Shown here: one piece after another, positions 1 through 64,000 of the stretch | How the letters are laid out: each line of letters starts with the position of its first letter | Position numbering within the stretch: position 1 is the first letter of the stretch | Source of the DNA: Pseudobdellovibrionaceae bacterium | GTDB taxonomy: Bacteria > Bdellovibrionota > Bdellovibrionia > Bdellovibrionales > UBA1609 | NCBI GenBank assembly: GCA_043757545.1 | Contig: JAYVPG010000050.1 | Location: forward strand, 3,785-67,784 | Direction of reading: 5' to 3' | DNA length: 64,000 bases | Program-made: the position numbers and the translations under genes | The notes under the pieces: model-generated | Database searches by the model: none | What the model was told of the DNA's origin: nothing | The model's input: the letters and a program-made list of their open reading frames with translations, nothing else

Positions 1-745
1 GCGCTTTTTTTACCTTCCAAATTTCTTTTACACCCAGCGCGTAGATCTGATTGTATTTGGATTGGATGTTTTGCCACTCCAGGTACGACTGGGCGAGCGG
101 GCTGCGCGTACCATCCGACAAAACCACGACTTGTGCGCTGACATCGGTTGCGGGCATTGAATTTGATCCGGGTTGGCCATCACGCTTAAGACCCGCCGGA
201 GTCGTGCGCACGCCCACTGCGCGACCGCCCTCGACCAAAAGTGAATCGACGGGAAAACCAGTCATAATGTTTACCCCCGCAGCTTCGGCCTTTTGCCCTA
301 GCCAACGCACGCATTCACAAAGCGACGCAATGAAATTGCCGTGATTCGCCATTGTTGGTGGAGTGGGAATACGAATGGCTTTGTCTTTGGTCATCAAAAA
401 TACTTTTTCGCCAGTCACGGGACGCCGAAACGGAAAATCGGAATCTTTTAAATCCGGGAAAAGTGTACGAAACCCCAGGGGGTTGACAACGGCCCCGGAC
501 AAAGAGTGACCGCCAAGAGCTCCTGCCTTCTCAAGGACGCCAATCTCGACATTCAGCTGTCCGTCAGCTTTCACCAAGCGCGCCAACTCAATCGCTCCGC
601 TCAACCCTGCAGGTCCGGCTCCCACAAACACAACGTCAAAGGGAACAACATCATCACCCTCAGGTTTATGTGGGATAATGAACTTTTCTTGCGCGAGTTC
701 GGGCTGGTATTTCAGCGGAATCAGGCCATTGATGGTGGAAGCCAT
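1..745 (-). CDS. electron-transfer flavoprotein:ubiquinone oxidoreductase (ETF-QO), N-terminal part; the gene runs off the left edge
   Basis: Absent from the ORF track because there is no stop in the window. Reverse-strand translation from the ATG at 745 gives MASTINGLIPLKYQPELAQEKFIIPHKPEGDDVVPFDVVFVGAGPAGLSGAIELARL...LEKAGALGGHSLSGAVVNP...MANHGNFIASL... This shows an FAD GxGxxG fold and an NHGNFI motif typical of ETF-QO. The + strand ORFs 51..344 and 506..778 lie antisense to it. Confidence 0.8.
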   Translation of the reverse strand, partial: MASTINGLIPLKYQPELAQEKFIIPHKPEGDDVVPFDVVFVGAGPAGLSGAIELARLVKADGQLNVEIGVLEKAGALGGHSLSGAVVNPLGFRTLFPDLKDSDFPFRRPVTGEKVFLMTKDKAIRIPTPPTMANHGNFIASLCECVRWLGQKAEAAGVNIMTGFPVDSLLVEGGRAVGVRTTPAGLKRDGQPGSNSMPATDVSAQVVVLSDGTRSPLAQSYLEWQNIQSKYNQIYALGVKEIWKVKKA

Positions 746-870
746 ACGTCAAGCTCCAAGATTAGAATTGAGCTTTAGAAGTTAGGGGGAGTTGGCCGAT
801 TTAGCAAGCTTTTGTCCACTGCAGATTGACCGATCTCAGCGCTTAGAGGAGTCTTTGAGACAGAGGTTCT

Positions 871-1275
871 ATGGCCATTTTTTCGCACAATAGTCGCAGC
901 ATCGCCTACCAAACTGAGTTTGCGCCGTTTCGTCACGATTTGCTTTTGCTGCAAAGCTCTCGTTTTAGCATGGAGTTCTGGCGGCCGATTTTGGAGTCGC
1001 TCGGGGATCTTCCGCGCAGCAGTGGGCGCTTAGTCACCTGCGAGTGGTACGACAAGTTGCGCGATGAAGCGCAAATGGCTGAAGACTTAAATGCTTGGAT
1101 TAAAACTTTAGGACTGCAGGATCTGCACGTCGTGGCTTGCGCCGATGCGGTGGATACGGTGAATGAGTTTGAGAAGCTATATCCGGGACGAATCGAAAAA
1201 ACATTATTTTATCCGCAGATGGTTCCGCCGGCGCAAGATCTGACTCGCTTTATACGCGAATTTTCGCAAATCTAA
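871..1275 (+). CDS. hypothetical protein (134 aa)
   Basis: Open frame with an ATG start in otherwise unassigned space. No motif recognised. The 3' end overlaps the convergent ppx gene by 26 bp. Confidence 0.35.
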   Translation: MAIFSHNSRSIAYQTEFAPFRHDLLLLQSSRFSMEFWRPILESLGDLPRSSGRLVTCEWYDKLRDEAQMAEDLNAWIKTLGLQDLHVVACADAVDTVNEFEKLYPGRIEKTLFYPQMVPPAQDLTRFIREFSQI

Positions 1276-2230
1276 CTCGGTCCATGACTTCCCAGAAAAG
1301 GCCGTTCTTCAGGCCAACATTGGGCACAAGAATTTCACCGATTTCAAAAATCCGCATCATTTCCAGAGTCACCACTGCTGCCGGCAAGATCACATCGACA
1401 CGATCTTTCTTGAGCTGAAAGCGTTTCATGCGTTGAGATTGAGTCATTTCAAACAACAAGAGCGTTAACTGCTCAAGATGTGAGCGTTGAAACCGATTGC
1501 GCGAGCGGCTTAATCCAAGGCGGAAACACAAGCGACCAAGCGCGCGTAAATTCCCTCCCGTGCCGACCATCAGGTCCACGGGTTTTTGCTGATCTCCGAG
1601 CATCTGAAAACGCAAGCGATAGAGCGGTGTACGCACCCAATGAGCAATATCCTCATAGGTGGGCTTACCTTTGACTCGCGAAAGCAGGCGCACGGTTCCC
1701 AGTTGCAGACTTTGTTTGGTCACGAGCTTACCTTTGCGGCTAAGCACGACCTCTAGACTGCCGCCGCCCATATCGGCAAGCAGCGCGGTTTTGTGACTGA
1801 GATCAAGCGCGTGAGTCACTGCCCTGTGGAGCAGTCCGGCCTCACGATGACCATCGATCAGGTGGACTTGGATTCCCGTACGAAGTTTAAGCTGATCGAT
1901 CACTTTTTTGCTATTTCGCGAATCACGAAGAGCACTCGTGGCCACGGCCCGGATGCGGTCTACATTTAGATCGGCACAGATGGCGCTGAAATGTTTGAGT
2001 GCGAGTTCCAGCTGGTGTTGGGTGGCCGGGCGAATATAGCCGGCAGAAAAAGCATCTTTGCCTAGGCGAACACTCGCCCGTTGATCCTCAAGAACACGCA
2101 CGCGTCCTGATTTCGACTTCTGGCCGACGAAGAGGCGAATCGCGTTTGAGCCGATATCAATGGATGCGAGTCTAAGCGAGCTTTCACCAACCATAATAAG
2201 ATTCTGGGTGGGACGCTTCTTCACAGTCAA
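1250..2230 (-). CDS. ppx: exopolyphosphatase, Ppx/GppA family
   Basis: N-terminal SIDIGSNAIRLFVG and ADMGGGSLEV phosphate-binding motifs of the Ppx/GppA ASKHA fold. The TTG at 2230 overlaps the ppk stop (TTGA). An alternative ATG start lies at 2194. Confidence 0.85.
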   Translation of the reverse strand: MTVKKRPTQNLIMVGESSLRLASIDIGSNAIRLFVGQKSKSGRVRVLEDQRASVRLGKDAFSAGYIRPATQHQLELALKHFSAICADLNVDRIRAVATSALRDSRNSKKVIDQLKLRTGIQVHLIDGHREAGLLHRAVTHALDLSHKTALLADMGGGSLEVVLSRKGKLVTKQSLQLGTVRLLSRVKGKPTYEDIAHWVRTPLYRLRFQMLGDQQKPVDLMVGTGGNLRALGRLCFRLGLSRSRNRFQRSHLEQLTLLLFEMTQSQRMKRFQLKKDRVDVILPAAVVTLEMMRIFEIGEILVPNVGLKNGLFWEVMDRVRFAKIRV

Positions 2231-4326
2231 TTCTTTACTTCATCGATTTTGATCAAAAGTGATTTTAGACGTGATTTTTCGGCCAGCAGATCGTGAGCTC
2301 CGGTTTCTTCACCGGGTTGTTTGGGCCAGCGCAAACCGTAGGATCCTTCGCCATCCATGTCCCAAGCCATTCTTCGGTCATTGAGCATCGTTTGCAGAGC
2401 CTCCCAGATTTTTTCTTTCGCCTGACGATCGTCGACCGGGGTCACAACCTCGACTCGGCCGAGGAGGTTGCGTGCCATCCAGTCCGCAGAGCCAATAAAG
2501 AAGCGGCCCTCGAGCTCCGTCGGTTTGCCGGAACGAAACCAAAAGATGCGTGAGTGCTCGAGAAACTGGCCGACTATTGAAATCACTCGAATGTTTTCAC
2601 TTAAGCCGGGAACTTGCGGGCGCAGGCAACAAAATCCACGCACGATGAGCTGTACCGGCACGCCACTTTGTGAAGCCTCGTAAAGGGCCTCGATGATGGA
2701 TTTTTCTTCGAGATTGTTAAATTTTGCGACTATTCCGCTGGGCAGTCCCTGCTTGGCGTTTTCGGTCTCTTGCTTAATCATTTCGATAAATCGCGCCTTC
2801 ATATTGATCGGTGCGACAAGTAGGTGATTGTAGTCCATTTTGAGCGAGCGTCCGGTCAGATAGTGGAAGATCTCGACCACCTCTTGAGTGAGCTCGAGGC
2901 GGGCCGTGAACAGTCCCATGTCCGTGTACAATTTCGCGGTCTGCGAGTGGTAGTTCCCTGTACCGATGTGAACATAGGAGCGGAACTCATCGCGCTCGCG
3001 GCGCACCACAAGTGCCAGTTTGGCGTGAGTCTTGAGTCCGACAATACCGTACACCACATGCACGCCGGCTTTCTCCATGGCCTGTGCCCAATGAATATTT
3101 CGCTCTTCATCAAAGCGGGCTTTAAGCTCAACCAAACAAACGACTTGCTTACCCATCTCAGCCGCACGAATCAGCGAGTGAACGATGGGGCTCTCTTCGC
3201 TGGTACGATAGAGAGTCATTTTAATCGCCACGACGGCCGGGTCCGCCGCTGCGGTTACAATGAAGCGCTCAACGCTGGTCGAAAAACTTTCGTAGGGCAG
3301 ATGCACCAAAATATCATTGGCACGAACGATATTGAAAATATTGGCGCTCTCGTCAACGAGTTGGCTCAAGGTCACAGGATTGAAAGGTTTAAATTTAAGA
3401 TGGGGCAAATTTAAGTTCACCAAGGCACCCAGATTTTTATATTCAAGCGGTGCCGGGTACTCGTAAATATCATCAGGAGTCAGGTCTAATTCATCCATTA
3501 GAAATTCGAGCAGCCATGGATCGGGATCGGGTCCATGCTCTAAACGCACGACTTCGGCAAATTTACGTTGCTTAACCTCTTCTTCGATCAACTCCAGCAA
3601 ATCTTCGACGCCCTCGGTGTCAGTCTCGATATCTGCATTTCGAGTCACGCGAAAGGGCATGACCTTTTGAATTTGCATGCGGGGAAAGAGCTGATCGACG
3701 TGCTGGCGAATCAGTTCCAAAATACTCACGAAGCGTTCTAGACTCGGGGCAGTGTCGGGGATGCGAATCCACGACGGAAAAAAATCGGGGATTTTAATCC
3801 GCGCAAAGAGCATATCCTCTTCGTTGGGGACTTGCAGCGAAACGGCCAATGAGGTGGTGAGATTCGAAATCAAAGGGAACGGATGGCCAGGATCCACTGC
3901 CATAGGAGTGAGAACGCTGAAGATACGATCGCGGAAAAAATTTCGTCCCCACGCTTTTTCGCTTTCGGTGAGCTCATCCCACGAACACATATAAATTTGT
4001 TGTGCTTTCAACTGTGGTAGAAGTTGCTGCAAGAATAGATCTTTGATGTCTTCGTTGAGCTCGAGCACTCTAGGGCGAAGAATTTTCAGCTGCTCTTCGG
4101 CGGTGAGTCCATCTGGCGACAGGGTCGAGACGCGGGCATAGAACTGGCGTTGCAATCCACCCACGCGCTTCATAAAAAACTCGTCCAAATTGGAGTGGAA
4201 GATATTTAGAAAACGCAAACGCTCGAGCAGCGGATTGCGCTCGTCTTTGGCTTGAAAAAGGACGCGCTTATTGAATTTAAGCCATCCGATCTCACGATTT
4301 AAAAAGAGCTGCGTTGCGGGAATCAT
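2227..4326 (-). CDS. ppk: polyphosphate kinase 1
   Basis: 699 aa. N-terminal FLNREIGWLKFNKRVL, followed by HSNLDEFFMKRV and two PLD-like HxK segments (THAKLALV). Typical PPK1. Confidence 0.95.
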   Translation of the reverse strand: MIPATQLFLNREIGWLKFNKRVLFQAKDERNPLLERLRFLNIFHSNLDEFFMKRVGGLQRQFYARVSTLSPDGLTAEEQLKILRPRVLELNEDIKDLFLQQLLPQLKAQQIYMCSWDELTESEKAWGRNFFRDRIFSVLTPMAVDPGHPFPLISNLTTSLAVSLQVPNEEDMLFARIKIPDFFPSWIRIPDTAPSLERFVSILELIRQHVDQLFPRMQIQKVMPFRVTRNADIETDTEGVEDLLELIEEEVKQRKFAEVVRLEHGPDPDPWLLEFLMDELDLTPDDIYEYPAPLEYKNLGALVNLNLPHLKFKPFNPVTLSQLVDESANIFNIVRANDILVHLPYESFSTSVERFIVTAAADPAVVAIKMTLYRTSEESPIVHSLIRAAEMGKQVVCLVELKARFDEERNIHWAQAMEKAGVHVVYGIVGLKTHAKLALVVRRERDEFRSYVHIGTGNYHSQTAKLYTDMGLFTARLELTQEVVEIFHYLTGRSLKMDYNHLLVAPINMKARFIEMIKQETENAKQGLPSGIVAKFNNLEEKSIIEALYEASQSGVPVQLIVRGFCCLRPQVPGLSENIRVISIVGQFLEHSRIFWFRSGKPTELEGRFFIGSADWMARNLLGRVEVVTPVDDRQAKEKIWEALQTMLNDRRMAWDMDGEGSYGLRWPKQPGEETGAHDLLAEKSRLKSLLIKIDEVKN

Positions 4327-4341
4327 GGGGCCAAACTACCT

Positions 4342-5481
4342 TTAAAGACGTAGGAATTGCATTATGTTTTCTTTTTGTTTCATCAGATCGTAATAACCGA
4401 GATCGACCAGCGAATTGAGGTAGATGGGGTCGAACGTTAGGTAGGAAAGAATTTCAGACGACTCGCGTGGGCTACCGAGTCCACTAATTAAAAAGCGCAA
4501 AACTGGGGGCAGCCCCTCGATGCGGGTTTCGGCCAGTTCCGAAGGCGCTTGCGAAGGTTGGACGTAAAGAATTTCGATTTTGCGAAACTTGTCCGACGAT
4601 GACGATGCCTCTAAATTTTCATTGATAATTCGAACGCGTTCGATGTCGGTTTCAATGGCATCCATAAATATCGCGTTGATCACCACAGAGAGAACGCGAC
4701 CTAGAGAAGGTTTCACAACGTCGGTGTCATCTAAAACTTCGTCTTTCCATTTGCGCACGCCAATTACGAAGAGCTTGCGCGCGCCGATGCGTCGGGCGGG
4801 ACTAAGAGGAGCTGTGTTGCGCAAGCATCCGTCGCCGAAATGGCGCTTGCCGATTGGCCACGGCGGAAAAAAAATGGGGATCGCGGCCGAGCCCATGACG
4901 TGGTCAATGCTGATCTCTGAGCGAAGGCCCAAGCGATGCACGCGCTTCCACTCGCCGATTTCGGGGGTGCCAGTAAAAAAGGTGACGCCTAGTGAAGTTG
5001 AATAGTCGGTGGCGGTGATGCAAAGAGAGTTCAACTGTTTGGACGCGACGTGAATTGGAATGCGTGCAAAATCGATATTTTTTTCAAGCAAACCGCGCAA
5101 CGGATTCACATTGAGCAGGCCGACTTGTGTGGGTCGCAAGCGACCGCTGAATCCGCCGAGTGTGATCCCACGAGCGAGGCGTAGAGCTGTGCTCCCGACG
5201 GTGACATAGTCCGTTTTAAAAACGGTGTTAGTGGTCAGGGATCTCCACATCGTACATAGTTTTTCGGTCGCGCCGTCGAGGTCGTGGGATTCGGCGGCAA
5301 GAAATGCAGCATTGATGGCGCCCGCGCTGACACCGACTAGATTGCGAAACAAATAAAAGTTGTTGGCCTCTTTGCAGACCTCATAGAGCGCGCGCAAAGA
5401 TCCGGCCTGATAGGCGCCACGTGCGCCTCCGCCAGATAGAATCAATGCATAGTCATTTTTGGGATCGCGTGCATCGGGCAT
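4342..5481 (-). CDS. patatin-like phospholipase
   Basis: Oxyanion GGGARGAYQAG, nucleophile GVSAG (GxSxG) and a catalytic DG (FGDGCL). Confidence 0.85.
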   Translation of the reverse strand: MPDARDPKNDYALILSGGGARGAYQAGSLRALYEVCKEANNFYLFRNLVGVSAGAINAAFLAAESHDLDGATEKLCTMWRSLTTNTVFKTDYVTVGSTALRLARGITLGGFSGRLRPTQVGLLNVNPLRGLLEKNIDFARIPIHVASKQLNSLCITATDYSTSLGVTFFTGTPEIGEWKRVHRLGLRSEISIDHVMGSAAIPIFFPPWPIGKRHFGDGCLRNTAPLSPARRIGARKLFVIGVRKWKDEVLDDTDVVKPSLGRVLSVVINAIFMDAIETDIERVRIINENLEASSSSDKFRKIEILYVQPSQAPSELAETRIEGLPPVLRFLISGLGSPRESSEILSYLTFDPIYLNSLVDLGYYDLMKQKENIMQFLRL

Positions 5482-5528
5482 CTAGATATTGTGTACCCGA
5501 CAAGCCTGAAAAAAAAGGCCAGCCTGCT

Positions 5529-6395
5529 CTAGAAATCCGAAATTAGCTCGACCAACTCGGGATGGTCGATAAATGGATTTCGGTCGTGCTGGTTGGCGAA
5601 GATGATTTCGTTTCTGCGGATTTCGAAATCGTCGACGGGGTCGGCGCGATGCCAGGCTTTAAGGCTAGTCTCTTCCTCACTCGAGATCGGCAAACCGTAG
5701 CGAATCGAAAAGTAAAAGATCGCACGGGCGACATTGCCTTTGTGCGCGTTGGGCGCCTCAAAATGGGGTTCCTTGCTTCCGTCCGCAGTGTAACCCAGCT
5801 TGGCGTTCGGACAGGGTTCATTGAGCACAGTGACAACATTGCCGAATTTATAGCTCGAGCGAACGGAGTTAGCATGGTTCATCACGGGATAGAGATTGAT
5901 CAAATCGGACTTTTGCAATTCTTTGTCGTAGCTGCCAGAGAATTTGCTCTGCGGCCAGGTGTGCTCAGCGTTGACGACGTTTCCATCGGGAATTTTACCC
6001 GGGCCCGGCGGCGAAGATCCAAAGTCTTTTTCGCTATCCAGCTTTTGGCAGTAGACGTCAAAGATGCCGTAACCAAGTTGGGTTTTCACTAAGTGAATTT
6101 CACCGAATAAGATTTCGCGAGCGTGATTGTAGCCAAGGCTCACATGTTGGTAGCACTTGTCGGCGCCTTTGCAACTGTCCGCGAGTTGATCGTGTTCGGC
6201 ACCTGGAACGTGGGATTTGGCGAGTATCTCGTGTATTGCCTTTTTTAAACCGTCGTCGCGCAAACCGGACTCAATCCCATCGTAAAAATTTTTCGGGTAG
6301 TAGGACTTTTGAGTTGCAGGTGCAAGGACGCTGGCTTGGGCGAGTGCGGAAAAAAGAAGCAGAGAGACGCTGAAAATACGACGCAGTGAAATCAT
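5529..6395 (-). CDS. secreted endonuclease I family nuclease (copy 1)
   Basis: Signal peptide, then NAEHTWPQS, NLYPV...NS.RS and RNPFIDHPE motifs of the Endonuclease_1 family. Confidence 0.85.
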   Translation of the reverse strand: MISLRRIFSVSLLLFSALAQASVLAPATQKSYYPKNFYDGIESGLRDDGLKKAIHEILAKSHVPGAEHDQLADSCKGADKCYQHVSLGYNHAREILFGEIHLVKTQLGYGIFDVYCQKLDSEKDFGSSPPGPGKIPDGNVVNAEHTWPQSKFSGSYDKELQKSDLINLYPVMNHANSVRSSYKFGNVVTVLNEPCPNAKLGYTADGSKEPHFEAPNAHKGNVARAIFYFSIRYGLPISSEEETSLKAWHRADPVDDFEIRRNEIIFANQHDRNPFIDHPELVELISDF

Positions 6396-6501
6396 AAGAC
6401 CCCCTTGGTTTTTCCGACCTTAGGCTAACGTCGAGCATGCGTAGAATGGAAATGAATTGCGCATGCGACGTTAGAAAGTAGGGATGTATGTACCCCGCGC
6501 G

Positions 6502-7362
6502 TTAGAAGTCTGAGATGGAGTCGACCAATTCAGGGTAGTCGATGAATGGATTTCGCTCGCGCTGAGCCGCATAGATGGCTTCGTTGCGCTGACTTTCGGC
6601 ATTGTCGACTGGATCCATCTTATTCCAACCCCGCAGTGTTTCTTGTTCTGCGGCCGGAACAGGAAGTTTGTAGCGCACGCTAAAATAAAAGATGGCGCGA
6701 GCGGCATTGCCTTTGTGCACATCAGGCACTTCGAAATAAATCTGTTTGGATCCGTCGCTTGAGTAGCCGCGTTTTGAAGCCGCACATGGCTGAGTCAATG
6801 TTGTAGCGACGTTGCCATAGTCTAAATTATTGCGCGACGAATTGGCTTTGGAGAGAACCGGGTAAAGGATGTGCAAATCCGATTTTTGCATCTCCTTATC
6901 GAAATCCGTGGAGAAGTGACTCTGTGGCCATGTGTGTTCGGTGTTGAGAATCGCTCCATCGGGGATTTCGCCCGGGCCTGGAGGCCGAGATTTGAAATCT
7001 TTGCTGGTCTTGAGCTGCTGGCAGTAAACATCCAAAACTCCGTAACCGTCTTCGGTGGTGACCAAGGCAATTTGGCCAAAGAGAATTTTGCGTGCGGGGG
7101 TGTAGCCGAGAACGACTTGTTGGTAACAAGCGGCTTGGCCAGCGCAACTTCCCGTCAGACGATCGTGACTCCCATCGGCGACGTGCGCGTTCGAGAGAAT
7201 TTCAAAAAGACTATTTTTAAGTGCCGTGTCGGCGAGTCCGCCATCCATCGCGTGATAAAAGCTAGTTGGGTAATATGGTTTTTGTGGAGAAAGTGAAGCT
7301 GCGAAGACCGAGGTTGAGAAAATTAAAAAAAGAATACCCGCTGAGCGTCTTAGCAAATCCAT
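6502..7362 (-). CDS. secreted endonuclease I family nuclease (copy 2, tandem paralog)
   Basis: Collinear with copy 1: NTEHTWPQS, ILYPV..ANSSRN, RNPFIDYPE. A strong GGGAGGGG Shine-Dalgarno lies 4 nt upstream of the ATG. Confidence 0.85.
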   Translation of the reverse strand: MDLLRRSAGILFLIFSTSVFAASLSPQKPYYPTSFYHAMDGGLADTALKNSLFEILSNAHVADGSHDRLTGSCAGQAACYQQVVLGYTPARKILFGQIALVTTEDGYGVLDVYCQQLKTSKDFKSRPPGPGEIPDGAILNTEHTWPQSHFSTDFDKEMQKSDLHILYPVLSKANSSRNNLDYGNVATTLTQPCAASKRGYSSDGSKQIYFEVPDVHKGNAARAIFYFSVRYKLPVPAAEQETLRGWNKMDPVDNAESQRNEAIYAAQRERNPFIDYPELVDSISDF

Positions 7363-7468
7363 GGAACCCCTCCCAGTATTAAGCTTGATTTAAGGCTAGC
7401 TCAATTGACGGAACACTCGGGAGGGGAATCTGCAGAGCGCTAGACCTAGGGCCTAGCGCTTTCTGAAT

Positions 7469-7825
7469 TTACTTACAGGTGTAGCCAGAACCTTTCAGTT
7501 TTTCTTTTAATTTTTCGGCGGCTTTTTCACAGTAGCCAGTTCCGAATGCGCTCGAAGCAACGACACTCTCTTTTCCGGCTTTGGTATAGGCGAGCTCGCA
7601 ACCTTTGTCCTTGCTGCGCACTTCAACCACGCGCTCATCACCTTTGACCGAACACTCCGCTTTTGATGCACCAGCCCCGGGCGCTGCCTTGGTCGTGTGA
7701 TCCATTTTTTTATCCGCCGCTGCAGCTGCCGCAGGAGCCGTTTCGTGGTCCGGATTTTTAGCTTTATGAGAGCATCCGACACAGATCAATCCACCGACCG
7801 TCGCGAGTAACAAAAACTTACGCAT
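7469..7825 (-). CDS. small secreted protein or lipoprotein, hypothetical
   Basis: N-terminal MRKFLLLATVGGLICVGCS signal-like segment, with four further Cys residues in the mature part. Confidence 0.5.
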   Translation of the reverse strand: MRKFLLLATVGGLICVGCSHKAKNPDHETAPAAAAAADKKMDHTTKAAPGAGASKAECSVKGDERVVEVRSKDKGCELAYTKAGKESVVASSAFGTGYCEKAAEKLKEKLKGSGYTCK

Positions 7826-7989
7826 TAATTTCCTCCTTATTTCAAGACCTTGCTATCGGGGTAAGTCTATTGAGCGTGGAAGTGTCTGTCAAAGGTCCTG
7901 AGTGAAGAGCCGTGGACAGGCCGAAAGTCCCGTGCATGAACGCGCGCGAAATGCCGAATTTAAGGGGTAATGGTTTGCAAAGGATTCGC

Positions 7990-9681
7990 ATGTCAAACGT
8001 GTCGCTAAAAGTGAAGATTTTCGACAACAAGGGAACCCGCGTTTTGCAGGTGGCGAAGTCCACTTTGACCATTGGTAGCGCTGCTCATTGCGATGTTGTG
8101 CTGGATCATCCTTCGGTGAGCGCAGAACATACACGCGCTTGGCTAGAGGGCGGTCGCATCTGGGTTCAAGATTTAGGTGGCGGTCAGGGCACCTCACTAA
8201 ATGACATTCGTTTGCCGGCACTGAAGCCGATGTTGGTACGTGATTTAGATGTTTTGCGTTTGGGTGAATGTGAATCTACGCTTGGTCTTGAGCCGAACTT
8301 AGTGCGTGCGCCAGTTCTCAATTCAAAACCAAGTCAACCAGAGTCAGCAAAACGTGTGAACCCTGCGCCGGCACCTGCCCGCACAAAGCCAGTTCCGACA
8401 GTGGCGGTAGCGCCTAGTGTCGCCCCAGCTACGGAGCCGCGCCCGGCAGTTAAAGAGTCTGAGCAAGTCAAGCGTCGCGCAGAGGCGGATGCACTCAGTC
8501 GGGAATTGGCCGAGCTTCGTCTGCATTTGCAAATGGCGAGTTTAGAGAAAAATTCGAATCACGAATTGACCCAACAGTTGCAAAATTTGAAAGAAGAAAT
8601 CAAGAGCTCGCAAGAGCAAAAACAAAAATGGTCCGAGGGCTTACGAATTGCTGAACTAGAGAAACAGCAATTGCGCAAGACTCTAGAGGCCGAGCGATCC
8701 AATGACATGCAAAAGCTTCAGGTTTGGAAGAAGAACAGCGTTGGTGAATTGGCTAAGCAAGTTCGCGTCCTTTCCGCCGGTCAGGTAAAAAGGTGGGCTA
8801 CGCGTCCACTTTCGCAAGATATGATTTTTGAATGGGAAGGTGAGTTGACTAGCATATTCCGCCGAGTGCTCTTGGGCGATCACTCTTCTGAGTCGTCTCT
8901 TCCTGATTTACCACCGCTCCCTGCGTTTCCTGTCCCCATGCCAGTTCCTCAGGCGGTGCCAAGCGATACCGTGACGGCGATCGTGACTGGCGCGACAACT
9001 GCGTCGGGAAATACTAAAATTCGGACTCTCCCGCGAGTCGAGCCTGTTGCAGAAGCCTCGGAAAAGGAAAAGGACAGGGAGCCAAATCCTGCGTCCTACT
9101 TTAAACATGCGTTGAAGGGAAATTGGCAATCATTTGCCAAGGCCTCGCTGGTTCTACTGGCGGCCATCGTGGCGCTTTGGTATGCGTCGTCTCTTTATAA
9201 AAAAGGTGGCCAAACTGCACAGTCCAGCATAGGTGCTGAGCGTGGCGAGGTCCCCAATCCGCCCCGTCGTGCGCCGAGTCGCTTTGAACCAAAACTCACT
9301 CGCAAGTATCGCGCTTCTTATACGGAAAATGTTTTGTATTTGGAGAACTATGTCGCGGCAGAACAAAATGCGCGGTTTCGCAGTCGCTGGCTTGCGGAGT
9401 TGGGTCGCGTGGCGGTGAACGATTGGAAATTGGATCAGGGCTTGTTAAGTTCACTGTCATTTAAAGAACAGACTTTGATTCAAGATTTGAATCGCATTCG
9501 CAATGGGATGACGATTGAAAAGGAGCAAGAGGGCATCAATCAGATGCGTGTGCGCGAGACCTTATTTCAGCGCGATCTTGAGTCCTTCTTTAAGAGCCGT
9601 GCTTCTGTAGATCGCTTTTTAAAGTTCAAGCGCAGCTTCTACATTCGCAATCAGGCCTACTTGAGCAAAGAAACCATCTAA
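7990..9681 (+). CDS. FHA-domain protein with a coiled-coil region and a C-proximal TM segment
   Basis: FHA signature TIGSAAHCDVVLDHPSVSAEHTRAWLEGGRIWVQDLGGGQGTSLN. A Pro/Ala-rich linker, coiled-coil (LQNLKEEIKSSQEQKQK) and TM segment (ASLVLLAAIVALWYA) follow. The ORF opens at 7912; I prefer the ATG at 7990, directly before the FHA domain. Confidence 0.75.
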   Translation: MSNVSLKVKIFDNKGTRVLQVAKSTLTIGSAAHCDVVLDHPSVSAEHTRAWLEGGRIWVQDLGGGQGTSLNDIRLPALKPMLVRDLDVLRLGECESTLGLEPNLVRAPVLNSKPSQPESAKRVNPAPAPARTKPVPTVAVAPSVAPATEPRPAVKESEQVKRRAEADALSRELAELRLHLQMASLEKNSNHELTQQLQNLKEEIKSSQEQKQKWSEGLRIAELEKQQLRKTLEAERSNDMQKLQVWKKNSVGELAKQVRVLSAGQVKRWATRPLSQDMIFEWEGELTSIFRRVLLGDHSSESSLPDLPPLPAFPVPMPVPQAVPSDTVTAIVTGATTASGNTKIRTLPRVEPVAEASEKEKDREPNPASYFKHALKGNWQSFAKASLVLLAAIVALWYASSLYKKGGQTAQSSIGAERGEVPNPPRRAPSRFEPKLTRKYRASYTENVLYLENYVAAEQNARFRSRWLAELGRVAVNDWKLDQGLLSSLSFKEQTLIQDLNRIRNGMTIEKEQEGINQMRVRETLFQRDLESFFKSRASVDRFLKFKRSFYIRNQAYLSKETI

Positions 9682-9727
9682 TTCTTTTGTTCCTCTCAAA
9701 CGCCGCCTCGGCTATACTGCACGCTCA

Positions 9728-10783
9728 ATGAAGATTTTGCTTATTCGCTTTTCAAGCTTTGGCGATGTTTTGCAGACCTTAAGTGTGGCTGGGCGTCTTG
9801 GCGTGGATTTTCCAGACGCTGAAATTCACTGGGTCACACGCCATGAGTTTGCTCCGTTGCTTGAAACCCATCCTCGTGTCCATAAAGTTTGGTCTTTGAG
9901 TCAAGGGGCCTCGTTGAATGAAGTTTTGAAATTGGGGGCAGCGCTGCGCCGTGAAGGCTTCACTCATATTTACGATGCACATAACAATCTGCGTTCGCAT
10001 ATTTTGAGTTTGCTGCTCAATGGAGTCTTTGCTTGGCGATTGTGGACAGGTCGGCAGAAATTTCTCCGTCGCTCCATCTACCGTTGGCGTCGGTTTATGC
10101 TTTTTCGCTTTCATCGCAATTTATTCCCTCAGCCTTTTTCAGGACAGTTCGCCTTGCTCGAGCCACTTAAGAAATGGGGCTTGCGCGTTGAGGCGCCCCC
10201 CATTCCGCAATTGTTTCTTGATGCTAGGCAGGTGGCTGAAACCTTATCGCGAGTGAAGCTGGCTCCGACGATGACTCCGTTTGTGACCCTTGCACCTTCT
10301 GCCTCTTATCCTTTAAAACGTTGGCCGATCGAATATTGGAAAGAATTGATTTCAAATAATAGAGAACTGAATTTTGTCTTGCTCGGTGGACCGCTGGATA
10401 CTTTTATGCAGGAGCTTGAGGCCGTCGACCCTCGACGCGTGGTGAATCTAGCCGGTCGCCTGACTTTGCAAGAAAGCGCACATATGGTTGCGGCGTCGCA
10501 GGCTTTGGTTTCGAATGATACGGGACTTATGCACGTCGCCGAGCAAATCGGGAAGCCGTGTTTGGCATTGATGGGGCCCGCACCCTTTGGTTTTCCCAGC
10601 CGGTCGCTGACCCAGATTTTAGAGGTGAAGCTCAGTTGTCGTCCTTGTAGCAAGCACGGCCAGGGGCCATGTGTGAACCCAGAGTTTCAAAAATGTCTGC
10701 GCGATATTCGCCCGCAGACGGTATCTGAGTACCTAAGGAGATCTTTGCATGCCAAAATGGATGCGCCGCTATCTCCGCGCTAA
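9728..10783 (+). CDS. glycosyltransferase family 9 (LPS heptosyltransferase-like)
   Basis: MKILLIRFSSFGDVLQT N-terminus and the SNDTGLMHVA motif characteristic of GT9. Confidence 0.8.
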   Translation: MKILLIRFSSFGDVLQTLSVAGRLGVDFPDAEIHWVTRHEFAPLLETHPRVHKVWSLSQGASLNEVLKLGAALRREGFTHIYDAHNNLRSHILSLLLNGVFAWRLWTGRQKFLRRSIYRWRRFMLFRFHRNLFPQPFSGQFALLEPLKKWGLRVEAPPIPQLFLDARQVAETLSRVKLAPTMTPFVTLAPSASYPLKRWPIEYWKELISNNRELNFVLLGGPLDTFMQELEAVDPRRVVNLAGRLTLQESAHMVAASQALVSNDTGLMHVAEQIGKPCLALMGPAPFGFPSRSLTQILEVKLSCRPCSKHGQGPCVNPEFQKCLRDIRPQTVSEYLRRSLHAKMDAPLSPR

Positions 10784-12236
10784 ATCTTTAAAACGTCATC
10801 TATGCATCGCGCTCGCGCTTGGCTTTGGCTTGCGCATGCTCAGCGCCTATTTTGTTTACGGCCCCCAAGCATTGGATGATTACAAACACGGCGTGTGGCC
10901 GGCCTATCAATATTTTGCGGGCCTTCCCCTGGATCTTCCTGAATATCGCAGTCATTTGTTGGTGTGGTTGCTCGCCAGTTTTATTCGCGTGGGTTCTTGG
11001 TTTGGTGTCGAGTCCGCTTTGGCTCAGGTGCGCACAATGTATTTCGGCTTGGCCCTATTGAGTCTGCTCGGAATTTTCGGAACTTATTTATTCGTAAAGA
11101 CTTTTCGCTCACGGATCTTTGCCGCGCTCGCGGTATATCTTATCGCCATATTTCCCATTATGCCCTTCGTGGGCACAAGGGCGTTTGGCGAAGCTGTGGC
11201 GATGAGTTTTGTGATGTTTGGCTTCGGCATTTTGGAAAATTCACGGCGTTTGCGGCGACAAAATTTAGTTTACTGGATTGTCGGTTTTGCAGCTCTCGGC
11301 GTGGCGACGCTTTTTCGTTTCCAGGCCGGATTACTCTTCGTCTCCTATGTGGCCGTTTTACTTTATCTGAAGAACTGGCGTGCAGTCGCTGGCGGCGCGG
11401 TCGCTGGTGTTCTTACCATTTTGGCACAAGGCGGGATTGATGTTGCCAGTGGGAAATCATTTCTTGGTAGCCTGTTCTTTTATCTCGCCGCCAATGAGGG
11501 GGGCGCTGCTCAGTATGGTGTCAGCCCTTGGTACAACACCTGGCTTTTAGTGCTCGTGCTCAGCTTTGCTCCATTTTCTTTTGTCTTCGCTGGTAAATTA
11601 AAAAATCTATGGTTGAAACACTGGTTTTGGCTTTTTCCATTTTTAGTTTATGTCTTGGCCCACAGCCTTATCGGACATAAGGAAGAGCGATTTCTTTACC
11701 CGATTTTCGGTCTTGAACTTTGGGCCTTGGCTTGGCTTTGGGCGAGCAGCACGATTTTCTGGCCAGCGCGAAAAATTTATTCCACCGCCGTATTGGGCTT
11801 AAGCGTCCCCTTGCTTTTCGCGGTTTGTTTCGTCAATAGCCAGGAGGGTGAGATCGAACCTCCGGCCTTTGCCGAGAGTCGCTATAAAAATGTTATTTAC
11901 CTTGATCACGAATCCCTTTTTGGAATGTCGCTCATCCAGTTTTATTTTTTACGTCCGCCTAGTATTCTCAATAAGGTTGCGAAGGAAGGCTTCAATGCCC
12001 ACGCGGTCGATGATGCCCTCATGGAGCATCCCGAACATCGCGCAGTCGTACTGCTCACCTCAGTCTCTGACGTGCGCGATGAGCTACTTGCGATGGAGGG
12101 AATAAAGACCTTTGCCTCCCGGTGTCTGCAGATGAGAGTCGCGGGCTCGATGATTGATCGATTGCTTTATTCGCTCAATCCGAAGCACAATCAGCGTAGA
12201 CGACCAACCTGGTATTTAATTTGCGAAAGAGTGTAA
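10749..12236 (+). CDS. polytopic membrane glycosyltransferase, GT-C fold (ArnT/PMT/GT22-like)
   Basis: About 12 hydrophobic segments, with an acidic first-loop motif (ALDDYKHG) as in GT-C enzymes. It overlaps the GT9 gene and abuts the PAP2 gene. Confidence 0.6.
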   Translation: MPKWMRRYLRAKSLKRHLCIALALGFGLRMLSAYFVYGPQALDDYKHGVWPAYQYFAGLPLDLPEYRSHLLVWLLASFIRVGSWFGVESALAQVRTMYFGLALLSLLGIFGTYLFVKTFRSRIFAALAVYLIAIFPIMPFVGTRAFGEAVAMSFVMFGFGILENSRRLRRQNLVYWIVGFAALGVATLFRFQAGLLFVSYVAVLLYLKNWRAVAGGAVAGVLTILAQGGIDVASGKSFLGSLFFYLAANEGGAAQYGVSPWYNTWLLVLVLSFAPFSFVFAGKLKNLWLKHWFWLFPFLVYVLAHSLIGHKEERFLYPIFGLELWALAWLWASSTIFWPARKIYSTAVLGLSVPLLFAVCFVNSQEGEIEPPAFAESRYKNVIYLDHESLFGMSLIQFYFLRPPSILNKVAKEGFNAHAVDDALMEHPEHRAVVLLTSVSDVRDELLAMEGIKTFASRCLQMRVAGSMIDRLLYSLNPKHNQRRRPTWYLICERV

Positions 12237-12875
12237 GTGGACTATTTTTTAGCGACGCTCTATAAAATCGATATCGGACTTTTACACTGGGTCAACGTTG
12301 ATTTTGCGAGTCCCGCATTGGATCAGTTTTGGTTGATGGTCACCCATTTCGAGCGGACGGCGATATTCGAATGTATGGTATTGCCTGCGTCGCTCTTGTT
12401 TCTGTTCTATACATATAGACTGAATGCACTGAAGGTTATTGCGGTTCTGGCACTCACTGTTGGACTTTCCGACGTTTTGGCCTATCGCGGGGTCAAAACT
12501 TTCGTAAAGCGACCACGTCCTTTTCAAAATCTTGAAATTTCCTCTTGGGTGCGCAAGGTCGGTGACGCTCAGGGGCCCAGCTTCCCCTCGAACCACGCGG
12601 CCAATTGTTTTGCGGCGGCTGTTGTCTTGGCTTGGTACTTTAAACGTGTGGGCAATATCTTTTACATTTTAGCCGCACTTGTGGCGATTAGCCGTGTCGC
12701 ATTGGGAGTCCATTATCCATCTGACGTACTGGGTGGAGCTATTTTGGGAATAACTGTCGGATTTTTAGTCAGAGTGGGCGTACTCAATCAAAACAAATGG
12801 CTGCGGCTCGAAGAATCTGTTTCAAAATCAGATGCACAAGTTGGTCATTGGAGAACAAGATCTCGACGTCTTTAA
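12237..12875 (+). CDS. PAP2-family lipid phosphatase
   Basis: Tripartite PAP2 motif: KRPRP, PSNH, SRVALGVHYPSD. A GTG start immediately follows the upstream stop. Confidence 0.8.
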   Translation: MDYFLATLYKIDIGLLHWVNVDFASPALDQFWLMVTHFERTAIFECMVLPASLLFLFYTYRLNALKVIAVLALTVGLSDVLAYRGVKTFVKRPRPFQNLEISSWVRKVGDAQGPSFPSNHAANCFAAAVVLAWYFKRVGNIFYILAALVAISRVALGVHYPSDVLGGAILGITVGFLVRVGVLNQNKWLRLEESVSKSDAQVGHWRTRSRRL

Positions 12876-12990
12876 TACCTTCGACAGTTTTCTAAAATTT
12901 AAATCGCTTTAGAGGCCTAGACTAGACTTTAGTTCAGGCACCCACCTTGCAATTCAGTCTCTTGACCAAAAACAACGGGAGGCATTTTTT

Positions 12991-13665
12991 ATGACAACGA
13001 CTTGGATTACAAGATCCATGGTGGCAGTAATGGCTATCAGTGCAATAGGCTGTGGACAGGGCTTCAAGACTGGTAACAAATCTGCTAGCAACGGCGTGCA
13101 AGCTGTTGACGTGTCAGATCAGTTAGCAAAGGCTCAAGCCGCGGCAAAGGCAGCAGAAGTAGCAATGACTGAGGCGGACGCCGCAGTTGCGCAAATGACA
13201 GACAAGAACGGCAACATCAATGTTAGTTTATTCACCAAGTCTTCGACCAATTCAGTGCAGACTCAAGGGTTACTCGCTCCGCTACTTGCGAAGCTACAAC
13301 CTATATTTGATAAAGTGCTGAGCAAAGTGACGGTCGTCGAGGCTCAATTCACCACCGCACGTGGCCTTTTGGCTGATGCTTTGGGAAAATTGAATCCGAA
13401 CGATCCCGTGCAAGCCCAGTTGATCCAAAAGATCAAAGATCAGATGGCACAAATCGACTTGATGGAGCAGAAGTTCAAAGATGGCATCCATATGCTTGCC
13501 AGCAAATTAACGTTGGTGATCGTAGGTCTTGATAACATCGTGAACAAAGTCACTGCGTTTATCCCTGGCTTCGGCTGGCTCGCAAGCTTGGCTCTAGACA
13601 TGCTGGTGATGCAAGATGTGAAAGACATCATCCTCGCTTTCCAACAAAAGCTGATGATGGTTTAA
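12991..13665 (+). CDS. putative lipoprotein, alpha-helical, hypothetical
   Basis: Signal peptide ending in AIGC (lipobox-like). GGGAGG lies upstream of the ATG. An intrinsic terminator follows. Confidence 0.55.
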   Translation: MTTTWITRSMVAVMAISAIGCGQGFKTGNKSASNGVQAVDVSDQLAKAQAAAKAAEVAMTEADAAVAQMTDKNGNINVSLFTKSSTNSVQTQGLLAPLLAKLQPIFDKVLSKVTVVEAQFTTARGLLADALGKLNPNDPVQAQLIQKIKDQMAQIDLMEQKFKDGIHMLASKLTLVIVGLDNIVNKVTAFIPGFGWLASLALDMLVMQDVKDIILAFQQKLMMV

Positions 13666-13693
13666 CGCTCTTAAGAACGGAATGTTCTTCATT

Positions 13694-13727
13694 GAAACCC
13701 GCCCTGAACCGGCGGGTTTTCTTTTTT
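13694..13727 (+). terminator. Rho-independent terminator
   Basis: GAAACCCGCC-ctgaacc-GGCGGGTTT followed by TCTTTTTT, about 30 bp after the stop at 13665. Confidence 0.7.
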
Positions 13728-13976
13728 GGGCTGGACCACATCGAGGTCTAGGTCTTGAAACGGCCTGCCCATAGGGTTCTTATGGAGTGTCTCGTTATCT
13801 TACAAAGAGCTAGAACTCGGGCTTCTGCGCGGTATTAGAATGTCTTCTCGACGCAGGACTTGATTTTAAGGGGGTCTATGCCGCAAAATTAAGCTAGAGG
13901 CTTATCAAGGGAGGACGTCTTCAATAGGAATCTATCTGGTGCCCTAATCCTCAACTCAGGGTACGAGCCGATAAAA

Positions 13977-14444
13977 GTGGTCAACTGGCGCAAGGCAATG
14001 ATTCTCTGGTTCCAGGACAAAGTCGAGGTTTTGGAATTTCATAAAGTAACGGTCTCATCGCCCAGCCGCACATTCAATCTACCTGCAGTCTTGCGCTTAA
14101 AACAGTACGTCCGGCCTTATCTTTCGATGAGCGTTCGCCTCTCACGCCAAAATATTTTTCTACGTGACAATCATATTTGCCAATATTGTTATAATAAATT
14201 TTCAGAGAAACGTTTGACCATTGATCACGTCATACCTTTAAGCAAAGGCGGCGTTCATGAGTGGACCAACGTGGTCACCGCATGCTCCAAGTGCAATAAT
14301 AAGAAGGGCGATAAGAGCCCCGAGCGTGCGAATCTACGTTTACTCTCTCGTCCAGAGCAGCCGCGCTGGCTGCCGAATCGTGATTTGGATCTTGAGGGCA
14401 ATCGCCTGCCACATGCGTGGCGTCCGTATCTACTCGCACGTTAG
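13977..14444 (+). CDS. HNH endonuclease-domain protein
   Basis: CQYCYNKF...DHVIPLSKGG...TACSKCNNKKGDK (HNH with two CxxC pairs). The frame is open from 13893, and conserved-looking residues precede the GTG at 13977 (see findings). Confidence 0.8.
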   Translation: MVNWRKAMILWFQDKVEVLEFHKVTVSSPSRTFNLPAVLRLKQYVRPYLSMSVRLSRQNIFLRDNHICQYCYNKFSEKRLTIDHVIPLSKGGVHEWTNVVTACSKCNNKKGDKSPERANLRLLSRPEQPRWLPNRDLDLEGNRLPHAWRPYLLAR

Positions 14445-14461
14445 CGACCGGATCACTCCGC

Positions 14462-14821
14462 TTAAAGCTGACCGCAGATTTTTTTCGTTGAGAGTTCGCT
14501 GATGATTTTCACGTGGCTCAAAAAGACTTCATCCGAGGGGTAGTCGATCCAAGGACCCCAGTACTCATTGAACTCGCAATAAACACTACAAAGGGGCTGC
14601 ATCGTGGGGTCTGCGATCTTTCCATTTTCGTCCATGGCACGGGAGCAGCGAACCAGCAATGGCGACGGCAAGATAAAATTACCTTCACATTCAACCTGCA
14701 TGCCTCCGCCGTGATAGCCTAGGCCATTCACGGCCGCCAAACACTGTTCCAAAGACTGACTAAGCGCGGGAAAACTAATTGTGAAGAGTGCGATTGCTAA
14801 GATGCGTGAGAGTAGATTCAT
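14462..14821 (-). CDS. small secreted Cys-containing protein, hypothetical
   Basis: Signal peptide MNLLSRILAIALFTISFPALSQS. Confidence 0.5.
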   Translation of the reverse strand: MNLLSRILAIALFTISFPALSQSLEQCLAAVNGLGYHGGGMQVECEGNFILPSPLLVRCSRAMDENGKIADPTMQPLCSVYCEFNEYWGPWIDYPSDEVFLSHVKIISELSTKKICGQL

Positions 14822-14927
14822 GAGCCACGGTTATCACGTGCGCCTCAGGGGTCAAACGGCATTACGGGACTTTACAAAAATACAGATCGCCAAGACGGGA
14901 AGCCGTATCATGATTTTGAAATCGATC

Positions 14928-15374
14928 CTATTCGCCGGCGTCGTTCTTACGCTGTCGGGTATGGGCTCTTTTTCTTCGTTCATCGCCGATCAAGGATTTG
15001 CCTTGATAGTCGGCCAGAACATAGGCGCCGAGCAGAACGGCACACACGTTTGCAGCGGTGCCCACCACGTGAAGATAATTGGCGCCACCTTCAAACAAAC
15101 CTTGCATATGATTGAGTCCAAGCAAAATCGAAAGTCCTGTCATCAGCAAAACCGTTGCGTGACGAACATTCGAAGGGCCGACTCGAATCACATAGACCAG
15201 CAGACAGAACCAACCCATATCGTGAAACGCGACCTCGCGTTGCCAGCCCGGCGCATGGCTCCAGATAGTGCCCGCGGCTGTCCAATCACCTACGACTAAA
15301 TGACTGACGGCACTGAACAGTGCGCCGATCGCCCACAACACAAGAAATAAATTGAGCCTCTTGTCGATATTCAT
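14928..15374 (-). CDS. small integral membrane protein, hypothetical
   Basis: Four hydrophobic segments. Preferred over the overlapping + strand ORF 14781..15299, which has no membrane or domain logic. Confidence 0.45.
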   Translation of the reverse strand: MNIDKRLNLFLVLWAIGALFSAVSHLVVGDWTAAGTIWSHAPGWQREVAFHDMGWFCLLVYVIRVGPSNVRHATVLLMTGLSILLGLNHMQGLFEGGANYLHVVGTAANVCAVLLGAYVLADYQGKSLIGDERRKRAHTRQRKNDAGE

Positions 15375-15389
15375 ATCTACAGCGTGCCC

Positions 15390-15854
15390 CTATTTCAGCA
15401 TAGGAATCAACGCTTCTTTTTTGGTGAGTCTAGCGATGTCGAGCGCGGTTTCGCCGCGTTTATTTTTCAAGCTCTTGTTGGCGCCTGCGCCGAGCAGTAG
15501 GCGAATGGTTTCTTTGGTATCCTCTAGCCGGTCTACTCGGCCGAGTGCCGCGAACATCAGGGCCGTGTAGCCGGTGTCCATTTGGTGATTCACGTTGGCA
15601 CTCCGATCGATGAGGAGTTTTACGATTTTGGGGCGAGAATTCATCGCGGCAAGGGTTAGCGGTGTCTCGTGCGCCTTACCCAAAAAGATATCTACATTTT
15701 TAAGCTCGCTGATCAATTGGTCGGCCGTCGCAAGATCGCCCATGGCAATCGCGCGATCCAGTTGCGCCTCTTTTTGTGCGGGCGGTGCTTTGACCTCAGT
15801 CGCAAAACTTAAGAGCGAAAATAGCATCGCACTCACTAGCACTATCAGTCGCAT
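15390..15854 (-). CDS. secreted ankyrin-repeat protein
   Basis: Signal peptide followed by ANK repeats (TPLTLAAMNSRPKIVKLLIDRSANVN; GYTALMFAA; GETALDIA). Confidence 0.8.
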   Translation of the reverse strand: MRLIVLVSAMLFSLLSFATEVKAPPAQKEAQLDRAIAMGDLATADQLISELKNVDIFLGKAHETPLTLAAMNSRPKIVKLLIDRSANVNHQMDTGYTALMFAALGRVDRLEDTKETIRLLLGAGANKSLKNKRGETALDIARLTKKEALIPMLK

Positions 15855-15869
15855 AAAACCTCCGGGCGT

Positions 15870-18800
15870 TTAATTATCAAATATCTGAAACTGATTGTCG
15901 GTCGCGCCCATCGCTTTCATTTCGTTGAGCGGGTAGTAAATAATCAATTTACCTTTGCTGGTGCCACGTTTCAATGTCAGACTTCCGCCGCCCGAGGTGA
16001 CCATGCTGAGTTCGCTCATGTCGAAGTACGGTTGGTCCTCGACTTTCCCGGGGATTTTCATCCATGCCCCTTCGCCGTCGCCCAAATAGTCGTCGGCTTC
16101 GAAGGTTTGGCCACCCTCGGCCTGCGCGACCAATTTAATATTGATTGTGCCGTCGGCACTTTTCATTAATTTATCGAGTGGTGCCTCGGTCACAATCAGA
16201 GTCGATTGAGAAAAGGTTGCCAGTGGCGAAACGGCGAGAACCGCAGGCTCATAGTTGGGAGCATCGGTTTTGCCGGCACTCAAATCCGTCTCATAGGTCT
16301 TGCGAATGGCGCGCGCGATGCTGGCGTCTAGCAAAGCAGAGGCGAAGTTCGCGCGAATGACTCCGTCGAGAGGTACACCAGTGACGCCAGCGATTTCTTG
16401 ATCGGCCACTCCGTCACCGTCGGCATCCACTAACACCGAAATCGAGCACATATTCCACGTCGACACCGGTGAAACCGTTTTAAAAGCAAACTGCGCTTTC
16501 TCAATTAATTTCCCGTCCGAACCCACAGTGCGCAGAACGCGGTAGCCTGCAGATTGCAAATCGCAGTCACGATTCTTCCAGCTCTCACGCGGGCCGGGCT
16601 GCACTTTCGGCGCATCTTCACCCAAAAGATTAAAGGCCACGGCAAGACCCGTCACCGGGCTGGTGTTTTTAAATATGTAGTTGTCGCCCGCCGGCTCACC
16701 GGTAATCAGCGAAGCCTGTGTGCGAATCGCCAATACTGGAATCTGCAATAGCACTTTCTGTCCCAGCTTAAAGTAGATCCGCCCATCCAATTCAGCCATA
16801 AAAGACTGGGCCATGGCGAGCTTGATTGAGAACACCAAGGTTATTGGAACACGGTCACGGGCCGGCACAGTGACTTGCGAAGGTACCGCGATCAACATTC
16901 CAGGAGTCGTGCGAGTGTCCAAACTGAGAGTGATGTCCTTATCAGTCAAATTGCGTAGATAAATTTTAACCGATTGGATCTTAATATCTTCCAACTGAAT
17001 TTGCCCAAGGCTGATCGAGGCAGTCTCGCTGATCACTTCGGCAGTTACGGCCTCTAAAATCTGAACGCGTCCCGCACCTTGCAGAGTCATCGCGATCTCA
17101 GAACCTTTTTTACTCAAAGGCTTCGCCGTGTTCATCGCGAGAGCTTTGAGCTCGGCACTCGACAGATCGGGGTGCGCTTGTTTGATCAACGCAATCGCGC
17201 CCGTCATATGAGGAGCGGCCATGCTGGTGCCGTCCATTTTCGTTCCCGCCGTTCCCTTGCCCATCGCTGCGGAAATAATATTTTGTCCAGGAGCCGCGAT
17301 CTCAGGCTTCAACAAATTGTCGCCTGAGCGTGGGCCTTTTGAGGAAAACTCAGTGATCGTGTCGACTACATCGGGGATTTCGATGGACTGACCCGTTTTA
17401 AATTCAACTTTGGCCGGTGCCGTTTTCATTTCTTCGAGCAACAACATGCCGATGGCTTGGCTTACCATCACGGCGGGAACATCGACGCTCCCTTCGCCAC
17501 CCATAGGAACGGGATTGGTGGGATCATTATTGTAGACGACGACCCCGATGGCTCCGGCATCAACGGCGCGTTTGATTTTAACTAAGAATGCGACCTTACC
17601 CCGTTGAACCAAAGCCACTTTACCCGAAAGCTGTGCTTTGACCGCGTCACTGAGATCCGTATCGCCAAAACCGATGTCGACCAGCTCGCCACCGATTCCG
17701 TCGGACTGCATCACCGGTCGTGAAACGGGACCTTCGATCGCTTGCACCAGCAGACTTGGATTCTTCGCGGTCACAAAGCGAACCGCGGGAGTCTTCCAAT
17801 TGATGGGTGAGCCATCGATACTGGCTGCGACCGAAATCGCTTCATCCGAAGTGCTCGGGTCACCCACGATATAATCCACAGGACCGGAGTTTCCGGCCGA
17901 TGCGACAACAACAGTTCCCGCACGCGAGAGATTTTTTACCGATTCGGTGTAGAGCACCTGCGGTTGACCGTAGCCACCACCGAGCGAAAGGTTCACCACG
18001 TCGAGTTGATCGTCGGGATTTAAGTCACCATTAGGATCGGCGGCAAATTCAAAACCGGCAATCACCACCGCGTCCATAGTTGAACCAGTTTTTCCGAATA
18101 CCTTAATCGCATAGAGCTGCGCATCGGGTGCGACGCCCGAATAAGTGTTGGTGCCATCACCGATTCCAGCGATGGTTCCCGCGACGTGCGAGCCGTGCCC
18201 AGCCTCGTCCAGCGGATTGGCATCTGTTTTCGGAAGGTGATTGGCATTAATCGCCGACGACGCATTAAAGTCTGTTCCAACCAAATCAATTCCGCCGACC
18301 ACTTTGTCGTTGGGAAAAAAGGTCGAGGGTTTGGCGGGGTCAGTGCCCGCGTAGTCTTCAGGCTTGCCACTGCCGCCGAGCATCTTATGAGTGTAGTCGA
18401 TGCCAGTGTCGAGAATTCCAATGCGCATGCCTTTGCCGGTGAAGCCGAGCTTATGGACCTGGTCTGCACCGATGAAATTCACTGAGGTGATATCGTCTAC
18501 GCGCGGGGCTGCGCTCACAGTTTCTAAAATGGCTTCGGGACGATTCATTTGGTGTGCGGCAGTTACGCCTCGGACACCCTTCATGTCTTGAATTTTTTCA
18601 GCGACGTCGCTGGGAGCAAAGACAGCGAGTCCGTTGATCGTCATGCGGTAGCGAAAAATAACTTTAGCTTGAGGGGCCAGCGCCAAGAGTTGTTTCTCTA
18701 CCAACGCTTGTTCACTCAGAATTTTTTCTTTTGCGGCCGCGGGAACGTCCCATCCGGCTTTAGTTTTTTTAGCGACGGTGAGTAGGGGCGGGGATTCGAG

Positions 18801-18965
18801 AGTGATAATGTACAAATCTTCAACCACGCCTGCGGGTCGATTCGAAATAATTCCGGCGTTGAGCGAATCTGAATTTGCCGCGGGTTTTTTATCGGAGCAT
18901 GCGAGCAAACTCGCAAGTGCCGGAATGAGAATGCACAAGATGCCTAGACGTCGTGATGTAACCAT
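15870..18965 (-). CDS. secreted subtilisin-like serine protease (S8) with an inserted PA domain and a long C-terminal extension
   Basis: Catalytic Asp (ILDTGIDYTH), His (HGSHVAGTIAG) and Ser (GTSMAAPHMTGAIAL). PA-like insert GKVALVQRGKVAF...GAIGVVVYNN. Lipoprotein-like N-terminus (LLACSD). Confidence 0.9.
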   Translation of the reverse strand: MVTSRRLGILCILIPALASLLACSDKKPAANSDSLNAGIISNRPAGVVEDLYIITLESPPLLTVAKKTKAGWDVPAAAKEKILSEQALVEKQLLALAPQAKVIFRYRMTINGLAVFAPSDVAEKIQDMKGVRGVTAAHQMNRPEAILETVSAAPRVDDITSVNFIGADQVHKLGFTGKGMRIGILDTGIDYTHKMLGGSGKPEDYAGTDPAKPSTFFPNDKVVGGIDLVGTDFNASSAINANHLPKTDANPLDEAGHGSHVAGTIAGIGDGTNTYSGVAPDAQLYAIKVFGKTGSTMDAVVIAGFEFAADPNGDLNPDDQLDVVNLSLGGGYGQPQVLYTESVKNLSRAGTVVVASAGNSGPVDYIVGDPSTSDEAISVAASIDGSPINWKTPAVRFVTAKNPSLLVQAIEGPVSRPVMQSDGIGGELVDIGFGDTDLSDAVKAQLSGKVALVQRGKVAFLVKIKRAVDAGAIGVVVYNNDPTNPVPMGGEGSVDVPAVMVSQAIGMLLLEEMKTAPAKVEFKTGQSIEIPDVVDTITEFSSKGPRSGDNLLKPEIAAPGQNIISAAMGKGTAGTKMDGTSMAAPHMTGAIALIKQAHPDLSSAELKALAMNTAKPLSKKGSEIAMTLQGAGRVQILEAVTAEVISETASISLGQIQLEDIKIQSVKIYLRNLTDKDITLSLDTRTTPGMLIAVPSQVTVPARDRVPITLVFSIKLAMAQSFMAELDGRIYFKLGQKVLLQIPVLAIRTQASLITGEPAGDNYIFKNTSPVTGLAVAFNLLGEDAPKVQPGPRESWKNRDCDLQSAGYRVLRTVGSDGKLIEKAQFAFKTVSPVSTWNMCSISVLVDADGDGVADQEIAGVTGVPLDGVIRANFASALLDASIARAIRKTYETDLSAGKTDAPNYEPAVLAVSPLATFSQSTLIVTEAPLDKLMKSADGTINIKLVAQAEGGQTFEADDYLGDGEGAWMKIPGKVEDQPYFDMSELSMVTSGGGSLTLKRGTSKGKLIIYYPLNEMKAMGATDNQFQIFDN

Positions 18966-19105
18966 TGATTCCCCCTAAGAATATTCCCCGAGGGTGAAAC
19001 TAGTGGCAGAAGGGCGAGATGTAAAATTTATTGCGCGTTTTGCACGGACAGTAGGAATTACAGGACAGCATGCGTTAACCCCCTAAAACAACTAGAGGAG
19101 GAGTT

Positions 19106-19951
19106 ATGAGATGGATAAGATATTTTATACTCCGGGGGGTACTTATGTGTGTCATGCGATATCGTTCTTTGGTGGTCGGCGTTTTTCTGCTCTGTGCGCA
19201 GGCACATGCGGCCAATGTTCCTCTGCAAAACATCAATGAGGCGGATTTTAAAAATTTAGTCGGCGATCTTTCGACTGATTTTCTGCACACCTCTATATCT
19301 GGAGCGAGTACGCTCGGCCACGTTTTTGGCTTTGAGGTCGGCTTGGTTGGCGGTCAGACGAATACGCCCCATATTAATGACCTGGCGCATGAGGTCGATT
19401 CTTCGGCGAGTGCAGGAAAAATGCCGCATGCGGCATTGCTTGGAGTTTTGTCGGTTCCGCTCGGGATTACGGCTGAGGTGAGCTTGCTTCCCAAAGTGGG
19501 CAGCTCAGATTTTAAATTCAGCACCATGGGTATCGCCGCAAAGTGGACGCCGACCGAAACCTTGCTGGAGTTGCCGGTCGATTTGGCAGTGAAGCTTTCG
19601 CTTTCGAAAGCCAGTTTGCAAGTCGACCAGACGATTCAAAGCATTCCCTTTCAATATAAATATGACGGCACGGATACGGCGCTCACTTTTCTAGTGAGTA
19701 AGAATTTTGTCATTGTTGAGCCCTATTTTGGCTTGGGATTGGTGAACGCAAAGGGCGATTTGTCGTACTCGGGAACTACCAATATATTTGATACGACTTA
19801 TACGACAGGCAGTTCGGCCAATGTGAAGCGTTCGGGAACTTTGTGGATGCTCGGCACCGAGGTCAAGCTGTTGATTTTCAAAGTCGGTGTAGAGTACACC
19901 AACATGCTGAACACCAGCCGTTACACGGGTAAACTCTCCTTCTACTTCTAA
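19106..19951 (+). CDS. putative outer-membrane beta-barrel protein
   Basis: Signal peptide (…LLCAQAHA), alternating hydrophobic beta-strand pattern, and a C-terminal ...GKLSFYF with terminal Phe. Confidence 0.5.
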   Translation: MRWIRYFILRGVLMCVMRYRSLVVGVFLLCAQAHAANVPLQNINEADFKNLVGDLSTDFLHTSISGASTLGHVFGFEVGLVGGQTNTPHINDLAHEVDSSASAGKMPHAALLGVLSVPLGITAEVSLLPKVGSSDFKFSTMGIAAKWTPTETLLELPVDLAVKLSLSKASLQVDQTIQSIPFQYKYDGTDTALTFLVSKNFVIVEPYFGLGLVNAKGDLSYSGTTNIFDTTYTTGSSANVKRSGTLWMLGTEVKLLIFKVGVEYTNMLNTSRYTGKLSFYF

Positions 19952-21244
19952 ATGTCATTTGTTACTTATAAAGAAAAATTGCGTGCGGTTTCTAAGAAGC
20001 TGATTGAAGCTCAGAAACCGATTCGCATTCTCAACAGCATTCGCGTGCCACCAGATTGGGAGGCCGCTTTAATCAAAAATAATTTCACGGCATTGCCGAA
20101 AAACGCCAAAGAGCATTACGACTCGATCGCTCTTGGCTTTGATCCTCAAGAAAAACATATTGAATTGAAACAGCTGAAGAGCGAAATCACTACGCAGCTG
20201 GGTGAGGGCGATGATCTAGGCAAGCACCTGTGCAATATGTGCGATGAGTATATGAAAGTGGTTGAGATGCTCAAGGCACGAGGCCGCGGCGATTTTTATA
20301 AATTTTCGCGTGAACTCTACGGCAGTCCTAAGGACTGCTTTGCGCAAGATCTCAATACGATTTCCGAAATGGCGCATTTGCTATATGGAATTTTGACCGG
20401 CATCGGTGCCTCCATTCCCAAAGTGGAGTACCCCGAGGACCAAACGGCCGAGCAAGTCGTCGAAACGTTGAACTCTCGCTTTCTACAGTATTTTGGCGAG
20501 CAAAAGGTTCTGGCGAAAATTGCGGATGGAATTGTCGCGGATGCAGCGGCGGGCGGCGATAAAGTTAAGATTCGCCAGGGTGCCATGTTTTCGAAGCGTG
20601 AAGTTGACCTGTATGAGGTGCACGAGGGTTGGGTCCATGTGGGCACCACGATGAACGGTCGCTCGCAACACGTCGCTGAATTCTTGAGTGTCGGTCCCCC
20701 GCGCTGCGCCTGCACGCAAGAGGGCCTGGCGGTCATTATGGAAATCTTCACTTTTCGCAGCTATATCGAGCGTGCGAAGCAAATCAATGACCGGATCATT
20801 TGTATCGAGAAGGCCGAGGACGGCGCCAACTTGCTCGAGGTGATTGAGTATCTGCGCACTGAGGGGTATTCGGAGAAAGAGTGTCTAACCAACGCTTTCC
20901 GAGTCTTTCGCGGCGGAGTGCTAGAGGGTGGCGCTCCGTTCACCAAAGATATCTCGTACTGCAAGGGCTTTGTCGAAAATTACAATTTTCTACGTTCGTG
21001 TATTCGCGTCTCGAAGCCATTTTTGATTCCTTACATGTTCACGGGTAAGCTGCATGTTGAAGATATCCCAATGCTCTATGCGAAGCATTTGGAGGGTCTC
21101 GTCGATCCGCCGCGCTTTTTGCCGCCGCATTTTCGCGATGTCAATGCGCTCGCGGTGTGGATGAGTTTTTCGAGTTTTTTTAATCGCGTCGATCTGCAGT
21201 CGGTACAGGCCCATTATAAGAAAATCTGTGATCAGTATTTATAG
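19952..21244 (+). CDS. DUF1704 / QEGLA-motif protein (flavohemoglobin expression-modulating family)
   Basis: Contains the family-defining CTQEGLAVIME motif and a preceding HEGWVH (HExxH-like) segment. Confidence 0.75.
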   Translation: MSFVTYKEKLRAVSKKLIEAQKPIRILNSIRVPPDWEAALIKNNFTALPKNAKEHYDSIALGFDPQEKHIELKQLKSEITTQLGEGDDLGKHLCNMCDEYMKVVEMLKARGRGDFYKFSRELYGSPKDCFAQDLNTISEMAHLLYGILTGIGASIPKVEYPEDQTAEQVVETLNSRFLQYFGEQKVLAKIADGIVADAAAGGDKVKIRQGAMFSKREVDLYEVHEGWVHVGTTMNGRSQHVAEFLSVGPPRCACTQEGLAVIMEIFTFRSYIERAKQINDRIICIEKAEDGANLLEVIEYLRTEGYSEKECLTNAFRVFRGGVLEGGAPFTKDISYCKGFVENYNFLRSCIRVSKPFLIPYMFTGKLHVEDIPMLYAKHLEGLVDPPRFLPPHFRDVNALAVWMSFSSFFNRVDLQSVQAHYKKICDQYL

Positions 21245-22429
21245 ATTTCGTGACTGACGAGCGAGCGACCAGCGTAAAGCCGGTGGCGTGATGAGAGTGG
21301 TGACGATCACCATTAAAATCACGGCGGAAAAAACCTGCTCGTTAAGTACGCCCAATGTGCGGCCGATTCCAGCGAAAATCAAACCGACCTCACCGCGCGG
21401 GACCATGCCGATTCCAACCGTCAGTCGATCGACATTTTTTCCGGCCACTAGAGCACAGGCCAGCTTTCCACTGACTGCGGCGATACAGAGGGCGGCGGTT
21501 AAGAGCGCCACCTGTAGATTTGCGAAACTGCGCAAGTCGACTTGCAGGCCCATGAGTACAAAGAAAACGGGAGCAAAGACCTTTTCGAGAGGCTGTAGCC
21601 GTTCATGCACACTCATTTTCTGTGCGCCCGTAAAAAATTCCTCACGTACAATCAGGCCGGCCGCAAAGGCGCCGATAATCGAGGCCAATCCGAGCAGGCT
21701 CGAGAACCAGGCCAGCGCAAAGCACACGATCAATGGCAGAAAAAGGCCTGCACTTTCGGAATCGAGTATGGAGAGTTTTTTAAAAAGTGCACGCGCTAAG
21801 AACTCGCCTCGCCACATGACAAGCCCAAGAAAAAGAATGGAGAGTGTGACCGTTTTTAGAAGGGGTAAGAGCTCGAACTGACCTTGCGCAATTAAGCTCG
21901 AGACCAGGGTCAGAACAATCAGCCCAAGGATGTCATCGATCACGGCAGCAGCTAAAATAATTCGCGCCTCGCGAGTTCCAAGTCTTTTCAAATCCTGCAG
22001 AACTCGGGCAGTGATTCCCACGGAGGTGGCGCAGAGAATCGCGCCCATAAAAAGATGAGTGGTGAACGGGGAGCCCACCGCCAGCCATCGACTGCATAAA
22101 AATCCGAGCAGCATCGGCACGCCGACGCCGACGACGGCAACGAGCGAAGCTCGCGGGCCGACATTTAGGGTCTCTTGCACACTGGTTTCAAGGCCGACTA
22201 CAAAGAGCAGTAAAATGATGCCGAGATTGGAAAAAATATGCAGATCGCCGGCGATGCCCAAGGCCGAGCCACCGAGCATTCGAAATGCGCTCGCGACCAG
22301 GACGGCGAGCACGAGCTCACCTAAAACCGAAGACTGGCCGGCTCGAGCGGCGAGGTAGCGTCCGACGTAGCCAATAGTCATGACTAGAGCGAGTTCGAGT
22401 AAGAGGTGAGAAAACGGATCAGAATGCAT
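21239..22429 (-). CDS. cation:proton antiporter (Na+/H+ exchanger family)
   Basis: Polytopic protein with a typical CPA N-terminus (LLLELALVMTIGYVGRYLA...GELVLA). The ORF opens at 22480; I prefer the ATG at 22429 (MHSDPF...). Confidence 0.8.
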   Translation of the reverse strand: MHSDPFSHLLLELALVMTIGYVGRYLAARAGQSSVLGELVLAVLVASAFRMLGGSALGIAGDLHIFSNLGIILLLFVVGLETSVQETLNVGPRASLVAVVGVGVPMLLGFLCSRWLAVGSPFTTHLFMGAILCATSVGITARVLQDLKRLGTREARIILAAAVIDDILGLIVLTLVSSLIAQGQFELLPLLKTVTLSILFLGLVMWRGEFLARALFKKLSILDSESAGLFLPLIVCFALAWFSSLLGLASIIGAFAAGLIVREEFFTGAQKMSVHERLQPLEKVFAPVFFVLMGLQVDLRSFANLQVALLTAALCIAAVSGKLACALVAGKNVDRLTVGIGMVPRGEVGLIFAGIGRTLGVLNEQVFSAVILMVIVTTLITPPALRWSLARQSRNL

Positions 22430-22485
22430 TGTGCCCTCAGTCAGAGATTGATTGTAGGCGCCACCACCTCTAGGGTGCAAGACCT

Positions 22486-22968
22486 ATGAAAGTAGTTGGC
22501 GGCTTCCTAAAAATCCTAGTCCTGATCCTTATAGTGGTTGGCGTTTTTATATTTGTCATCGCCAATTACGATTGGGTTTTCTCCAAACGTATCACGGGTG
22601 AAGTAGTAGCGGTGGAGCGCGTGACGGATCCTGCGGCGATTTTTAGCGCGCGCATGACGGATGCGCAGATGTACTCCTATTCGGTTTTAATCAAGGGAGA
22701 CGATGGACATTTGTACACGTCGAGCTCCGAAGATCGTCAGTGGCAGGTGATCAAAAAAGGTTACTGCGTGGATGCTTTGCTCTATCGCTACCCGCCGTGG
22801 AATTTGGATAAGGCCGGCACGTTTTACAATGCACGAGTAAAAGACGTTAAGATTTGTCCGGGTCAATCGGCGCTGCCGGAGAGTGTGCCGATGCCGTCAC
22901 ACCAGGCGCCTCTTCCCGGAACACCCAAACCGGCGGAGCCATCCGAATCGGTTCCTGCGGCAAAATAG
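22486..22968 (+). CDS. membrane-anchored hypothetical protein with a Pro-rich tail
   Basis: N-terminal TM segment (ILVLILIVVGVFIFVIA). The 3' end overlaps the convergent gene by 122 bp. Confidence 0.5.
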   Translation: MKVVGGFLKILVLILIVVGVFIFVIANYDWVFSKRITGEVVAVERVTDPAAIFSARMTDAQMYSYSVLIKGDDGHLYTSSSEDRQWQVIKKGYCVDALLYRYPPWNLDKAGTFYNARVKDVKICPGQSALPESVPMPSHQAPLPGTPKPAEPSESVPAAK

Positions 22969-23539
22969 GTTTTGCTCCGCTCAGATTCATCGCGAAATCA
23001 CGAACTTTAAAAAGCATCGGCATGAGCACACACCAAAGTGCTCCATGCAAAATCAGACTGATCCAGAGCGGGCGATGGTAGTGCAAGACGTCGAGAGCCT
23101 CTCCGCAATAGTACGACAGCGGTCCGCTCAGCGCGCCGGTTAAATAGACCAGCCATTTATTTCTGCGCATCATCAGCATACTTTCAAATGTGACGCCAAA
23201 TAAGATCCACATAGAAATCAACCAAGCGGGGGCAAAGAGCTCATGCCCGAAAGTGGAAAACAGTCCCAAATGCAGCAATGTGGAATCGATGCTAAAACCG
23301 ATCGCTGCTAACACGGCGAGAAAGATCGCTTCTCCTTTTGCAGCAGGGGAGTAGTAAAAATGGAGTCCGAGCCATAAGGGCATCAACGCAGGACCGAGCC
23401 ACGGGATGCCCCGCGCGGGGCCTAGAGCGCAGGCCCACCAGCCCAGGTTGAAGCTCATAAAGTTCATTAGAGTGCGGCCTGCATAGGTCATCTTCGTCAT
23501 GTGAGGCCTCGAGTTTGGCACAAAATGAGAAGCTGTCAA
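22847..23539 (-). CDS. integral membrane protein, hypothetical (DUF2878-like?)
   Basis: Several TM segments (FNLGWWACALG...). The start is uncertain because there are several in-frame Met codons. Confidence 0.5.
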   Translation of the reverse strand: MTASHFVPNSRPHMTKMTYAGRTLMNFMSFNLGWWACALGPARGIPWLGPALMPLWLGLHFYYSPAAKGEAIFLAVLAAIGFSIDSTLLHLGLFSTFGHELFAPAWLISMWILFGVTFESMLMMRRNKWLVYLTGALSGPLSYYCGEALDVLHYHRPLWISLILHGALWCVLMPMLFKVRDFAMNLSGAKPILPQEPIRMAPPVWVFREEAPGVTASAHSPAAPIDPDKS

Positions 23540-23613
23540 TCATGTCTCATATTGAGACGTGGGGGCTTGAATATTCCGCCAAAAATCCGAAAAGACATAT
23601 GGAGGTCTCTCGT

Positions 23614-23901
23614 ATGATGTCGTTTAAGCGTGCCTTCGTACTTGTGGGTGCGATCTTGTTTCTGAGCGCGTGTAAAGGCGGCGGAAATTTAACTCTTGAG
23701 CCAGGCGTAAAAAAAGTCGTCTCAAAGGGTTCGCCATTCGTACAAGTCAATCAAGGTGGTAAAGCACTGATTGTCGAGAGTGGTCAAACGGCAACGACCG
23801 GTGTGCATGGCTATGTCAGTGTACAAGCCATCTCCTCACGTCAGCTCGCCAGCCCTAGCGGCACGCAGTTGATCTTGAATAAGACTCAAGCCATCCACTA
23901 A
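23614..23901 (+). CDS. small lipoprotein, hypothetical
   Basis: GGAGG lies 8 nt upstream of the ATG at 23614. MMSFKRAFVLVGAILFLSAC lipobox. The ORF opens earlier, at 23515. Confidence 0.5.
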   Translation: MMSFKRAFVLVGAILFLSACKGGGNLTLEPGVKKVVSKGSPFVQVNQGGKALIVESGQTATTGVHGYVSVQAISSRQLASPSGTQLILNKTQAIH

Positions 23902-23948
23902 GCGAATATTCACTCCCACAATCAAATCGATCGGGCTATATTACGCTC

Positions 23949-24944
23949 ATGCCCAAGATCGAAACCGCCTTCACGAAAATGTTCAATATCGAACTCCCGC
24001 TAATCGCCGCACCCATGTTCTTGGTGAGCAACGAGGCATTGGTTTGCGAGGCCTCTGAGGCCGGCGCAATGGGAGCGTTCCCCGCACTCAACTATCGGCC
24101 CATCGAAAAGTACCGTGAAGCTCTGCGCTCGATCCGCGCCCGAACGAAAAAGCCGATTGGCGTAAATATCATCGTCAACAAGAGCAACACGCGACAAGGT
24201 GAGGATCTCAAATGGGCTCTAGATGCGGGAGTAGATCTTTTTATCACCTCGCTCGGCAGTCCAAAGGAAGTCATTCAGCTGGCGCATAAAAACGGCGCCA
24301 AAGTCGTTTGTGATGTCACGAGTTTGGAGCATGCGCTGAAAGTGCAAGATCTTGGTGCGGACGGAGTGATTGCGGTGAGCCAAGGTGCTGGCGGTCACGC
24401 GGGCCCGATCTCGCCGCTGGTTTTAATCCCATGGCTGAAGCGTGAACTCGATATTCTGGTGATTGCAGCGGGTGGAATTGCCGATGGCGCAAGCATGGCG
24501 GCTTGTCTCGCACTTGGCGCCGACGCCGTTTCCGTAGGCACAAGATTTATTGCGAGTGTAGAAGCCGGAGTGGACCAAGCCTACAAACAGGCCATTGTTG
24601 ATTCTTCGCCTGAAGACATCGTGCTCACGACGCGCGTATCGGGCACGCCAGCGGCAGTGATTCGCACTCCGTATATCGACAAAGTCGGTACCGAATTGCC
24701 CTGGGCGATGCGAATGCTGAAAGAAAACCGATACGGCAAGAAATATATGGTTCCGTTGATTCATTGGCTCGGTATGAAGGCGTTAGAAGAGGCGGCGCAA
24801 AAGCCCACTTGGAAAACAGTGTGGAGCGCCGGACAATCGGTGGGCGCCGTACAAGAAATTTTAAGCGTGCGCGAAATTATCGAAAAGATGGTGCGCGAAT
24901 ATGAGGAAGCGCGCGGCACGCTCCCTTCAGTTCACGAAATTTAA
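23949..24944 (+). CDS. nitronate monooxygenase / FabK-like FMN oxidoreductase
   Basis: NMO-family pattern: IAAPM, GAGGHAG, AAGGIADG. Confidence 0.85.
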   Translation: MPKIETAFTKMFNIELPLIAAPMFLVSNEALVCEASEAGAMGAFPALNYRPIEKYREALRSIRARTKKPIGVNIIVNKSNTRQGEDLKWALDAGVDLFITSLGSPKEVIQLAHKNGAKVVCDVTSLEHALKVQDLGADGVIAVSQGAGGHAGPISPLVLIPWLKRELDILVIAAGGIADGASMAACLALGADAVSVGTRFIASVEAGVDQAYKQAIVDSSPEDIVLTTRVSGTPAAVIRTPYIDKVGTELPWAMRMLKENRYGKKYMVPLIHWLGMKALEEAAQKPTWKTVWSAGQSVGAVQEILSVREIIEKMVREYEEARGTLPSVHEI

Positions 24945-26987
24945 CTACCAGACCACACAGCGCTCAGCAGGCGCCATTTTTGTGCCGGCTTTGCATTGAT
25001 AAGCCGCTGCGAACTCGGGAAGGTTCATCAGCGCGCCGGTCACGCGATAGCGAGCGGGTGGGTGAGGATTGACATTCACTTGCACCTTTTCGAATTCATC
25101 AGAGGACTTGCTACACCAAACTTGTGCGAACGAGAGAAAGAAATCCTGTTCGAGTTTGCGCAGAGCCTCGGTGTCGTTCAAAAGAGTTTTCGGCAAGGTC
25201 TTTTTCCACGCATGGTACGCCGTTTTCATCCCACCTTGGTCGCCGATATTCTCGCCCATGGTGAGTTTGCCATTCACGTGGCCACCACCGACGGTTGAGA
25301 AGGCGTCATATTGTTTGCCAAGGCACGCCGCTTGTTTATCGAATTGCGCGGAAGAGGTTTTACTCCACCAGTCCTGCATCGCACCGAGTCCGTCGAACTG
25401 ACGACCTTCATCGTCGTAACCGTGTGAGATCTCGTGCCCCATGACCATGCCGATGGCGGCGTAGTTAGCCGACGGTGGATAGTTTTGACTAAAGAACGGC
25501 GGTTGTAGAATTCCCGCTGGGAATACCATTTTATTCATTTGCGGATCGTAGTACGCATTCACCGCCGACGGCGGCATTCCCCAATCCCCGCGATCCAGTG
25601 GCTTACCAATTTTCGCAAGGTCAAAGCGCGTATTGAAAGAGTTCAGCTCATAGCGATTGGCGAGATAGGAGTCTTTACTCACTTTTACGCCATCATAATT
25701 TCGCCACTTGTCGGGATAGCCAATCTGATTGACCAGCTTGTGCAATTTGGCACGCGCCGCTTTTTTGGTCGCCGCATCCATCCACGGCAATTTGTCGATC
25801 ACCTCACCTTGAAGTTTTTCGACATTCTCAATGATTGTGCGGGCCATATCCTTGCTGGGACCGGCAAAAGTCAAGCTGACGAACGATCGACCAAGAGCGA
25901 ATCCCAGCATGGCATTGGTGTCATCCACGCAACGTTTCCAGCGTGGAGATTTTTCTTTTACACCGTAAAGAGTTTTACCAAAAAATCCGAAGGTCTCGTC
26001 ATAAAATTTATCGGAGAGTCCGCGGCTTGAGGCATTGATTGCATGAAACTTCATATAAGTTCGTAAATCTTCAATGGGCGTATCAGAGACTACGTCACCA
26101 AACGCCTTAAAAAACTTCAACGCCGTGACGTTGACCTTTTTAATATGAACTCCAGATTCGGCAAAAAATTTCGGCCAGTCCAAGCCGGGAGAAAGTTCAC
26201 CGAGTTCTTCAACCGTCATCATATGGTAGACACTTTTTGGATCACGCATTTCAACCGGCGCCATGGCCGCGGTTGCAAGCTGGGTTTCGATCGCTAATAT
26301 TTTCTCTGCCCCTTCTTTGGCCTTACTCTTGTCGATATCAATCAAACGAAGAAGGCGAACGATAAATTCCGAATATTTCTTGCGCAGTTCAATCGACGCC
26401 TTGCCTTGATCCAAATAATAATCCCGACTGGGCAAACCCATGCCACCCTGACCGAGTTCACCAATCACATCTTTAGGATGTTTGAAATCCTGACTCGAAC
26501 TAAAACCAAACATCGGGCCGATGCCGTGTAATTTCAAAAATGCAAAAAGAGCTGGGAAGTCCTCTTTCTTTGTCTTATCGATACGAACTAAAATTTCATT
26601 CAGCGCGGGAGTTGAACCTTTATCAAGCCCGTCTTCATTCATGCACGATCCATAAAGTTCACCCAGCTGACGCGCATAAGGATTGGCCGGTTCAGATTTT
26701 CCAGCGGCATAATCCTCAAGTACTTTCTTCAAGAGCTTTTGATTGTTCTCTGAAATGCTCATAAAGCTACGATCCCAAAGCGGCTTGTCCGCAGGAATCG
26801 CGGTCTCATCCAGCCACTTGCCACACGCATAACGGAAAAAGTTGTCGCAGGGGTCAGCCTTACTATCCACAATCGTGTGATCCGGATTTACCGGTGGGGA
26901 TGCGGCGGGAGCTTCTGCAGCGCGACTGGTTTGAGCGAACAAAATGACAGCAGCGAAAACAAGGCGGGCAAATATGTTATTTTTCAT
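24945..26987 (-). CDS. M13 family zinc metallopeptidase (PepO / endothelin-converting-enzyme-like), secreted
   Basis: HEISH (HExxH), GENIGDQGG (ENxADxGG-type), C-terminal ...CVVW, and a signal peptide. Confidence 0.9.
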   Translation of the reverse strand: MKNNIFARLVFAAVILFAQTSRAAEAPAASPPVNPDHTIVDSKADPCDNFFRYACGKWLDETAIPADKPLWDRSFMSISENNQKLLKKVLEDYAAGKSEPANPYARQLGELYGSCMNEDGLDKGSTPALNEILVRIDKTKKEDFPALFAFLKLHGIGPMFGFSSSQDFKHPKDVIGELGQGGMGLPSRDYYLDQGKASIELRKKYSEFIVRLLRLIDIDKSKAKEGAEKILAIETQLATAAMAPVEMRDPKSVYHMMTVEELGELSPGLDWPKFFAESGVHIKKVNVTALKFFKAFGDVVSDTPIEDLRTYMKFHAINASSRGLSDKFYDETFGFFGKTLYGVKEKSPRWKRCVDDTNAMLGFALGRSFVSLTFAGPSKDMARTIIENVEKLQGEVIDKLPWMDAATKKAARAKLHKLVNQIGYPDKWRNYDGVKVSKDSYLANRYELNSFNTRFDLAKIGKPLDRGDWGMPPSAVNAYYDPQMNKMVFPAGILQPPFFSQNYPPSANYAAIGMVMGHEISHGYDDEGRQFDGLGAMQDWWSKTSSAQFDKQAACLGKQYDAFSTVGGGHVNGKLTMGENIGDQGGMKTAYHAWKKTLPKTLLNDTEALRKLEQDFFLSFAQVWCSKSSDEFEKVQVNVNPHPPARYRVTGALMNLPEFAAAYQCKAGTKMAPAERCVVW

Positions 26988-27107
26988 AACTTAAATTGTA
27001 TTTAAAGAATCGCTACGAGTCGAGGTCTCACTGACCTGAAGCAGGGCGACAATTCAGTGGTCAAGTCTGCGTGATATTGTCCATCGCGAGAATCGCTCCG
27101 CGAAATT

Positions 27108-27587
27108 TCAACTATGACCGCTGCGTTTTATCGAAAGCGTCAGACGATAGGTCATGACCGGTTCGTTAGAGTTCGACGGAACATAAGCATAGCCATCGAA
27201 CGTTTCGTTTTGTCGTTCGCTCGAAGCCTCCGCTTTTGCGACAAGTGCGGCTACTTTTACGGCTTGATCGCAGACGAAGTGGACGTGACCGTCGGCTCGC
27301 TTTAAAAAATCAGCTGAGAAATCTTTGAAGATAAAGCTCATTTTTTTATCACTGGAATTGATGAGGTCGATCGCCTTTAGCGCAATCGAGAGCTCCGCCC
27401 CCATCGCCAAAGCACCGAAGTACATGACGCCTAAATGGTTTTTTGTCCGCATTCCGAGCTTGATGCGGACTTCGCTCCGCGCCTCTGTCATATCGATAAC
27501 TTTCGGAGAGGCGAAGGCGAGGAGCGGGATTTTGAAAAACGAATAGGCATTCACGATGGCGGTCATTTTTAAATTGGCCAGGTTCAT
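27108..27587 (-). CDS. hot-dog fold protein (DUF4442/PaaI-thioesterase-like)
   Basis: Size and N-terminal pattern (FFKIPLLAFASPKVIDM...NHLGVMYFGALAMGAE) resemble the DUF4442 family. Assigned from memory of the family only. Confidence 0.45.
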   Translation of the reverse strand: MNLANLKMTAIVNAYSFFKIPLLAFASPKVIDMTEARSEVRIKLGMRTKNHLGVMYFGALAMGAELSIALKAIDLINSSDKKMSFIFKDFSADFLKRADGHVHFVCDQAVKVAALVAKAEASSERQNETFDGYAYVPSNSNEPVMTYRLTLSIKRSGHS

Positions 27588-27612
27588 GTGAATGCCCTTT
27601 TTGATTCGCGGA

Positions 27613-28026
27613 CTAATCTACGGTGCAGGTGAAGCGCTTCGCATAGTCGGCGGCTTCCAAGTGAAGGACGCATTGGAGATTTTGGCCTTGGGTTATCGTT
27701 TGACCTTCTGTAGTCACGCTGCCAAAGGCGCTGGATGCGGCTTCGAAGAGGACTTGAGCCTTGGCGTAGACTAGTTTTCCGGCGCCGGCGTCACAGTTGT
27801 AGGTGGAGAGTGCATACACAGGATCCGTTGAATCGACGCCCATGTTATCGGACCGTGTGCATTTGACGGCGAAGTTGTAGGTCACGGTCGTTCCGGAAAT
27901 GATGCCAGCAAATCCGCATGTGCGAAAGGCGTTGATTAGCGTTTGTGACTTCGCCGTATCGACGTCAGTAGCAAAGCTAGAACAAGAAAAAGTCGCGAGC
28001 AAAAGCGAAACGATAAATTTTGTCAT
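27613..28026 (-). CDS. small secreted protein, hypothetical
   Basis: The ATG at 28026 gives a MTKFIVSLLLATFSCSSFA signal peptide. The ORF opens at 28077. Confidence 0.5.
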   Translation of the reverse strand: MTKFIVSLLLATFSCSSFATDVDTAKSQTLINAFRTCGFAGIISGTTVTYNFAVKCTRSDNMGVDSTDPVYALSTYNCDAGAGKLVYAKAQVLFEAASSAFGSVTTEGQTITQGQNLQCVLHLEAADYAKRFTCTVD

Positions 28027-28127
28027 TGAGGCCCCCCGTGAAGCGGTCCACAGCGGACCACGAGGAGACCCTAACAAAATTTAGATCTTGATGGAAAGCC
28101 TTCTCGCCGCTGCCCTTGGGCGTCACG

Positions 28128-29951
28128 TCAATTTAGGCTCTCGCTCAGTCTGCGGCCGAGAGATTCGTGATAACCCATAAGTTCTGTGGGCAAACGCTCG
28201 CCAAAACGTCCCAGGAATTCGCGGTGGCCCTTGAGCTCTTCGATCCATGCGAGTGCGTCGAGTCCATTGAGTTTGGCAAAGCTGACCCGAGAGTAGCTCT
28301 CAAGGCCTGACCAATCTAGGTCTTCGAACTTCGGGCTTAGGCCCAGAGCATGCCGAGTGCCTTCGGTGCGATGGTTAATTCGTTCGAATATCCATTTCAA
28401 TACACGCATATTGTCAGAGTAGCCCGGCCAGATAAACTTATTTTGTTCATCGCGGCGGAACCAGTTCACGCCGAACACGGGCGGAAGATCGACTCCAGGA
28501 CGTTCGAAGCTCAACCAGTGTTTAAAATAATCGCCCATGTTGTAACCGCAGAACGGGAGCATGGCCATAGGATCACGGCGCACGACTCCGGTGGCGCCGG
28601 TGGCGGCCGCAGTGGTTTCGCTGGCGAGAGTGGCGGCGAAGTAGACTCCCGCAGTCCAATTTTCCAATTCAGTCACCAGTGGGACAAGCTGGGCGCGACG
28701 TCCGCCGAAAATCATGGCGGAGATCGGAACGCCTTCGGGCGCATCTAGATTTTCATCCACCGACGGGCATTGCGCGATCGGCACCGTGAAACGTGCATTC
28801 GGATGCGCCGCCAGGCGACCGCAGTCGGGAGTCCACGCTTGACCTTGCCAGTCGGTGAGGCGTGCGGGAATCTCTTTGCTCATGCCCTCCCACCAAACAT
28901 CACCATCCTCAGTGAGGGCGACATTGGTGAACAAAACATTTTTACTGATCGTGGCCATGGCCATCGGATTGGTTTGCAATGAAGTTCCGGGAGCAACGCC
29001 GAAGAATCCAGACTCGGGATTGATCGCGTACAGTTTGCCCTCGGCGCCGACGCGAATCCACGCGATATCGTCGCCGACAGTCGTGATCTTCCAGCCGTCA
29101 AAAGTTTTGGGCGGCATCATCATTGCGAAGTTTGTTTTGCCACAGGCACTCGGGAAGGCGGCTCCGACATAGATTTTTTCGCCACTCGGATTTTCGACTC
29201 CGAGGATCAGCATGTGCTCGGCCATCCAGCCCTCGGCGCGACCCATATGTGAGGCCAAGCGAAGCGCGAGACATTTTTTACCAAGCAGAGCATTGCCGCC
29301 GTAGCCGCTACCAAACGACCAAATTTCTCGGCTGTCAGGATAGTGGACGATGTACTTTTCAGAATTGCATGGCCACGCCACATCTTTGGCGCCGGTGGCG
29401 AGAGGTGCGCCGACCGAATGCACACAACGCACGAATTCTGGCGAGTCCGCGAGTTTGGTCCAAACCGGCTCACCCATCCGGGTCATACGTTGCATATTTG
29501 CGACGACGTAAGGGGAGTCGGTGAGTTCAATGCCGATAATTGAATAGGGTGAGGCAAGTGGGCCCATGCAGAAAGGAACAACATAGAGCGTGCGACCTTG
29601 CATCGAGCCCTTAAAGAAAGGGTTGAGCTTGGCGCGCATCTCTTTGGGGGCGAGCCAGTTGTTATTTGGACCGGCTTCTTCTTTTGTTTCGGTGCACACA
29701 AAAGTGCGGTCCTCAACTCGAGCCACGTCTTTGGGATCGGAGCACGCCAGGTAACTGTCGGGGCGCTTTGCCGGATTGAGTTGGCGAAGAGTGCCGCGCG
29801 CTTGCATCAGGCAGATCAACTCGGCGTCTTCCGCCGCACTTCCGGTGCAAAACTGAACCGCGGTGGGTTGGCAAAGATCGACGACCTCTTGGATCCAGCG
29901 GCGCACATGAAGATTGGTCGTTGGCCAAGATGAGAGACTTCCCATTTCCAT
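28128..29951 (-). CDS. pckG: phosphoenolpyruvate carboxykinase (GTP)
   Basis: 607 aa, with [14 protein letters not shown] and the kinase-1a FPSACGKTN motif of GTP-PEPCK. Confidence 0.95.
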
Positions 29952-30030
29952 ACCTCTTATCGCAAAATTGAATTGCGTAACTTATAAAGGTTCAGTGACA
30001 GAATATCTGTCGAAAACGCGTGGCGTCATT

Positions 30031-30945
30031 CTATGAGGGGAATTTTGGATTTACCAGAAATCGCCGGGCCTCAGTGGCGATGAAATTGGCCTCTTCCGGA
30101 TCGCAGTTTGTTTGGCTAACTACGCAGATTTTATGCGTGCCCAATTCCTTAAAGGCTTTTGCCTTGGACGGTGAAATTTCGAGAAGGTCGTCGGTCCGTA
30201 GCGCGATCCGACGGGGTAGTACTGCAACTAGAGTTCCGGCGACGGCCGCCGCGCGAAGGGCCTCGAAGCTATCGCTCAGGATGAAAGGGCGAAGGGGTTC
30301 CACTTGGCGAATAAATTTTGTAAAATATCGCGGTAGCCCATCCTTACCCGGCGCTAGCGATCCATAGCCGAACTCCTCAATGGCCTTCCATCCAATTTGG
30401 CTAATAGGATGGCGCTTAGACACGAAAAATCCTAAGCGATCCTGCGTGACATCCTTAACGTAAAAGCGCTCAAGGCCGTCGACCTCCGTAATTAGGGCCG
30501 AGCAAAGTTCACCTTTTCGAACCATCGTGAGTAAGTTCGAAGTTCGACTGATTCGAAGTCCAAGTTTCAAGCCAGGTAAGAGCTCGCGAAGCGATTGAAT
30601 CAGCCCTGGTAACACATCAATCGCAATACTCTCGTAGGTACCAAAGTTGAGCCAACTCATCTTTGGCACAGGCGCTCGATTGATATCACGCAGCCGATCA
30701 AAGGCCGCAAACGCTGGGCGGACGACTTCTAAAATAGACAGGGCCTCTGGGGTTGGTCTAATCGAGCCCCGGTCTCGTACTAAAAGAGCTTTTCCGAAAG
30801 AATGTTCTAGTGAAGTCAGTGATTGCGAAATTGCACTGGGCGAGACTTTAGCCTTAAGGGCCGCCATCTTTAGACTTCCACTTTGGATAATCAAGTCGAG
30901 CACCCAAAGCTTTTTTATCTGATCAACATTAAGGTCACGTGCCAT
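30031..30945 (-). CDS. LysR-family transcriptional regulator
   Basis: N-terminal wHTH (GSLKMAALKAKVSPSAISQSLTSLE) and a typical length of about 300 aa. Confidence 0.85.
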   Translation of the reverse strand: MARDLNVDQIKKLWVLDLIIQSGSLKMAALKAKVSPSAISQSLTSLEHSFGKALLVRDRGSIRPTPEALSILEVVRPAFAAFDRLRDINRAPVPKMSWLNFGTYESIAIDVLPGLIQSLRELLPGLKLGLRISRTSNLLTMVRKGELCSALITEVDGLERFYVKDVTQDRLGFFVSKRHPISQIGWKAIEEFGYGSLAPGKDGLPRYFTKFIRQVEPLRPFILSDSFEALRAAAVAGTLVAVLPRRIALRTDDLLEISPSKAKAFKELGTHKICVVSQTNCDPEEANFIATEARRFLVNPKFPS

Positions 30946-31000
30946 AGAAAGGGCAAGCTACCACTTTGTTACTCCAAAGGGAATACGCATTTTTTAAAGT

Positions 31001-31016
31001 TAGTTTGGGTAAACTA
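31001..31016. promoter_or_regulatory. inverted repeat TAGTTT-N4-AAACTA in the lysR-divergent intergenic region (candidate LysR box)
   Basis: Read directly from the sequence. A second imperfect palindrome, CTTTG-N6-CAAAG, lies at 30964..30979. The functional assignment is inferred from position only. Confidence 0.25.
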
Positions 31017-31104
31017 GCGGTAAAGAACCTCTAATCAAGACAACGGAGGGAATTCTAGGCAGTTTGAAAGAAGGCTTACTCACCCAAACCTTAGGAGAAT
31101 ATAA

Positions 31105-31629
31105 ATGAAAGCGTCTCTAATTCTGATTGCCGCTATCGGCATCGCTACCTCTGTTTCAACATATGCGGACATGTCCAATCTAAAGCTCGCGCGTGGAACC
31201 GTATTGATCGCAGCTCCAACAGCCGTAGGGGGTCCGACCAATCAAGGCGTTTGGTTTGTTAACCCTAAAACAATGGGTCTTTCCCTTGTTCTTCCAGCGT
31301 TGGCTTCGGATCAAGTTTATGAGGGTTGGATTGTAGATGATTGTACGGGCATGAAAATCTCTACTGGAATTTTCCGAGCGATGGGACGCATTGATTCCGA
31401 CGGTGCGGGCAAATATGCGGGAGCACTTTCCTTGAATTTTCCGCGCGCCCCGGGTTCCGACTTTGTGACCTTAGGCCAAAACTTGGCCGATGGTGCTCAT
31501 GCGGTAGTGATCACAGTGGAGCCGTATCCGGATGCAGATCCCAATCCTGCGATGGCGGTTTTGCGAGTGGTCATTCCCGTGGGAACTGCTGTCGGTACTG
31601 AGCTCAAGCTTGAAAACATCGTTAAATAA
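31105..31629 (+). CDS. secreted hypothetical protein
   Basis: Signal peptide MKASLILIAAIGIATSVSTYA, with a GGAG Shine-Dalgarno upstream. Confidence 0.5.
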   Translation: MKASLILIAAIGIATSVSTYADMSNLKLARGTVLIAAPTAVGGPTNQGVWFVNPKTMGLSLVLPALASDQVYEGWIVDDCTGMKISTGIFRAMGRIDSDGAGKYAGALSLNFPRAPGSDFVTLGQNLADGAHAVVITVEPYPDADPNPAMAVLRVVIPVGTAVGTELKLENIVK

Positions 31630-31644
31630 CGAGTGAGGTCTAAT

Positions 31645-32130
31645 ATGAAAAACATTAAATTAATATTTTCAATTTTAGCTATTACTCTGCCCCTCATCGG
31701 AGGGGCTGCGCAGGCTGTGGAGGTAAATAGAAATATCTCCGAATATAACTTGGAAGATGGAGTTGGCCTGAAAGGTTACGATCCCGTCTCTGTTTTTCCG
31801 GTGGGAGGCGGCCAAGCGTTGGTCGGCCGAGCTGAGATTCAGATGGAGTATATGGGTGTCACCTATATGTTTGCGTCTCAGGAAAATTTTTCTGCATTCG
31901 CAAAGAATCCTGAAAAATTTGAGCCGAGCTATGGTGGATTTTGTGCTTATGCAATGGCTTCGGGTAGTAAGGTTGATATTCAGCCGGGCCTTTTTACGAT
32001 CCACGGGAACCGCGCGCATTACTTTGTCAGTGCTCGCGCGAAGAAGAATTTTGACGCGGACGTCGCAGGATTCGAAACCCGTGCAGACGGATTCTGGAAG
32101 AAGATTTCGGGAGAAGACCCGAGACTCTAA
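31645..32130 (+). CDS. secreted YHS-domain protein
   Basis: GYDPVSVF...YMGVTYMFASQENFSAFAKNPEKFEPSYGGFCAYAM matches the YHS-domain pattern. GAGG lies 5 nt before the ATG at 31645 (the ORF opens at the GTG at 31633). Confidence 0.7.
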   Translation: MKNIKLIFSILAITLPLIGGAAQAVEVNRNISEYNLEDGVGLKGYDPVSVFPVGGGQALVGRAEIQMEYMGVTYMFASQENFSAFAKNPEKFEPSYGGFCAYAMASGSKVDIQPGLFTIHGNRAHYFVSARAKKNFDADVAGFETRADGFWKKISGEDPRL

Positions 32131-32802
32131 GTGAACTTCCAAAAGACTTTATCATCACTATTGTTATTCGCATTTATGTCGTCTTGCGGCCCCTCACACC
32201 AGAGTGTGGGGGCCGGCTCCGAAGCCGCATTGAATTTAGGCAAAGGGGCTATCGGCTTTAGCGAAGTGGGCGCGCTGATTTTTTCACCGCGTTGCGTATC
32301 GTGTCACCAACCTTACAATTCTTATTTAGGAGTGAGGAGAGAACTAGATTCGATTGCAACCTCAGTGGCTGCGAATCGAATGCCAAAGGTCGGTGGTATT
32401 TTGCCAGACGGACTGAAGTTGTTGCTGCGCAACTGGATTGCGAATGGTGCGCCAGAGTTCGCCAATCAAATGGGTACAGAGCCTGAACCTGCGATATTGG
32501 AGCCTAACTGGAATTCAATCTCAGAGGAAATTTTGCAGTCAAGATGCTTGGTTTGTCACAACCCGAATGGTCAGGCGAAATTTCTTGATTTGTCGACCAG
32601 GCAAAGTATTTTTGCGGCTAGAAATCGCATGTACGGGGGCGCCAAGCGCCTCATAGACTTCGATTCTCCGACAAAAAGCTATCTGCTTGAAATTGTCCAA
32701 GATCCGATTGAGCCAATGCCGCCGATCCGATCCAACATACGGCGCCTCAATAGTAACGAGATTCGAGTAGTCACAGAATGGATCTCGTTCGGGCTGCCTT
32801 AG
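32131..32802 (+). CDS. dihaem c-type cytochrome-like protein
   Basis: Two CxxCH motifs (CVSCH, CLVCH) and a lipoprotein-like N-terminus (FMSSCG). GTG start adjacent to the upstream stop. Confidence 0.65.
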   Translation: MNFQKTLSSLLLFAFMSSCGPSHQSVGAGSEAALNLGKGAIGFSEVGALIFSPRCVSCHQPYNSYLGVRRELDSIATSVAANRMPKVGGILPDGLKLLLRNWIANGAPEFANQMGTEPEPAILEPNWNSISEEILQSRCLVCHNPNGQAKFLDLSTRQSIFAARNRMYGGAKRLIDFDSPTKSYLLEIVQDPIEPMPPIRSNIRRLNSNEIRVVTEWISFGLP

Positions 32803-32948
32803 GCGTACAGCCTTAGGCGTGTGGGTTTTATTGTAGAGGTCTTGACAGCTGATCGAATTATGTCCACTGAGTGTGAATGTCTCACTCAGAGACATGGCAA
32901 GCTACCTAAATAACTAATGAAACTCCTGTCGCAAAAGGATCCAACGGC

Positions 32949-34010
32949 ATGGGTGTTGCTCTGTTATTAGGCATGAAGATCTTAGGCCTCATACTTCAAT
33001 TCACGATCTGCCTGCTGACTGTGGCTCAGCCTCAGCAAGCTGTGGCTCAGGCGAGTCCCCCCAGCATCGTCGGTGCGACGGGCGGATATGTTGGCGATAT
33101 CGGTACGACTGCAGCGGCCACCAACCGTCAGGTCTCTGAAGATTTGAGTAAACAAGCCATCGATAATTATTCGAAAGGGATTTCGTCTTTGAATGTTCCG
33201 TTGTTGGTGAAGGCGGGAATGCAAGCCTATGACAGTTTGCAGGCGGACAATCAGGCGAAGGAGTATGGCAAGGCGGCGTTGAAGGCTTTGCAAGACACGG
33301 GCAACAAAGCAGGCCATGTGGATCTCGCGCGCTTTGGTACAGATGCGAAAACCCTGAATGACTACGCTTACAACTCGAGCAAGTACATCGCGGCAATGAA
33401 AAATGAAGTGAAGAAATATGGCGTCACCGTGAGCGATGACGGGAGTTCGCTATCGACTCCGATCGGAACTTTTCCCACCAATCTTAGCGACGTGACCGGA
33501 TTAGTGAATGATCAGTTAAAAAAATACGGAATCTCTGCGAATGGAGTCAGCGAGGCTATGCAATCCGCAGTGGCTGAGCGCGACGCCATCGCCAAAGCTG
33601 CCTCTGCGAAAGCTCAAGCCATGATTGCCGCTAGAATGGCCGCAGGTGGCGAAGGCGGAGCTGTCGCCGAAGGTGGTGCTGCCGGTGGAGCAGAAGGTGG
33701 TGCTGCCGGTGGAGCAGAAGGTGACGCCGTGATCGGCCGTACTCCGAGCGGTGATGATAGCGGAGTTTCTGCGTTAGGTGCGACGGCCTTACTCAATGGT
33801 GGAATGAACGACGATCCCGACGCAGCGGCTGAACGTTTAAAGAAAAGTCAGAACGAAATGCGCCGTAAAATGGGATTGGCGACTCTTAAAGAACGCACGC
33901 CGATGGGAACTGCCGGAGAAGATCTTTTTCAGATGGTGCATTTGAAATATCAAACGCTACGTGAGAGCTCGGCGTTTATCGAAACTTTTCATATCGTCGA
34001 CGCCGATTAA
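32949..34010 (+). CDS. secreted Ala/Gly-rich repeat protein, hypothetical
   Basis: Signal peptide ending in AVAQA, and an internal (EGGAAGGA)n repeat. Confidence 0.5.
   Translation: MGVALLLGMKILGLILQFTICLLTVAQPQQAVAQASPPSIVGATGGYVGDIGTTAAATNRQVSEDLSKQAIDNYSKGISSLNVPLLVKAGMQAYDSLQADNQAKEYGKAALKALQDTGNKAGHVDLARFGTDAKTLNDYAYNSSKYIAAMKNEVKKYGVTVSDDGSSLSTPIGTFPTNLSDVTGLVNDQLKKYGISANGVSEAMQSAVAERDAIAKAASAKAQAMIAARMAAGGEGGAVAEGGAAGGAEGGAAGGAEGDAVIGRTPSGDDSGVSALGATALLNGGMNDDPDAAAERLKKSQNEMRRKMGLATLKERTPMGTAGEDLFQMVHLKYQTLRESSAFIETFHIVDAD
33669..33724 (+). repeat. 24-bp perfect tandem repeat (2 full copies plus a partial third) inside the CDS
   Basis: GAAGGTGGTGCTGCCGGTGGAGCA occurs at 33669..33692 and 33693..33716, followed by GAAGGTGA... 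Confidence 0.85.
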
Positions 34011-35071
34011 TTCCGTTTCAACAGCAGACGTTCGCAAAGCTCAGGCTCATTCACGCCGCCGAGTTTATACCAGTCGGCAACTTTTAAAATAAACTGCGCG
34101 CGTGTTGCGTCTGACTCTTCATGCATGGAATGGCTTGAGTTTTCGATCCTCTCGATGTGGCAGTTTTTCTGACACTGTTGCTGCAGGCTCGCGTCTCCCG
34201 AGTATTCCACCACGGTGTCTTTGCCCCCTGTGAATAGTAAAATCGGAAGGCTCAGGCGATCGGCATGGCGTAGGGCTTCGCTGATCCCGCGATTGGCTTC
34301 GGCAACCCAATGCAGAGTTTTGCCGGGAACGAATCCGTCATAGCGCGATTTGAGTTCAACGCGAAATTCAAGGCGATCGCCGAGCGATGTTCCTTTTACC
34401 ATTGGCGCCAACGGCTTTGGCGGCCCGCGATTGAAAGCGATTTTCCGCAAGAATGGAAACCGATCGAGCACGCCAACTAAGACGGTTAATATTCGGTCGA
34501 CCAAAGGTGGGCCAAAGCGAATGTCGAGCATGGGTGTCACCAACACCAGATCACGCGCCAAATTCGGCGCTGCTTCGAGCGCATTGAGCGCGACCGCTCC
34601 GCCCATGGAATGGGCCATCACGTGGGGGAGTCGTCCGGATTCCTTGCGAACGGTTTTTAAAAACTCAACTAAACTCGTGGAGTAGTCAGAAAACTGATCG
34701 ATATGCCCAACGCCTGGCATCTCCGGAAGAAGGCGATCCGATAGACCTTGCCCCGGAGGATCCCAGACATAGATATCTCCAGCGTAGCCAAGCTCCATCA
34801 GATCGTATGCGGTTTCGGCCCACAGGTAGGCGATTTCTCCGCGACCGGGGATAATCACCAAGGGCACATTGCCTTTTTCGGTTGCTGGCCACTTGATGTA
34901 GCCGATTTTTAAACTGGGATCGGCAGAGAATCGCATCTGCCCATTTTGAGCGCCGCGAATAAAATTCGTCACTGGCCCATGAAGCTTTCGCGCGGCATCT
35001 GCGCCAAACCCTGGCGTCAGATGCAGTAAAACCGAGAGTAGTAGGAATAGAGAAACCGGCTGATTAAGCAT
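34007..35071 (-). CDS. secreted alpha/beta hydrolase (lysophospholipase-like)
   Basis: Nucleophile elbow AHSMGG, with acid and His candidates near the C-terminus (GGKD...SSHSMHEE). The ATG at 35071 starts a signal peptide; the ORF opens at 35143. Confidence 0.75.
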   Translation of the reverse strand: MLNQPVSLFLLLSVLLHLTPGFGADAARKLHGPVTNFIRGAQNGQMRFSADPSLKIGYIKWPATEKGNVPLVIIPGRGEIAYLWAETAYDLMELGYAGDIYVWDPPGQGLSDRLLPEMPGVGHIDQFSDYSTSLVEFLKTVRKESGRLPHVMAHSMGGAVALNALEAAPNLARDLVLVTPMLDIRFGPPLVDRILTVLVGVLDRFPFLRKIAFNRGPPKPLAPMVKGTSLGDRLEFRVELKSRYDGFVPGKTLHWVAEANRGISEALRHADRLSLPILLFTGGKDTVVEYSGDASLQQQCQKNCHIERIENSSHSMHEESDATRAQFILKVADWYKLGGVNEPELCERLLLKRN

Positions 35072-35191
35072 GATGGATTGAGGAGCAAAGGGAAGGCCAT
35101 AAAAAGAAGCGGCGCACACTGATTTTGGGTGAGTTTTGTCCACGGTGGGCGTATTTGGTCATGAGATTTTTCTTTTCTGCCAATAAAATCT

Positions 35192-35503
35192 TCAGCTAGC
35201 CTTAGTAAAGCTAAACCCAAATTCAAAATGAGCGCCGCATGCAGCAGCTATACGTGCCAAAAGTGGGATTGATGGCACTCGTTTGTCAGAACCACCTTCA
35301 AGCCGCGCGATAACACTTTGAGTTGTCCCAATGAGCTTCGCGAGCTCAGCTTGCGTCAGATCAGCCTTCATTCGTGCCGCTCGCACTGCATGAGCAATTT
35401 CTGTCTTAGATTTCTCTTCTTCAAACTGAATACGGACTTCTTTATTTTGCAATATTTTTTTGAAAAATGGCTTTGCTGATCTGTATGATTTTTTATTTTT
35501 CAT
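35192..35503 (-). CDS. XRE-family HTH antitoxin (HigA-like)
   Basis: HTH segment LTQAELAKLIGTTQSVIARLE. Overlaps the upstream toxin gene by 4 bp. Confidence 0.75.
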   Translation of the reverse strand: MKNKKSYRSAKPFFKKILQNKEVRIQFEEEKSKTEIAHAVRAARMKADLTQAELAKLIGTTQSVIARLEGGSDKRVPSIPLLARIAAACGAHFEFGFSFTKAS

Positions 35504-35835
35504 AGTCCTAAGACCTCTTTCATTCTTTTTTCAGCGATTTCAAGATCGCCAGTTGGTGTTTTTTGAGTTTTCTTTTTAAACGAATGAAGCCAAATCATGG
35601 TGTCTGTTTCAACAAGAACATAAGCGATACGGTAGCCTCCGCTTGGGGTATTAAACTTTACCTCCCAAAGCTTGCCACGAAGCTGTCGGAACTGAACACG
35701 CGGACAACCCAAACCATATTTTTCGATACCCTCAAAAACATCAGCAAATCGAGCCTGATCTGCCTTAGGCAGATCACTGATGAAATCTTCGACAGGGCTT
35801 CGCCCTGATGCTGTTTCGTAGAGAGCTACTTTCAC
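35500..35835 (-). CDS. RelE/ParE-superfamily toxin (Gp49/DUF891, HigB-like)
   Basis: MKVALYETASGRSPVEDF...LRGKLWEVKF...YRIAYV pattern of the Gp49-like toxins. The toxin-first gene order is typical of higBA. Confidence 0.75.
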   Translation of the reverse strand: MKVALYETASGRSPVEDFISDLPKADQARFADVFEGIEKYGLGCPRVQFRQLRGKLWEVKFNTPSGGYRIAYVLVETDTMIWLHSFKKKTQKTPTGDLEIAEKRMKEVLGL

Positions 35836-35841
35836 AAAAAA

Positions 35842-35870
35842 ATTATAGCCTTTTGGCTATAATAATGCAA
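35842..35870 (-). promoter_or_regulatory. sigma70-like promoter TTGCAT-N17-TATAAT with an embedded 9-bp-arm inverted repeat (operator candidate)
   Basis: The minus strand reads TTGCATtattatagccaaaaggcTATAATtttttt GTG. The inverted repeat ATTATAGCC-N4-GGCTATAAT spans 35842..35863. The -10 box ends 6 nt before the GTG start. Confidence 0.45.
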
Positions 35871-36098
35871 GGGGCTTATGTGTTTTTAATTCTTTGCCAC
35901 GCAAATGCCTCGCTTGAACCAATCACTTCAGCCACCCGATACCGGTTGCCAAACTCCTGCCACAGCGCCGTAAGCTCCACACACACGACGAGAGTCGGCC
36001 CATAGCGAGACAGGAAATGCATGATCTTTGGACACAATTCGAAACATTCCAGACTCGCCTCACGTATGTCGGCTAACTGCCTGTGATCTCACGCGAAA

Positions 36099-38237
36099 AT
36101 GATCAAGATAGAGGGGGAAATAGCCGAAACGAGAGTAGGGAGTTGGGGCTGCATGGTTTGGTCGATACGACTGAAATTCTTATTGGTGATGTGCGGATTG
36201 CTGGGCGTCTGCCTGGGCGTGTATTTGTTTATGGCGATCAGCGTTTTTAAGGCGGATAAGACTCAACTCGTTTTTGATTTGAATCGCAGTCAGGTATCCA
36301 ACCTCACCAGTGAGCTCGAAACTCAATTCGGTGGCGTCTCAGATAAATTAAAACTATTTGCCCTCTTGTCCGCTGAACTGCAGGGGCGCATGGCTGAGGA
36401 CCTGTTTTCTGAAGAGTCGGATATTGTGGCGGTTTCGATTTATAGTACCCAAGACAATCGTACGCTACGCTCCTTTACCCAGCAGAAATTCATTGAGACT
36501 TATGGGCTGAGCAAAGACTATTTTTCGACGTTGAACAAAGACAAAGCGATTCCGTTCGAGGCGATCTTGCGCCAAGGGCAAGATGTGTGGAATGCCTCGG
36601 ATGTGAACGGACCTCCGTTGATCGGCTACGGGCGGCTGGTGCTCGTGCAGGACAAGAATGGCCAGCCCGTTGAACAGTGGGCCGTGGTTGGCTTTGTCAA
36701 ACTGGATCGTTTGCTGAAGTCGGTTTCGCTGGTGCAGTTGAATCGAATCTATGTGGCCAATCGACGCGGTGAAGTTTTAGTTCACTCGGAGGCCGCGAAA
36801 CTATTGACCCATCCCAAAGTCACCGACGATCCGATTTTCCAAGAGGCGGTCGAGGCCAAAGCAAAAATCTCTCTCGTCGATCGTGAATTGCCCGAAGGCC
36901 ACGTGCTCGCCGCATTTACCAAGGGCTTCAACGACCAAATCTTCGTTGTCGCCAAAGCTGGCGAGGGCGAAGTGTTTCAGGTGGTGCGTGACTTTACGAT
37001 TCGCACCTTGCTCTTTGGCTTGATCGTTTTGACCCTCGTGGTCTTGGCTGCGTTTTTGATTTCGAGTTCGTTGACGGAAAACATTGGTTTGTTGGTGGAT
37101 CGCATGGCCCTTGTCTCGCAAGGCGATTTAAGCTCGCCCATTCGTTTGAAGAGTCGTGATGAAACCGTGACCCTGGCCGAAACCTTCAATCAAATGATTC
37201 TGGATCTAAAAGAGTCGCGCGACGCTTTGGAATTAATGAATCGTGAGTTGGATCAAAAAGTAAAAGACCGCACGCTGCAATTGGAAGAGCAGAACAAGAA
37301 GATCAAAGAGGTGCAAGAGACCTTGATTCGCACCACTCGGCTGGCCTCGGTGGGGGAAATCGCGGGACGGACGGCGCATGAGGTGCTGAATCCTTTGACC
37401 ATTCTTCTGACCCGTCTTGGACTCATGCAAAAGCGAATAGGCAGTGTGCAAACTGAGTCCCTAAGTTTGATGGATGAAATGCGTAACGCTTGGAAGAGCG
37501 AGTTCAAATCCGGAGGGTTCGACGCCTTGCTGAAGAGTTGGAAAGCGCCGTCGCAACTCTTGCCGAAAAATAATTTATTCGAAGAGGATCTCGAAAATTT
37601 AGAAAAGGTCTCAGGCGAGTTGCGTGAACAGAGTACCAGTTTGAGCAAAGATATTCTTTTCGTGAAAGAAGAAGGCGAGCGGATTGGCAAAATCATCAAT
37701 GCCATGCGCCGACTTGGGCATTTTAAATCCGAGGCACGTGCCCATTCGCTACATGAAGTGCTTGGCGACTGTTGCCAAATTATGAGCGATCTGTTTGCCC
37801 AAAAGGGAATTGCGATCGTGCAAGAATTTTCGGCGAGCGAAGACGTGAGTGCGGTGGACCGTGATGAAATGGTTCAGTCCCTCACCAATCTGATGCGCAA
37901 TTCGCTTCAGGCGTTGGAAGATGCACAGGCGGCGGGTGCGACGGCGCCCTTGAAGATGACACTGCGGACACGCAATGAGGGATCATTTCTTGTCATTGAG
38001 GTCGAGGACAACGGCATCGGAATTCCGATTGGCAGTCAGGAACGGCTTTTTGAGTCGCGCTTTACGACCAAATCTCAAGATCAAGGCACTGGCCTGGGGT
38101 TGGGTATCGCGCGACGCTTTGTGCGTGGCTATGGCGGGGACATTGAATTTGTAAGTTCAGCGGCGAATGCGAAGACGGTCTTTCGCGTACGGCTGCCGCT
38201 CATTGCAAACGGTAAACGACAAGGAGCTGTCGCATGA
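36099..38237 (+). CDS. membrane sensor histidine kinase (periplasmic sensor domain, HAMP, HisKA, HATPase)
   Basis: Two TM segments flank a sensor region of about 270 aa. H-box GRTAHEVLNPLT, N-box LMRNSLQA, G-boxes DNGIGIP and GTGLGLGIARR. Confidence 0.85.
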   Translation: MIKIEGEIAETRVGSWGCMVWSIRLKFLLVMCGLLGVCLGVYLFMAISVFKADKTQLVFDLNRSQVSNLTSELETQFGGVSDKLKLFALLSAELQGRMAEDLFSEESDIVAVSIYSTQDNRTLRSFTQQKFIETYGLSKDYFSTLNKDKAIPFEAILRQGQDVWNASDVNGPPLIGYGRLVLVQDKNGQPVEQWAVVGFVKLDRLLKSVSLVQLNRIYVANRRGEVLVHSEAAKLLTHPKVTDDPIFQEAVEAKAKISLVDRELPEGHVLAAFTKGFNDQIFVVAKAGEGEVFQVVRDFTIRTLLFGLIVLTLVVLAAFLISSSLTENIGLLVDRMALVSQGDLSSPIRLKSRDETVTLAETFNQMILDLKESRDALELMNRELDQKVKDRTLQLEEQNKKIKEVQETLIRTTRLASVGEIAGRTAHEVLNPLTILLTRLGLMQKRIGSVQTESLSLMDEMRNAWKSEFKSGGFDALLKSWKAPSQLLPKNNLFEEDLENLEKVSGELREQSTSLSKDILFVKEEGERIGKIINAMRRLGHFKSEARAHSLHEVLGDCCQIMSDLFAQKGIAIVQEFSASEDVSAVDRDEMVQSLTNLMRNSLQALEDAQAAGATAPLKMTLRTRNEGSFLVIEVEDNGIGIPIGSQERLFESRFTTKSQDQGTGLGLGIARRFVRGYGGDIEFVSSAANAKTVFRVRLPLIANGKRQGAVA

Positions 38238-39505
38238 GTGCCGCAGCGAAAATTTTACGTGAGAAAAAGGGTCTTTTGCCCAAGAATGGCCCGGTTCCCA
38301 ATCGGCGCATTCTGGTAATTGATGATGAGCCTGAGATTGGTGAAGCCATTCGCCGCATGCTTTGTCCGCAAGTGGCGAGTCCTGCTCGCAGGTCCAGTCG
38401 GAGTAGCGAAGTCGTGGAGCGCGCAAAAACAACTCTTGAGTTCGACGTCGTTGTTGTCTCAAATCCTGATGCGGCCATCGAGGCCGTCGCCAATGCGCTT
38501 CGCGAGGAGCGCCCGTTTGCCATGGGATTCTTTGATGTGATGCTTGGAGCGGATATCGACGGTATTGAATTGGTAAAGCAGATCCTCTCTGTCGATACCA
38601 AAATGTTTGCGGTATTCGTTACGGCTTATCAGGATCGTACGGTGGACACGATTGGTTCATTTTTGGGCGAGGAGAATCGCGAGAAATGGGACTACATTAA
38701 CAAGCCGTTCACCGAGGGCGAAATTCTGCAGAAGGCGCGCAATGCGACCAGTCTGTGGGATTTGCATCGTCTGAAGGATTGGCAAGAAGAGCGTTTAAGT
38801 GAAGCGCATCAGCTTTTGATGGTCAATGAGCGACAAAACGCAGTGGCCGCGGTCGGACGTAGCGTGGCTCATGAATTTGGCAATCTTCTGACTCATATTA
38901 TGGGCAATGCCGAACTGGCGATTGAGCAAAACAAACCGGAGTTAATGAAGCCCGCTCTTGAACGCATTTTGCATGCGACAGATACCGCGTGCAATATTCT
39001 TCAGCGCTTTCGCAAAATTCATGGATCGGATGAAGCTGCGCCTGCGCCAGAGCCATTCGATGTGCGTCGTTCGCTCGATGAAGCGGTCGAGCTCATGGAA
39101 TTCCAATTTCGCAAACACTATATTCAAGTGAAGCGTCCGAAAATGGAGACCCTGACCATTCAAGGCAATCGTCACGCCTTTGTGCAAGTGTTCGTTAATT
39201 TATTTATTAACTCCATGCACGCAATGCCCGACGGCGGTGAAATTCAAATTCAGATGGAGAGTAAAGGCGCGTGGCACGAGATACGAGTGCGCGACACTGG
39301 CCAAGGAATTCCCGAAGAAAATTTGGAGCGCGTGACGGAAACGCTTTTTACAACCAAGGGAAATGAAGGTTCCGGGCTTGGCCTTTCGATCTGCAAAGAG
39401 ATTATTGAAATTGAACACGGTGGCGAATTTAAGGTGCAAAATCATCCTAAGGGTGGGGCAGAGATCATTCTTCGCTTACCCAGCGGACAGGCGGAGGAAC
39501 CATGA
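38234..39505 (+). CDS. receiver-domain / histidine-kinase hybrid protein
   Basis: N-terminal REC-like segment (RILVIDDEPEIG...FFDVMLGADIDG...KPF), then H-box VAHEFGNLLTHIMG and GSGLGLSICKEII. ATGA overlap with the upstream gene. Confidence 0.8.
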   Translation: MSAAAKILREKKGLLPKNGPVPNRRILVIDDEPEIGEAIRRMLCPQVASPARRSSRSSEVVERAKTTLEFDVVVVSNPDAAIEAVANALREERPFAMGFFDVMLGADIDGIELVKQILSVDTKMFAVFVTAYQDRTVDTIGSFLGEENREKWDYINKPFTEGEILQKARNATSLWDLHRLKDWQEERLSEAHQLLMVNERQNAVAAVGRSVAHEFGNLLTHIMGNAELAIEQNKPELMKPALERILHATDTACNILQRFRKIHGSDEAAPAPEPFDVRRSLDEAVELMEFQFRKHYIQVKRPKMETLTIQGNRHAFVQVFVNLFINSMHAMPDGGEIQIQMESKGAWHEIRVRDTGQGIPEENLERVTETLFTTKGNEGSGLGLSICKEIIEIEHGGEFKVQNHPKGGAEIILRLPSGQAEEP

Positions 39506-39945
39506 TGCAATATCCAAATAACATAGTACGCGCACGAATGATGATCGTGTTGGTGGTCGACGACGACAAGATCGTGCGTGGAATCATCATTGAGCAACTG
39601 CGTGCAGTTGGCTTCGAAAAATTTATCGAGGCCGGGAATGGGACTGAAGCTCATAAGTTTATCCTGGATCCTTTACAACGCATTGATTTGATCATTTGCG
39701 ATTGGGAGATGCCTAAGACCGATGGACTTACATTTCTTCGCGCGGTTCGCGCCCATCGACATCGCAATGAGACACCTTTTATCATGGTCACTAGTCAGCA
39801 GTCGCAGGAGCGACTTAAGATTTCAGCCGCAAAGAAGCATGAGGTTGACGCTTATATCGTAAAACCCTTCCGGGCCGACGTTTTGCGCGCCAAGGTCTTC
39901 GAGGTCCTCTTCGGATCGGCTGAGAAGAAAACGATCGGTGCATGA
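39502..39945 (+). CDS. single-domain CheY-like response regulator
   Basis: VVDDD, DLIICDWEMPKTDG, YIVKPF. ATGA overlaps on both sides. Confidence 0.85.
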   Translation: MMQYPNNIVRARMMIVLVVDDDKIVRGIIIEQLRAVGFEKFIEAGNGTEAHKFILDPLQRIDLIICDWEMPKTDGLTFLRAVRAHRHRNETPFIMVTSQQSQERLKISAAKKHEVDAYIVKPFRADVLRAKVFEVLFGSAEKKTIGA

Positions 39946-41522
39946 TACGTCTGGTCTCGGCGCTTTTTTTGAGCATTTTTAGCTCGGGAGCCCTGGCTCT
40001 TGAGTCCGCTGAGACCTTCTCTTCACGCTCACACTTGGAAAGTGGAACGGCCGTTTGGAATCAAACGCTCGGCAAAATCCATCCGACTTTGCGAGTGATG
40101 AATTTCAAACCTGGATTTACCCCTCTTGATTTGTCAGTGGGCGATGGATCGGACGGTTCATTTGATCCCTCGACCTATGCGCAGTTCAGTCAGGCCGGGG
40201 ATTTAAGTGGAAATATCATTCGTCTGGACACGACTGTGCATCCGGTTTTGCATCTCACGCGGTTTGAGTTGGCCCAAGGTTGGTTTTTGGAACCTGTGGG
40301 CACTGCACCTCTGATCATTGAGAGTCTAACGGACGTCGATATTCAGGGCGAGATTTGGTGCAACGGCCACGATGGTGGCGCTTCGATCGGACCGACGCCC
40401 GGAGCCGGTGGACTGGGTCGGTGCGGCGGCAAAGCCGGGGGCGATGGCGCCGCTCCTGGATTAGGTGGAGCGAATGGAGTGGGTGTCACGGGCGCGGTAA
40501 CCGGTGGTGTGGGTGGAAACTTTGTTGGAGCTTCCTATGTTGGTGGAGGCGGTGGTGGTTCGTGGAGAGCTGCGAATCCTCCAACGAATGGACCGGGTGC
40601 AACTGGGGCGGGTGGATTCGCAGGGCTTTTCTCTGGCGATCCGGAGTTCTTGAATGTGCTCGGTTCTGGGGGCGGTGGCGGAGGTTCGGGCTCTGGTGAC
40701 GGAGTAACGGCTGGTGCTGGAGGCGGAGCGGGTGGAGGAGTCGTGGTGATCCGGGCTGTGGGCAACGTGAACATTGGAGCGTCGCCGGTTTCAGCATTCG
40801 GATTTATTTATGTGGGCGGCGGTCGCGGGGGCGATGCCGACAATCAGGCAGGTCCCGGTGGTGGCGGCGGCGGCGGTTCGGTGCAGATTTTTTCTGGCGG
40901 AACGGTCAATGTTTATAACAATGATCCCGGCGGCGCGAGTGTGGCGAGCGCTGGACTTGGTGGATCGAATGCGGTGTTTGTGGTTGGGGCCGTAGGCGGT
41001 GAGGGGCGCAGCTGGTTTTCTGCGGTGACCTACAATCTGGTTGGTTTCTACACGCCCAGTGAAGAGGCCCCGGTGGTACGTGGAAATATCGAGTACACCT
41101 CGGCTGCGCAATATGTGATTACGAAAATGGTCGATGTGGTTTACTCGTTAGTTGAAGTGCAAGATGTCGCCTTTTCTCCTGCGTCGAGTGATTTTTCTTT
41201 TGAAATTTCGGGTAGCAATGATGGCTTTGTATCCGACGATACCGGATGGACGACAAATATGGCGTTGGTGGCGCACAAACGGTATTTGAAAATGAAATTG
41301 AATGTGGCGACCACGAACGTGAACGCGCCGACGATGATCGATACGGCGACTCTTAACTACGAGCCGAGCAATTTGGATAGCTTTAAATTCCAAGCGGCAG
41401 GATGTGGAAGAATCGCCGATCCACAGACTCCAATGGGAAACCTATTCCTATTCTTATTTGCGCCCTTGTGTTTGTTGATCCTAAGATTTCGCGTGAATCT
41501 TCTTAAGCGATCTTTAAAATAA
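39942..41522 (+). CDS. secreted glycine-rich (beta-helix-like?) protein with a C-terminal Cys-TM-basic tail
   Basis: Signal peptide, about 230 aa of GGxGG-type runs interrupted by short beta-like segments (VVVIRAVGNVNIG, SVQIFSGGTVNVY), and a C-terminus AAGCGRIADP...LFLFLFAPLCLLILRFRVNLLKRSLK. Confidence 0.6.
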   Translation: MIRLVSALFLSIFSSGALALESAETFSSRSHLESGTAVWNQTLGKIHPTLRVMNFKPGFTPLDLSVGDGSDGSFDPSTYAQFSQAGDLSGNIIRLDTTVHPVLHLTRFELAQGWFLEPVGTAPLIIESLTDVDIQGEIWCNGHDGGASIGPTPGAGGLGRCGGKAGGDGAAPGLGGANGVGVTGAVTGGVGGNFVGASYVGGGGGGSWRAANPPTNGPGATGAGGFAGLFSGDPEFLNVLGSGGGGGGSGSGDGVTAGAGGGAGGGVVVIRAVGNVNIGASPVSAFGFIYVGGGRGGDADNQAGPGGGGGGGSVQIFSGGTVNVYNNDPGGASVASAGLGGSNAVFVVGAVGGEGRSWFSAVTYNLVGFYTPSEEAPVVRGNIEYTSAAQYVITKMVDVVYSLVEVQDVAFSPASSDFSFEISGSNDGFVSDDTGWTTNMALVAHKRYLKMKLNVATTNVNAPTMIDTATLNYEPSNLDSFKFQAAGCGRIADPQTPMGNLFLFLFAPLCLLILRFRVNLLKRSLK

Positions 41523-41913
41523 CCGAATGACCCGAATGAATGGCGCTGAGAAGCTCCTCAAGCTTTTCTAATGTAGGAGCAGCTTTGCCCTGTTCATAAG
41601 CTCCAAAAGTATTTGGCGACGAGGAGCCCATGCGTTTGGAGACTTCTCGAACCGTCAGGCCATGTTTCTGGCGAAGTCGCTTGAGCATATGTGCGACAAT
41701 CAGCTTCGAATTGTTAGCGACGACAACGAAAGTGTCGTTGGAAATCGATTTAATTTTGACTTTAAAATCACGTCTTCCGATCCCGGATTCGACGATGTCC
41801 TTGGCCATTGCTAGTGCGTCTTTATAGGACTTTCCTTGGGTTAAGTAATCCAATCCGGGAATCTCTGCGATCCAGTGCTTTCCTGACTTCCAAATACGAC
41901 CTTCAAACATCAT
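41503..41913 (-). CDS. hicB: HicB-family antitoxin with a C-terminal XRE HTH
   Basis: HicB N-domain (WIAEIPGLDYLTQGKSYKDALAMAKDIVES) and HTH (LTVREVSKRMGSSSPNTFGAYEQGK). Confidence 0.8.
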   Translation of the reverse strand: MMFEGRIWKSGKHWIAEIPGLDYLTQGKSYKDALAMAKDIVESGIGRRDFKVKIKSISNDTFVVVANNSKLIVAHMLKRLRQKHGLTVREVSKRMGSSSPNTFGAYEQGKAAPTLEKLEELLSAIHSGHSVILKIA

Positions 41914-41924
41914 ATAAAAGTCTC

Positions 41925-42110
41925 CTATTCTTGACCCGGGTGTTTGCTTGCGGTTTTAAGAATCTTCTTAGCTAACAATTCATTGATCTCACTGTGGCGT
42001 GGGATCTCTTCGGACTCAGAGCCATTGGTCCATCGATCGTGCCGTCCACCGTGCTTTAAAAAATACCAACCCAGCTCTCTTAACCTTCGCTCAAGTTCAC
42101 GGCGTTTCAT
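41925..42110 (-). CDS. hicA: HicA-family mRNA interferase toxin
   Basis: MKRRELERRLRELGWYFLKHGGRHDRWTNG is the HicA pattern. The ORF track opens at the TTG at 42149; I prefer the ATG at 42110. Confidence 0.8.
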   Translation of the reverse strand: MKRRELERRLRELGWYFLKHGGRHDRWTNGSESEEIPRHSEINELLAKKILKTASKHPGQE

Positions 42111-42148
42111 TTGAGTATCCAAATTCCGAGCCGCTAGACTAGCGTACA

Positions 42149-42176
42149 ACTATAATTGTACAATAGTCAATATCAA
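42149..42176 (-). promoter_or_regulatory. candidate hicAB promoter TTGATA-N16-TATAGT containing the 10-bp palindrome ATTGTACAAT
   Basis: Read on the minus strand. The palindrome lies at 42155..42164. A second perfect palindrome, CGCTAG-A-CTAGCG, lies at 42132..42144, between the -10 box and the ATG. Confidence 0.4.
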
Positions 42177-42326
42177 TTCTGGCTCACTCTTTTGTTGGCG
42201 TGCTTGTGCTGGGGTTGAATATGCAAGGCTAGGAACGCCGTATGGTCGGCCTCAATGGAACTTGGCGAAACTTAGATTCGAATAACGGACCGTTTTGGGA
42301 TTTCGTGGTCGGATGAAATTTATAAG

Positions 42327-44579
42327 TTAAAACTCGAGGCCAAACGAAACTTGCCCGCTGACTGAATAGGTGTTGCCGCTCTTATGAAAAAGTGCGGCGG
42401 CGTCGAAACCCAATCCGATAACGAAAATCTCGCCTACCGTCCAACGCATACGCTGTTCGGTGGTGAGGCCGAAGTCGGAGCCGAATAGGGCCAAAAAGTC
42501 GCTTTGGTAAGTCGCTTTGTTCATAGGTTTTAGAAATTGACCGCAGGGTCCAACGGACCAGGTGTCGCGGGTTTGAATCGATTCAAAATCTTTACGTGTG
42601 AAGCGCACTGAGTGCCGACCCGCCAAACCCCAGGCGAACGGACTTGAGCTAACGTGAGAAACTCCGCGCGCCGAATAGTCGGACCAACTGAGATCTTTTT
42701 GAAACGGATAGTTTTCCTTTGGTCGTGGCTGATAGGTCATTTGCGAATATTGAACTTCGAAGTTAAGCATATGCTCGGGATCGGTCATATGATCCACTCG
42801 CACGGCGCCGGATTTAATATTTGTGCCGTGAAAATCAGCGTGCACCGATTCTGCGCCCACACTACGTATCGATTGATAGGCCGGTCGCCATTCGAAACGC
42901 TTGCGATTGTGCAGAGGCAGAATATACGGCGGCGGGGCGGGTGGAGTGAGTGCGGCGGCAGCCGGCGGTTCTTCGACCGCCACGGGAGCAGCAGGTGGTG
43001 GTTTTGACTCGGTCGCGACCGGGAGCGGAGCGACGACCTCTGGCGATTCGACTCGCATGACTTCGACGCCAACGGCGTTCGGGTCCGCCAAGTTGACTTC
43101 TTGTGGTTCACTGAAAAATCCTAAGCGGCCCTGTTTGGTTCCGGCTGCGACTCGCCAGAAATAGGATTTCAGCTGCACCTTTTTCCATAAAAAATCATTT
43201 TGCGAAACGGTCTGCGTGACTAGAGGCGAACGGAAATCTGCGGTTTCAGAAATTTCGATAACGTAGTGATCCGCCCGGTCCACGGTCTCCCAGCTGAACA
43301 ACGCTTGGAATTCACTCTCATCGGCTTGGGCCTCTGGCAAAATCAAATTTTGCAGCTCTCGCCATAAGCCCGCGCCGCGATTTTTGCTGGCTGGCTGGCG
43401 CAGGGTCGGAACTCTGAGTTTCGGTGCGGCGAGTGGCGCTTCGCGAATGTACAGTGGGTAGGAGTAGCGAGGGGGAATCACAAAGCCTTCCTTGTCGACG
43501 CCTTGAACACTCCATTCCAAATCGTCTTCTGCGCCAAATTTCGTCGAGAACGAATTTTCCTGGAGTGGTTGTTCTGAATTGAGCGAGCGGCCTTTCAGAA
43601 GAAATTTAAAGCTGGCAACCTCGGGAATTCGAGTCCATACAAAGGCCGTTGGCGTTTCGGTTTGGATGCGATTGCGCGGCAAAGGCATGAGCAGGTGAAT
43701 TGTAGGTGCCGGCCATACTTCGATATCTAGTGCCACGGAAGTCGCGTCACCTCGGCGCAGGAAAAGTCGATGATGCCCAAGCGGAAGTGCCAGGGAGTGT
43801 TCGGTTTCAAACGCAGTCAATGCGGTGGATTGCTCGGGTTGACCGAGCGTCTGGCGCAGAAGCTGGGTTGAGCCGGGACCTTGCCACTTAAGACGAACCA
43901 GCGCTTCGGTGCTGTGCGTGTAGATTCTTTTAGGTGGATTTTCACTCCAACGCAAAGATGCGTCGTCTAGAGTTTGCATTTTATTAAGATGTCCGTCTTG
44001 AATGCGCAAGACTTGCTGTTTGCTGACTTTCTCGACGCCGGCTCCCGAATTAAATCCCACTTCTCCGCTCTTGACGGAAAGCTCATAGCCATTTTCACCC
44101 ACTTGGCGAAAATCGATATCGCTGCCAGTCTTGATTTCCATCGACCAACCGTCGGAGTCGACAGTTGTCGCCGCAAACGGATTGCGCGCTTGAAAGCCAC
44201 CCCTGTGAAATTTTAAGCGAATCTCGCCATACTCTTTGTGATCTTGCGGCTCGATCGTCACCAATGTATTTTCAGAGAGTCGAACCTCGGTATCTTTGAA
44301 TAATTTAAGTGAGGCCGTGCTTTGTGCAAGAGTGAGTACCGAGTCAAAATAGTATAGCGTTTCGCTTGAGTTTGATTTTTCCCAGAGCAAGCTGTTGAGT
44401 CCACGGCGACGCAATTCATTTTCACTTTGCGCCACGTGACCGGCGACCGCGGTCGTGTTGGCGGAAGAGCGTGGACGAAATCCACCCCAAGTTAAGTGCA
44501 ACGCCAGTAAGGTCACCTCAACGGCAAGTAAGATGACTAGACTCGCGATAATTCTGCGATCGATCGCTTTGCGCTCCAT
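42327..44579 (-). CDS. large envelope protein, hypothetical (N-terminal TM anchor, FecR-like segment, Pro/Ala-rich linker, C-terminal beta-barrel-like region)
   Basis: TM segment IIASLVILLAVEVTLLAL, linker PLPVATESKPPPAAPVAVEEPPAAAALTPPAPPP, C-terminus ...VSFGLEF with terminal Phe. The domain calls are tentative. Confidence 0.55.
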   Translation of the reverse strand: MERKAIDRRIIASLVILLAVEVTLLALHLTWGGFRPRSSANTTAVAGHVAQSENELRRRGLNSLLWEKSNSSETLYYFDSVLTLAQSTASLKLFKDTEVRLSENTLVTIEPQDHKEYGEIRLKFHRGGFQARNPFAATTVDSDGWSMEIKTGSDIDFRQVGENGYELSVKSGEVGFNSGAGVEKVSKQQVLRIQDGHLNKMQTLDDASLRWSENPPKRIYTHSTEALVRLKWQGPGSTQLLRQTLGQPEQSTALTAFETEHSLALPLGHHRLFLRRGDATSVALDIEVWPAPTIHLLMPLPRNRIQTETPTAFVWTRIPEVASFKFLLKGRSLNSEQPLQENSFSTKFGAEDDLEWSVQGVDKEGFVIPPRYSYPLYIREAPLAAPKLRVPTLRQPASKNRGAGLWRELQNLILPEAQADESEFQALFSWETVDRADHYVIEISETADFRSPLVTQTVSQNDFLWKKVQLKSYFWRVAAGTKQGRLGFFSEPQEVNLADPNAVGVEVMRVESPEVVAPLPVATESKPPPAAPVAVEEPPAAAALTPPAPPPYILPLHNRKRFEWRPAYQSIRSVGAESVHADFHGTNIKSGAVRVDHMTDPEHMLNFEVQYSQMTYQPRPKENYPFQKDLSWSDYSARGVSHVSSSPFAWGLAGRHSVRFTRKDFESIQTRDTWSVGPCGQFLKPMNKATYQSDFLALFGSDFGLTTEQRMRWTVGEIFVIGLGFDAAALFHKSGNTYSVSGQVSFGLEF

Positions 44580-44647
44580 CTGGTCTATATCGGAAATTCT
44601 GTGCGATATTCAGAGGTTTAAGGCTATGAACTGGACCAAAGATGTAA

Positions 44648-45793
44648 TCAGTAGCTTAAGCTGTCACCGGGCCAGAGCGGAAGCTGTGAGCCCGGTTGGC
44701 GTTTTGGGATCTTGCTGTCCGCGCTGCTCACACAGCTATTGGTCTGACAGATTCCTGGTCGAGAGAGAAGCTTGAATCCAGTTTCGATATTACCAAGTGG
44801 CTGGTCGTTGCAGCTGTAACTCCGCTTGATGTTGCCGTCGGGTTCGCGAATGATGATGCTGCGATAGCCGGCACTACACTCCCAACCTTTGAATTGATTA
44901 AATGCAAACGCGTTGAAGCGCTCGGCTTGGTCCATGTACCACGCCTTACCTTGCGAGTCGGTCAACTCGACTTGGAAAATGGCCGGTACCTGCGCTTCGG
45001 TCTCGGGATCAATGACGATGAGTTTTCCCCATTTGGATTTTGGTCGTGTAAATTTGGGTGCCGCCACGTTCGCCATGCGTGCCCCGGTGTAATCTCTTTG
45101 TGGCATCCCCTGGCGAAGTCGGTGCAGCTGCTCCTCGGTGTAACCCTCAACCACTTGGGTTGCGCTGGGATTGCTCTGCGGCTTAAGAGTGACATTGACC
45201 CCGGCCTCCGCAAAATGAAGTGCGTCCTCCCAGAGAATTTCGAAGCGCTCAGGCACCATGACCATGTTGATGGTCACTTGGATGTCATGTTGCTGCAGGA
45301 AAATAAGCTTTTCTAAAAACTTTTCCCGTTGTGCAAATTCCTTGTGATAGCTCGCGGTGATGCTGACCCGGTGCAGTTTAGAGGTCGCCTGAGCGTATTT
45401 CTCAAACCAGCTAATCCCCGGGCTAAGGTTGCTGGTCATATGCACAGATTGATAATTGCACAGATCCGCGTCATCGGCGTAATGCTGCAAAATTTTGAGA
45501 TATCCCGGATGCATCGTGGGCTCGCCGCCACTAAATGAAATATGGAAGGAGCCGAAGCCCCGTTCACGGGCTTGACGCTTGATTTCATCGAGGGTGGAGA
45601 GAACGAGCTCAGTGGAGCGGTGGTCTTTCAGGTCCGAGCGAGCATAGGGCCAGCAATAGGAACATTTGTAGTTGCAGAAGCGGCCGAGCAGCCAGCTGAC
45701 GCAAAACAGGTCGCGATTGAGCAAGCTGATTTGCCCGACGCGAACGATGTCGTTCAATGGAATTTTATCAAAACGATATTTTGACCAAATCAA
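44648..45793 (-). CDS. radical SAM enzyme with a C-terminal SPASM/twitch-like Cys motif (conventional domain order)
   Basis: CNYKCSYC (CX3CX2C), SGGEPT, and C-terminal WECSAGYRSIIIREPDGNIKRSYSCNDQPLGNI...C...C. TTG start. Confidence 0.85.
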   Translation of the reverse strand: MIWSKYRFDKIPLNDIVRVGQISLLNRDLFCVSWLLGRFCNYKCSYCWPYARSDLKDHRSTELVLSTLDEIKRQARERGFGSFHISFSGGEPTMHPGYLKILQHYADDADLCNYQSVHMTSNLSPGISWFEKYAQATSKLHRVSITASYHKEFAQREKFLEKLIFLQQHDIQVTINMVMVPERFEILWEDALHFAEAGVNVTLKPQSNPSATQVVEGYTEEQLHRLRQGMPQRDYTGARMANVAAPKFTRPKSKWGKLIVIDPETEAQVPAIFQVELTDSQGKAWYMDQAERFNAFAFNQFKGWECSAGYRSIIIREPDGNIKRSYSCNDQPLGNIETGFKLLSRPGICQTNSCVSSADSKIPKRQPGSQLPLWPGDSLSY

Positions 45794-45889
45794 AAGGACC
45801 CCGCTCCACCTCTCGGTATAGTCAGCGCCTAGGGCCCAAGCAAGGGATTTCTCTTGACCCAGTTCAGGGCCATAAAGAAAGATTACGCG

Positions 45890-47323
45890 ATGAACCCGCC
45901 AAGCTCGACATTTTGCATTTTACCGTGGATTCACTTGTCCACTCGCCCGAACGGGCATCTGCGCGTGTGTTGCACGGCCAACGCATCCAGCGCGGGCGCC
46001 ACAAATGATAAAGTTTTTGGCGGTGAGGTTGGAATTCTTAAAAATGCCGATGGCAAGCCTGCAAATTTAAATCACACCGGTTTACTTGAAGCGTGGAACA
46101 ACGCCTATATGCGTGGCGTGCGTGTGCAGATGTTAAATGGTGAGGTGCCCGCGGCGTGCACCAAGTGTTTCAAAGAAGAAGCAGCCGGACATCGCTCGAA
46201 ACGCAATTGGGAGACTGAGTATTGGTCGTCACGAGTGTCGGTTGAAAATCTAGTGAAAGAGACCGCCTCCGATGGCCGGATTCAACCGAAAATTAAATAT
46301 GTGGATTTGCGCTTGGGCACGAAATGCAATCTGAAATGCATTATGTGTTCACCTCACGACAGCTCGCTTTGGGTGGGAGATTGGCGAAAACTCCATCCAC
46401 AGATTCAAAGTCCGAGCCTTAAAGAAGTGATGCAATGGAATAACAACGGCCAGATTGATGGCGCCTCCTATGACTGGCACGTTGAAAATCCTCAGTTTTG
46501 GGAAGAGCTCTACGCTCAGCTGCCGCATATTGATCAGCTTTATTTTGCCGGTGGCGAGCCGTTGATCATTGAAGAGCATTATACCTTGTTGGAAGAATGC
46601 GTTCGTCGGGGAGAGGCCGCGCATATTGAGCTTCGCTACAATAGTAATGGTTTGGTTTTGCCGGAGCGTTTATTTGATTTGTGGCGCCAGTTTCGCCGCG
46701 TGCGTTTTCACTTCAGCATCGACAGTATCGGTGAGATGAATCACTACATTCGCTATCCCAGCGCTTGGTCGCAAATCGAAGAGAACCTACATCGCTTAGA
46801 CAGGAGCGATATCAAGGTCGAAGTCACCGTGGCCTGCGCGGTGCAGATTTTAAATATATTTTATATTCCAGAGTTTATCGAATGGAAGCTGGCGCAGAAT
46901 TTCAAGAAGATCAATCCTTGGCCGCTCGGCGCGGGATTGATCAATTTTCATTTCGTTTATCATCCAGCAATGCTCAATGTGAAGGTCTTGCCGCCTGAAT
47001 TTAAGCAGGCCGTTCGCGAGAAGTACGAATACTACGTTAAGATTTTGGCTGAGCGATTCAAGAATCAGCCTGAGTTTTTTAAAAATGAATATGGTATTCG
47101 TCGGCTGATGGGCTTGGTGCAATTTATGGAGTCCGAAGATTGGTCGAATCGGATGCCGGAATTTCGCGAGTATATTCAGTTGATGGATAAGATTCGTGGA
47201 ACGGATTTTGCGACAACGTTTCCGGAGATGGTGAGTCTAATGCAAGTAGAGCACGCGCCTGCAAAATTCTCAGCGCCTCCACGTGTGACTCAATCTAGCT
47301 TTCCTACTGAAATTGCTCCTTAA
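45890..47323 (+). CDS. radical SAM enzyme with an N-terminal twitch/SPASM-like motif (paralog 1 of 9)
   Basis: FCILPWIHLSTRPNGHLRVCC; CTKCFKEE; CNLKCIMC; FAGGEPL; SIDSIGEMNHYIRYPSAW. The ORF opens at the TTG at 45854; the first ATG is at 45890. Confidence 0.85.
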   Translation: MNPPSSTFCILPWIHLSTRPNGHLRVCCTANASSAGATNDKVFGGEVGILKNADGKPANLNHTGLLEAWNNAYMRGVRVQMLNGEVPAACTKCFKEEAAGHRSKRNWETEYWSSRVSVENLVKETASDGRIQPKIKYVDLRLGTKCNLKCIMCSPHDSSLWVGDWRKLHPQIQSPSLKEVMQWNNNGQIDGASYDWHVENPQFWEELYAQLPHIDQLYFAGGEPLIIEEHYTLLEECVRRGEAAHIELRYNSNGLVLPERLFDLWRQFRRVRFHFSIDSIGEMNHYIRYPSAWSQIEENLHRLDRSDIKVEVTVACAVQILNIFYIPEFIEWKLAQNFKKINPWPLGAGLINFHFVYHPAMLNVKVLPPEFKQAVREKYEYYVKILAERFKNQPEFFKNEYGIRRLMGLVQFMESEDWSNRMPEFREYIQLMDKIRGTDFATTFPEMVSLMQVEHAPAKFSAPPRVTQSSFPTEIAP

Positions 47324-48383
47324 AAGCATCGAAACCCTTGCCGCAGGTTTTCCCGCAGACGAAGAGTCGGCCAGATTCAATACTCGTTTTGTCCCAGCTC
47401 TCGGGAATCGATTTCTGAAAAAATGGTCCGTTTAAAATTTCGTCGAGCGGATGGATTTTTGCATTCAGTGAGTTCAATCCCTCGGGGAGGGCCTCGATCA
47501 ATTTCCAAATCGGCGTCGTGCGTGCGGCGTAATACCAAGGATAGAGTTGATTGGCGGTCCAACAGCAAGGGAAGGCGAGTCCTTCGGCAGAAACGTATAA
47601 ACTTTTTTCTTTCGTCACTTTGCAATCGACGGGGGTCTGCGCGAAAAAATTCTTTAGGCTTCCAAAGCGTTCGACGATCTCATCTTCTCTTCCCAACGCT
47701 TTGTTGACATGGATCGGATTGGTGGGTTGCTCAAGGTAGTACTCGATCTCACCACTGCTGCTCAGAACTTCTTGTTGCGTCTTGACTGCAGCTCGCACAT
47801 TGCTAAAAAACCGCGCTGTTTTTTTAACGTTGAAATTCTTAAATCCAAGTTCATGGGCGCGCTGACGGGCCTCATCGATCTGATGTTCATTGTGGCGGAA
47901 GACGATAAAATCCCAATCGGCCCGGCCCCCAGCCGCGACAAATGCCTTCACACTTCTTAAAATCAAATTGAACTTTGTGCCTCGACGATAAATGGAATTG
48001 GTTTCTTCTAGGCCGTCGATACCAAAGCGAACGCGCACGCCGAGTTCAGCCAATTTGCGCCACCAAGTCTCGTCACGCCCGGAACCGTTGGTGAACATCT
48101 CAAGCTGAAGCGATGGGTTCACCGCGCGCAAATGGCTAAAAATTTCTATGGTCTCACTGGCGGCGATGGGATCGCCATAGTTGCCGCACATATAAAACCG
48201 ATTGAGCGAACGCAAAAACGATTCTGGAAATATCTTCTGAATATCGTCGACGCTCAATTCCACCAAAGGTAGCTGTGGATTGACCTTGCCGCCAAGTACG
48301 TTGCGCAGACACATCGGGCAACTCGCATTACAGCGGGTCGTGACCTCAAGGTGAACGGTGTCTATTTCACTAAGCTGATACAT
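47304..48383 (-). CDS. radical SAM/SPASM-type enzyme (conventional domain order)
   Basis: TTRCNASCPMC; CGNYGDP; C-terminal DCKVTKEKSLYVSAEGLAFPCCW...CGKTCGK. The 3' end overlaps the convergent gene by 20 bp. Confidence 0.85.
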   Translation of the reverse strand: MYQLSEIDTVHLEVTTRCNASCPMCLRNVLGGKVNPQLPLVELSVDDIQKIFPESFLRSLNRFYMCGNYGDPIAASETIEIFSHLRAVNPSLQLEMFTNGSGRDETWWRKLAELGVRVRFGIDGLEETNSIYRRGTKFNLILRSVKAFVAAGGRADWDFIVFRHNEHQIDEARQRAHELGFKNFNVKKTARFFSNVRAAVKTQQEVLSSSGEIEYYLEQPTNPIHVNKALGREDEIVERFGSLKNFFAQTPVDCKVTKEKSLYVSAEGLAFPCCWTANQLYPWYYAARTTPIWKLIEALPEGLNSLNAKIHPLDEILNGPFFQKSIPESWDKTSIESGRLFVCGKTCGKGFDAFKEQFQ

Positions 48384-48440
48384 GAGTGGATGTGAGCCAA
48401 ATCAATGAGGAGGGTCAACACCTAATCGGACGTTACGCGG

Positions 48441-50663
48441 TTAGCTGAAGACTTCGCGGGCGCTATGGCCCAGATATTCGCAGCGCGCCCCGAAACGCGT
48501 GTCTTCCCCATACAATAGAATTTCTTTGCTCTGCGAAAGTGCCGTCCGATGCAGGCTTGCCATAAAACTTTGCCCAGCCCGCTCAATCAACGAGAGGTCC
48601 CAGTTCATTTTCGCTAGGGCCGGAGTAAAATTAAAACAATTGCTGTACCAAATCGCGAAATTCCGTCCTCCGCTTGCCGCTATGATCGTGGCGGCAAATG
48701 TTGGATTGGCTAAGATATCGATTTGGTGAAAGTTCTTTTTTAATTGGCGAGCTTTTGAGTAGGTCGTAAAAAAAGCCTCTTCGCTTTCCCATGTGGTTAG
48801 CTCAGTCATCCATCGGTATTCAAAATCAGACTCATTCACCGTGAATTGAGCTTGGGCCAACTCAGGGGGAATATTTTGTCGAAGGCGGCGCAAAAAGGAC
48901 GGAAAATCGCGCCCATCCCAGTTTTCGAAAATATATTTTTTTAAAAAAAGTGCCTGAGCGGAAATATCAAAATAATGTAGTTCTGTAGCCTCGTGAAAAC
49001 CGTTAAAATCGAGGATATGTAAATCTTTAAAGCCTGCCGAAACCGATAAAACCGCGTCCATGCAGACGCGATTCTTTCTTCTCACCACGTCGCCTAAGCC
49101 TTCGGTGTTAAATAAAAAAACCTTACGTCCGAAATCGCCACCCTCCATGCAAAGATCATGTGCGATCGATTTTTGATGAGGCGAAAGTTCTAGGTCATCT
49201 AAGTTTTGCTCAAAGGTCGTAATATTGTCGAGAAGGCGTTCAACGGACTGTGGATTTTGTTCGGGATAGAGATATTTTTTCTCTTTGCGAACCGCGTCTG
49301 GCAAATTGGCGACTTCAAATCCTCGGCGCATAAACTTATCTAGAGCGTTCCAGCCGAAGACCCCGGGTTTCAGTCGAACTTCACCCTCACTGGGTCGAAT
49401 CCACAGCGGCGTGTAGTCGTCGTGGATGTTCTCGGCGCTACGTTTGGCGGCAATGATGTTTTGCGTTTCTAAACTCTTAAAAGCGAAACGGGGCCGGCCA
49501 CTTTCAATCCAGGCGCTGATTCGGACGGCAAAAAATTGATGATGCAGACCAAATCCGCGCTCTTTGCGGTCGAGAAGATGGCCCATCAGAGCGACTTCGG
49601 GCTTTGCATTTTTACAGGCCGCTTCGATAGACTGAAAAAACTTTTCCCCTGCGATGTTTCCAGGCGTCGAAATGGCACACCAATCGTAACCGGCCTCTGC
49701 ACATTCGGTTAAAATTCGCTGCAGAGAGTGATCGTCGTGAAATTTGACGACGTGATTTGAACGTAGCCTTAGGAAGTGAGTGGTCACCGCCTTAAGCTTG
49801 CGTGAGTATTCGGACGATGGAGAGCTTTCAAAATAGTCCCAGATCGCATAGGCAACACGTGGATTTTGGGCCTTGGGCTTCTTCGCGACGAGTTGAGATG
49901 ACGGACGAGCCTGAGCCTGCTCGAGCAGGTGTGCCTTGCCGCGTGCGAGAGCATCGTAGTACGCGGGACCGTAAGTTCCGTGAACAATAATGTGGATCCG
50001 ATCCTCAATGGAGTTATTCCACACGCCATGTTTATTAGAGATGTCCACGCAGAACGCCGTTCCGCCAGAGAAAGGGACGTGCCCGTAATTTTCAAAGAGC
50101 CAATGACAGTCTTTCGGCATATTCAGGGCGATGTTCAAAGGTCCCAGAGAAGTCATTCCATCGGGACGATCTTGATGAAACGAGATAAACCCGCCGGGTT
50201 CAAGCCACATGTATCTGACGCGAAAGAGTTTAGTAAAAAACCCTTTCGCCACCAAACTTTTCAGCCACGCGGTCGTCTGCGGGCAAGCGGCACTGGCGTC
50301 GGTCCATGCGTAGGGCACCTCCGCCTCATTCGCGTACCCGTAACTTTCAAAGGCGCGAGTTTTTTCGGAGTCGATTCCATGCAAGCAAAGACTCATCCAT
50401 CCCATGCTGTCACTCGCGCGATGAGGTACAAACAAATGCCGCGAAGCGCGCGCCTCGGCAATCATTTGTTCAGGTTCCCATTCCGGCAGTTGAACTTGGA
50501 GATATGGAATTTTAAGCTTTTTATGAAGCACGCGACCGTCGGTGATATCGCTGCAGTCTAGAATTCGTTCTTGGATGTACGAGGTCGTCCATTGATTCAA
50601 CTTGTCGTTGATCACGCTGCCAAATACCTGCGCGGGATTTATCGCCGGTTCGAACGTTTCCAT
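48441..50663 (-). CDS. fusion protein: Asp/Asn-beta-hydroxylase-type cupin domain plus a C-terminal domain of unknown function, paralogous to 55412..56596
   Basis: LEPGGFISFHQD...LNIALNMP...FCVDISNKHGVWNNSIEDRIHIIVHG resembles the AspH/LpxO (Asp_Arg_Hydrox) pattern. The C-terminal ~470 aa align by eye with the 394-aa ORF (AYAIWDY/FYAIWNR; FNTE; SGFKDL; HYFD; LFLKKYIFENWDGRDFP/LLFKKYMFEKWDGRDFP; FAIWYSNCFNFTPALA/FAVWYSNCFGFTPALA). The ATG at 50663 has AAGGAG 10 nt upstream; the ORF opens at 50867. Confidence 0.7.
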   Translation of the reverse strand: METFEPAINPAQVFGSVINDKLNQWTTSYIQERILDCSDITDGRVLHKKLKIPYLQVQLPEWEPEQMIAEARASRHLFVPHRASDSMGWMSLCLHGIDSEKTRAFESYGYANEAEVPYAWTDASAACPQTTAWLKSLVAKGFFTKLFRVRYMWLEPGGFISFHQDRPDGMTSLGPLNIALNMPKDCHWLFENYGHVPFSGGTAFCVDISNKHGVWNNSIEDRIHIIVHGTYGPAYYDALARGKAHLLEQAQARPSSQLVAKKPKAQNPRVAYAIWDYFESSPSSEYSRKLKAVTTHFLRLRSNHVVKFHDDHSLQRILTECAEAGYDWCAISTPGNIAGEKFFQSIEAACKNAKPEVALMGHLLDRKERGFGLHHQFFAVRISAWIESGRPRFAFKSLETQNIIAAKRSAENIHDDYTPLWIRPSEGEVRLKPGVFGWNALDKFMRRGFEVANLPDAVRKEKKYLYPEQNPQSVERLLDNITTFEQNLDDLELSPHQKSIAHDLCMEGGDFGRKVFLFNTEGLGDVVRRKNRVCMDAVLSVSAGFKDLHILDFNGFHEATELHYFDISAQALFLKKYIFENWDGRDFPSFLRRLRQNIPPELAQAQFTVNESDFEYRWMTELTTWESEEAFFTTYSKARQLKKNFHQIDILANPTFAATIIAASGGRNFAIWYSNCFNFTPALAKMNWDLSLIERAGQSFMASLHRTALSQSKEILLYGEDTRFGARCEYLGHSAREVFS

Positions 50664-50753
50664 TGAGTTGTCGCTCCTTCGTTGTTCTACTTTACAAAGC
50701 ACGGTAGGAGTGATGTCTAGGTCTATTTTATAACTTTGTCCGCAGGAGGGCCA

Positions 50754-52085
50754 TTGATCGAGCGCGCGAAGAAAAGCGGAAGTTTTTGCATCTATCCATT
50801 TACCCACCTCGCGACCAAAACTGAGGGGACCTTTAAGCTTTGTTGTCGCAGTGAGCCGATTGCGCATGTGGACTCGAGCTCAGCGCTTGAGACTTGGAAT
50901 GGCGAGATTTACCGTCGCGTTCGCCGCCAGATGCTCAACGGGGAGCGTCCTCCGGAATGTGATGATTGTTGGCGTTTGGAGGACGTGGGCACTCGCTCAA
51001 TGCGTCAACGTGCCGGGAACCCGTCGTTTCGGGATAGTCGCTGGAATCGACACTCTCATGTGCTCCAGAGTTGCGCCGAGGATGGCACAATGTCGATCAC
51101 CCCCAAAACGCTCGAAATGAAAGTCAGCAATGTCTGCAATTTGAAATGTCGCATGTGTAGTCCGATTGATTCGACTTCGTGGGCGAGTGAATGGCCCGAG
51201 GTCGAAGATCTGCATAAGGTCCACAACACTTGGGCCTATGAAACCGCCCGCGAATACGGTCTTAGTCAAAAGCCAAAGCTTGCGGGTTTTGAAGACAACG
51301 CGAAATGGTGGTCTGAGTTTGACGAAATGATAGAACATTTGGAACTGGTGGAGTTTGCTGGCGGTGAGCCATTGATCGACCCCATTCATTACCGCATTCT
51401 GAAATTGATGGCGCGACGTGGCGGCCATATTCGACTCAAGTACAGCACCAATTTGACCAAACTCTCCTGTCAGGGAACGCAAGTCTTTGATCTTTGGAAG
51501 CAGTTTGCCGGCGTTTCGGTTTATGCAAGCGTCGACGGTGTAGGCGCGGTGTATGACTACATTCGGACGGGAACGACTTTTTCCAAAATTGAGCGGAACC
51601 TTAAACTTCTGCAGGCCGAGAAATCCATTCCGCTCGATGAGCTCGCCATCGCGTGTACGATTCAAGTTTACAATTGTTTTCAGTTGCCCGAGATTGCCAC
51701 TTATTTTCAAGCATTGGGCGTGAAGCTGCACACGCACCGGGTCACCTTTCCGACGTTTTTAAGTGCGCAGATTTTGCCCCTAGATATCAAGGCGCGTTTG
51801 ACGGCGGAGATCGCTCGCTACATGCAGCGTACACCCAACGGCAAATACGAAGAGCAGATGTTTGCTCCCATCAATAAGCATTTCGAGGATCACTTGAATT
51901 TCATGAATGGTCGCGATGAGTCGGCGCTGCTTCCGGTGTTTAAGGATTTTACGGATCGTACGGATCGTTTGCGGGGAACGGATGTGCGAACGCTACACCC
52001 TTGGCTCGCCGAAGTTATGGATCGTATTCCCGTTCTACCGCGACCTGCTCTGAGTGAGACTGTCACCTTCAACAGCTTGTCTTAA
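50754..52085 (+). CDS. radical SAM enzyme with an N-terminal twitch/SPASM-like motif (paralog 2 of 9)
   Basis: FCIYPFTHLATKTEGTFKLCC; CDDCWRLE; CNLKCRMC; FAGGEPL; SVDGVGAVYDYIR. There is no ATG before the first Cys. The TTG at 50754 has AGGAGG 4 nt upstream; the ORF opens at the TTG at 50736. Confidence 0.8.
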   Translation: MIERAKKSGSFCIYPFTHLATKTEGTFKLCCRSEPIAHVDSSSALETWNGEIYRRVRRQMLNGERPPECDDCWRLEDVGTRSMRQRAGNPSFRDSRWNRHSHVLQSCAEDGTMSITPKTLEMKVSNVCNLKCRMCSPIDSTSWASEWPEVEDLHKVHNTWAYETAREYGLSQKPKLAGFEDNAKWWSEFDEMIEHLELVEFAGGEPLIDPIHYRILKLMARRGGHIRLKYSTNLTKLSCQGTQVFDLWKQFAGVSVYASVDGVGAVYDYIRTGTTFSKIERNLKLLQAEKSIPLDELAIACTIQVYNCFQLPEIATYFQALGVKLHTHRVTFPTFLSAQILPLDIKARLTAEIARYMQRTPNGKYEEQMFAPINKHFEDHLNFMNGRDESALLPVFKDFTDRTDRLRGTDVRTLHPWLAEVMDRIPVLPRPALSETVTFNSLS

Positions 52086-53009
52086 GAATTCGGGAACTTT
52101 GCCCTTGCGGTGAAAATCGCGAATGGCTTTGGCTAGACCAATGCGGTTGACGACACCATCGCGGGTGAATGAGTTCCAGTTCTGATCACCGGTCCCAAGA
52201 TGCACCGAATCCGATGGTGTAAGACCCAAATGAGTGCAAACGGCCTCTTGAGCAGCGCGATAGGTTTCATAAATAAAATCTGGAGAATAGCGACGCATGA
52301 GAAATAGAGAAATCTGCACATTCAAATGTATTCCATGGCGCCACTCGTTTTGCAGGTGCAAGTGACCGAGTTGCACGCGGGAAAACGTGAGACCCGCCCG
52401 CCAATTGCCACAGCCAAGGCCTTTGGTTGTTGAAAAGGCCACTCCATGGATAGTGGGATGCGAGAGATCGATATGAATTTTCGCACAGGTTCCAAAAAAA
52501 GCAGCATCTACGAAAATGGGAATTTCAAGTGAGGCGCAGGTCTTCAGAAGCTCAGGCCATCGGGGGTGTAGACCACCGGTTCCTGAAAATGGGACCGACA
52601 CGATCACGGCGTCTCCGCGCACCAGGGGCTGGTCGTCGAGATACTGCGAATCACTCCAGATCGACTGAGAATCGCGATTGTAAGGATATTCTCCGCGCAA
52701 AAGGCGCAAGCGGCGCGCGGATTGCGCGATCCAGGCGTGCCATTCATCCAAAGCTTGGGTCACTCCCAGGCTTACATAGCGAAATGGAAACTCATTCAGA
52801 CCGAGAAAAGAGTTGAGCCGCGAAGACAGAATCCACTTTGGGTATTCAGTTGAAAAAGCTGAGGGGTCATTCAGCTCCGGAAATCCGTCCGCCAACAGAT
52901 GATTCAAGAAATTAGCCTCAAGGAGATCTTTACGAAATCCATCGTGATAAATGGAATTCGCAGACTTTAAAAGATAGTTCGCGTCGGCGTGCGAAAAAGC
53001 GGTCGCCAA
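52035..53009 (-). CDS. possible PLP-dependent (fold-type-I-like) enzyme; otherwise hypothetical
   Basis: Order of elements GVTQALD ... VSVPFSGTGG ... IFVDAAFFG ... FSTTKGLG (candidate Schiff-base Lys) resembles aminotransferase-superfamily spacing. The TTG start directly follows the upstream TAA. This is a weak call. Confidence 0.35.
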   Translation of the reverse strand: MATAFSHADANYLLKSANSIYHDGFRKDLLEANFLNHLLADGFPELNDPSAFSTEYPKWILSSRLNSFLGLNEFPFRYVSLGVTQALDEWHAWIAQSARRLRLLRGEYPYNRDSQSIWSDSQYLDDQPLVRGDAVIVSVPFSGTGGLHPRWPELLKTCASLEIPIFVDAAFFGTCAKIHIDLSHPTIHGVAFSTTKGLGCGNWRAGLTFSRVQLGHLHLQNEWRHGIHLNVQISLFLMRRYSPDFIYETYRAAQEAVCTHLGLTPSDSVHLGTGDQNWNSFTRDGVVNRIGLAKAIRDFHRKGKVPEFLRQAVEGDSLTQSRSR

Positions 53010-54236
53010 TTAATTCACCCGGGCCTTGGCGTGTTCCATTGCCTCGTGCATCGGGCCACGAAATGATTCGGGAATCAGAGACAGAAAGTTTTGTTCGCGA
53101 ATCGCGTCCATTTTCTCCGTGTAAGAGCAGAAATCGGTGAAGTCGGAGTCTGAGCCCGGGCTCATCATCCAATTTATAAACTGATCCAATTTGGGAGAAA
53201 ATAGCGGAGCGTACTTCTCTTTGATTCTCATCTTGATCGGTTGCGGCAGACACTGCACTGAGAGTTTGGGAGGAAATGAGAGATAGTTAAACGCGATGGA
53301 AAAGCCAAAAGAATCTCCCCACGACAAAAGCTGTTCCAACTCAAACGCGTTGTAGATCTGAATTGTGCAGATGCCCGTCATGCGCGCTTGCGGGAGTTCC
53401 TGTTTCAGGGCTCGCACTCGCGAATCTACAAAATTCCACTGCGCTGGAAAACGGATGTACTCGTTCACCGGTCCATAGCCATCGATACTGCAGTCGATGG
53501 TCACGTGCTTGAACTGACGGGCGCGATCCACAAAACGTTGATCAAATTTTGCTAGATTCGTGCTCCAGCGCACGCGCATATTTTTCGCGGCGCCCGAGGC
53601 AATGGCATAGTCCAAAATATCTAAATGTTCTGGGATTAGGGACGGTTCGCCGCCTAGAAAGTAGACTTCTTCGGCATATGGAATCAAGCGTTCAAGCTCC
53701 GCTTTAAATTTTCCGTCTTGCAGAAGGTTGCCGAAGCGCCGGTTAAACCCACGTGCGAATTCGGCCGTCACCGCGCCGGTCGCGACGGATTCTGTTAAAA
53801 TCGCGGAGCTGGTTTCATCATTGCACATTCGACATTTCAAATTGCATTGGGTGCCCAATTTTATGTCCCACGAGAGCGGGCGAAACGGCAGTTCTGCGGA
53901 CTCTTGTAGGCGTGCAAAAGTTTTCGCAAGATAACGGTTGCCGTCGTCAATGCGCTTGCTCTTTAGGCCGAGGTCCTCGAGCTTCCAGCACTGCTGGCAT
54001 TGAGGATCGCGGACTCCGTTCAACATATTGGCACGCAGGCTGTCCATATAGGGCGAGAAAAATGCATTTTCAAATGAATCGCCCTGATCCAGGCGATAGG
54101 GTTCTCCGTTCTCTTTGCGAATCGGAGTTTGGCTATGGCAGCAGGCGCTGATCTCGCCCGTGGTCATATTATTTATATGAACAAAGGGGAGTGTGCAAAA
54201 AACTTTAGAATTGGTTTTAAGGGGCGTGTCTGACAT
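53010..54236 (-). CDS. radical SAM enzyme with an N-terminal twitch/SPASM-like motif (paralog 3 of 9)
   Basis: FCTLPFVHINNMTTGEISACC; CQQCWKLE; CNLKCRMC; FLGGEPS; SIDGYGPVNEYIRFPAQW. Start is either the ATG at 54236 or the GTG at 54254. Confidence 0.85.
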   Translation of the reverse strand: MSDTPLKTNSKVFCTLPFVHINNMTTGEISACCHSQTPIRKENGEPYRLDQGDSFENAFFSPYMDSLRANMLNGVRDPQCQQCWKLEDLGLKSKRIDDGNRYLAKTFARLQESAELPFRPLSWDIKLGTQCNLKCRMCNDETSSAILTESVATGAVTAEFARGFNRRFGNLLQDGKFKAELERLIPYAEEVYFLGGEPSLIPEHLDILDYAIASGAAKNMRVRWSTNLAKFDQRFVDRARQFKHVTIDCSIDGYGPVNEYIRFPAQWNFVDSRVRALKQELPQARMTGICTIQIYNAFELEQLLSWGDSFGFSIAFNYLSFPPKLSVQCLPQPIKMRIKEKYAPLFSPKLDQFINWMMSPGSDSDFTDFCSYTEKMDAIREQNFLSLIPESFRGPMHEAMEHAKARVN

Positions 54237-54325
54237 AGACCGAAAAGTTAGCACTAGTTGAAGCCCATGGGGAATTCAAAATCACATTGACAGTCAGGTT
54301 GCCGCGGTGATCGACTTCTGCGGCT

Positions 54326-55396
54326 ATGAAGATCGAGTCTTATTCCGAATTTCAACCTCTAGAAGAGGTGATTGTGGGGCGCGCGCATCCGCCTTCCGCA
54401 TTTGCCAACTCGAGTGATCCCGAAACCATGGACAGCATCGGTCGCGTTTTAGGTGAAACGGAAGAGGATATTCAGGACTTAGTGCGTTTGCTGGAGCGCG
54501 AGGGCGTGAAAGTGCATCGCCCGCAAATTCGCTACACAGTGTCAAATGACGGCGAGTCCGAGCCGTACTCGTATCAAATGCAAAACATGACCTTTCGCTT
54601 CCCGAACCACCCTTTGATGCCACGGGACACCGCGTTTGTCTATGGCGACACGGTGGCGGAAACCTACACTCGTTCACAAAATCGTTTTTTAGAAAACTCT
54701 GGTTACTACGAATTGTTTAAAAGTGCCTGGGAGCAAGGCGCCCATTGGGTATCGCTGCCGCAGCCAACCCTTTACGATAAACGCAAATCCTATTTGGAAT
54801 ATGCTCCCGACACTCTGCTTTATCACGCGGCGAATATGATTAAATGCGGCTCGACCGTATTTCACACTCAACCGCAATCGGCAGAGTACCCAACGGGAAA
54901 AGGCACGACGGCCGGTTTGAACTGGTTCCGTCGACAATTTCCCAAAGTCAGTTTTGAGCAAGCCCCCTGTGGCGGGCATGCGGACGGAAAAATGGCGCTC
55001 TTAAAGCCGGGCTTGGTGATCTGTTGGAATCGCGAACATTTGCCCCCATCGTTGCGCGAATGGGATTGTATTTTGGTAGAGCCCAAAGAGCAGTTGCCAG
55101 AATCTTTCGCGAATATGCGCAAGGAACGTTTCTATAAAGATTTTGTGAAGCGTTGGCTGAGTGAGTGGATCGGGTATGTGGACGAAACCGTATTTGACGT
55201 GAATGTCTTTTCCGTGCGCGAAGATCTGGTGATTTGTACGGGCTATGACGCGGATATTTTTCGCCAGTTGGAAGCCCGTGGCGTGACCCCTATCCTGTGG
55301 AATTTTCGTCACCAATACTTCTGGGATGGAGGCATTCACTGCCTCACTTTGGACGTCAAACGTAGCGGCGGCTGCGAAGACTATTTTTCCCGATAG
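54326..55396 (+). CDS. amidinotransferase (glycine/inosamine amidinotransferase family, GATM/StrB1-like)
   Basis: The length, the N-terminal EVIVG segment, a mid-protein His (CGGHADGKMALLKPG) and the C-terminal GGIHCLTLDVKR with the active-site Cys match the guanidino-group-modifying fold. Confidence 0.8.
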   Translation: MKIESYSEFQPLEEVIVGRAHPPSAFANSSDPETMDSIGRVLGETEEDIQDLVRLLEREGVKVHRPQIRYTVSNDGESEPYSYQMQNMTFRFPNHPLMPRDTAFVYGDTVAETYTRSQNRFLENSGYYELFKSAWEQGAHWVSLPQPTLYDKRKSYLEYAPDTLLYHAANMIKCGSTVFHTQPQSAEYPTGKGTTAGLNWFRRQFPKVSFEQAPCGGHADGKMALLKPGLVICWNREHLPPSLREWDCILVEPKEQLPESFANMRKERFYKDFVKRWLSEWIGYVDETVFDVNVFSVREDLVICTGYDADIFRQLEARGVTPILWNFRHQYFWDGGIHCLTLDVKRSGGCEDYFSR

Positions 55397-55411
55397 GCGT
55401 GCTCCCTAAAT

Positions 55412-56596
55412 TTAGTCGTAGAGCTCAGACGCTAAACGGGAAGTTCTGGCCGACTTTCCCATCGTGACTATATCTGGACCATAGAGAACGATTTGACGAT
55501 CGTTCTGCGCACTCGCTGCGTGTAGGGACGAGAGAAATCTTCGTCCCTGCCCCTCAATCCAATCCAAATCCCAATTGAACTGGGCGAGCGCAGGTGTAAA
55601 TCCGAAACAGTTGCTATACCAAACTGCAAACTGCTGACCGGGAGTTTCTGTTAAGGACTTCGCAAGGCCTTGCGGATTTCTCACGACGTCCACGCAGTTG
55701 TAAAATTGTTTTAATTTCTGCGCCGTTCGGAAGGCGGTGAGGAATTCGGATTCACCTCCCCATTGCTCCAACTCCTCAAGCCAGCGAGTATTTAATTGCG
55801 CAGGCTCGAGCGGGGGAACGACTTCGGTCAATGGATCGGCATGAGTGGAGATAAACTGTGCCAACATTGCAGGAAAGTCGCGTCCGTCCCACTTCTCAAA
55901 CATATACTTTTTAAATAGAAGCGATTGTGGGCAAAGGTCAAAATAATGAATCTGAGTTTGCGTGTGGCTTCCGTGCGCCGCCAAAAGAAATAAATCCTTA
56001 AAACCGGAGGCCAAAGTGAAAAGTGCATCTAGAGGGCGACGCTTCTTCTTCCCCTCAATCGCGCGATAATTTTCGGTATTGAACACAAACATTTCATGGC
56101 TATAACCCCGGCATTGATAATGCAAATATTCCAGCGCTGAACCCGACGGCCACTCAGCGCTCTGAATCCCCTTTAGATCCACGGCCAGCTGTTCAGGTGA
56201 CGCTTCGACGTTCAAGTCGGTCATGGCGAGCGTGACGCTGGGTGCGGTTTTGGAGGGGTGAAGATTTTGATCGACTTCCCTGTCACAGCGATAGGCGATC
56301 AGGCCAGGTGCCAGCTCTAGATAAGCCGTCTGACTTCCCTGTTCACATAAAATATTTTCGACATCTCTAAAAAAATCTGCGCTCTTGATCAATTGTCCTG
56401 GTTGAAGAGTCACGCACCACTGAGCTTGAGTTCGGCGCGCAGCTTCGAGCAGGCGAGTCAGCGAATGGTCATAGGCAAATTCAACCGGTCCGGAACTATT
56501 GAGTTTCAAAGTGTGAAGAGTGAGGTTGCGCGCGATTCTTACGAGGTCGGTCTCAACCTGCGAAGATAGACGATTCCAAATCGCGTAAAATGTCAT
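55412..56596 (-). CDS. protein of unknown function, a free-standing paralog of the C-terminal domain of 48441..50663
   Basis: See the motif pairs listed for 48441..50663. The ATG directly follows the TAG of the upstream rSAM gene (TAGATG). Confidence 0.7.
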   Translation of the reverse strand: MTFYAIWNRLSSQVETDLVRIARNLTLHTLKLNSSGPVEFAYDHSLTRLLEAARRTQAQWCVTLQPGQLIKSADFFRDVENILCEQGSQTAYLELAPGLIAYRCDREVDQNLHPSKTAPSVTLAMTDLNVEASPEQLAVDLKGIQSAEWPSGSALEYLHYQCRGYSHEMFVFNTENYRAIEGKKKRRPLDALFTLASGFKDLFLLAAHGSHTQTQIHYFDLCPQSLLFKKYMFEKWDGRDFPAMLAQFISTHADPLTEVVPPLEPAQLNTRWLEELEQWGGESEFLTAFRTAQKLKQFYNCVDVVRNPQGLAKSLTETPGQQFAVWYSNCFGFTPALAQFNWDLDWIEGQGRRFLSSLHAASAQNDRQIVLYGPDIVTMGKSARTSRLASELYD

Positions 56597-57871
56597 CTAA
56601 AGTGCCGCGCCCAATTGGCTGTGAATCGCCTGCGCCAGTTCCGGCGCCAAGGCTTCTAGATTTTCGCCGCGCGACTGATTGAGGATTTGAGTTTTATTCG
56701 CGAACTCAGCAAACGACTGTGCAAAAGTGTCCTGCCCAAACATGTACCGACTGAGATCGCGCACGCGCTCCCACGCTGAGTCTTGCTGATGAAAGGATTC
56801 GCGAGGATGCTCGATGAGCCACTGATCGATGCGCTGACTTGCGAGCTGTTTGAGCTCAAGAGGGAGCGCACGAATATTCAACCAATGCGGATGGTTTAAA
56901 ATATTCAAGTAAGGAATGGTGCGGAAATTTCGGCGTTGTAAAACAAAATCTAAAATTTCACTTAAATTTAAAATATTGTAAGCCTGGACAGTCACATGAA
57001 CATTGGCGTCCAGCCCAGGCATGCGGTCGGCCATATCGTCGATCAGATCCATATTGCGTTCGACATCGCTCCATCGCGTGGGATGGCGGATGTATTCATT
57101 CAGCGTGCCCACGCCATCCATTGAACAATTGAGTTTTACCTTTTTAAAATTCGACCAATGGCGAATCACTGAGGCGGGTAAAACAGTCAAGTTGGTATTG
57201 TATTTTAAAGTGAGTTCAGGCGCGCGATTGTTTTCCACCAAATACTCTAGAATTCGCACATGCGCTTTGCTCAGCATCGGCTCGCCGCCGGTAAAATAAA
57301 TTTTGTCGATGGTCTCTAAATGAGGTTTCAAGTTTTCGAAAAATTCTTCGCCCTCAAACCAATCCAGCTTCGCCAATCGGGCGCGCTGTTTTTCATCCAT
57401 GGGCGATTCGATCAGATCCCAATCCTCCAACCATTTTTGACTCGCATAGGGGTTGCACATGCGGCATTTCAGGTTGCAGAGATTACCTAAGCGCAGGTCC
57501 AAATAGCGCACCTCGACGGGAGTTCCCCCGTCTTCGGAAGTGATTTCTTTTAGAGTCGTAACGTTCGTAGAATAAAACTCATTCCAGGCGTGACGGGGAG
57601 AGCGAATGCCAGAGTCTTCCTCTTTAAAACATCGCGCACAAGCCGCCGGACGCTCGCCCGTGAGCATCTGTTGACGAATCTGCCGTTGTGACGACGCATT
57701 CCATGCGGCCTCGATCGAACCTGGCTTAGCCAGCGAAAACGAGGCCTCACCTTCGCGGATTAGGTTGAGGCCCGGAATGCTGTTACAGCAAAGGCGAATC
57801 TGGCCCGAGGAATTTGTCGCCAAATGCTTCCAAGCTAAGGCACAGTGGGTATCGGTTGGCGAATGGCTCAT
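56597..57871 (-). CDS. radical SAM enzyme with an N-terminal twitch/SPASM-like motif (paralog 4 of 9)
   Basis: HCALAWKHLATNSSGQIRLCC; CARCFKEE; CNLKCRMC; FTGGEPM; SMDGVGTLNEYIRHPTRW. Start is either the ATG at 57871 or the GTG at 57907. Confidence 0.85.
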   Translation of the reverse strand: MSHSPTDTHCALAWKHLATNSSGQIRLCCNSIPGLNLIREGEASFSLAKPGSIEAAWNASSQRQIRQQMLTGERPAACARCFKEEDSGIRSPRHAWNEFYSTNVTTLKEITSEDGGTPVEVRYLDLRLGNLCNLKCRMCNPYASQKWLEDWDLIESPMDEKQRARLAKLDWFEGEEFFENLKPHLETIDKIYFTGGEPMLSKAHVRILEYLVENNRAPELTLKYNTNLTVLPASVIRHWSNFKKVKLNCSMDGVGTLNEYIRHPTRWSDVERNMDLIDDMADRMPGLDANVHVTVQAYNILNLSEILDFVLQRRNFRTIPYLNILNHPHWLNIRALPLELKQLASQRIDQWLIEHPRESFHQQDSAWERVRDLSRYMFGQDTFAQSFAEFANKTQILNQSRGENLEALAPELAQAIHSQLGAAL

Positions 57872-57975
57872 ACTATTCGAATAGGGCGGGAAGCGAATAA
57901 AGTCCACTCCTTAAAATTTTCAGATTTTATCCAATAGGGAGTGGTGGTAGTTTTTATTTCTACGGGGACGGCCAG

Positions 57976-58869
57976 ATGAGTTCACAGGTTGCACTGCACA
58001 AAGATCTTCCCGATTGTTTTGAGTTTTACAATCTTGAGGGAAGCGATTTGGAGACTTTCGCCCAGCAGAGGCGAGAGGAGATGATCCGTCACTTCGAAGA
58101 CGGTCGGGTGCTGATTTTTGACGGCTTTCCAGTGGAGAATCTTGAATATTTCCTAGATCACCCCGGTCGCTGGTATCCAGAAGACATCCCCAATATCCAG
58201 GGACGCGATATCTACTCGGCCCCGTTTGATTCCAATCACCCGTTGTTGCAGGTTTGTAACAGCATCGACGACGTGCACCAATTTATGTTTCAGGTTCCGG
58301 GTTTCGAGAAGTCTTGGCGGTCTCTGCTGAATTCTCTCTTCAAGGGATATGGCTGGAAGAGTTTAGAGTTCAGTTACCGGTTTAATCATCTGGCGCTCGA
58401 TCGCATGCATCTGGATGTGCCGGAGACCCTTTGGGAGGAACATCAATTCCGCTGGTTTATAAATTTGGACCGCCGTGTAAGGATTCTGACTATCGGGCCG
58501 ACCATTTTCGATCTTGCTGAGCGCTACTGGGACAAGATGGGCTTGAGTCGGTTTACGCATCTGCCGGTGCATGAGTTCATTGGGAATTTGCGTCGGGAGA
58601 TTCTCGACAAAACAGTGTTTAAGGAACGCGAGCTGCCGCGTCACTATCTGACTCTGGATCCCGGGGCCATGTGGTTGAGTCATTCGTCGCAGATTAGTCA
58701 CGGACTTGTTTATGGACGCAAAACCGTATGCCTTGAGGGCAGAATTCAGCCGCACACTTTGAAAACTCCGACCAAGCACTTCAATTCGAAAATTCGTGTC
58801 CTAATGGAAAAAGGTCCGATGCCCGAAGCGATGATTGAAAAGATCGTGCAGCTTGAGGGGTTACGATGA
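57976..58869 (+). CDS. hypothetical protein; possible Fe(II)/2-oxoglutarate dioxygenase of the Kdo-hydroxylase (KdoO)-like type
   Basis: Size of about 300 aa, N-terminal FEDGRVLIFDGFPVE, an HxD candidate (RMHLDVPE) and a distal His (SHSSQISHGLVYG). Assigned from memory of the family, so low confidence. Confidence 0.3.
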   Translation: MSSQVALHKDLPDCFEFYNLEGSDLETFAQQRREEMIRHFEDGRVLIFDGFPVENLEYFLDHPGRWYPEDIPNIQGRDIYSAPFDSNHPLLQVCNSIDDVHQFMFQVPGFEKSWRSLLNSLFKGYGWKSLEFSYRFNHLALDRMHLDVPETLWEEHQFRWFINLDRRVRILTIGPTIFDLAERYWDKMGLSRFTHLPVHEFIGNLRREILDKTVFKERELPRHYLTLDPGAMWLSHSSQISHGLVYGRKTVCLEGRIQPHTLKTPTKHFNSKIRVLMEKGPMPEAMIEKIVQLEGLR

Positions 58870-59996
58870 GCAGTTTTTGTCCCTATGCTTTTCATCATTT
58901 GATGGTCGAGCCAACTGGTGAGGTCAGGCCCTGTTGTCGATTCGAGAAGCAGGACGGCGTCGCGGTAGATTTACAAGACTTACGGCAACGCATGTTAAAT
59001 GGCGATTCCGTTTCGGGATGTCGTCGCTGTGAAATCGAAGAGTCACTGGATATTCCAAGTATGCGGCAACGGGCCTTCAATACCGCGCATCTCGATACCA
59101 ATTCCGAGGTCTACCTGACCTCACTTGAGATTGCCGTCGGCCGAGTTTGCAATTTAAAATGTCGAACCTGTGACTCGCGCTACAGTACAAAGTGGGATGC
59201 GGACGAGCGGGCACTTGGGCGGAATCGCTCGATCCCGACTCACGATTGGGTGGAAAATACGCAGATCGACTTTGCCACGTTTGAACGCGTGCGAGCCATT
59301 AAGCTTTCGGGTGGGGAACCACTTCTCTCGGCTTCGCTTCCACGTTTGCTCGGTCGGCTTATTGAGTTAGATTTGGCGAAAAACATCGAACTGCAGTTTT
59401 TTACCAATGCCACGTTGAAACCGAATCGTGAACTGATCGGCTTACTTGAATCTTTCGGCAAGATTCATCTTTACCTCAGTATTGATGGGGTTGGTGCGGT
59501 TAATGAATATTTGCGACATCCATCCCGCTGGCCGGTCGTCGAAGATGTTGTTGATGGGTGGCTGAAGTGGCAAGCGCAGCATTCCAGTGTGCGTTGCTCG
59601 CTAGCTCATACCCTCAGCACGATGAACGTACTTTCGTTTGCAGACTTTCTTTTCTGGCGGCAGTCGCTCACGCCGCGTCCCGATCTGATGCTGCAGCTGG
59701 TGCATGGCCCGCAAATGATGAGCCTTGCCAACGTCAGCACGGAAATTAAAAAACGACTGGGTCTGGCGCTGGCCATTCAGAAAGAGAATTATTTTTCAAA
59801 GCACGCGACGGAGCCAACGGTAGAGCGGGCGTTTGCAAAAATAGAGGCGATGCTGGTGCGGCCGTCTACCAGTCCCATTGCGGCAGGTGACTTTTTTTCT
59901 GAAATTGGACAGGTCGATGTGTTGCGCGGAGAAAATTTTGCAGAGATCTTTCCCCAAGTGAGTCAACAGCTTCAGGATTGGACACCTCATGGGTGA
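58866..59996 (+). CDS. radical SAM enzyme with an N-terminal twitch/SPASM-like motif (paralog 5 of 9)
   Basis: FCPYAFHHLMVEPTGEVRPCC; CRRCEIEE; CNLKCRTC (59148..59171); LSGGEPL; SIDGVGAVNEYLRHPSRW. ATGA overlap with the upstream gene. Confidence 0.85.
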   Translation: MSSFCPYAFHHLMVEPTGEVRPCCRFEKQDGVAVDLQDLRQRMLNGDSVSGCRRCEIEESLDIPSMRQRAFNTAHLDTNSEVYLTSLEIAVGRVCNLKCRTCDSRYSTKWDADERALGRNRSIPTHDWVENTQIDFATFERVRAIKLSGGEPLLSASLPRLLGRLIELDLAKNIELQFFTNATLKPNRELIGLLESFGKIHLYLSIDGVGAVNEYLRHPSRWPVVEDVVDGWLKWQAQHSSVRCSLAHTLSTMNVLSFADFLFWRQSLTPRPDLMLQLVHGPQMMSLANVSTEIKKRLGLALAIQKENYFSKHATEPTVERAFAKIEAMLVRPSTSPIAAGDFFSEIGQVDVLRGENFAEIFPQVSQQLQDWTPHG

Positions 59997-61233
59997 AGAG
60001 ATGATCCACAGCGAAGAGACTTCAGAGACGCTCTGTCCGCTCCCATTTCTTCATACCTACGTAAAGGCCAATGGCAAGCTTGTGGCCTGTTGCGAGGCTC
60101 AGGAAACGGTGTTGTCGACCGACTTGGGTGGATTAGAGGATTGGAATAGCTCTTCTTATCGGGCGTTACGCAGTGAGATGCTAAATGGGGAGAAACCTTC
60201 AATTTGTCGCAAATGCTGGAAGAATGAAGCCGTGGGTTCTCCCTCGGCGAGGGAACAGGCGTGGACAGATTTTCGCGCAGGATTTTACAGCACAGATACG
60301 ATCGCAAGTTCAATGGAAGGCGAAGTTTCGCGCGCTCCTTCGTTCGTCGAAGTAAAATGCTCCAACTTCTGCAATCTCAAATGCAAGATGTGCCATCCGT
60401 CCTCGAGCAGTCGACTGAATGAGGATCGCGAGATACATGCTAAATACCAACCCGACTTAGTTTGGCCGAAAGTTCCGGTGCGTTCGGATCAAACAATTCA
60501 TGAATTGCTCTCGTTCAAATCAGAAGACTTGAAAGACTTGCGGGTGCTGCAATTTTCAGGGGGCGAGCCATTTCTGCACGCTCAACAGTATGAAATCGTA
60601 TCTCGACTCAGTGGCAAGCATAGCGCCGACATTTCATTGCGCTACGCCACCAATTTAACTACGTTTCCTAGTCGAGAATTACTCGGTCAATGGAGTCGTT
60701 TTCGTGCCGTCAACGTTAAGGTCAGTCTGGATGGGATTGATGACGTCAATGACTACATCCGTTTAGGCAGTCGATTTAGTGAAGTGATCAGCAACCTCCG
60801 TAGACTTGAACAAGAAAAATCAGCAAACGTTTCGCTTGGAGTTGGATTTACCGCACAGGCCTACAATATTTTTCAGATTCATGAGTTTCTCGATTACTTT
60901 AAAGACCTGTCTTTTAATGGATTTGTCGCCACACATCTTTTACATTTTCCGCGACATCTATCGATCGTGGTGTATCCGCCGCGGATTCGTGAGCGATTGA
61001 TCGAATATCTATCGAGTGGTTCAAATCCGAAGCAGGTAAACGATAAAATTCAATGGCTTCGGACCGAGCCCTTTGATGGACATCAATGGCGTCAGTTTTT
61101 AGAATTTACGCGGGATTTTGAAGCTAAATATAATGTCAGCGGTCGGCTGAAAATGTTTCTTACGCGAGCTTTTGGAAGTGAAATCGGTGATTTTTTGCAA
61201 AATGAAATGTCCAAGCAAGGTATCGGCGCATGA
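59989..61233 (+). CDS. radical SAM enzyme with an N-terminal twitch/SPASM-like motif (paralog 6 of 9)
   Basis: LCPLPFLHTYVKANGKLVACC; CRKCWKNE; CNLKCKMC; FSGGEPF; SLDGIDDVNDYIR. 8-bp overlap with the upstream gene. Confidence 0.85.
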   Translation: MGEEMIHSEETSETLCPLPFLHTYVKANGKLVACCEAQETVLSTDLGGLEDWNSSSYRALRSEMLNGEKPSICRKCWKNEAVGSPSAREQAWTDFRAGFYSTDTIASSMEGEVSRAPSFVEVKCSNFCNLKCKMCHPSSSSRLNEDREIHAKYQPDLVWPKVPVRSDQTIHELLSFKSEDLKDLRVLQFSGGEPFLHAQQYEIVSRLSGKHSADISLRYATNLTTFPSRELLGQWSRFRAVNVKVSLDGIDDVNDYIRLGSRFSEVISNLRRLEQEKSANVSLGVGFTAQAYNIFQIHEFLDYFKDLSFNGFVATHLLHFPRHLSIVVYPPRIRERLIEYLSSGSNPKQVNDKIQWLRTEPFDGHQWRQFLEFTRDFEAKYNVSGRLKMFLTRAFGSEIGDFLQNEMSKQGIGA

Positions 61234-62474
61234 AGAATAATTCCTCTTGCGGGTGGCCCAGTATGCAGGTGCGGCGGCGTGCGAATGGACAAGTCGCGCC
61301 GTGCTGCAAATTTGTAAATTCGGAAGATCGAGACGGAATGTGGCTCAAACCTCAACGTGACGGAACAACACTGAGCGCATTGTTCAGTTCAGCGTCGTTT
61401 GGCGATTTACGGCACCGGCTTGAGCGTGGAGAGAGCACCAAGGCTTGTGACTCGTGCTATAGGATGGAGGCCTCGGGTGCGAAGAGCATGCGACTCAAAT
61501 CTTATGGAAACAAATTGAGTGCGGGCCTTGGCGAAAAGCCCAGTCTGCGATCTTTGGAGCTGGAGCTTGGCAATCTCTGCAACTTGAATTGCCGAACGTG
61601 CAATTCAGAGCAGAGCACACTTTGGCTGGAGCAGGACGCGAAGCTCAACGCTCTTCATCCGGGTTTGGCTCGTCCAAACGGTGGTGGACTGACCCGTACA
61701 GAAATCGACTTTCTTGATGCCGAGGCCTTGAGTCGCCTTGAAGTTTTGTATTTGGCTGGCGGCGAACCTCTTCTGCATACCACGTTTGGTCCGGTTCTCG
61801 AGAAAGTGATCCAGTCGGGCAATCGGAGCTGTGCAATTGAGTTTTCAACCAATTGCACTCTTTTTCCGAAACCAAAAGAGCTGAATAATTTGCTCTCATT
61901 TGCGACGGTGGAAGTTTATTTGAGTATCGATGGATTGGGGGCCGAAAACGAATTCCTTCGCCCGCCCAGTTTGTGGCCAGTCACTGAAAGAGTCGTGGAT
62001 CAATGGGTTGAATTGGCCAGAGAAAATAAAAATGTACTTCTTTTTCTTTCGCCAACGGTGAGCGTTTACAATATTACCCGGCTTGGACGGCTTATGGATT
62101 GGTGGTTTGATAAACTGGGCGAACCCATTGAGCGAGGAGATCAGCGGTTACCGGTTAATTTTTGCATTTTAAATTCTCCCGAATATTTGCAGGTCGGCAT
62201 CTTACCGGAAGATATCAAAGCGAAGCGGCGTTCCCACTTTGCGGCAACCATCGAATCCACGTCGAACCGAAGGCTAAAGGCGAAACTGAAGGATTTAGAT
62301 TCACTTTTTGACATTCAGGCGCAAGAGCAACTGCAGCGATTTGTCGATTTTGAAAATGGTCTCAACGGTTTGCGTGGTGTAAAACTTGAGAGTCATCCCT
62401 TTCGAGAGCTGGTGGAACCTTTGATCGCCAGATCTGGTTTTTTAAATTCGCAGCCGACTATCGGTATCGGATAG
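61230..62474 (+). CDS. radical SAM enzyme with an N-terminal twitch/SPASM-like motif (paralog 7 of 9)
   Basis: SCGWPSMQVRRRANGQVAPCC; CDSCYRME; CNLNCRTC; LAGGEPL; SIDGLGAENEFLRPPSLW. ATGA overlap with the upstream gene. Confidence 0.85.
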   Translation: MKNNSSCGWPSMQVRRRANGQVAPCCKFVNSEDRDGMWLKPQRDGTTLSALFSSASFGDLRHRLERGESTKACDSCYRMEASGAKSMRLKSYGNKLSAGLGEKPSLRSLELELGNLCNLNCRTCNSEQSTLWLEQDAKLNALHPGLARPNGGGLTRTEIDFLDAEALSRLEVLYLAGGEPLLHTTFGPVLEKVIQSGNRSCAIEFSTNCTLFPKPKELNNLLSFATVEVYLSIDGLGAENEFLRPPSLWPVTERVVDQWVELARENKNVLLFLSPTVSVYNITRLGRLMDWWFDKLGEPIERGDQRLPVNFCILNSPEYLQVGILPEDIKAKRRSHFAATIESTSNRRLKAKLKDLDSLFDIQAQEQLQRFVDFENGLNGLRGVKLESHPFRELVEPLIARSGFLNSQPTIGIG

Positions 62475-63533
62475 TCTAAATCCTCGCATCCGATCAAACT
62501 CCGCGATCCATTGGGCGGCCCGCAAACCTAAACGGCCATATTCCGATTGGTTTTTTGCTAAATAGCTCTTGAAATATCCGGCATCCTCCGCCGGCAATTT
62601 GTCGACCACTCGCCGCAGCTCCGTCAATTGCTCATTTGGCAAAACTCGCAAGGCTAGATGATCGGGTCGAAGTAAGAAATGATTGATTCGTACGCCCATG
62701 CCTTGCGCCTTGCTCCAGCGATAGAGATCGAGCACATTGAAGGCATTGACGAGCTGAATGGTCGGTTCGATTTTAAAAAATATTTCAGCAGCCTTAAGTT
62801 TGAAGAGGATGGCCTCGATCTTTTCCCACTTCACTCCTCGAATCCATTCAAAGGTGTCGCCAAGTCCGTCGATGCTGCAGGACAATTCGATGCCCTTTAG
62901 TCCACGCATGGCTTCGATGTGCTCGTTCGAAATGAGTGAGACGTTCGTGGTAATGGAAAGCATTTTGTCTGGACACCGCTCCCGCCATATCGCAAAGAGG
63001 TGAAGGAGCGCGGGATTCGCAAATGGTTCTCCACCAATGATTCGCAATTTCGTCAGGTCTGAGAGAATGGGTCGAAGATCATCAAACGAATTCGCATCCA
63101 GCATGAGTCTTCGGCCCCGCGTCTGGGTTGGGGCTGGCCAGCTCAGTTTTTCGATGAGGTCTTTTTCGACGGCGTGCCACTTGCTGGAAAATCTGGGGCT
63201 GCACATCACGCAGACCATATTGCATACGTTCGTGACCGAGATCTCGAGCTCTTCAATGGAGTCTGAAGGTTCAGGGTACCGGTCGACACTGTTTTCTCGG
63301 ATACTGACTATGCCACTTGCTTCTTCACTGTCGCAGTCGCGACACTCGTGAACATACTCTCCTCTTTGCATCCGGGCTTTGAGCTCACTAAGGCCGGAGC
63401 CTTCTAGATATTTAAAAATATCGTCAGTCGATTCGAATGTACCAAGTGAACCGGCGTAGGAGCAGCACGGTTTAATCGCGCCTTCCACATCGATCTTGAC
63501 GGATTTCCATGGCATTCGGCAGATGGCGTTCAC
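62442..63533 (-). CDS. radical SAM enzyme with an N-terminal twitch/SPASM-like motif (paralog 8 of 9)
   Basis: ICRMPWKSVKIDVEGAIKPCC; CRDCDSEE; CNMVCVMC; IIGGEPF; SIDGLGDTFEWIR. GTG start. The 3' end overlaps the convergent gene by 33 bp. Confidence 0.85.
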   Translation of the reverse strand: MNAICRMPWKSVKIDVEGAIKPCCSYAGSLGTFESTDDIFKYLEGSGLSELKARMQRGEYVHECRDCDSEEASGIVSIRENSVDRYPEPSDSIEELEISVTNVCNMVCVMCSPRFSSKWHAVEKDLIEKLSWPAPTQTRGRRLMLDANSFDDLRPILSDLTKLRIIGGEPFANPALLHLFAIWRERCPDKMLSITTNVSLISNEHIEAMRGLKGIELSCSIDGLGDTFEWIRGVKWEKIEAILFKLKAAEIFFKIEPTIQLVNAFNVLDLYRWSKAQGMGVRINHFLLRPDHLALRVLPNEQLTELRRVVDKLPAEDAGYFKSYLAKNQSEYGRLGLRAAQWIAEFDRMRGFRLSDTDSRLRI

Positions 63534-63648
63534 GACTGATTCTCCTGCCGGTATTGCAGTTCACCACTTAGAGCATGTCAATTTAAGATGCTCTGCGTAT
63601 TCTATGAAGGGCCTGGAACCTTCGGATTGGAGATGGTAGGTAGAGTTT

Positions 63649-64000
63649 ATGGCGATCTGTTCAGCACCATGGCATTCACTCCTGATACGTTTTAACGGCG
63701 ACGTCGTGCCGGATTCTCAATTTCAAGGTCGTTATGGAAATATTCGTGAAAGCGATCTCGCTTATCTCTGGCAGTCTCCAGAGGCTCGGCTCGCGAGAAG
63801 TGAATTTGCGGCGGAAAAGTGGCCAGTCGCCTGCGCGCAGTGTGATCTAAAAGAGAGGAGCATTGGCCACTCTCGGCGGCTATTTTTTAACGACATTGTG
63901 GACCCGATTTTGTTGGAGACCGATCACTCTGCAGATGGTCCGCCAGACATCTACTATCTTGAAATCAATTCGTCGAATCTGTGCAATTTAAAATGTGTCA
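63649..64000 (+). CDS. radical SAM enzyme of the same family (paralog 9 of 9), 5' part only; runs off the right edge
   Basis: Absent from the ORF track because there is no stop in the window. The ATG at 63649 follows an in-frame TAG at 63637. Translation: MAICSAPWHSLLIRFNGDVVPDSQFQGRYGNI...CAQCDLKE...EINSSNLCNLKCV. The usual CC pair is replaced by PD. Confidence 0.75.
   Translation, partial: MAICSAPWHSLLIRFNGDVVPDSQFQGRYGNIRESDLAYLWQSPEARLARSEFAAEKWPVACAQCDLKERSIGHSRRLFFNDIVDPILLETDHSADGPPDIYYLEINSSNLCNLKCV

Follow-up and report, generated by a model that had tools for sequence, protein, structure and literature searches.

What would a bacterium make with a dozen radical-SAM (rSAM) enzymes encoded side by side? 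The question is raised by positions 44648-64000 of a 64,000-nt stretch of Pseudobdellovibrionaceae DNA (hereafter the window), where, as originally predicted, 16 consecutive long ORFs follow one another, the last crossing the window edge. Intergenic gaps are at most ~115 bp and several ORFs overlap. Overlapping contigs, among them L001 (3306 bp identical to the window), continue the block to at least 67.7 kb: they complete gene 16 (g16) and add a further rSAM gene, g17 (~64845-66158 in window-equivalent coordinates, minus strand), a 548-aa polytopic membrane protein (g18) and a small, 145-aa membrane protein (g19), followed by a 250-bp gap and a divergent gene. rSAM genes thus number 12 of 19 consecutive genes across the window and its extension; with the superfamily normally making up ~1% of the genes of a bacterium, chance can be set aside as an explanation. 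Toxin-antitoxin modules lie a few kb upstream of the block.

The original prediction counted eleven rSAM genes within the window, and Pfam and NCBIfam profiles agree. PF04055 matches above its cut-off in g01, g02, g03, g05, g07, g10, g12, g13 and g15; g14 falls just under it (27.0 bits vs 29.5) and scores 227 bits with NF033640; and the in-window part of g16 matches PF13186 (37.5 bits, N-terminal SPASM/twitch) and holds the beginning of the CX3CX2C motif, its complete 399-aa form on L001 matching both PF13186 and PF04055, so the count is right. Nine of these genes, with the starts that had been proposed, form one paralog family, NF033640 (N-terminal twitch, N_Twi; cut-off 170 bits), which scores 202-439 bits in the eight full-length genes and 69 bits over the N-terminal third of the truncated ninth. 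They are g02 (45890..47323, plus strand, 438.7 bits), g05 (50754..52085, plus, 361 bits; PF13186 26.1 bits at the N-terminus), g07 (53010..54236, minus, 326 bits), g10 (56597..57871, minus, 380 bits), g12 (58866..59996, plus, 235 bits), g13 (59989..61233, plus, 279 bits; PF13186 26 bits), g14 (61230..62474, plus), g15 (62442..63533, minus, 202 bits; PF13186 22.8 bits; start 63515 in the public gene call) and g16 (63649..64000, plus, cut by the window end; L001:2955-4154 in full), with g17 as the tenth.

Together with g02, the system's most conserved gene, two rSAM genes outside the N_Twi family make up a triad. The first, g01 (44648..45793, minus; PF04055 55.6 bits; CNYKCSYC, SGGEP), has a C-terminal Cys-rich twitch-like tail, and its best NCBIfam match is STM4011 at 56 bits, far under that model's cut-off. 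The second, g03 (47304..48383, minus; PF04055 43.3 bits; CNASCPMC), has a C-terminal SPASM-like Cys region. For g02, the ATG start at 45890 retains the conserved first cysteine, which is lost in the automatic call on public contigs (TTG 45935).

Both the CX3CX2C and the GGEP-type motif, the latter as YGDP in g03, are intact in all eleven rSAM genes of the window and in the one beyond it. Nine of the ten N_Twi paralogs retain all five twitch cysteines, and g16 is without the CC pair that is otherwise conserved in the twitch region. The paralogs had been said to share only motif-level similarity, which does not hold, as pairs are 22-34% identical over nearly their full length; the proposed old divergence does hold, given these identities and the fact that individual paralogs have their own orthologs elsewhere (up to 79% identity for g02, 44% for g10, 43% for g13 and 39% for g16). 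DNA-level repeats among the paralogs are limited to stretches of 44-58 nt, 75-78% complementary, that encode the CNLKCRMC motif.

Among the remaining genes, the clearest assignment is g08 (54326..55396, plus), an amidinotransferase of the StrB1/AGAT family as predicted: it matches StrB1 over its full length (PDB 1bwd, E 5.9e-22) and keeps the catalytic cysteine of the GGxHC motif (GGIHCLTLD), with further matches to SxtG, AGAT and HsvA. The substrate of StrB1 is an aminocyclitol phosphate. Orthologs of g08 in the loci L019, L092 and L093 are 45-50% identical, and relatives number 120 on metagenome contigs and 502 on viral ones. The predicted PLP enzyme, g06 (52035..53009, minus), fares less well: this small fold-type I PLP-like protein has D-x-A...FS-x-SK motifs, D..A..G and FS.SK being invariant across 15 homologs, and aminotransferases are the sole PDB matches of its profile, but E-values reach just 0.02 (0.03 for PF00155). 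Its orthologs are 47-48% identical in L092/L093 (median 45% in 75 marine loci), and in 14 of 15 homologs from related loci the g06-like gene directly adjoins an N_Twi gene. A g06-like gene, an N_Twi gene and g08 stand together in the window, in L019, L092 and L093, and in most marine loci. Pairings of this kind are familiar from sugar and cyclitol pathways (BtrN-BtrS, DesI-DesII, StsC-StrB1, and KdnB-KdnA for 8-amino-Kdo), so the arrangement fits a carbohydrate substrate.

An AspH/LpxO-type Asp/Asn-beta-hydroxylase domain fused to an unknown domain was correctly recognised in g04 (48441..50867, minus; PF05118 39 bits vs 22.6; start 50663 and 740 aa in public gene calls), homologs of which occur in L092, L093 and marine loci. 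L092 also encodes an AspH-rSAM fusion. The second copy of the unknown domain is indeed g09 (55412..56596, minus), 40% identical over the C-terminal 211 aa of g04. This two-domain protein, which has no Pfam, NCBIfam or PADLOC match, belongs to an uncharacterised family of 758 representative clusters in an exhaustive HMM search. Its AlphaFold2 model (pLDDT 84) gives weak top Foldseek matches (E >= 3e-3) to the methyltransferases AviRa and NNMT and to GT-A-like proteins; the C-terminal half of the model resembles a methyltransferase fold, and matches this weak count against a glycan substrate. Distant g09 homologs point the other way: some are encoded near TPR-GT41 proteins in a flagellar locus, others near DegT, GT4 and methyltransferase genes in a glycan locus.

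The gene predicted to be KdoO-like, g11 (57976..58869, plus), is probably an Fe(II)/2-oxoglutarate dioxygenase distantly related to Kdo hydroxylases. It aligns to positions 5-259 of 275 of the PF11004 profile at 18.7 bits, below the cut-off of 25, and has no sequence match in the PDB, but 5 of its 14 homologs (45-54% identity) carry a precomputed PF11004 match and the family has invariant H145-x-D147 and H236/H242. Homologs occur in the rSAM-rich loci L092 and L093. This distant kinship with Kdo hydroxylases favours a glycan substrate; the KdoO and PLP assignments are nonetheless weakly supported by sequence, under significance thresholds, which weighs against it.

A neighbourhood survey showed that the locus is no one-off but part of a conserved, hypervariable system that extends through Bdellovibrionales and hundreds of viral contigs; Bdellovibrio sp. 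HCB2-146 is one cultivable carrier. The triad is conserved throughout Bdellovibrionales, at 50-79% identity overall and, gene by gene, at 58-76% for g01 (58-69% in viral contigs), 57-79% in 52 GTDB loci for g02 (45-65% in IMG/VR contigs) and 38-65% for g03 (36-47% in viral contigs). These orthologs also support the earlier guess of a Bdellovibrionota origin. Two further contigs, and more than 100 loci from metagenomes (mostly marine) and IMG/VR viral contigs, also carry the accessory set (amidinotransferase, PLP-like, KdoO-like, AspH, g09 domain and particular N_Twi orthologs). For example, g10 has orthologs in L093 (44%) and marine loci (40-43%), and g13 has one in L093 (43%). Neighbours of rSAM-rich Bdellovibrionales segments fall into 134 distinct families, and GT2 is by far the commonest type among those listed (18 families); others include Glyco_transf_7C, carbamoyltransferase and PseA/QueC-like PP-loop enzymes. 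The GT2 richness would again favour a glycan, although GT2 genes are common in bacterial genomes generally.

Hundreds of IMG/VR virus contigs carry the same gene set (the matched ones are mostly marine), and the cultured jumbo phage RsoM2USA has a minimal version in its genes 347-350. In marine and viral loci, orthologs of g03, g02 and g01 bracket a variable cassette of rSAM paralogs. Viral versions also encode a carbamoyltransferase and 900-1375-aa proteins with two to five repeats of a domain, c3, which has a conserved DGDN motif. Both fit glycan tailoring, but neither Pfam nor the PDB offers a match to c3, so calling it a glycosyltransferase is a guess.

In composition the system is a constant rSAM trio (g01, g02, g03) with a changeable N_Twi set and accessory enzymes. 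The locus is the Bdellovibrionota chromosomal form of this phage-shared system, and we think, with a probability of roughly 40%, that it serially tailors a carbohydrate-type unit of a surface glycoconjugate, our best inference for that unit being a sugar, a Kdo-like ulosonic acid or a cyclitol. Inspection of the locus turned up no gene for the substrate itself. Family memberships, orthology and synteny, and the adjacency of N_Twi and PLP-like genes are direct observations, as are the intact catalytic motifs; the rSAM/twitch motifs and a full-length StrB1/AGAT homolog with its catalytic cysteine support this reading. Against it, no NF033640 member has a published function, the rSAM fold search does not separate substrate classes (the g02 model, pLDDT 70, returns only generic cores in Foldseek: anSME, SuiB, viperin, BlsE and MoaA), the window and its 3.7-kb extension have no glycosyltransferase, nucleotide-sugar gene, Wzx/Wzy/ABC exporter or initiating transferase, and most marine viral versions lack recognisable glycosyltransferases. 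The earlier hypothesis, in which radical chemistry tailors either a small molecule with amino or guanidino groups or an envelope sugar, is partly supported and the best available reading.

We infer a substrate class, individual reactions, their order and a final acceptor. Single N_Twi enzymes would abstract a hydrogen atom and so bring about oxidation, epimerisation, deoxygenation or other rearrangement at defined positions, with the N-terminal auxiliary [4Fe-4S] cluster dealing with the second electron in the manner of BtrN and other twitch enzymes. The neighbouring PLP-like protein could convert the resulting ketone or aldehyde to an amine, which the amidinotransferase could turn into a guanidino group with arginine as donor. 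Dioxygenases may add hydroxyls, g09-type proteins may add or transfer a further group, and placing or exporting the product may fall to the membrane proteins g18 and g19.

A self-contained pathway to a diffusible aminocyclitol, aminoglycoside or guanidino product, exported by g18/g19, is a possible but clearly less probable answer. The nearest solved relatives of g08 (StrB1, SxtG, HsvA), the twitch rSAM enzymes known in aminoglycoside pathways, the window's lack of a glycosyltransferase and the membrane protein closing the cluster all suit it, and the PLP, rSAM and amidinotransferase genes of cyanophage S-SCSM2R have been called "antibiotic synthesis genes" (PMC12801897). However, Pfam/NCBIfam profiles found no scaffold-forming enzyme (2-DOI synthase, inositol-phosphate synthase, NRPS/PKS), the locus has no resistance gene or recognisable transporter family, viral versions lack g18 and g19, and conservation of the triad over a whole order and in phages would be unusual for an accessory antibiotic.

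Somewhat more doubtful is a complex side group built on a DNA base or nucleotide and diversified by a restriction/defence arms race, which would explain why phages have it in common with a predator that feeds on prey and digests its DNA. Large phages widely carry the system, its conserved genes flanking a hypervariable interior, QueC-like PP-loop genes occur in some Bdellovibrionales loci, and phage DNA hypermodification uses PLP, rSAM, glycosyltransferases and carbamoyl-type groups (bioRxiv 10.1101/2023.12.21.572611). Many viral clusters also contain a nucleoside-phosphorylase/MTAN-like gene, but removal of 5'-deoxyadenosine explains it equally well. Neither the window nor the recurrent neighbours listed (up to 25 families per list) include a DpdA/TGT, hydroxymethylase, base kinase or DNA-transferase homolog, and the 7-amido-7-deazaguanine of Campylobacter phage CP220 is assigned to FolE, QueD, QueE, QueC and DpdA3, not to its rSAM-amidinotransferase module (PMC10516641).

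Modification of peptides or proteins is unlikely, be it by a RiPP-like pathway whose precursor is encoded elsewhere or on the side chains of a structural protein, for instance a tail fibre, a flagellin or a protein of the outer membrane. Peptide modification is typical of SPASM/twitch rSAM enzymes and of AspH-type hydroxylases, weak secondary NCBIfam matches are to RiPP maturases, the g02 ortholog of one locus (L312) has tail-fibre genes directly upstream, the CP220 module is preceded by baseplate and PAAR genes, and an M16 peptidase is close to the L092 cluster. However, profiles and ORF inspection bear out the prediction that the visible part has no precursor peptide, transporter, glycosyltransferase, NRPS/PKS or peptidase; the short gaps accommodate no precursor-like small ORF, the profiles found no PqqD/RRE domain, leader peptidase or ABC exporter, small ORFs beside the L092 cluster do not look like Cys- or Gly-rich precursors, and it is not obvious what an amidinotransferase or a PLP transaminase would do on a peptide. 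An anti-phage island making modified nucleotides, as prokaryotic viperins do, is disfavoured and very improbable: despite the upstream toxin-antitoxin modules and PADLOC pVip matches of g01, g02, g03 and g10 (19-46 bits), those matches span the generic rSAM core alone (~first 100-160 of 257-262 profile positions) and score far below NF033640, no further defence model matched among ten proteins scanned, and phages themselves carry the system.

Carbohydrate tailoring also draws support from known phage systems. The rSAM and amidinotransferase module of Campylobacter phages was remarked on in 2010, with no function given (PMC2853527). The CP220 module, analogous to the locus described here, holds two nucleotide-diphospho-sugar-transferase-like genes and a PAP2 phosphatase, and in cyanophage S-SCSM2R an amidinotransferase adjoins KdsA, KdsB and 2OG oxygenases.

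The stretch from 44648 to 64000 is filled, nearly without gaps, by 16 long ORFs (g01 to g16), 11 of which encode radical-SAM proteins. The Pfam radical-SAM family PF04055 scores above its cut-off in nine of them (g01, g02, g03, g05, g07, g10, g12, g13, and g15). A tenth, g14, reaches 27.0 bits against a PF04055 cut-off of 29.5 and 227 bits against NF033640, the NCBIfam model for radical-SAM proteins with an N-terminal twitch domain (hereafter N_Twi). We scanned eight full-length window genes and the g16 fragment with NF033640, whose curated whole-protein cut-off is 170 bits, and all eight exceeded it (g02 439, g05 361, g07 326, g10 380, g12 235, g13 279, g14 227, and g15 202 bits). The g16 fragment, which the window edge truncates, scored 69 bits over profile positions 4–126, i.e., the first third of the model. 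The original prediction, made from the sequence by eye, of 11 radical-SAM genes with nine in one paralog family was thus correct, and the start coordinates it gave for the paralogs are the sensible ones. For example, the public automatic gene call for g02 (462 aa, TTG at 45935) removes the FCxLPW cysteine of the twitch domain, while the ATG at 45890 keeps this conserved residue and is therefore the likelier start.

The catalytic motifs are intact in all radical-SAM genes of the cluster. CX3CX2C is visible in g01–g03, g05, g07, g10, and g12–g15, as well as in g16 and g17 on the overlapping contig L001; GGEP is invariant across an alignment of ten N_Twi paralogs, and the glycine-rich SAM-binding motif reads SGGEP in g01 and takes the variant form YGDP in g03. 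In the N_Twi paralogs, the cysteine-rich twitch/SPASM-like region precedes the CX3CX2C core rather than trailing it. PF13186 passes its cut-off in g05, g13, g15, and g16, while its matches to g02 and g10 fall short of that threshold. Five cysteines of the twitch region (C21, C39, C40, C102, and C105 in g02 numbering) are invariant or at least 90% conserved in the ten-paralog alignment, and we predict that they ligate an auxiliary Fe-S cluster. The sole paralog lacking the CC pair is g16 (L001:2955–4154; window 63649 onward), which has PDSQ in its place, so its auxiliary cluster may be bound differently or lost.

The paralogs had been thought to share similarity at the motif level only. This understated their relationship, as pairs are 22–34% identical over nearly their full length, but the old divergence proposed at the same time stands: the N_Twi paralogs are old, diverged copies. 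At the DNA level they share stretches of just 44–58 nt, which code for the CNLKCRMC motif, and no long DNA repeats were found between them. Sequence searches matched no solved structure for N_Twi, and a fold search with a g02 model returned generic radical-SAM cores only, making it uninformative about the substrate. Literature searches turned up no publication about NF033640 or enzymes with an N-terminal SPASM/twitch domain, nothing relevant on radical SAM in Bdellovibrio, and nothing on viral radical SAM.

Among the interleaved genes, g08 had been read as an amidinotransferase, g04 as an AspH/LpxO-type domain fused to a g09-type domain, g06 as a possible PLP enzyme, and g11 as a possible KdoO-like dioxygenase; the first two assignments were confirmed, and the other two are plausible. 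End-to-end homology to the inosamine-phosphate amidinotransferase StrB1 (PDB 1bwd; E 5.9e-22, residues 5–353 against 6–346) and a retained GGxHC catalytic cysteine, with GGIHCLTLD in g08 aligned to GGFHCATLD in StrB1, mark g08 as a bona fide amidinotransferase. Its other solved relatives are SxtG (8.8e-19), AGAT (6e-17), and HsvA (5e-16). The four orthologs compared all retain C339, H218, and D220; the Pfam family PF02274 gave no match. In the 808-aa g04, PF05118 scores 39.0 bits (cut-off 22.6) over residues 157–295 and the C-terminal half is 40% identical to g09; a sequence search for g04 found no solved structure. Elsewhere, one 640-aa gene (L092:18543–20465) encodes both an AspH-type domain (PF05118) and a radical-SAM domain in a single fused protein, which suggests that hydroxylase and radical-SAM enzyme act on the same substrate.

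The case for g06 as a fold-type I PLP enzyme is plausible. All 15 homologs share the motifs D134-x-A...G and F158-S-x-x-K162, and a g06 profile matches aminotransferases exclusively, but the matches are weak, with E values of just 0.02–0.03 at best: PF00155 at 0.03 and, in the PDB, aminotransferase 3if2 at 0.021, followed by AvtA, ACC synthase, and TyrB at about 1. The single sequence found no PDB match. The public call for g06 (290 aa) starts too late to include a conserved N-terminal segment present in the 324-aa ORF. Of 15 g06-like genes, 14 directly adjoin a member of the N_Twi family. It is likewise plausible that g11 is a Kdo-hydroxylase relative. PF11004 falls below its cut-off (18.7 against 25 bits, E 1.1e-3), but the match covers positions 5–259 of 275, the same family is precomputed for 5 of 14 close homologs, and H145-L-D147 and H236/H242, a candidate 2-His-1-carboxylate motif, are invariant in 15 sequences. 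No PDB sequence match was found for g11, profile search included.

No HMM library we scanned matched g09. An exhaustive profile search gathered 758 representative clusters, so g09 belongs to a sizeable uncharacterised family. Its AlphaFold model (pLDDT 84) has two Rossmann-like domains with weak class I methyltransferase and GT-A-like matches in the PDB, none at E ≤ 1e-3. We rejected the idea that g09 is a fusion of c3 and c5/c8, two families that recur beside g02 elsewhere (hhalign probability <1%). One distant family member (L088:10001–11287) lies inside a flagellar cluster (FlgI, FlgK, FlaF, and FlbT), adjoining two large TPR-GT41 proteins of the kind that glycosylates flagellin.

Overlapping public contigs, which match the window perfectly along 3.3 kb, extended the locus by about 3.7 kb past the window edge. 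The extension completes g16 (399 aa) and adds three genes: another N_Twi paralog, the tenth, on the minus strand (g17); a polytopic membrane protein of 548 aa that matched no family (g18); and a 145-aa membrane protein (g19). A 250-bp gap and a divergent gene follow. Radical-SAM genes thus make up 12 of 19 over about 23.5 kb. G+C is uniform across the window, and the genes preceding g01 at lower coordinates are ordinary bacterial ones, including sensor kinases and two toxin-antitoxin-like pairs: an HTH_3/HTH_31 protein (41503–41913) adjacent to a 74-aa HicA-like ORF (41925–42149), and an HTH-type protein (35192–35503) adjacent to a 111-aa RelE/HigB-like ORF (35500–35835). Also present is a secreted protein of 526 aa (39942–41522) that contains long Gly-rich tracts, matches no Pfam family, and has a C-terminus (..AAGCGRIADP.., a hydrophobic stretch, and basic residues) resembling a MYXO-CTERM-type sorting signal. 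The next gene downstream of g01, 68 bp away and on its strand, encodes a 750-aa outer-membrane-like protein (42327–44579). This protein is anchored in the membrane at its N-terminus, matches FecR and Ig-like families faintly, contains a linker rich in Pro and Ala, and has F as its last residue in the fashion of outer-membrane barrels; it has no homolog beside g01 in other loci. Within the window, an Rfam scan found no regulatory RNA, promoter and terminator scans stayed below shuffle expectation, and there were no tRNA genes.

A scan of GTDB with the paralog alignment, each species represented by a single genome, yielded 250 relatives. Nearly all of the top 80 come from Bdellovibrionales, Pseudobdellovibrionaceae, and Bacteriovoracaceae; among them are complete chromosomes and a cultivable isolate, Bdellovibrio sp. 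HCB2-146, whose orthologs of g01, g02, and g03 lie at about 1.88–1.90 Mb of NZ_JBLEQP010000001.1. Orthologs of g02 (57–79% identity) occur in 52 loci, usually with g01 (58–76%) and g03 (38–65%), and this triad is the conserved core of the system. Around it, additional radical-SAM paralogs vary in number and kind, with up to 10 radical-SAM genes within ±10 kb. The non-radical-SAM neighbours fall into 134 distinct families, of which GT2 glycosyltransferases are by far the commonest (18); others include Glyco_transf_7C, QueC/Asn-synthase-type PP-loop enzymes, carbamoyltransferase, and SDR. Recurring beside g02 are c3, with a conserved ...VDGDN motif, and c5/c8, which have one C-terminal domain in common. 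Neither is encoded anywhere in the 64-kb window, sequence searches found no solved structure for c3 or c5, and c3 also lacks a Pfam match.

Two further contigs, L092 and L093, were reached through g11 homologs and carry much of the accessory set: g08 (47–50%), g06 (47–48%), g16 (36–39%), g10 (36–44%), the AspH domain (38–42%), and g09-type domains, to which L093 adds g13 (43%) and g12 (34%) and L092 adds g18- and g19-like genes. Separately, g02 and g01 orthologs at 47–63% identity occur on non-Bdellovibrionota contigs of GTDB MAGs (L043, L050/L054, and L080, labelled Planctomycetota, Crocinitomicaceae, and Gammaproteobacteria MED685). Their radical-SAM arrays resemble the marine viral arrangement, and they may be phage contigs binned into MAGs.

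The same genes recur in marine and viral sequence. A metagenome scan with an alignment of four amidinotransferase orthologs gave 120 relatives, mostly from marine samples at 43–47% identity; the g11 family alignment, used in the same way, had no matches. In most of the 80 best amidinotransferase loci, the genes form a collinear cluster on one strand in the order g02 (53–59%)...g10-like...g11-g08-g03-like-g16-g06-g12-g13-g09-g04, with g11 on the opposite strand, and a shorter arrangement reads g03...g02...g08-g16-g06...g10-g01 (60–64%). In IMG/VR, the same amidinotransferase subfamily occurs in 502 contigs and N_Twi relatives in at least 579, the best being 45–65% identical to the window g02. 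Viral and marine orthologs reach 45–65% identity for g02, 58–69% for g01, 36–47% for g03, 44–49% for g08, about 45% for g06, and about 35% for g16; g10, g12, g13, g04, g09, and g11 also have homologs in the collinear clusters. The typical viral layout is g03 (36–47%)...g02 (46–65%)...[variable cassette]...g01 (58–69%), the cassette comprising N_Twi, g03-like and g01-like radical-SAM paralogs, g06, g04, and g08, on contigs of 20–340 kb with G+C of 0.28–0.43.

Upstream in the viral loci are carbamoyltransferase genes and genes for c5/c8-domain and c3-repeat proteins. The latter are 900–1375 aa with 2–5 tandem c3 copies (...YDEPNA...HGV.G...VDGDN), as at L255:1–4125, L259:3921–6698, L278:3907–7080, and L291:1–3279, while c3 stands alone at about 230 aa beside g02 in Bdellovibrionales and in the cultured jumbo phage Ralstonia RsoM2USA. 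Genes 347–350 of that phage encode, in a row, c5-like, c3, N_Twi, and c3 proteins, all annotated 'hypothetical'. A PNP_UDP_1 gene (MTAN-like, i.e., resembling MTA/SAH nucleosidases) lies between the g02 and g10 orthologs at L125:4178–4735 and in 54 other marine/viral loci. MTAN-like nucleosidases remove 5'-deoxyadenosine, an inhibitory by-product of radical-SAM enzymes, and the PNP_UDP_1 gene of the viral clusters may do the same.

Several observations point to the viral nature of the contigs bearing radical-SAM genes: IMG/VR membership, a flanking DUF2201/VWA gene with matches in 706 phage records, tail-fibre genes directly adjoining the g02 ortholog of L312, and the cultured phage RsoM2USA. 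We therefore consider the cluster-bearing contigs of the marine and IMG/VR sets to be largely viral. Hallmark genes such as tail sheath and terminase among the flanks come mostly from separate contigs carrying the amidinotransferase only. A second viral group of this kind (L229, L237, L238, L241, and similar IMG/VR loci) has an amidinotransferase at 38–41% identity and no radical-SAM genes, embedded in a conserved myovirus-type block of tail sheath and tube, terminase, RNR, and clamp loader.

Across these loci, the N_Twi, PLP-like, and amidinotransferase genes retain their co-occurrence and adjacency, and a conserved core encloses a variable interior. Our preferred reading, to which we give a probability of roughly 40%, is that the cluster carries out multistep tailoring of a sugar, ulosonic acid, or cyclitol unit of a glycoconjugate. 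Four observations point to a carbohydrate or glycoconjugate: the loci of Bdellovibrionales have neighbourhoods rich in glycosyltransferases, Campylobacter phage CP220 has GT-A-like genes, a cyanophage amidinotransferase neighbours KdsA and KdsB, and distant homologs of g09 lie in glycan and flagellar contexts. By analogy with BtrN/BtrS, DesI/DesII, StsC/StrB1, and KdnB/KdnA, the N_Twi enzymes would oxidise or rearrange defined positions of the sugar, ulosonic acid, or cyclitol; g06 would aminate the carbonyl left by an N_Twi step; g08 would turn the amine into a guanidine; the two hydroxylase-type proteins would put on hydroxyl groups; and g09-type proteins would attach a further group. A substrate gene was found nowhere in the sequences searched. 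The cautious hypothesis offered initially, of radical tailoring acting on an amino- or guanidino-bearing metabolite or an envelope sugar, survives.

A free small molecule as the end product is an unlikely alternative: the adjacent trio of twitch-type radical-SAM, PLP-like, and amidinotransferase genes resembles that of aminocyclitol and amino-sugar pathways, but the cluster has no scaffold-forming enzyme or resistance gene. Nucleic-acid hypermodification would fit the phage distribution and the hypervariable interior, and we rate it as rather unlikely; the known DNA modification of CP220 has been assigned to genes other than its radical-SAM–amidinotransferase module (PMC10516641). Protein or peptide modification is improbable. 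RiPP maturase clusters built on radical-SAM/SPASM enzymes likewise use auxiliary-cluster enzymes, and AspH-type hydroxylases occur in them too, but here the twitch is permuted and we found no precursor, RRE/PqqD, leader peptidase, or exporter. PqqD, peptidase, and ABC families had no match in the 16 window genes or in scans of g16–g18 from the extension (for g19, a partial sequence was scanned with Pfam), no small ORF is a plausible precursor (neighbouring genes are never more than about 115 bp apart), and precursor searches around the cluster and near the L092 homolog gave nothing convincing. A defence system is barely credible, as PADLOC and NCBIfam matches to prokaryotic viperin (pVip) are partial, 19–46 bits, and cover the radical-SAM core only.

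Alongside glycoconjugate tailoring, we tentatively entertain a broader proposal: the window may be one case of an undescribed, widespread hypermodification system, in which constant genes (g01, g02, and g03, with c3 and c5/c8 in other carriers) frame a fast-exchanging cassette of N_Twi and tailoring genes common to large phages and predatory Bdellovibrionota, and in which strain-specific amino-, guanidino-, and hydroxy-modified sugar or nucleoside structures serve as an arms-race trait. If so, the N_Twi enzymes would form a functional class of their own, new among radical enzymes and spanning many distinct regio- or stereospecific activities. Should the tailoring inference hold, at least ten uncharacterised NF033640 activities would become accessible within a single pathway, which would also be present in hundreds of uncultured viral contigs (the matched ones mostly marine) and a cultured jumbo phage, with an analogous form in Campylobacter phages, whose multiple radical-SAM genes have been an unexplained oddity since 2010. 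The product, whether glycan decoration, DNA modification, or metabolite, could bear on phage–host and predator–prey recognition and bring new chemistry. The triad orthologs of HCB2-146 and the N_Twi, c3, and c5 genes of RsoM2USA make the question open to experiment.

Aminocyclitol and amino-sugar biosynthesis may provide chemical models, through the enzyme pairs StsC/StrB1 (streptidine), BtrN/BtrS (2-deoxystreptamine), DesI/DesII (desosamine), and KdnB/KdnA (8-amino-Kdo). The twitch is C-terminal in the radical-SAM enzymes of those pathways and N-terminal in ours, and no cyclitol-forming enzyme, kinase, glycosyltransferase, or resistance/export gene was detected here (Pfam and NCBIfam for window genes, Pfam for the extension). 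Compared with O-antigen/capsule-type polysaccharide loci, the window and extension contain no nucleotide-sugar genes, initiating or elongating glycosyltransferases, Wzx/Wzy, or ABC exporter; GT2 genes are frequent in the orthologous Bdellovibrionales loci, and Wzx/Wzy-type families are not among the 25 recurrent neighbour families listed.

The nearest described precedent is in the Campylobacter phages CP220 and CPt10, where Timms et al. (2010) reported a block of 10–12 genes with five radical-SAM genes and a putative glycine amidinotransferase, termed an interchangeable module and assigned no function, with 11–12 radical-SAM genes per genome (PMC2853527). The CP220 block also includes two GT-A-like genes and a PAP2 phosphatase. 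A contiguous set of at least five radical-SAM genes and one amidinotransferase is also what the window holds (11 and g08), but the two are distant: the amidinotransferases are 26% identical, gp083 and gp084 resemble g03 at 22–27%, other matches have E values of 1e-5 or weaker, and the CP220 module has no clear N_Twi member and no PLP-like, AspH, KdoO-like, or g09 gene. A 2025 cyanophage paper (PMC12801897) grouped three genes, for a PLP enzyme, a radical-SAM 'maturase', and an inosamine amidinotransferase, under 'antibiotic synthesis genes' and left them unexplained. In the same genome, that of the cultured Synechococcus phage S-SCSM2R, a different amidinotransferase (L254; 213353–214246 of PQ898602.1) directly adjoins KdsA, KdsB, and two 2OG-Fe(II) oxygenases, a neighbourhood that hints at a modified Kdo-type sugar.

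Even the closest relatives differ from the window. The viral clusters lie on a single strand, have a low G+C, lack g18 and g19, and carry c3-repeat, c5/c8-domain, and MTAN-like genes, all three absent from the window; their counterparts to our genes, like those of RsoM2USA, are all unannotated or 'hypothetical'. NF033640 describes the same order of N-terminal cysteine-rich twitch and CX3CX2C core, but it is an annotation family whose definition includes neither ten side-by-side paralogs nor a link to the cluster's other genes. The locus is of an already known kind, a multi-radical-SAM tailoring cluster with an amidinotransferase that had been seen before without explanation, and its main enzyme family is already catalogued but uncharacterised. 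New, as far as our searches show, are the array's size, its being composed mainly of N-terminal-twitch enzymes, a defined set of accessory genes, and a single system of conserved core and variable cassette that chromosomes of Bdellovibrionota have in common with hundreds of mostly marine viral contigs.

Follow-up and report, generated by a model that had tools for sequence, protein, structure and literature searches.

Four amidinotransferases have solved structures: StrB1 (1bwd), AGAT (1jdw), SxtG (6u1r), and HsvA (5wpi). StrB1 acts in streptidine biosynthesis, following a dehydrogenase and then an aminotransferase. In 2-deoxystreptamine biosynthesis, the twitch radical SAM enzyme BtrN is likewise followed by an aminotransferase. 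The catalytic residues of human AGAT are Asp254, His303, and Cys407 (PMC3684758). Campylobacter phages CP220 and CPt10 carry an interchangeable module of unknown function which consists of five radical SAM genes and a putative glycine amidinotransferase (Timms et al., 2010, PMC2853527). In pelagimyophages and cyanomyophages, the host recognition cluster is a hypervariable island with glycosyltransferases and radical SAM cassettes, and an amidinotransferase is not mentioned for it (Zaragoza-Solas et al., 2020, PMC7029224). While that cluster is a phage island, the island described here is found on a bacterial chromosome; the clade to which its amidinotransferase-family protein belongs is dominated by viral members.

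The 64,000-nucleotide stretch of Pseudobdellovibrionaceae DNA which we analyzed (the window) carries ordinary housekeeping genes upstream of ~39.9 kb. A radical-SAM-rich island, delimited by Pfam and NCBIfam matches, is located at positions 44648-64000 and runs past the window end to the end of the contig. At least 11 radical SAM genes are encoded between 44.6 and 64 kb, and two more are found past the window edge, up to the contig end. Most of the radical SAM genes of the island belong to NCBIfam family NF033640 ("twitch domain-containing radical SAM protein") and have the SPASM/twitch module at the N-terminus (N-twitch). Only two of 17 genomes from the same genus were matched when searched with the amidinotransferase-family protein, and one of these matches shows only 34% identity and has an internal stop. 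We thus consider the island to be accessory.

The amidinotransferase-family (AT) gene codes for a protein of 356 aa (P0001), the assignment resting on PDB sequence matches and an AlphaFold2 model. According to the ORF list and the translation, the ORF extends from ATG to stop at exactly 54326-55396 (+), and the opposite strand of this region has many stops. The gene is a single-gene arm. It is separated by a 71-bp divergent intergenic region (54255-54325), in which no clear Shine-Dalgarno motif was seen on looking at the sequence, from an N-twitch radical SAM gene at 53010-54254 (-) (NF033640, E 2.7e-97; Pfam Radical_SAM). The latter is co-directional with a gene for a PLP-enzyme-like protein at 52035-53009 (-). 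On its other side, the AT gene is convergent, with a gap of 15 bp, with 55412-56596 (-), which codes for a 394-aa protein without a named family (zero matches in Pfam, NCBIfam, and PHROG). This is followed by another N-twitch radical SAM paralogue at 56597-57907 (-) (NF033640, E 1.5e-113). NF033640 matches on both sides confirm the claim of an initial sequence-only reading that the gene is embedded among radical SAM genes. KdoO/LpxO-like hydroxylases are also among the company of the AT gene in this window. Comparison of P0001 with a 78% identical orthologue (on contig L001) resulted in a dN of 0.17 with saturated dS, which indicates purifying selection on the AT gene.

By sequence and predicted fold, P0001 is a member of the amidinotransferase branch of the pentein (guanidino-group-modifying enzyme) superfamily. 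When P0001 was compared to the PDB with phmmer, it matched StrB1 over its full length (E 5.9e-22), SxtG (8.8e-19), AGAT (~1e-16), and HsvA (5e-16). A profile of 22 clade members gave stronger matches to StrB1 (1.8e-43), HsvA (4.1e-42), SxtG (1.1e-40), and AGAT (1e-35). Chance can be discounted as the source of this similarity. An AlphaFold2 model of P0001, built on a 92-sequence alignment, has a mean pLDDT of 94.4. With this model, Foldseek returned amidinotransferases at E ~1e-27 versus ~3e-11 for arginine deiminase (ADI) and DDAH. VIA-align superimposed 305-307 residues on HsvA, SxtG, AGAT, and StrB1 with an rmsd of 2.4-2.5 Å (Z 35-36, a full-length fold), versus Z 26 for ADI, Z 23 for DDAH, ArgZ, and the nnhA entries 9b01/9azg, and Z 20 for AstB and PAD4. 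The glycine/inosamine amidinotransferase family named in the sequence-only reading is thus borne out by both the sequence and the structure comparisons. That reading had also named an assignment to the ADI or DDAH branch as evidence against an amidinotransferase. Such an assignment was not found: the structures of ADI and DDAH show 12-15% identity at Z 23-26, compared to ~35 for the transferases, and their chains are absent from the PDB sequence matches of P0001 at E ≤ 1.

Motifs common to P0001 and the four solved enzymes are ETEE, PRD, H-x-D, and G-x-HC-x-T-x-D, but sequence identity is only 22-28%. The Pfam model PF02274, which had been expected to detect the protein, gave no match at E ≤ 1. 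In the Pfam scan of P0001, only a chance match to Ago_N_1 (E 0.017) was seen; the NCBIfam scan was without a match, and among PHROGs only the unannotated family phrog_25854 was retrieved. For one clade member (P0057), a match to PF02274 has been precomputed. A search for longer, fused forms of the AT protein (624-2000 aa) found none, which is weak evidence, and no additional named domain was detected by Pfam in eight longer relatives (421-572 aa).

The clade around P0001 is large. More than 1,000 homologues with 40-78% identity are contained in a 90%-identity cluster database, nearly all of them unnamed and of metagenomic origin. An exhaustive search of 50%-identity representatives resulted in 717 matches, 55 of them below 1e-30. 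Close matches in a collection of species-representative genomes are from Bdellovibrionales and Bdellovibrionia MAGs, and the nearest clusters in the ESM Atlas are 96-100% viral, mostly from Uroviricota. Several of the contigs which we fetched look phage-like (L006, L022, and L023). In the literature, we found no paper which characterizes the clade.

The genomic neighborhood was compared for 14 sampled clade loci, with members at 41-78% identity, by classing neighboring ORFs according to BLAST against the genes of the window. At 13 of the 14 loci, an N-twitch radical SAM gene of the NF033640 type is located no more than ~2.5 kb from the AT gene. The sole locus without it (L008) is on a contig from Gemmatimonadaceae, where IS elements flank the AT gene. 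Ten loci encode a homologue of the PLP-enzyme-like protein (24-67% identity) at a distance of up to ~2.3 kb from the AT gene, and no PLP gene was detected in its vicinity at the other four (L006, L008, L011, L023). Two arrangements are recurrent: a PLP gene (-) facing the AT gene (+), which is followed by the radical SAM gene (+); and AT, radical SAM, and PLP genes, all of them co-directional. The radical SAM proteins encoded directly downstream of the AT gene form an orthologue group of their own, with 31-43% identity to the copy from L002 versus 22-30% to the paralogues from the window. For five of nine AT-adjacent radical SAM proteins from other loci, the product of 56597-57907 is the best match from the window (26-30% identity). 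AspH-type hydroxylases and a KdoO-like protein, as well as an unnamed domain of ~400 aa, are also recurrent at the clade loci. Proteins weakly similar to the product of 55412-56596 recur at related loci, where they often adjoin, or are fused with, AspH-type hydroxylases.

The PLP-enzyme-like partner (P0269, 52035-53009, -) is a short protein of ~300-324 aa. It was assigned to fold type I based on its AF2 model (pLDDT 94.1), on structural matches, and on invariant residues. According to Foldseek and VIA-align, the model matches class-I aminotransferase-fold enzymes over ~290-300 residues with Z 20-21. P0269 did not match Pfam at E ≤ 0.001, nor NCBIfam or PHROG, and neither the protein nor its family profile gave a meaningful sequence match in the PDB. 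The family comprises at least 222 homologues with a length of about 300 aa, and a match to PF00155 has been precomputed for five of them. Invariant in the family are D168 (VDAAF), S193, K196 (STTK), and R204. By their position in the motifs, D168 would be the Asp that binds the pyridine, K196 the Lys of the Schiff base, and R204 the Arg that binds the phosphate. We favor a long version of P0269, which starts at a TTG immediately following the stop codon upstream, over the 290-aa version from the database because the homologues conserve the N-terminal 20-35 residues. The gene had been described as PLP-like from its sequence, and this description agrees with the predicted fold and the invariant Lys and Asp, as well as with its being a conserved companion of AT genes elsewhere. 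In the structural comparison, P0269 is tied between aminotransferases, ACC synthase, C-S lyases, and the O2-dependent arginine oxidases MppP, RohP, and Plu4. Formation of an amine is thus only one possible chemistry.

The active site of P0001 was compared to that of StrB1 and AGAT using phmmer and profile alignments, with residue pairs being counted on the phmmer alignment to StrB1. The nucleophile, Cys339 (GGIHCLT), corresponds to Cys332 of StrB1 and Cys407 of AGAT, which are found in a GGGFHC motif. His218 corresponds to catalytic residues His227 of StrB1 and His303 of AGAT (GGHADG compared to THVDS). The two guanidino-binding Asp residues are represented by Asp220 (Asp229 of StrB1, Asp305 of AGAT) and by Asp101 (MPRDT; Asp108 of StrB1 and Asp170 of AGAT in the PRD motif). 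The motif GGIHCLTLDVKR, which had been reported to end the protein, is indeed present. It covers residues 335-346, and ten further residues separate it from the C-terminus. The C-terminal motif of P0001, FRHQYFWDGGIHC, differs from the Gly-rich loop of the canonical enzymes (GGGFHC in AGAT and StrB1).

The third member of the triad is different. His167 (LYHAAN) replaces the triad Asp, which is Asp179 in StrB1 (VFDAAN) and Asp254 in AGAT, and in the profile alignments FDAA(N/D) of all four solved enzymes aligns with YHAAN of the clade. The proposed Asp/His/Cys triad, when checked against AGAT and StrB1, is thus found with respect to Cys339 and His218, but not with respect to Asp, which is replaced by His167. 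In addition, P0001 differs from the solved enzymes by a clade-specific segment of ~35 residues (residues about 250-290) to which these cannot be aligned and which contains the invariant sequence WIGYVDETVFD. Canonical amidinotransferases (FDAAN, GGGFHC) are found only among the most distant matches of P0001. A large intermediate group, characterized by an FWDGG(I/L)HC motif, shows varied residues in the column of the triad Asp, where the alignment is unreliable.

We also considered a donor other than arginine, given that the position corresponding to AGAT Arg322 and StrB1 Arg246 (NPxR) is missing. This was dropped as HsvA is also devoid of the motif in the alignment.

His167 is invariant in 22 diverse clade members, together with the clade-specific residues W281, G283, E287, D291, N293, R328, H329, W333, and D334. 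In a tree of 252 relatives (FastTree, from a MAFFT --auto alignment), P0001 belongs to a clade of 128 tips with a support of 0.99. Here, the third triad column contains His in 119 cases, Asp or Glu in eight, and Arg in one. The close Asp and Glu forms are otherwise locally the same (LYDAAN and LYEAAN compared to LYHAAN). One Glu form (P0069) and one Asp form (P0114) were traced to their contigs, and in both cases the gene order is AT gene, radical SAM gene, and a gene coding for ~300 aa. The ~300-aa protein encoded beside P0114 proved to be a PLP partner, with 31% identity and E 1e-42. Because His, Asp, and Glu forms occur in one gene arrangement, we read His167 as a variant of the triad and not as a dead one. 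From the sequences, His at this position looks like a working replacement, and, most simply, His167 would take over from Asp the task of orienting and tuning His218.

Loss of the triad Asp might be taken to mean that P0001 is catalytically inactive or has only a structural role, because a listed catalytic residue of AGAT, Asp254 (PMC3684758), is absent here. We consider this extremely improbable. Cys339, His218, Asp101, and Asp220 are invariant in the 22 clade members and 90-100% conserved in the 92-sequence alignment, which includes distant relatives and spans 26-78% identity to P0001, with Asp101 being invariant even there. The replacing His is itself conserved (119 of 128) and, save for the one Arg, is swapped only for Asp or Glu, while a dN of 0.17 with saturated dS argues against loss of function. 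The interpretation of P0001 as a pseudoenzyme was discarded because of this residue conservation.

Absence of the canonical triad Asp, with a His-His pair instead, counts also against assigning P0001 as a transferase. A hydrolase of the pentein superfamily, similar to deiminases or dihydrolases, would use water to resolve the thiouronium at Cys339, and the guanidino or amidino group of an intermediate would be removed or converted. The Cys, the His, and the two Asp are common to pentein transferases and hydrolases, some of the latter are clear structural relatives (ADI with Z 26; DDAH, ArgZ, and nnhA with Z 23), and the surroundings of the active site have changed by the altered triad residue and by the ~35-residue clade-specific segment (about 250-288). 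Yet the transferases are much closer (E 1e-43 and Z 35, compared to 12-15% identity and Z 23-26), the pairing with a PLP enzyme follows the classic logic of an amine acceptor, and urease genes or genes for the handling of carbamoyl groups or ammonia were not seen in the window. We thus consider a hydrolase unlikely, though worth keeping in mind, and continue with P0001 as an amidinotransferase, which probably adds a guanidino group to some molecule.

Oxidation, transamination, and guanidinylation could be carried out in turn by a twitch radical SAM enzyme, a PLP enzyme, and an amidinotransferase, and such a combination resembles the logic of aminoglycoside biosynthesis (streptidine and 2-deoxystreptamine). 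The window enzymes, however, show no sequence orthology to those of the aminoglycoside pathways beyond the superfamily level, and their twitch domain is N-terminal. The sequence-only reading had proposed that the PLP enzyme makes an amine and that the AT enzyme guanidinylates it. We consider this the best reading, and the idea is strengthened by the finding that a P0269 homologue is a conserved AT companion in other genomes. In such a pathway, the N-twitch radical SAM enzyme would oxidize or activate a position of the substrate, the small fold-type-I PLP enzyme would convert the activated position to an amine, and the AT enzyme would turn the amine into a guanidine. For the latter step, Cys339 would attack the guanidino carbon of the donor, most simply L-arginine, which would result in an S-amidino (thiouronium) enzyme, and the amine acceptor would then take the amidino group from Cys339. 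His218, oriented by His167 in place of Asp, would shuttle protons. We give about even weight for and against the reading that the product of the AT gene is a divergent enzyme of the amidinotransferase type, is catalytically competent, and performs one step of this radical SAM/PLP/AT trio. The four loci at which the AT gene has no PLP gene nearby count against it.

The phage module from CP220 resembles the window in that an AT-family gene is found among several radical SAM and glycosyltransferase-like genes. However, its AT-family protein gp086 is only 26% identical to P0001, has kept the canonical Asp (VDAAQ), and belongs to a different clade. The radical SAM neighbors of CP220 do not match the N-twitch paralogues of the window by BLAST, and two of them weakly match its conventional radical SAM genes. 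A PLP partner was not found in the CP220 module. We also considered whether the AT is connected with the 7-deazaguanine DNA modification of CP220 but rejected this, as other genes explain that pathway and the AT of CP220 is from a different clade. Synechococcus phage S-SCSM2R has an AT-family gene (ORF309, 23% identity) which is also from another clade and is located among radical SAM and glycosyltransferase-like genes.

Concerning the substrate, the most likely class would be a sugar, a cyclitol, or a glycan which decorates the surface of the cell or virion. This is based on the glycosyltransferases and sugar enzymes in the phage versions of the locus and on the KdoO/LpxO-like hydroxylases in the window. 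Glycosyltransferase-like genes flank the AT-family genes in phages CP220 and S-SCSM2R, and genes for UDP-glucose dehydrogenase, DegT, GFO/IDH/MocA, and RpiB are present in L022, L001, and L006. The assignment leans on other loci, as no glycosyltransferase or sugar-nucleotide Pfam domain was detected among 20 island ORFs scanned; seven of these (four from the window and three from L024) had no family match or only one below threshold. The window was also without a recognized cyclitol synthase, kinase, or glycosyltransferase. The AspH-type hydroxylases of the module count against a sugar, as their best-known substrates are proteins and lipid A.

These hydroxylases, as well as the twitch/SPASM radical SAM enzymes, are typical modifiers of peptides and proteins. 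The substrate might accordingly be a residue in a RiPP-like precursor or in a virion or surface protein, e.g., with Lys or Orn being converted to homoarginine or arginine, or with Arg being de-amidinated, alongside radical SAM and AspH-type modifications. Phage islands of such a type are found near tail-fibre genes (Zaragoza-Solas et al., 2020, PMC7029224), and a protein annotated as amidinotransferase was detected in the virion proteome of a cyanophage (PMC12801897). Tail-fibre genes were not found among the ORFs scanned. We consider a protein substrate improbable, because a precursor-peptide gene, a leader-binding domain, a protease, or an exporter was not recognized in the window, all solved relatives have small-molecule substrates, and the paired PLP enzyme fits poorly.

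Taken further, the conserved core of an undescribed pathway might consist of the AT with a His triad, the short PLP enzyme, and the N-twitch radical SAM enzyme encoded next to the AT. This pathway would be common to abundant aquatic phages and to predatory Bdellovibrio-like bacteria, and would guanidinylate a glycan or other decoration of the surface or virion. The change from Asp to His would then suit the AT to a donor or acceptor which differs from those of all characterized amidinotransferases. We offer this proposal tentatively and would not be surprised if it failed.

While the kind of enzyme itself is known, the P0001 clade is large, uncharacterized, and missed by curated models, has a variant triad, and consistently accompanies an unstudied family of radical SAM enzymes. 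Of the enzymes encoded in the N-twitch radical SAM islands, which recur in phages from marine and fresh water and in Bdellovibrio-like bacteria, the AT is the one whose chemistry is easiest to read, and an arginine- and Cys-dependent assay of it would be a practical entry point to the product of the island. The natural interchange of His, Asp, and Glu provides a ready-made test for the role of the third triad residue in amidinotransferase catalysis.

Just ahead of the radical SAM-rich island, the gene at 39942-41522 (+) codes for a very Gly-rich secreted protein of 526 aa which has no Pfam match. Its C-terminus consists of a Cys-Gly pair followed by a hydrophobic stretch and a basic tail, and this arrangement looks like a sorting signal of the kind found in Myxococcota and Bdellovibrionota. 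The left edge of the island is marked by a gene for a 750-aa protein (42327-44579, −), for which no family match was obtained. This protein has an N-terminal membrane anchor followed by a Pro/Ala-rich linker, and its C-terminal region resembles an outer-membrane beta-barrel.

The PLP-like companion of the amidinotransferase-family (AT) gene (52035-53009, −) is called in the database as a protein of 290 aa. A TTG codon is located directly after the stop codon of the upstream radical SAM gene. Because homologues conserve about 20 additional N-terminal residues beyond the 290-aa call, we consider this TTG to be probably the true start.

To the right, the island extends past the window up to the contig end (L024, G000:C50:67000-72565). 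This stretch carries a complete gene for an N-twitch radical SAM protein (L024 434-1633), a second radical SAM-like gene with a sub-threshold Pfam match (L024 1630-2994), and two unnamed ORFs.

An N-twitch radical SAM gene is found directly 3′ of the AT gene, frequently overlapping it, in comparison loci L002 (11046-12302), L003 (11037-12284), L004 (11034-12290), L009 (10950-12311), L011 (10629-11858), L021 (11052-12374), and L023 (11083-12429). These genes form a separate orthologue group, in which the other members show 31-43% identity to the L002 copy. No such orthologue is encoded directly downstream of the AT gene in the window or in its closest relative, L001.

The C-terminal motif RYFWDGG(I/L)HC is common to a large and diverse set of AT relatives (P0135-P0268), in which many different residues, among them N, S, A, and P, occupy the triad Asp/His column, although these sequences cannot be aligned reliably at that position. 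On a Gemmatimonadaceae contig (L008, JADKJT010000014.1), a member of the AT clade has neither radical SAM nor PLP neighbours. It adjoins IS21-type and rve transposase genes, with glycosyltransferase and PMT-family genes close by, and may be a piece of the module that was relocated recently.
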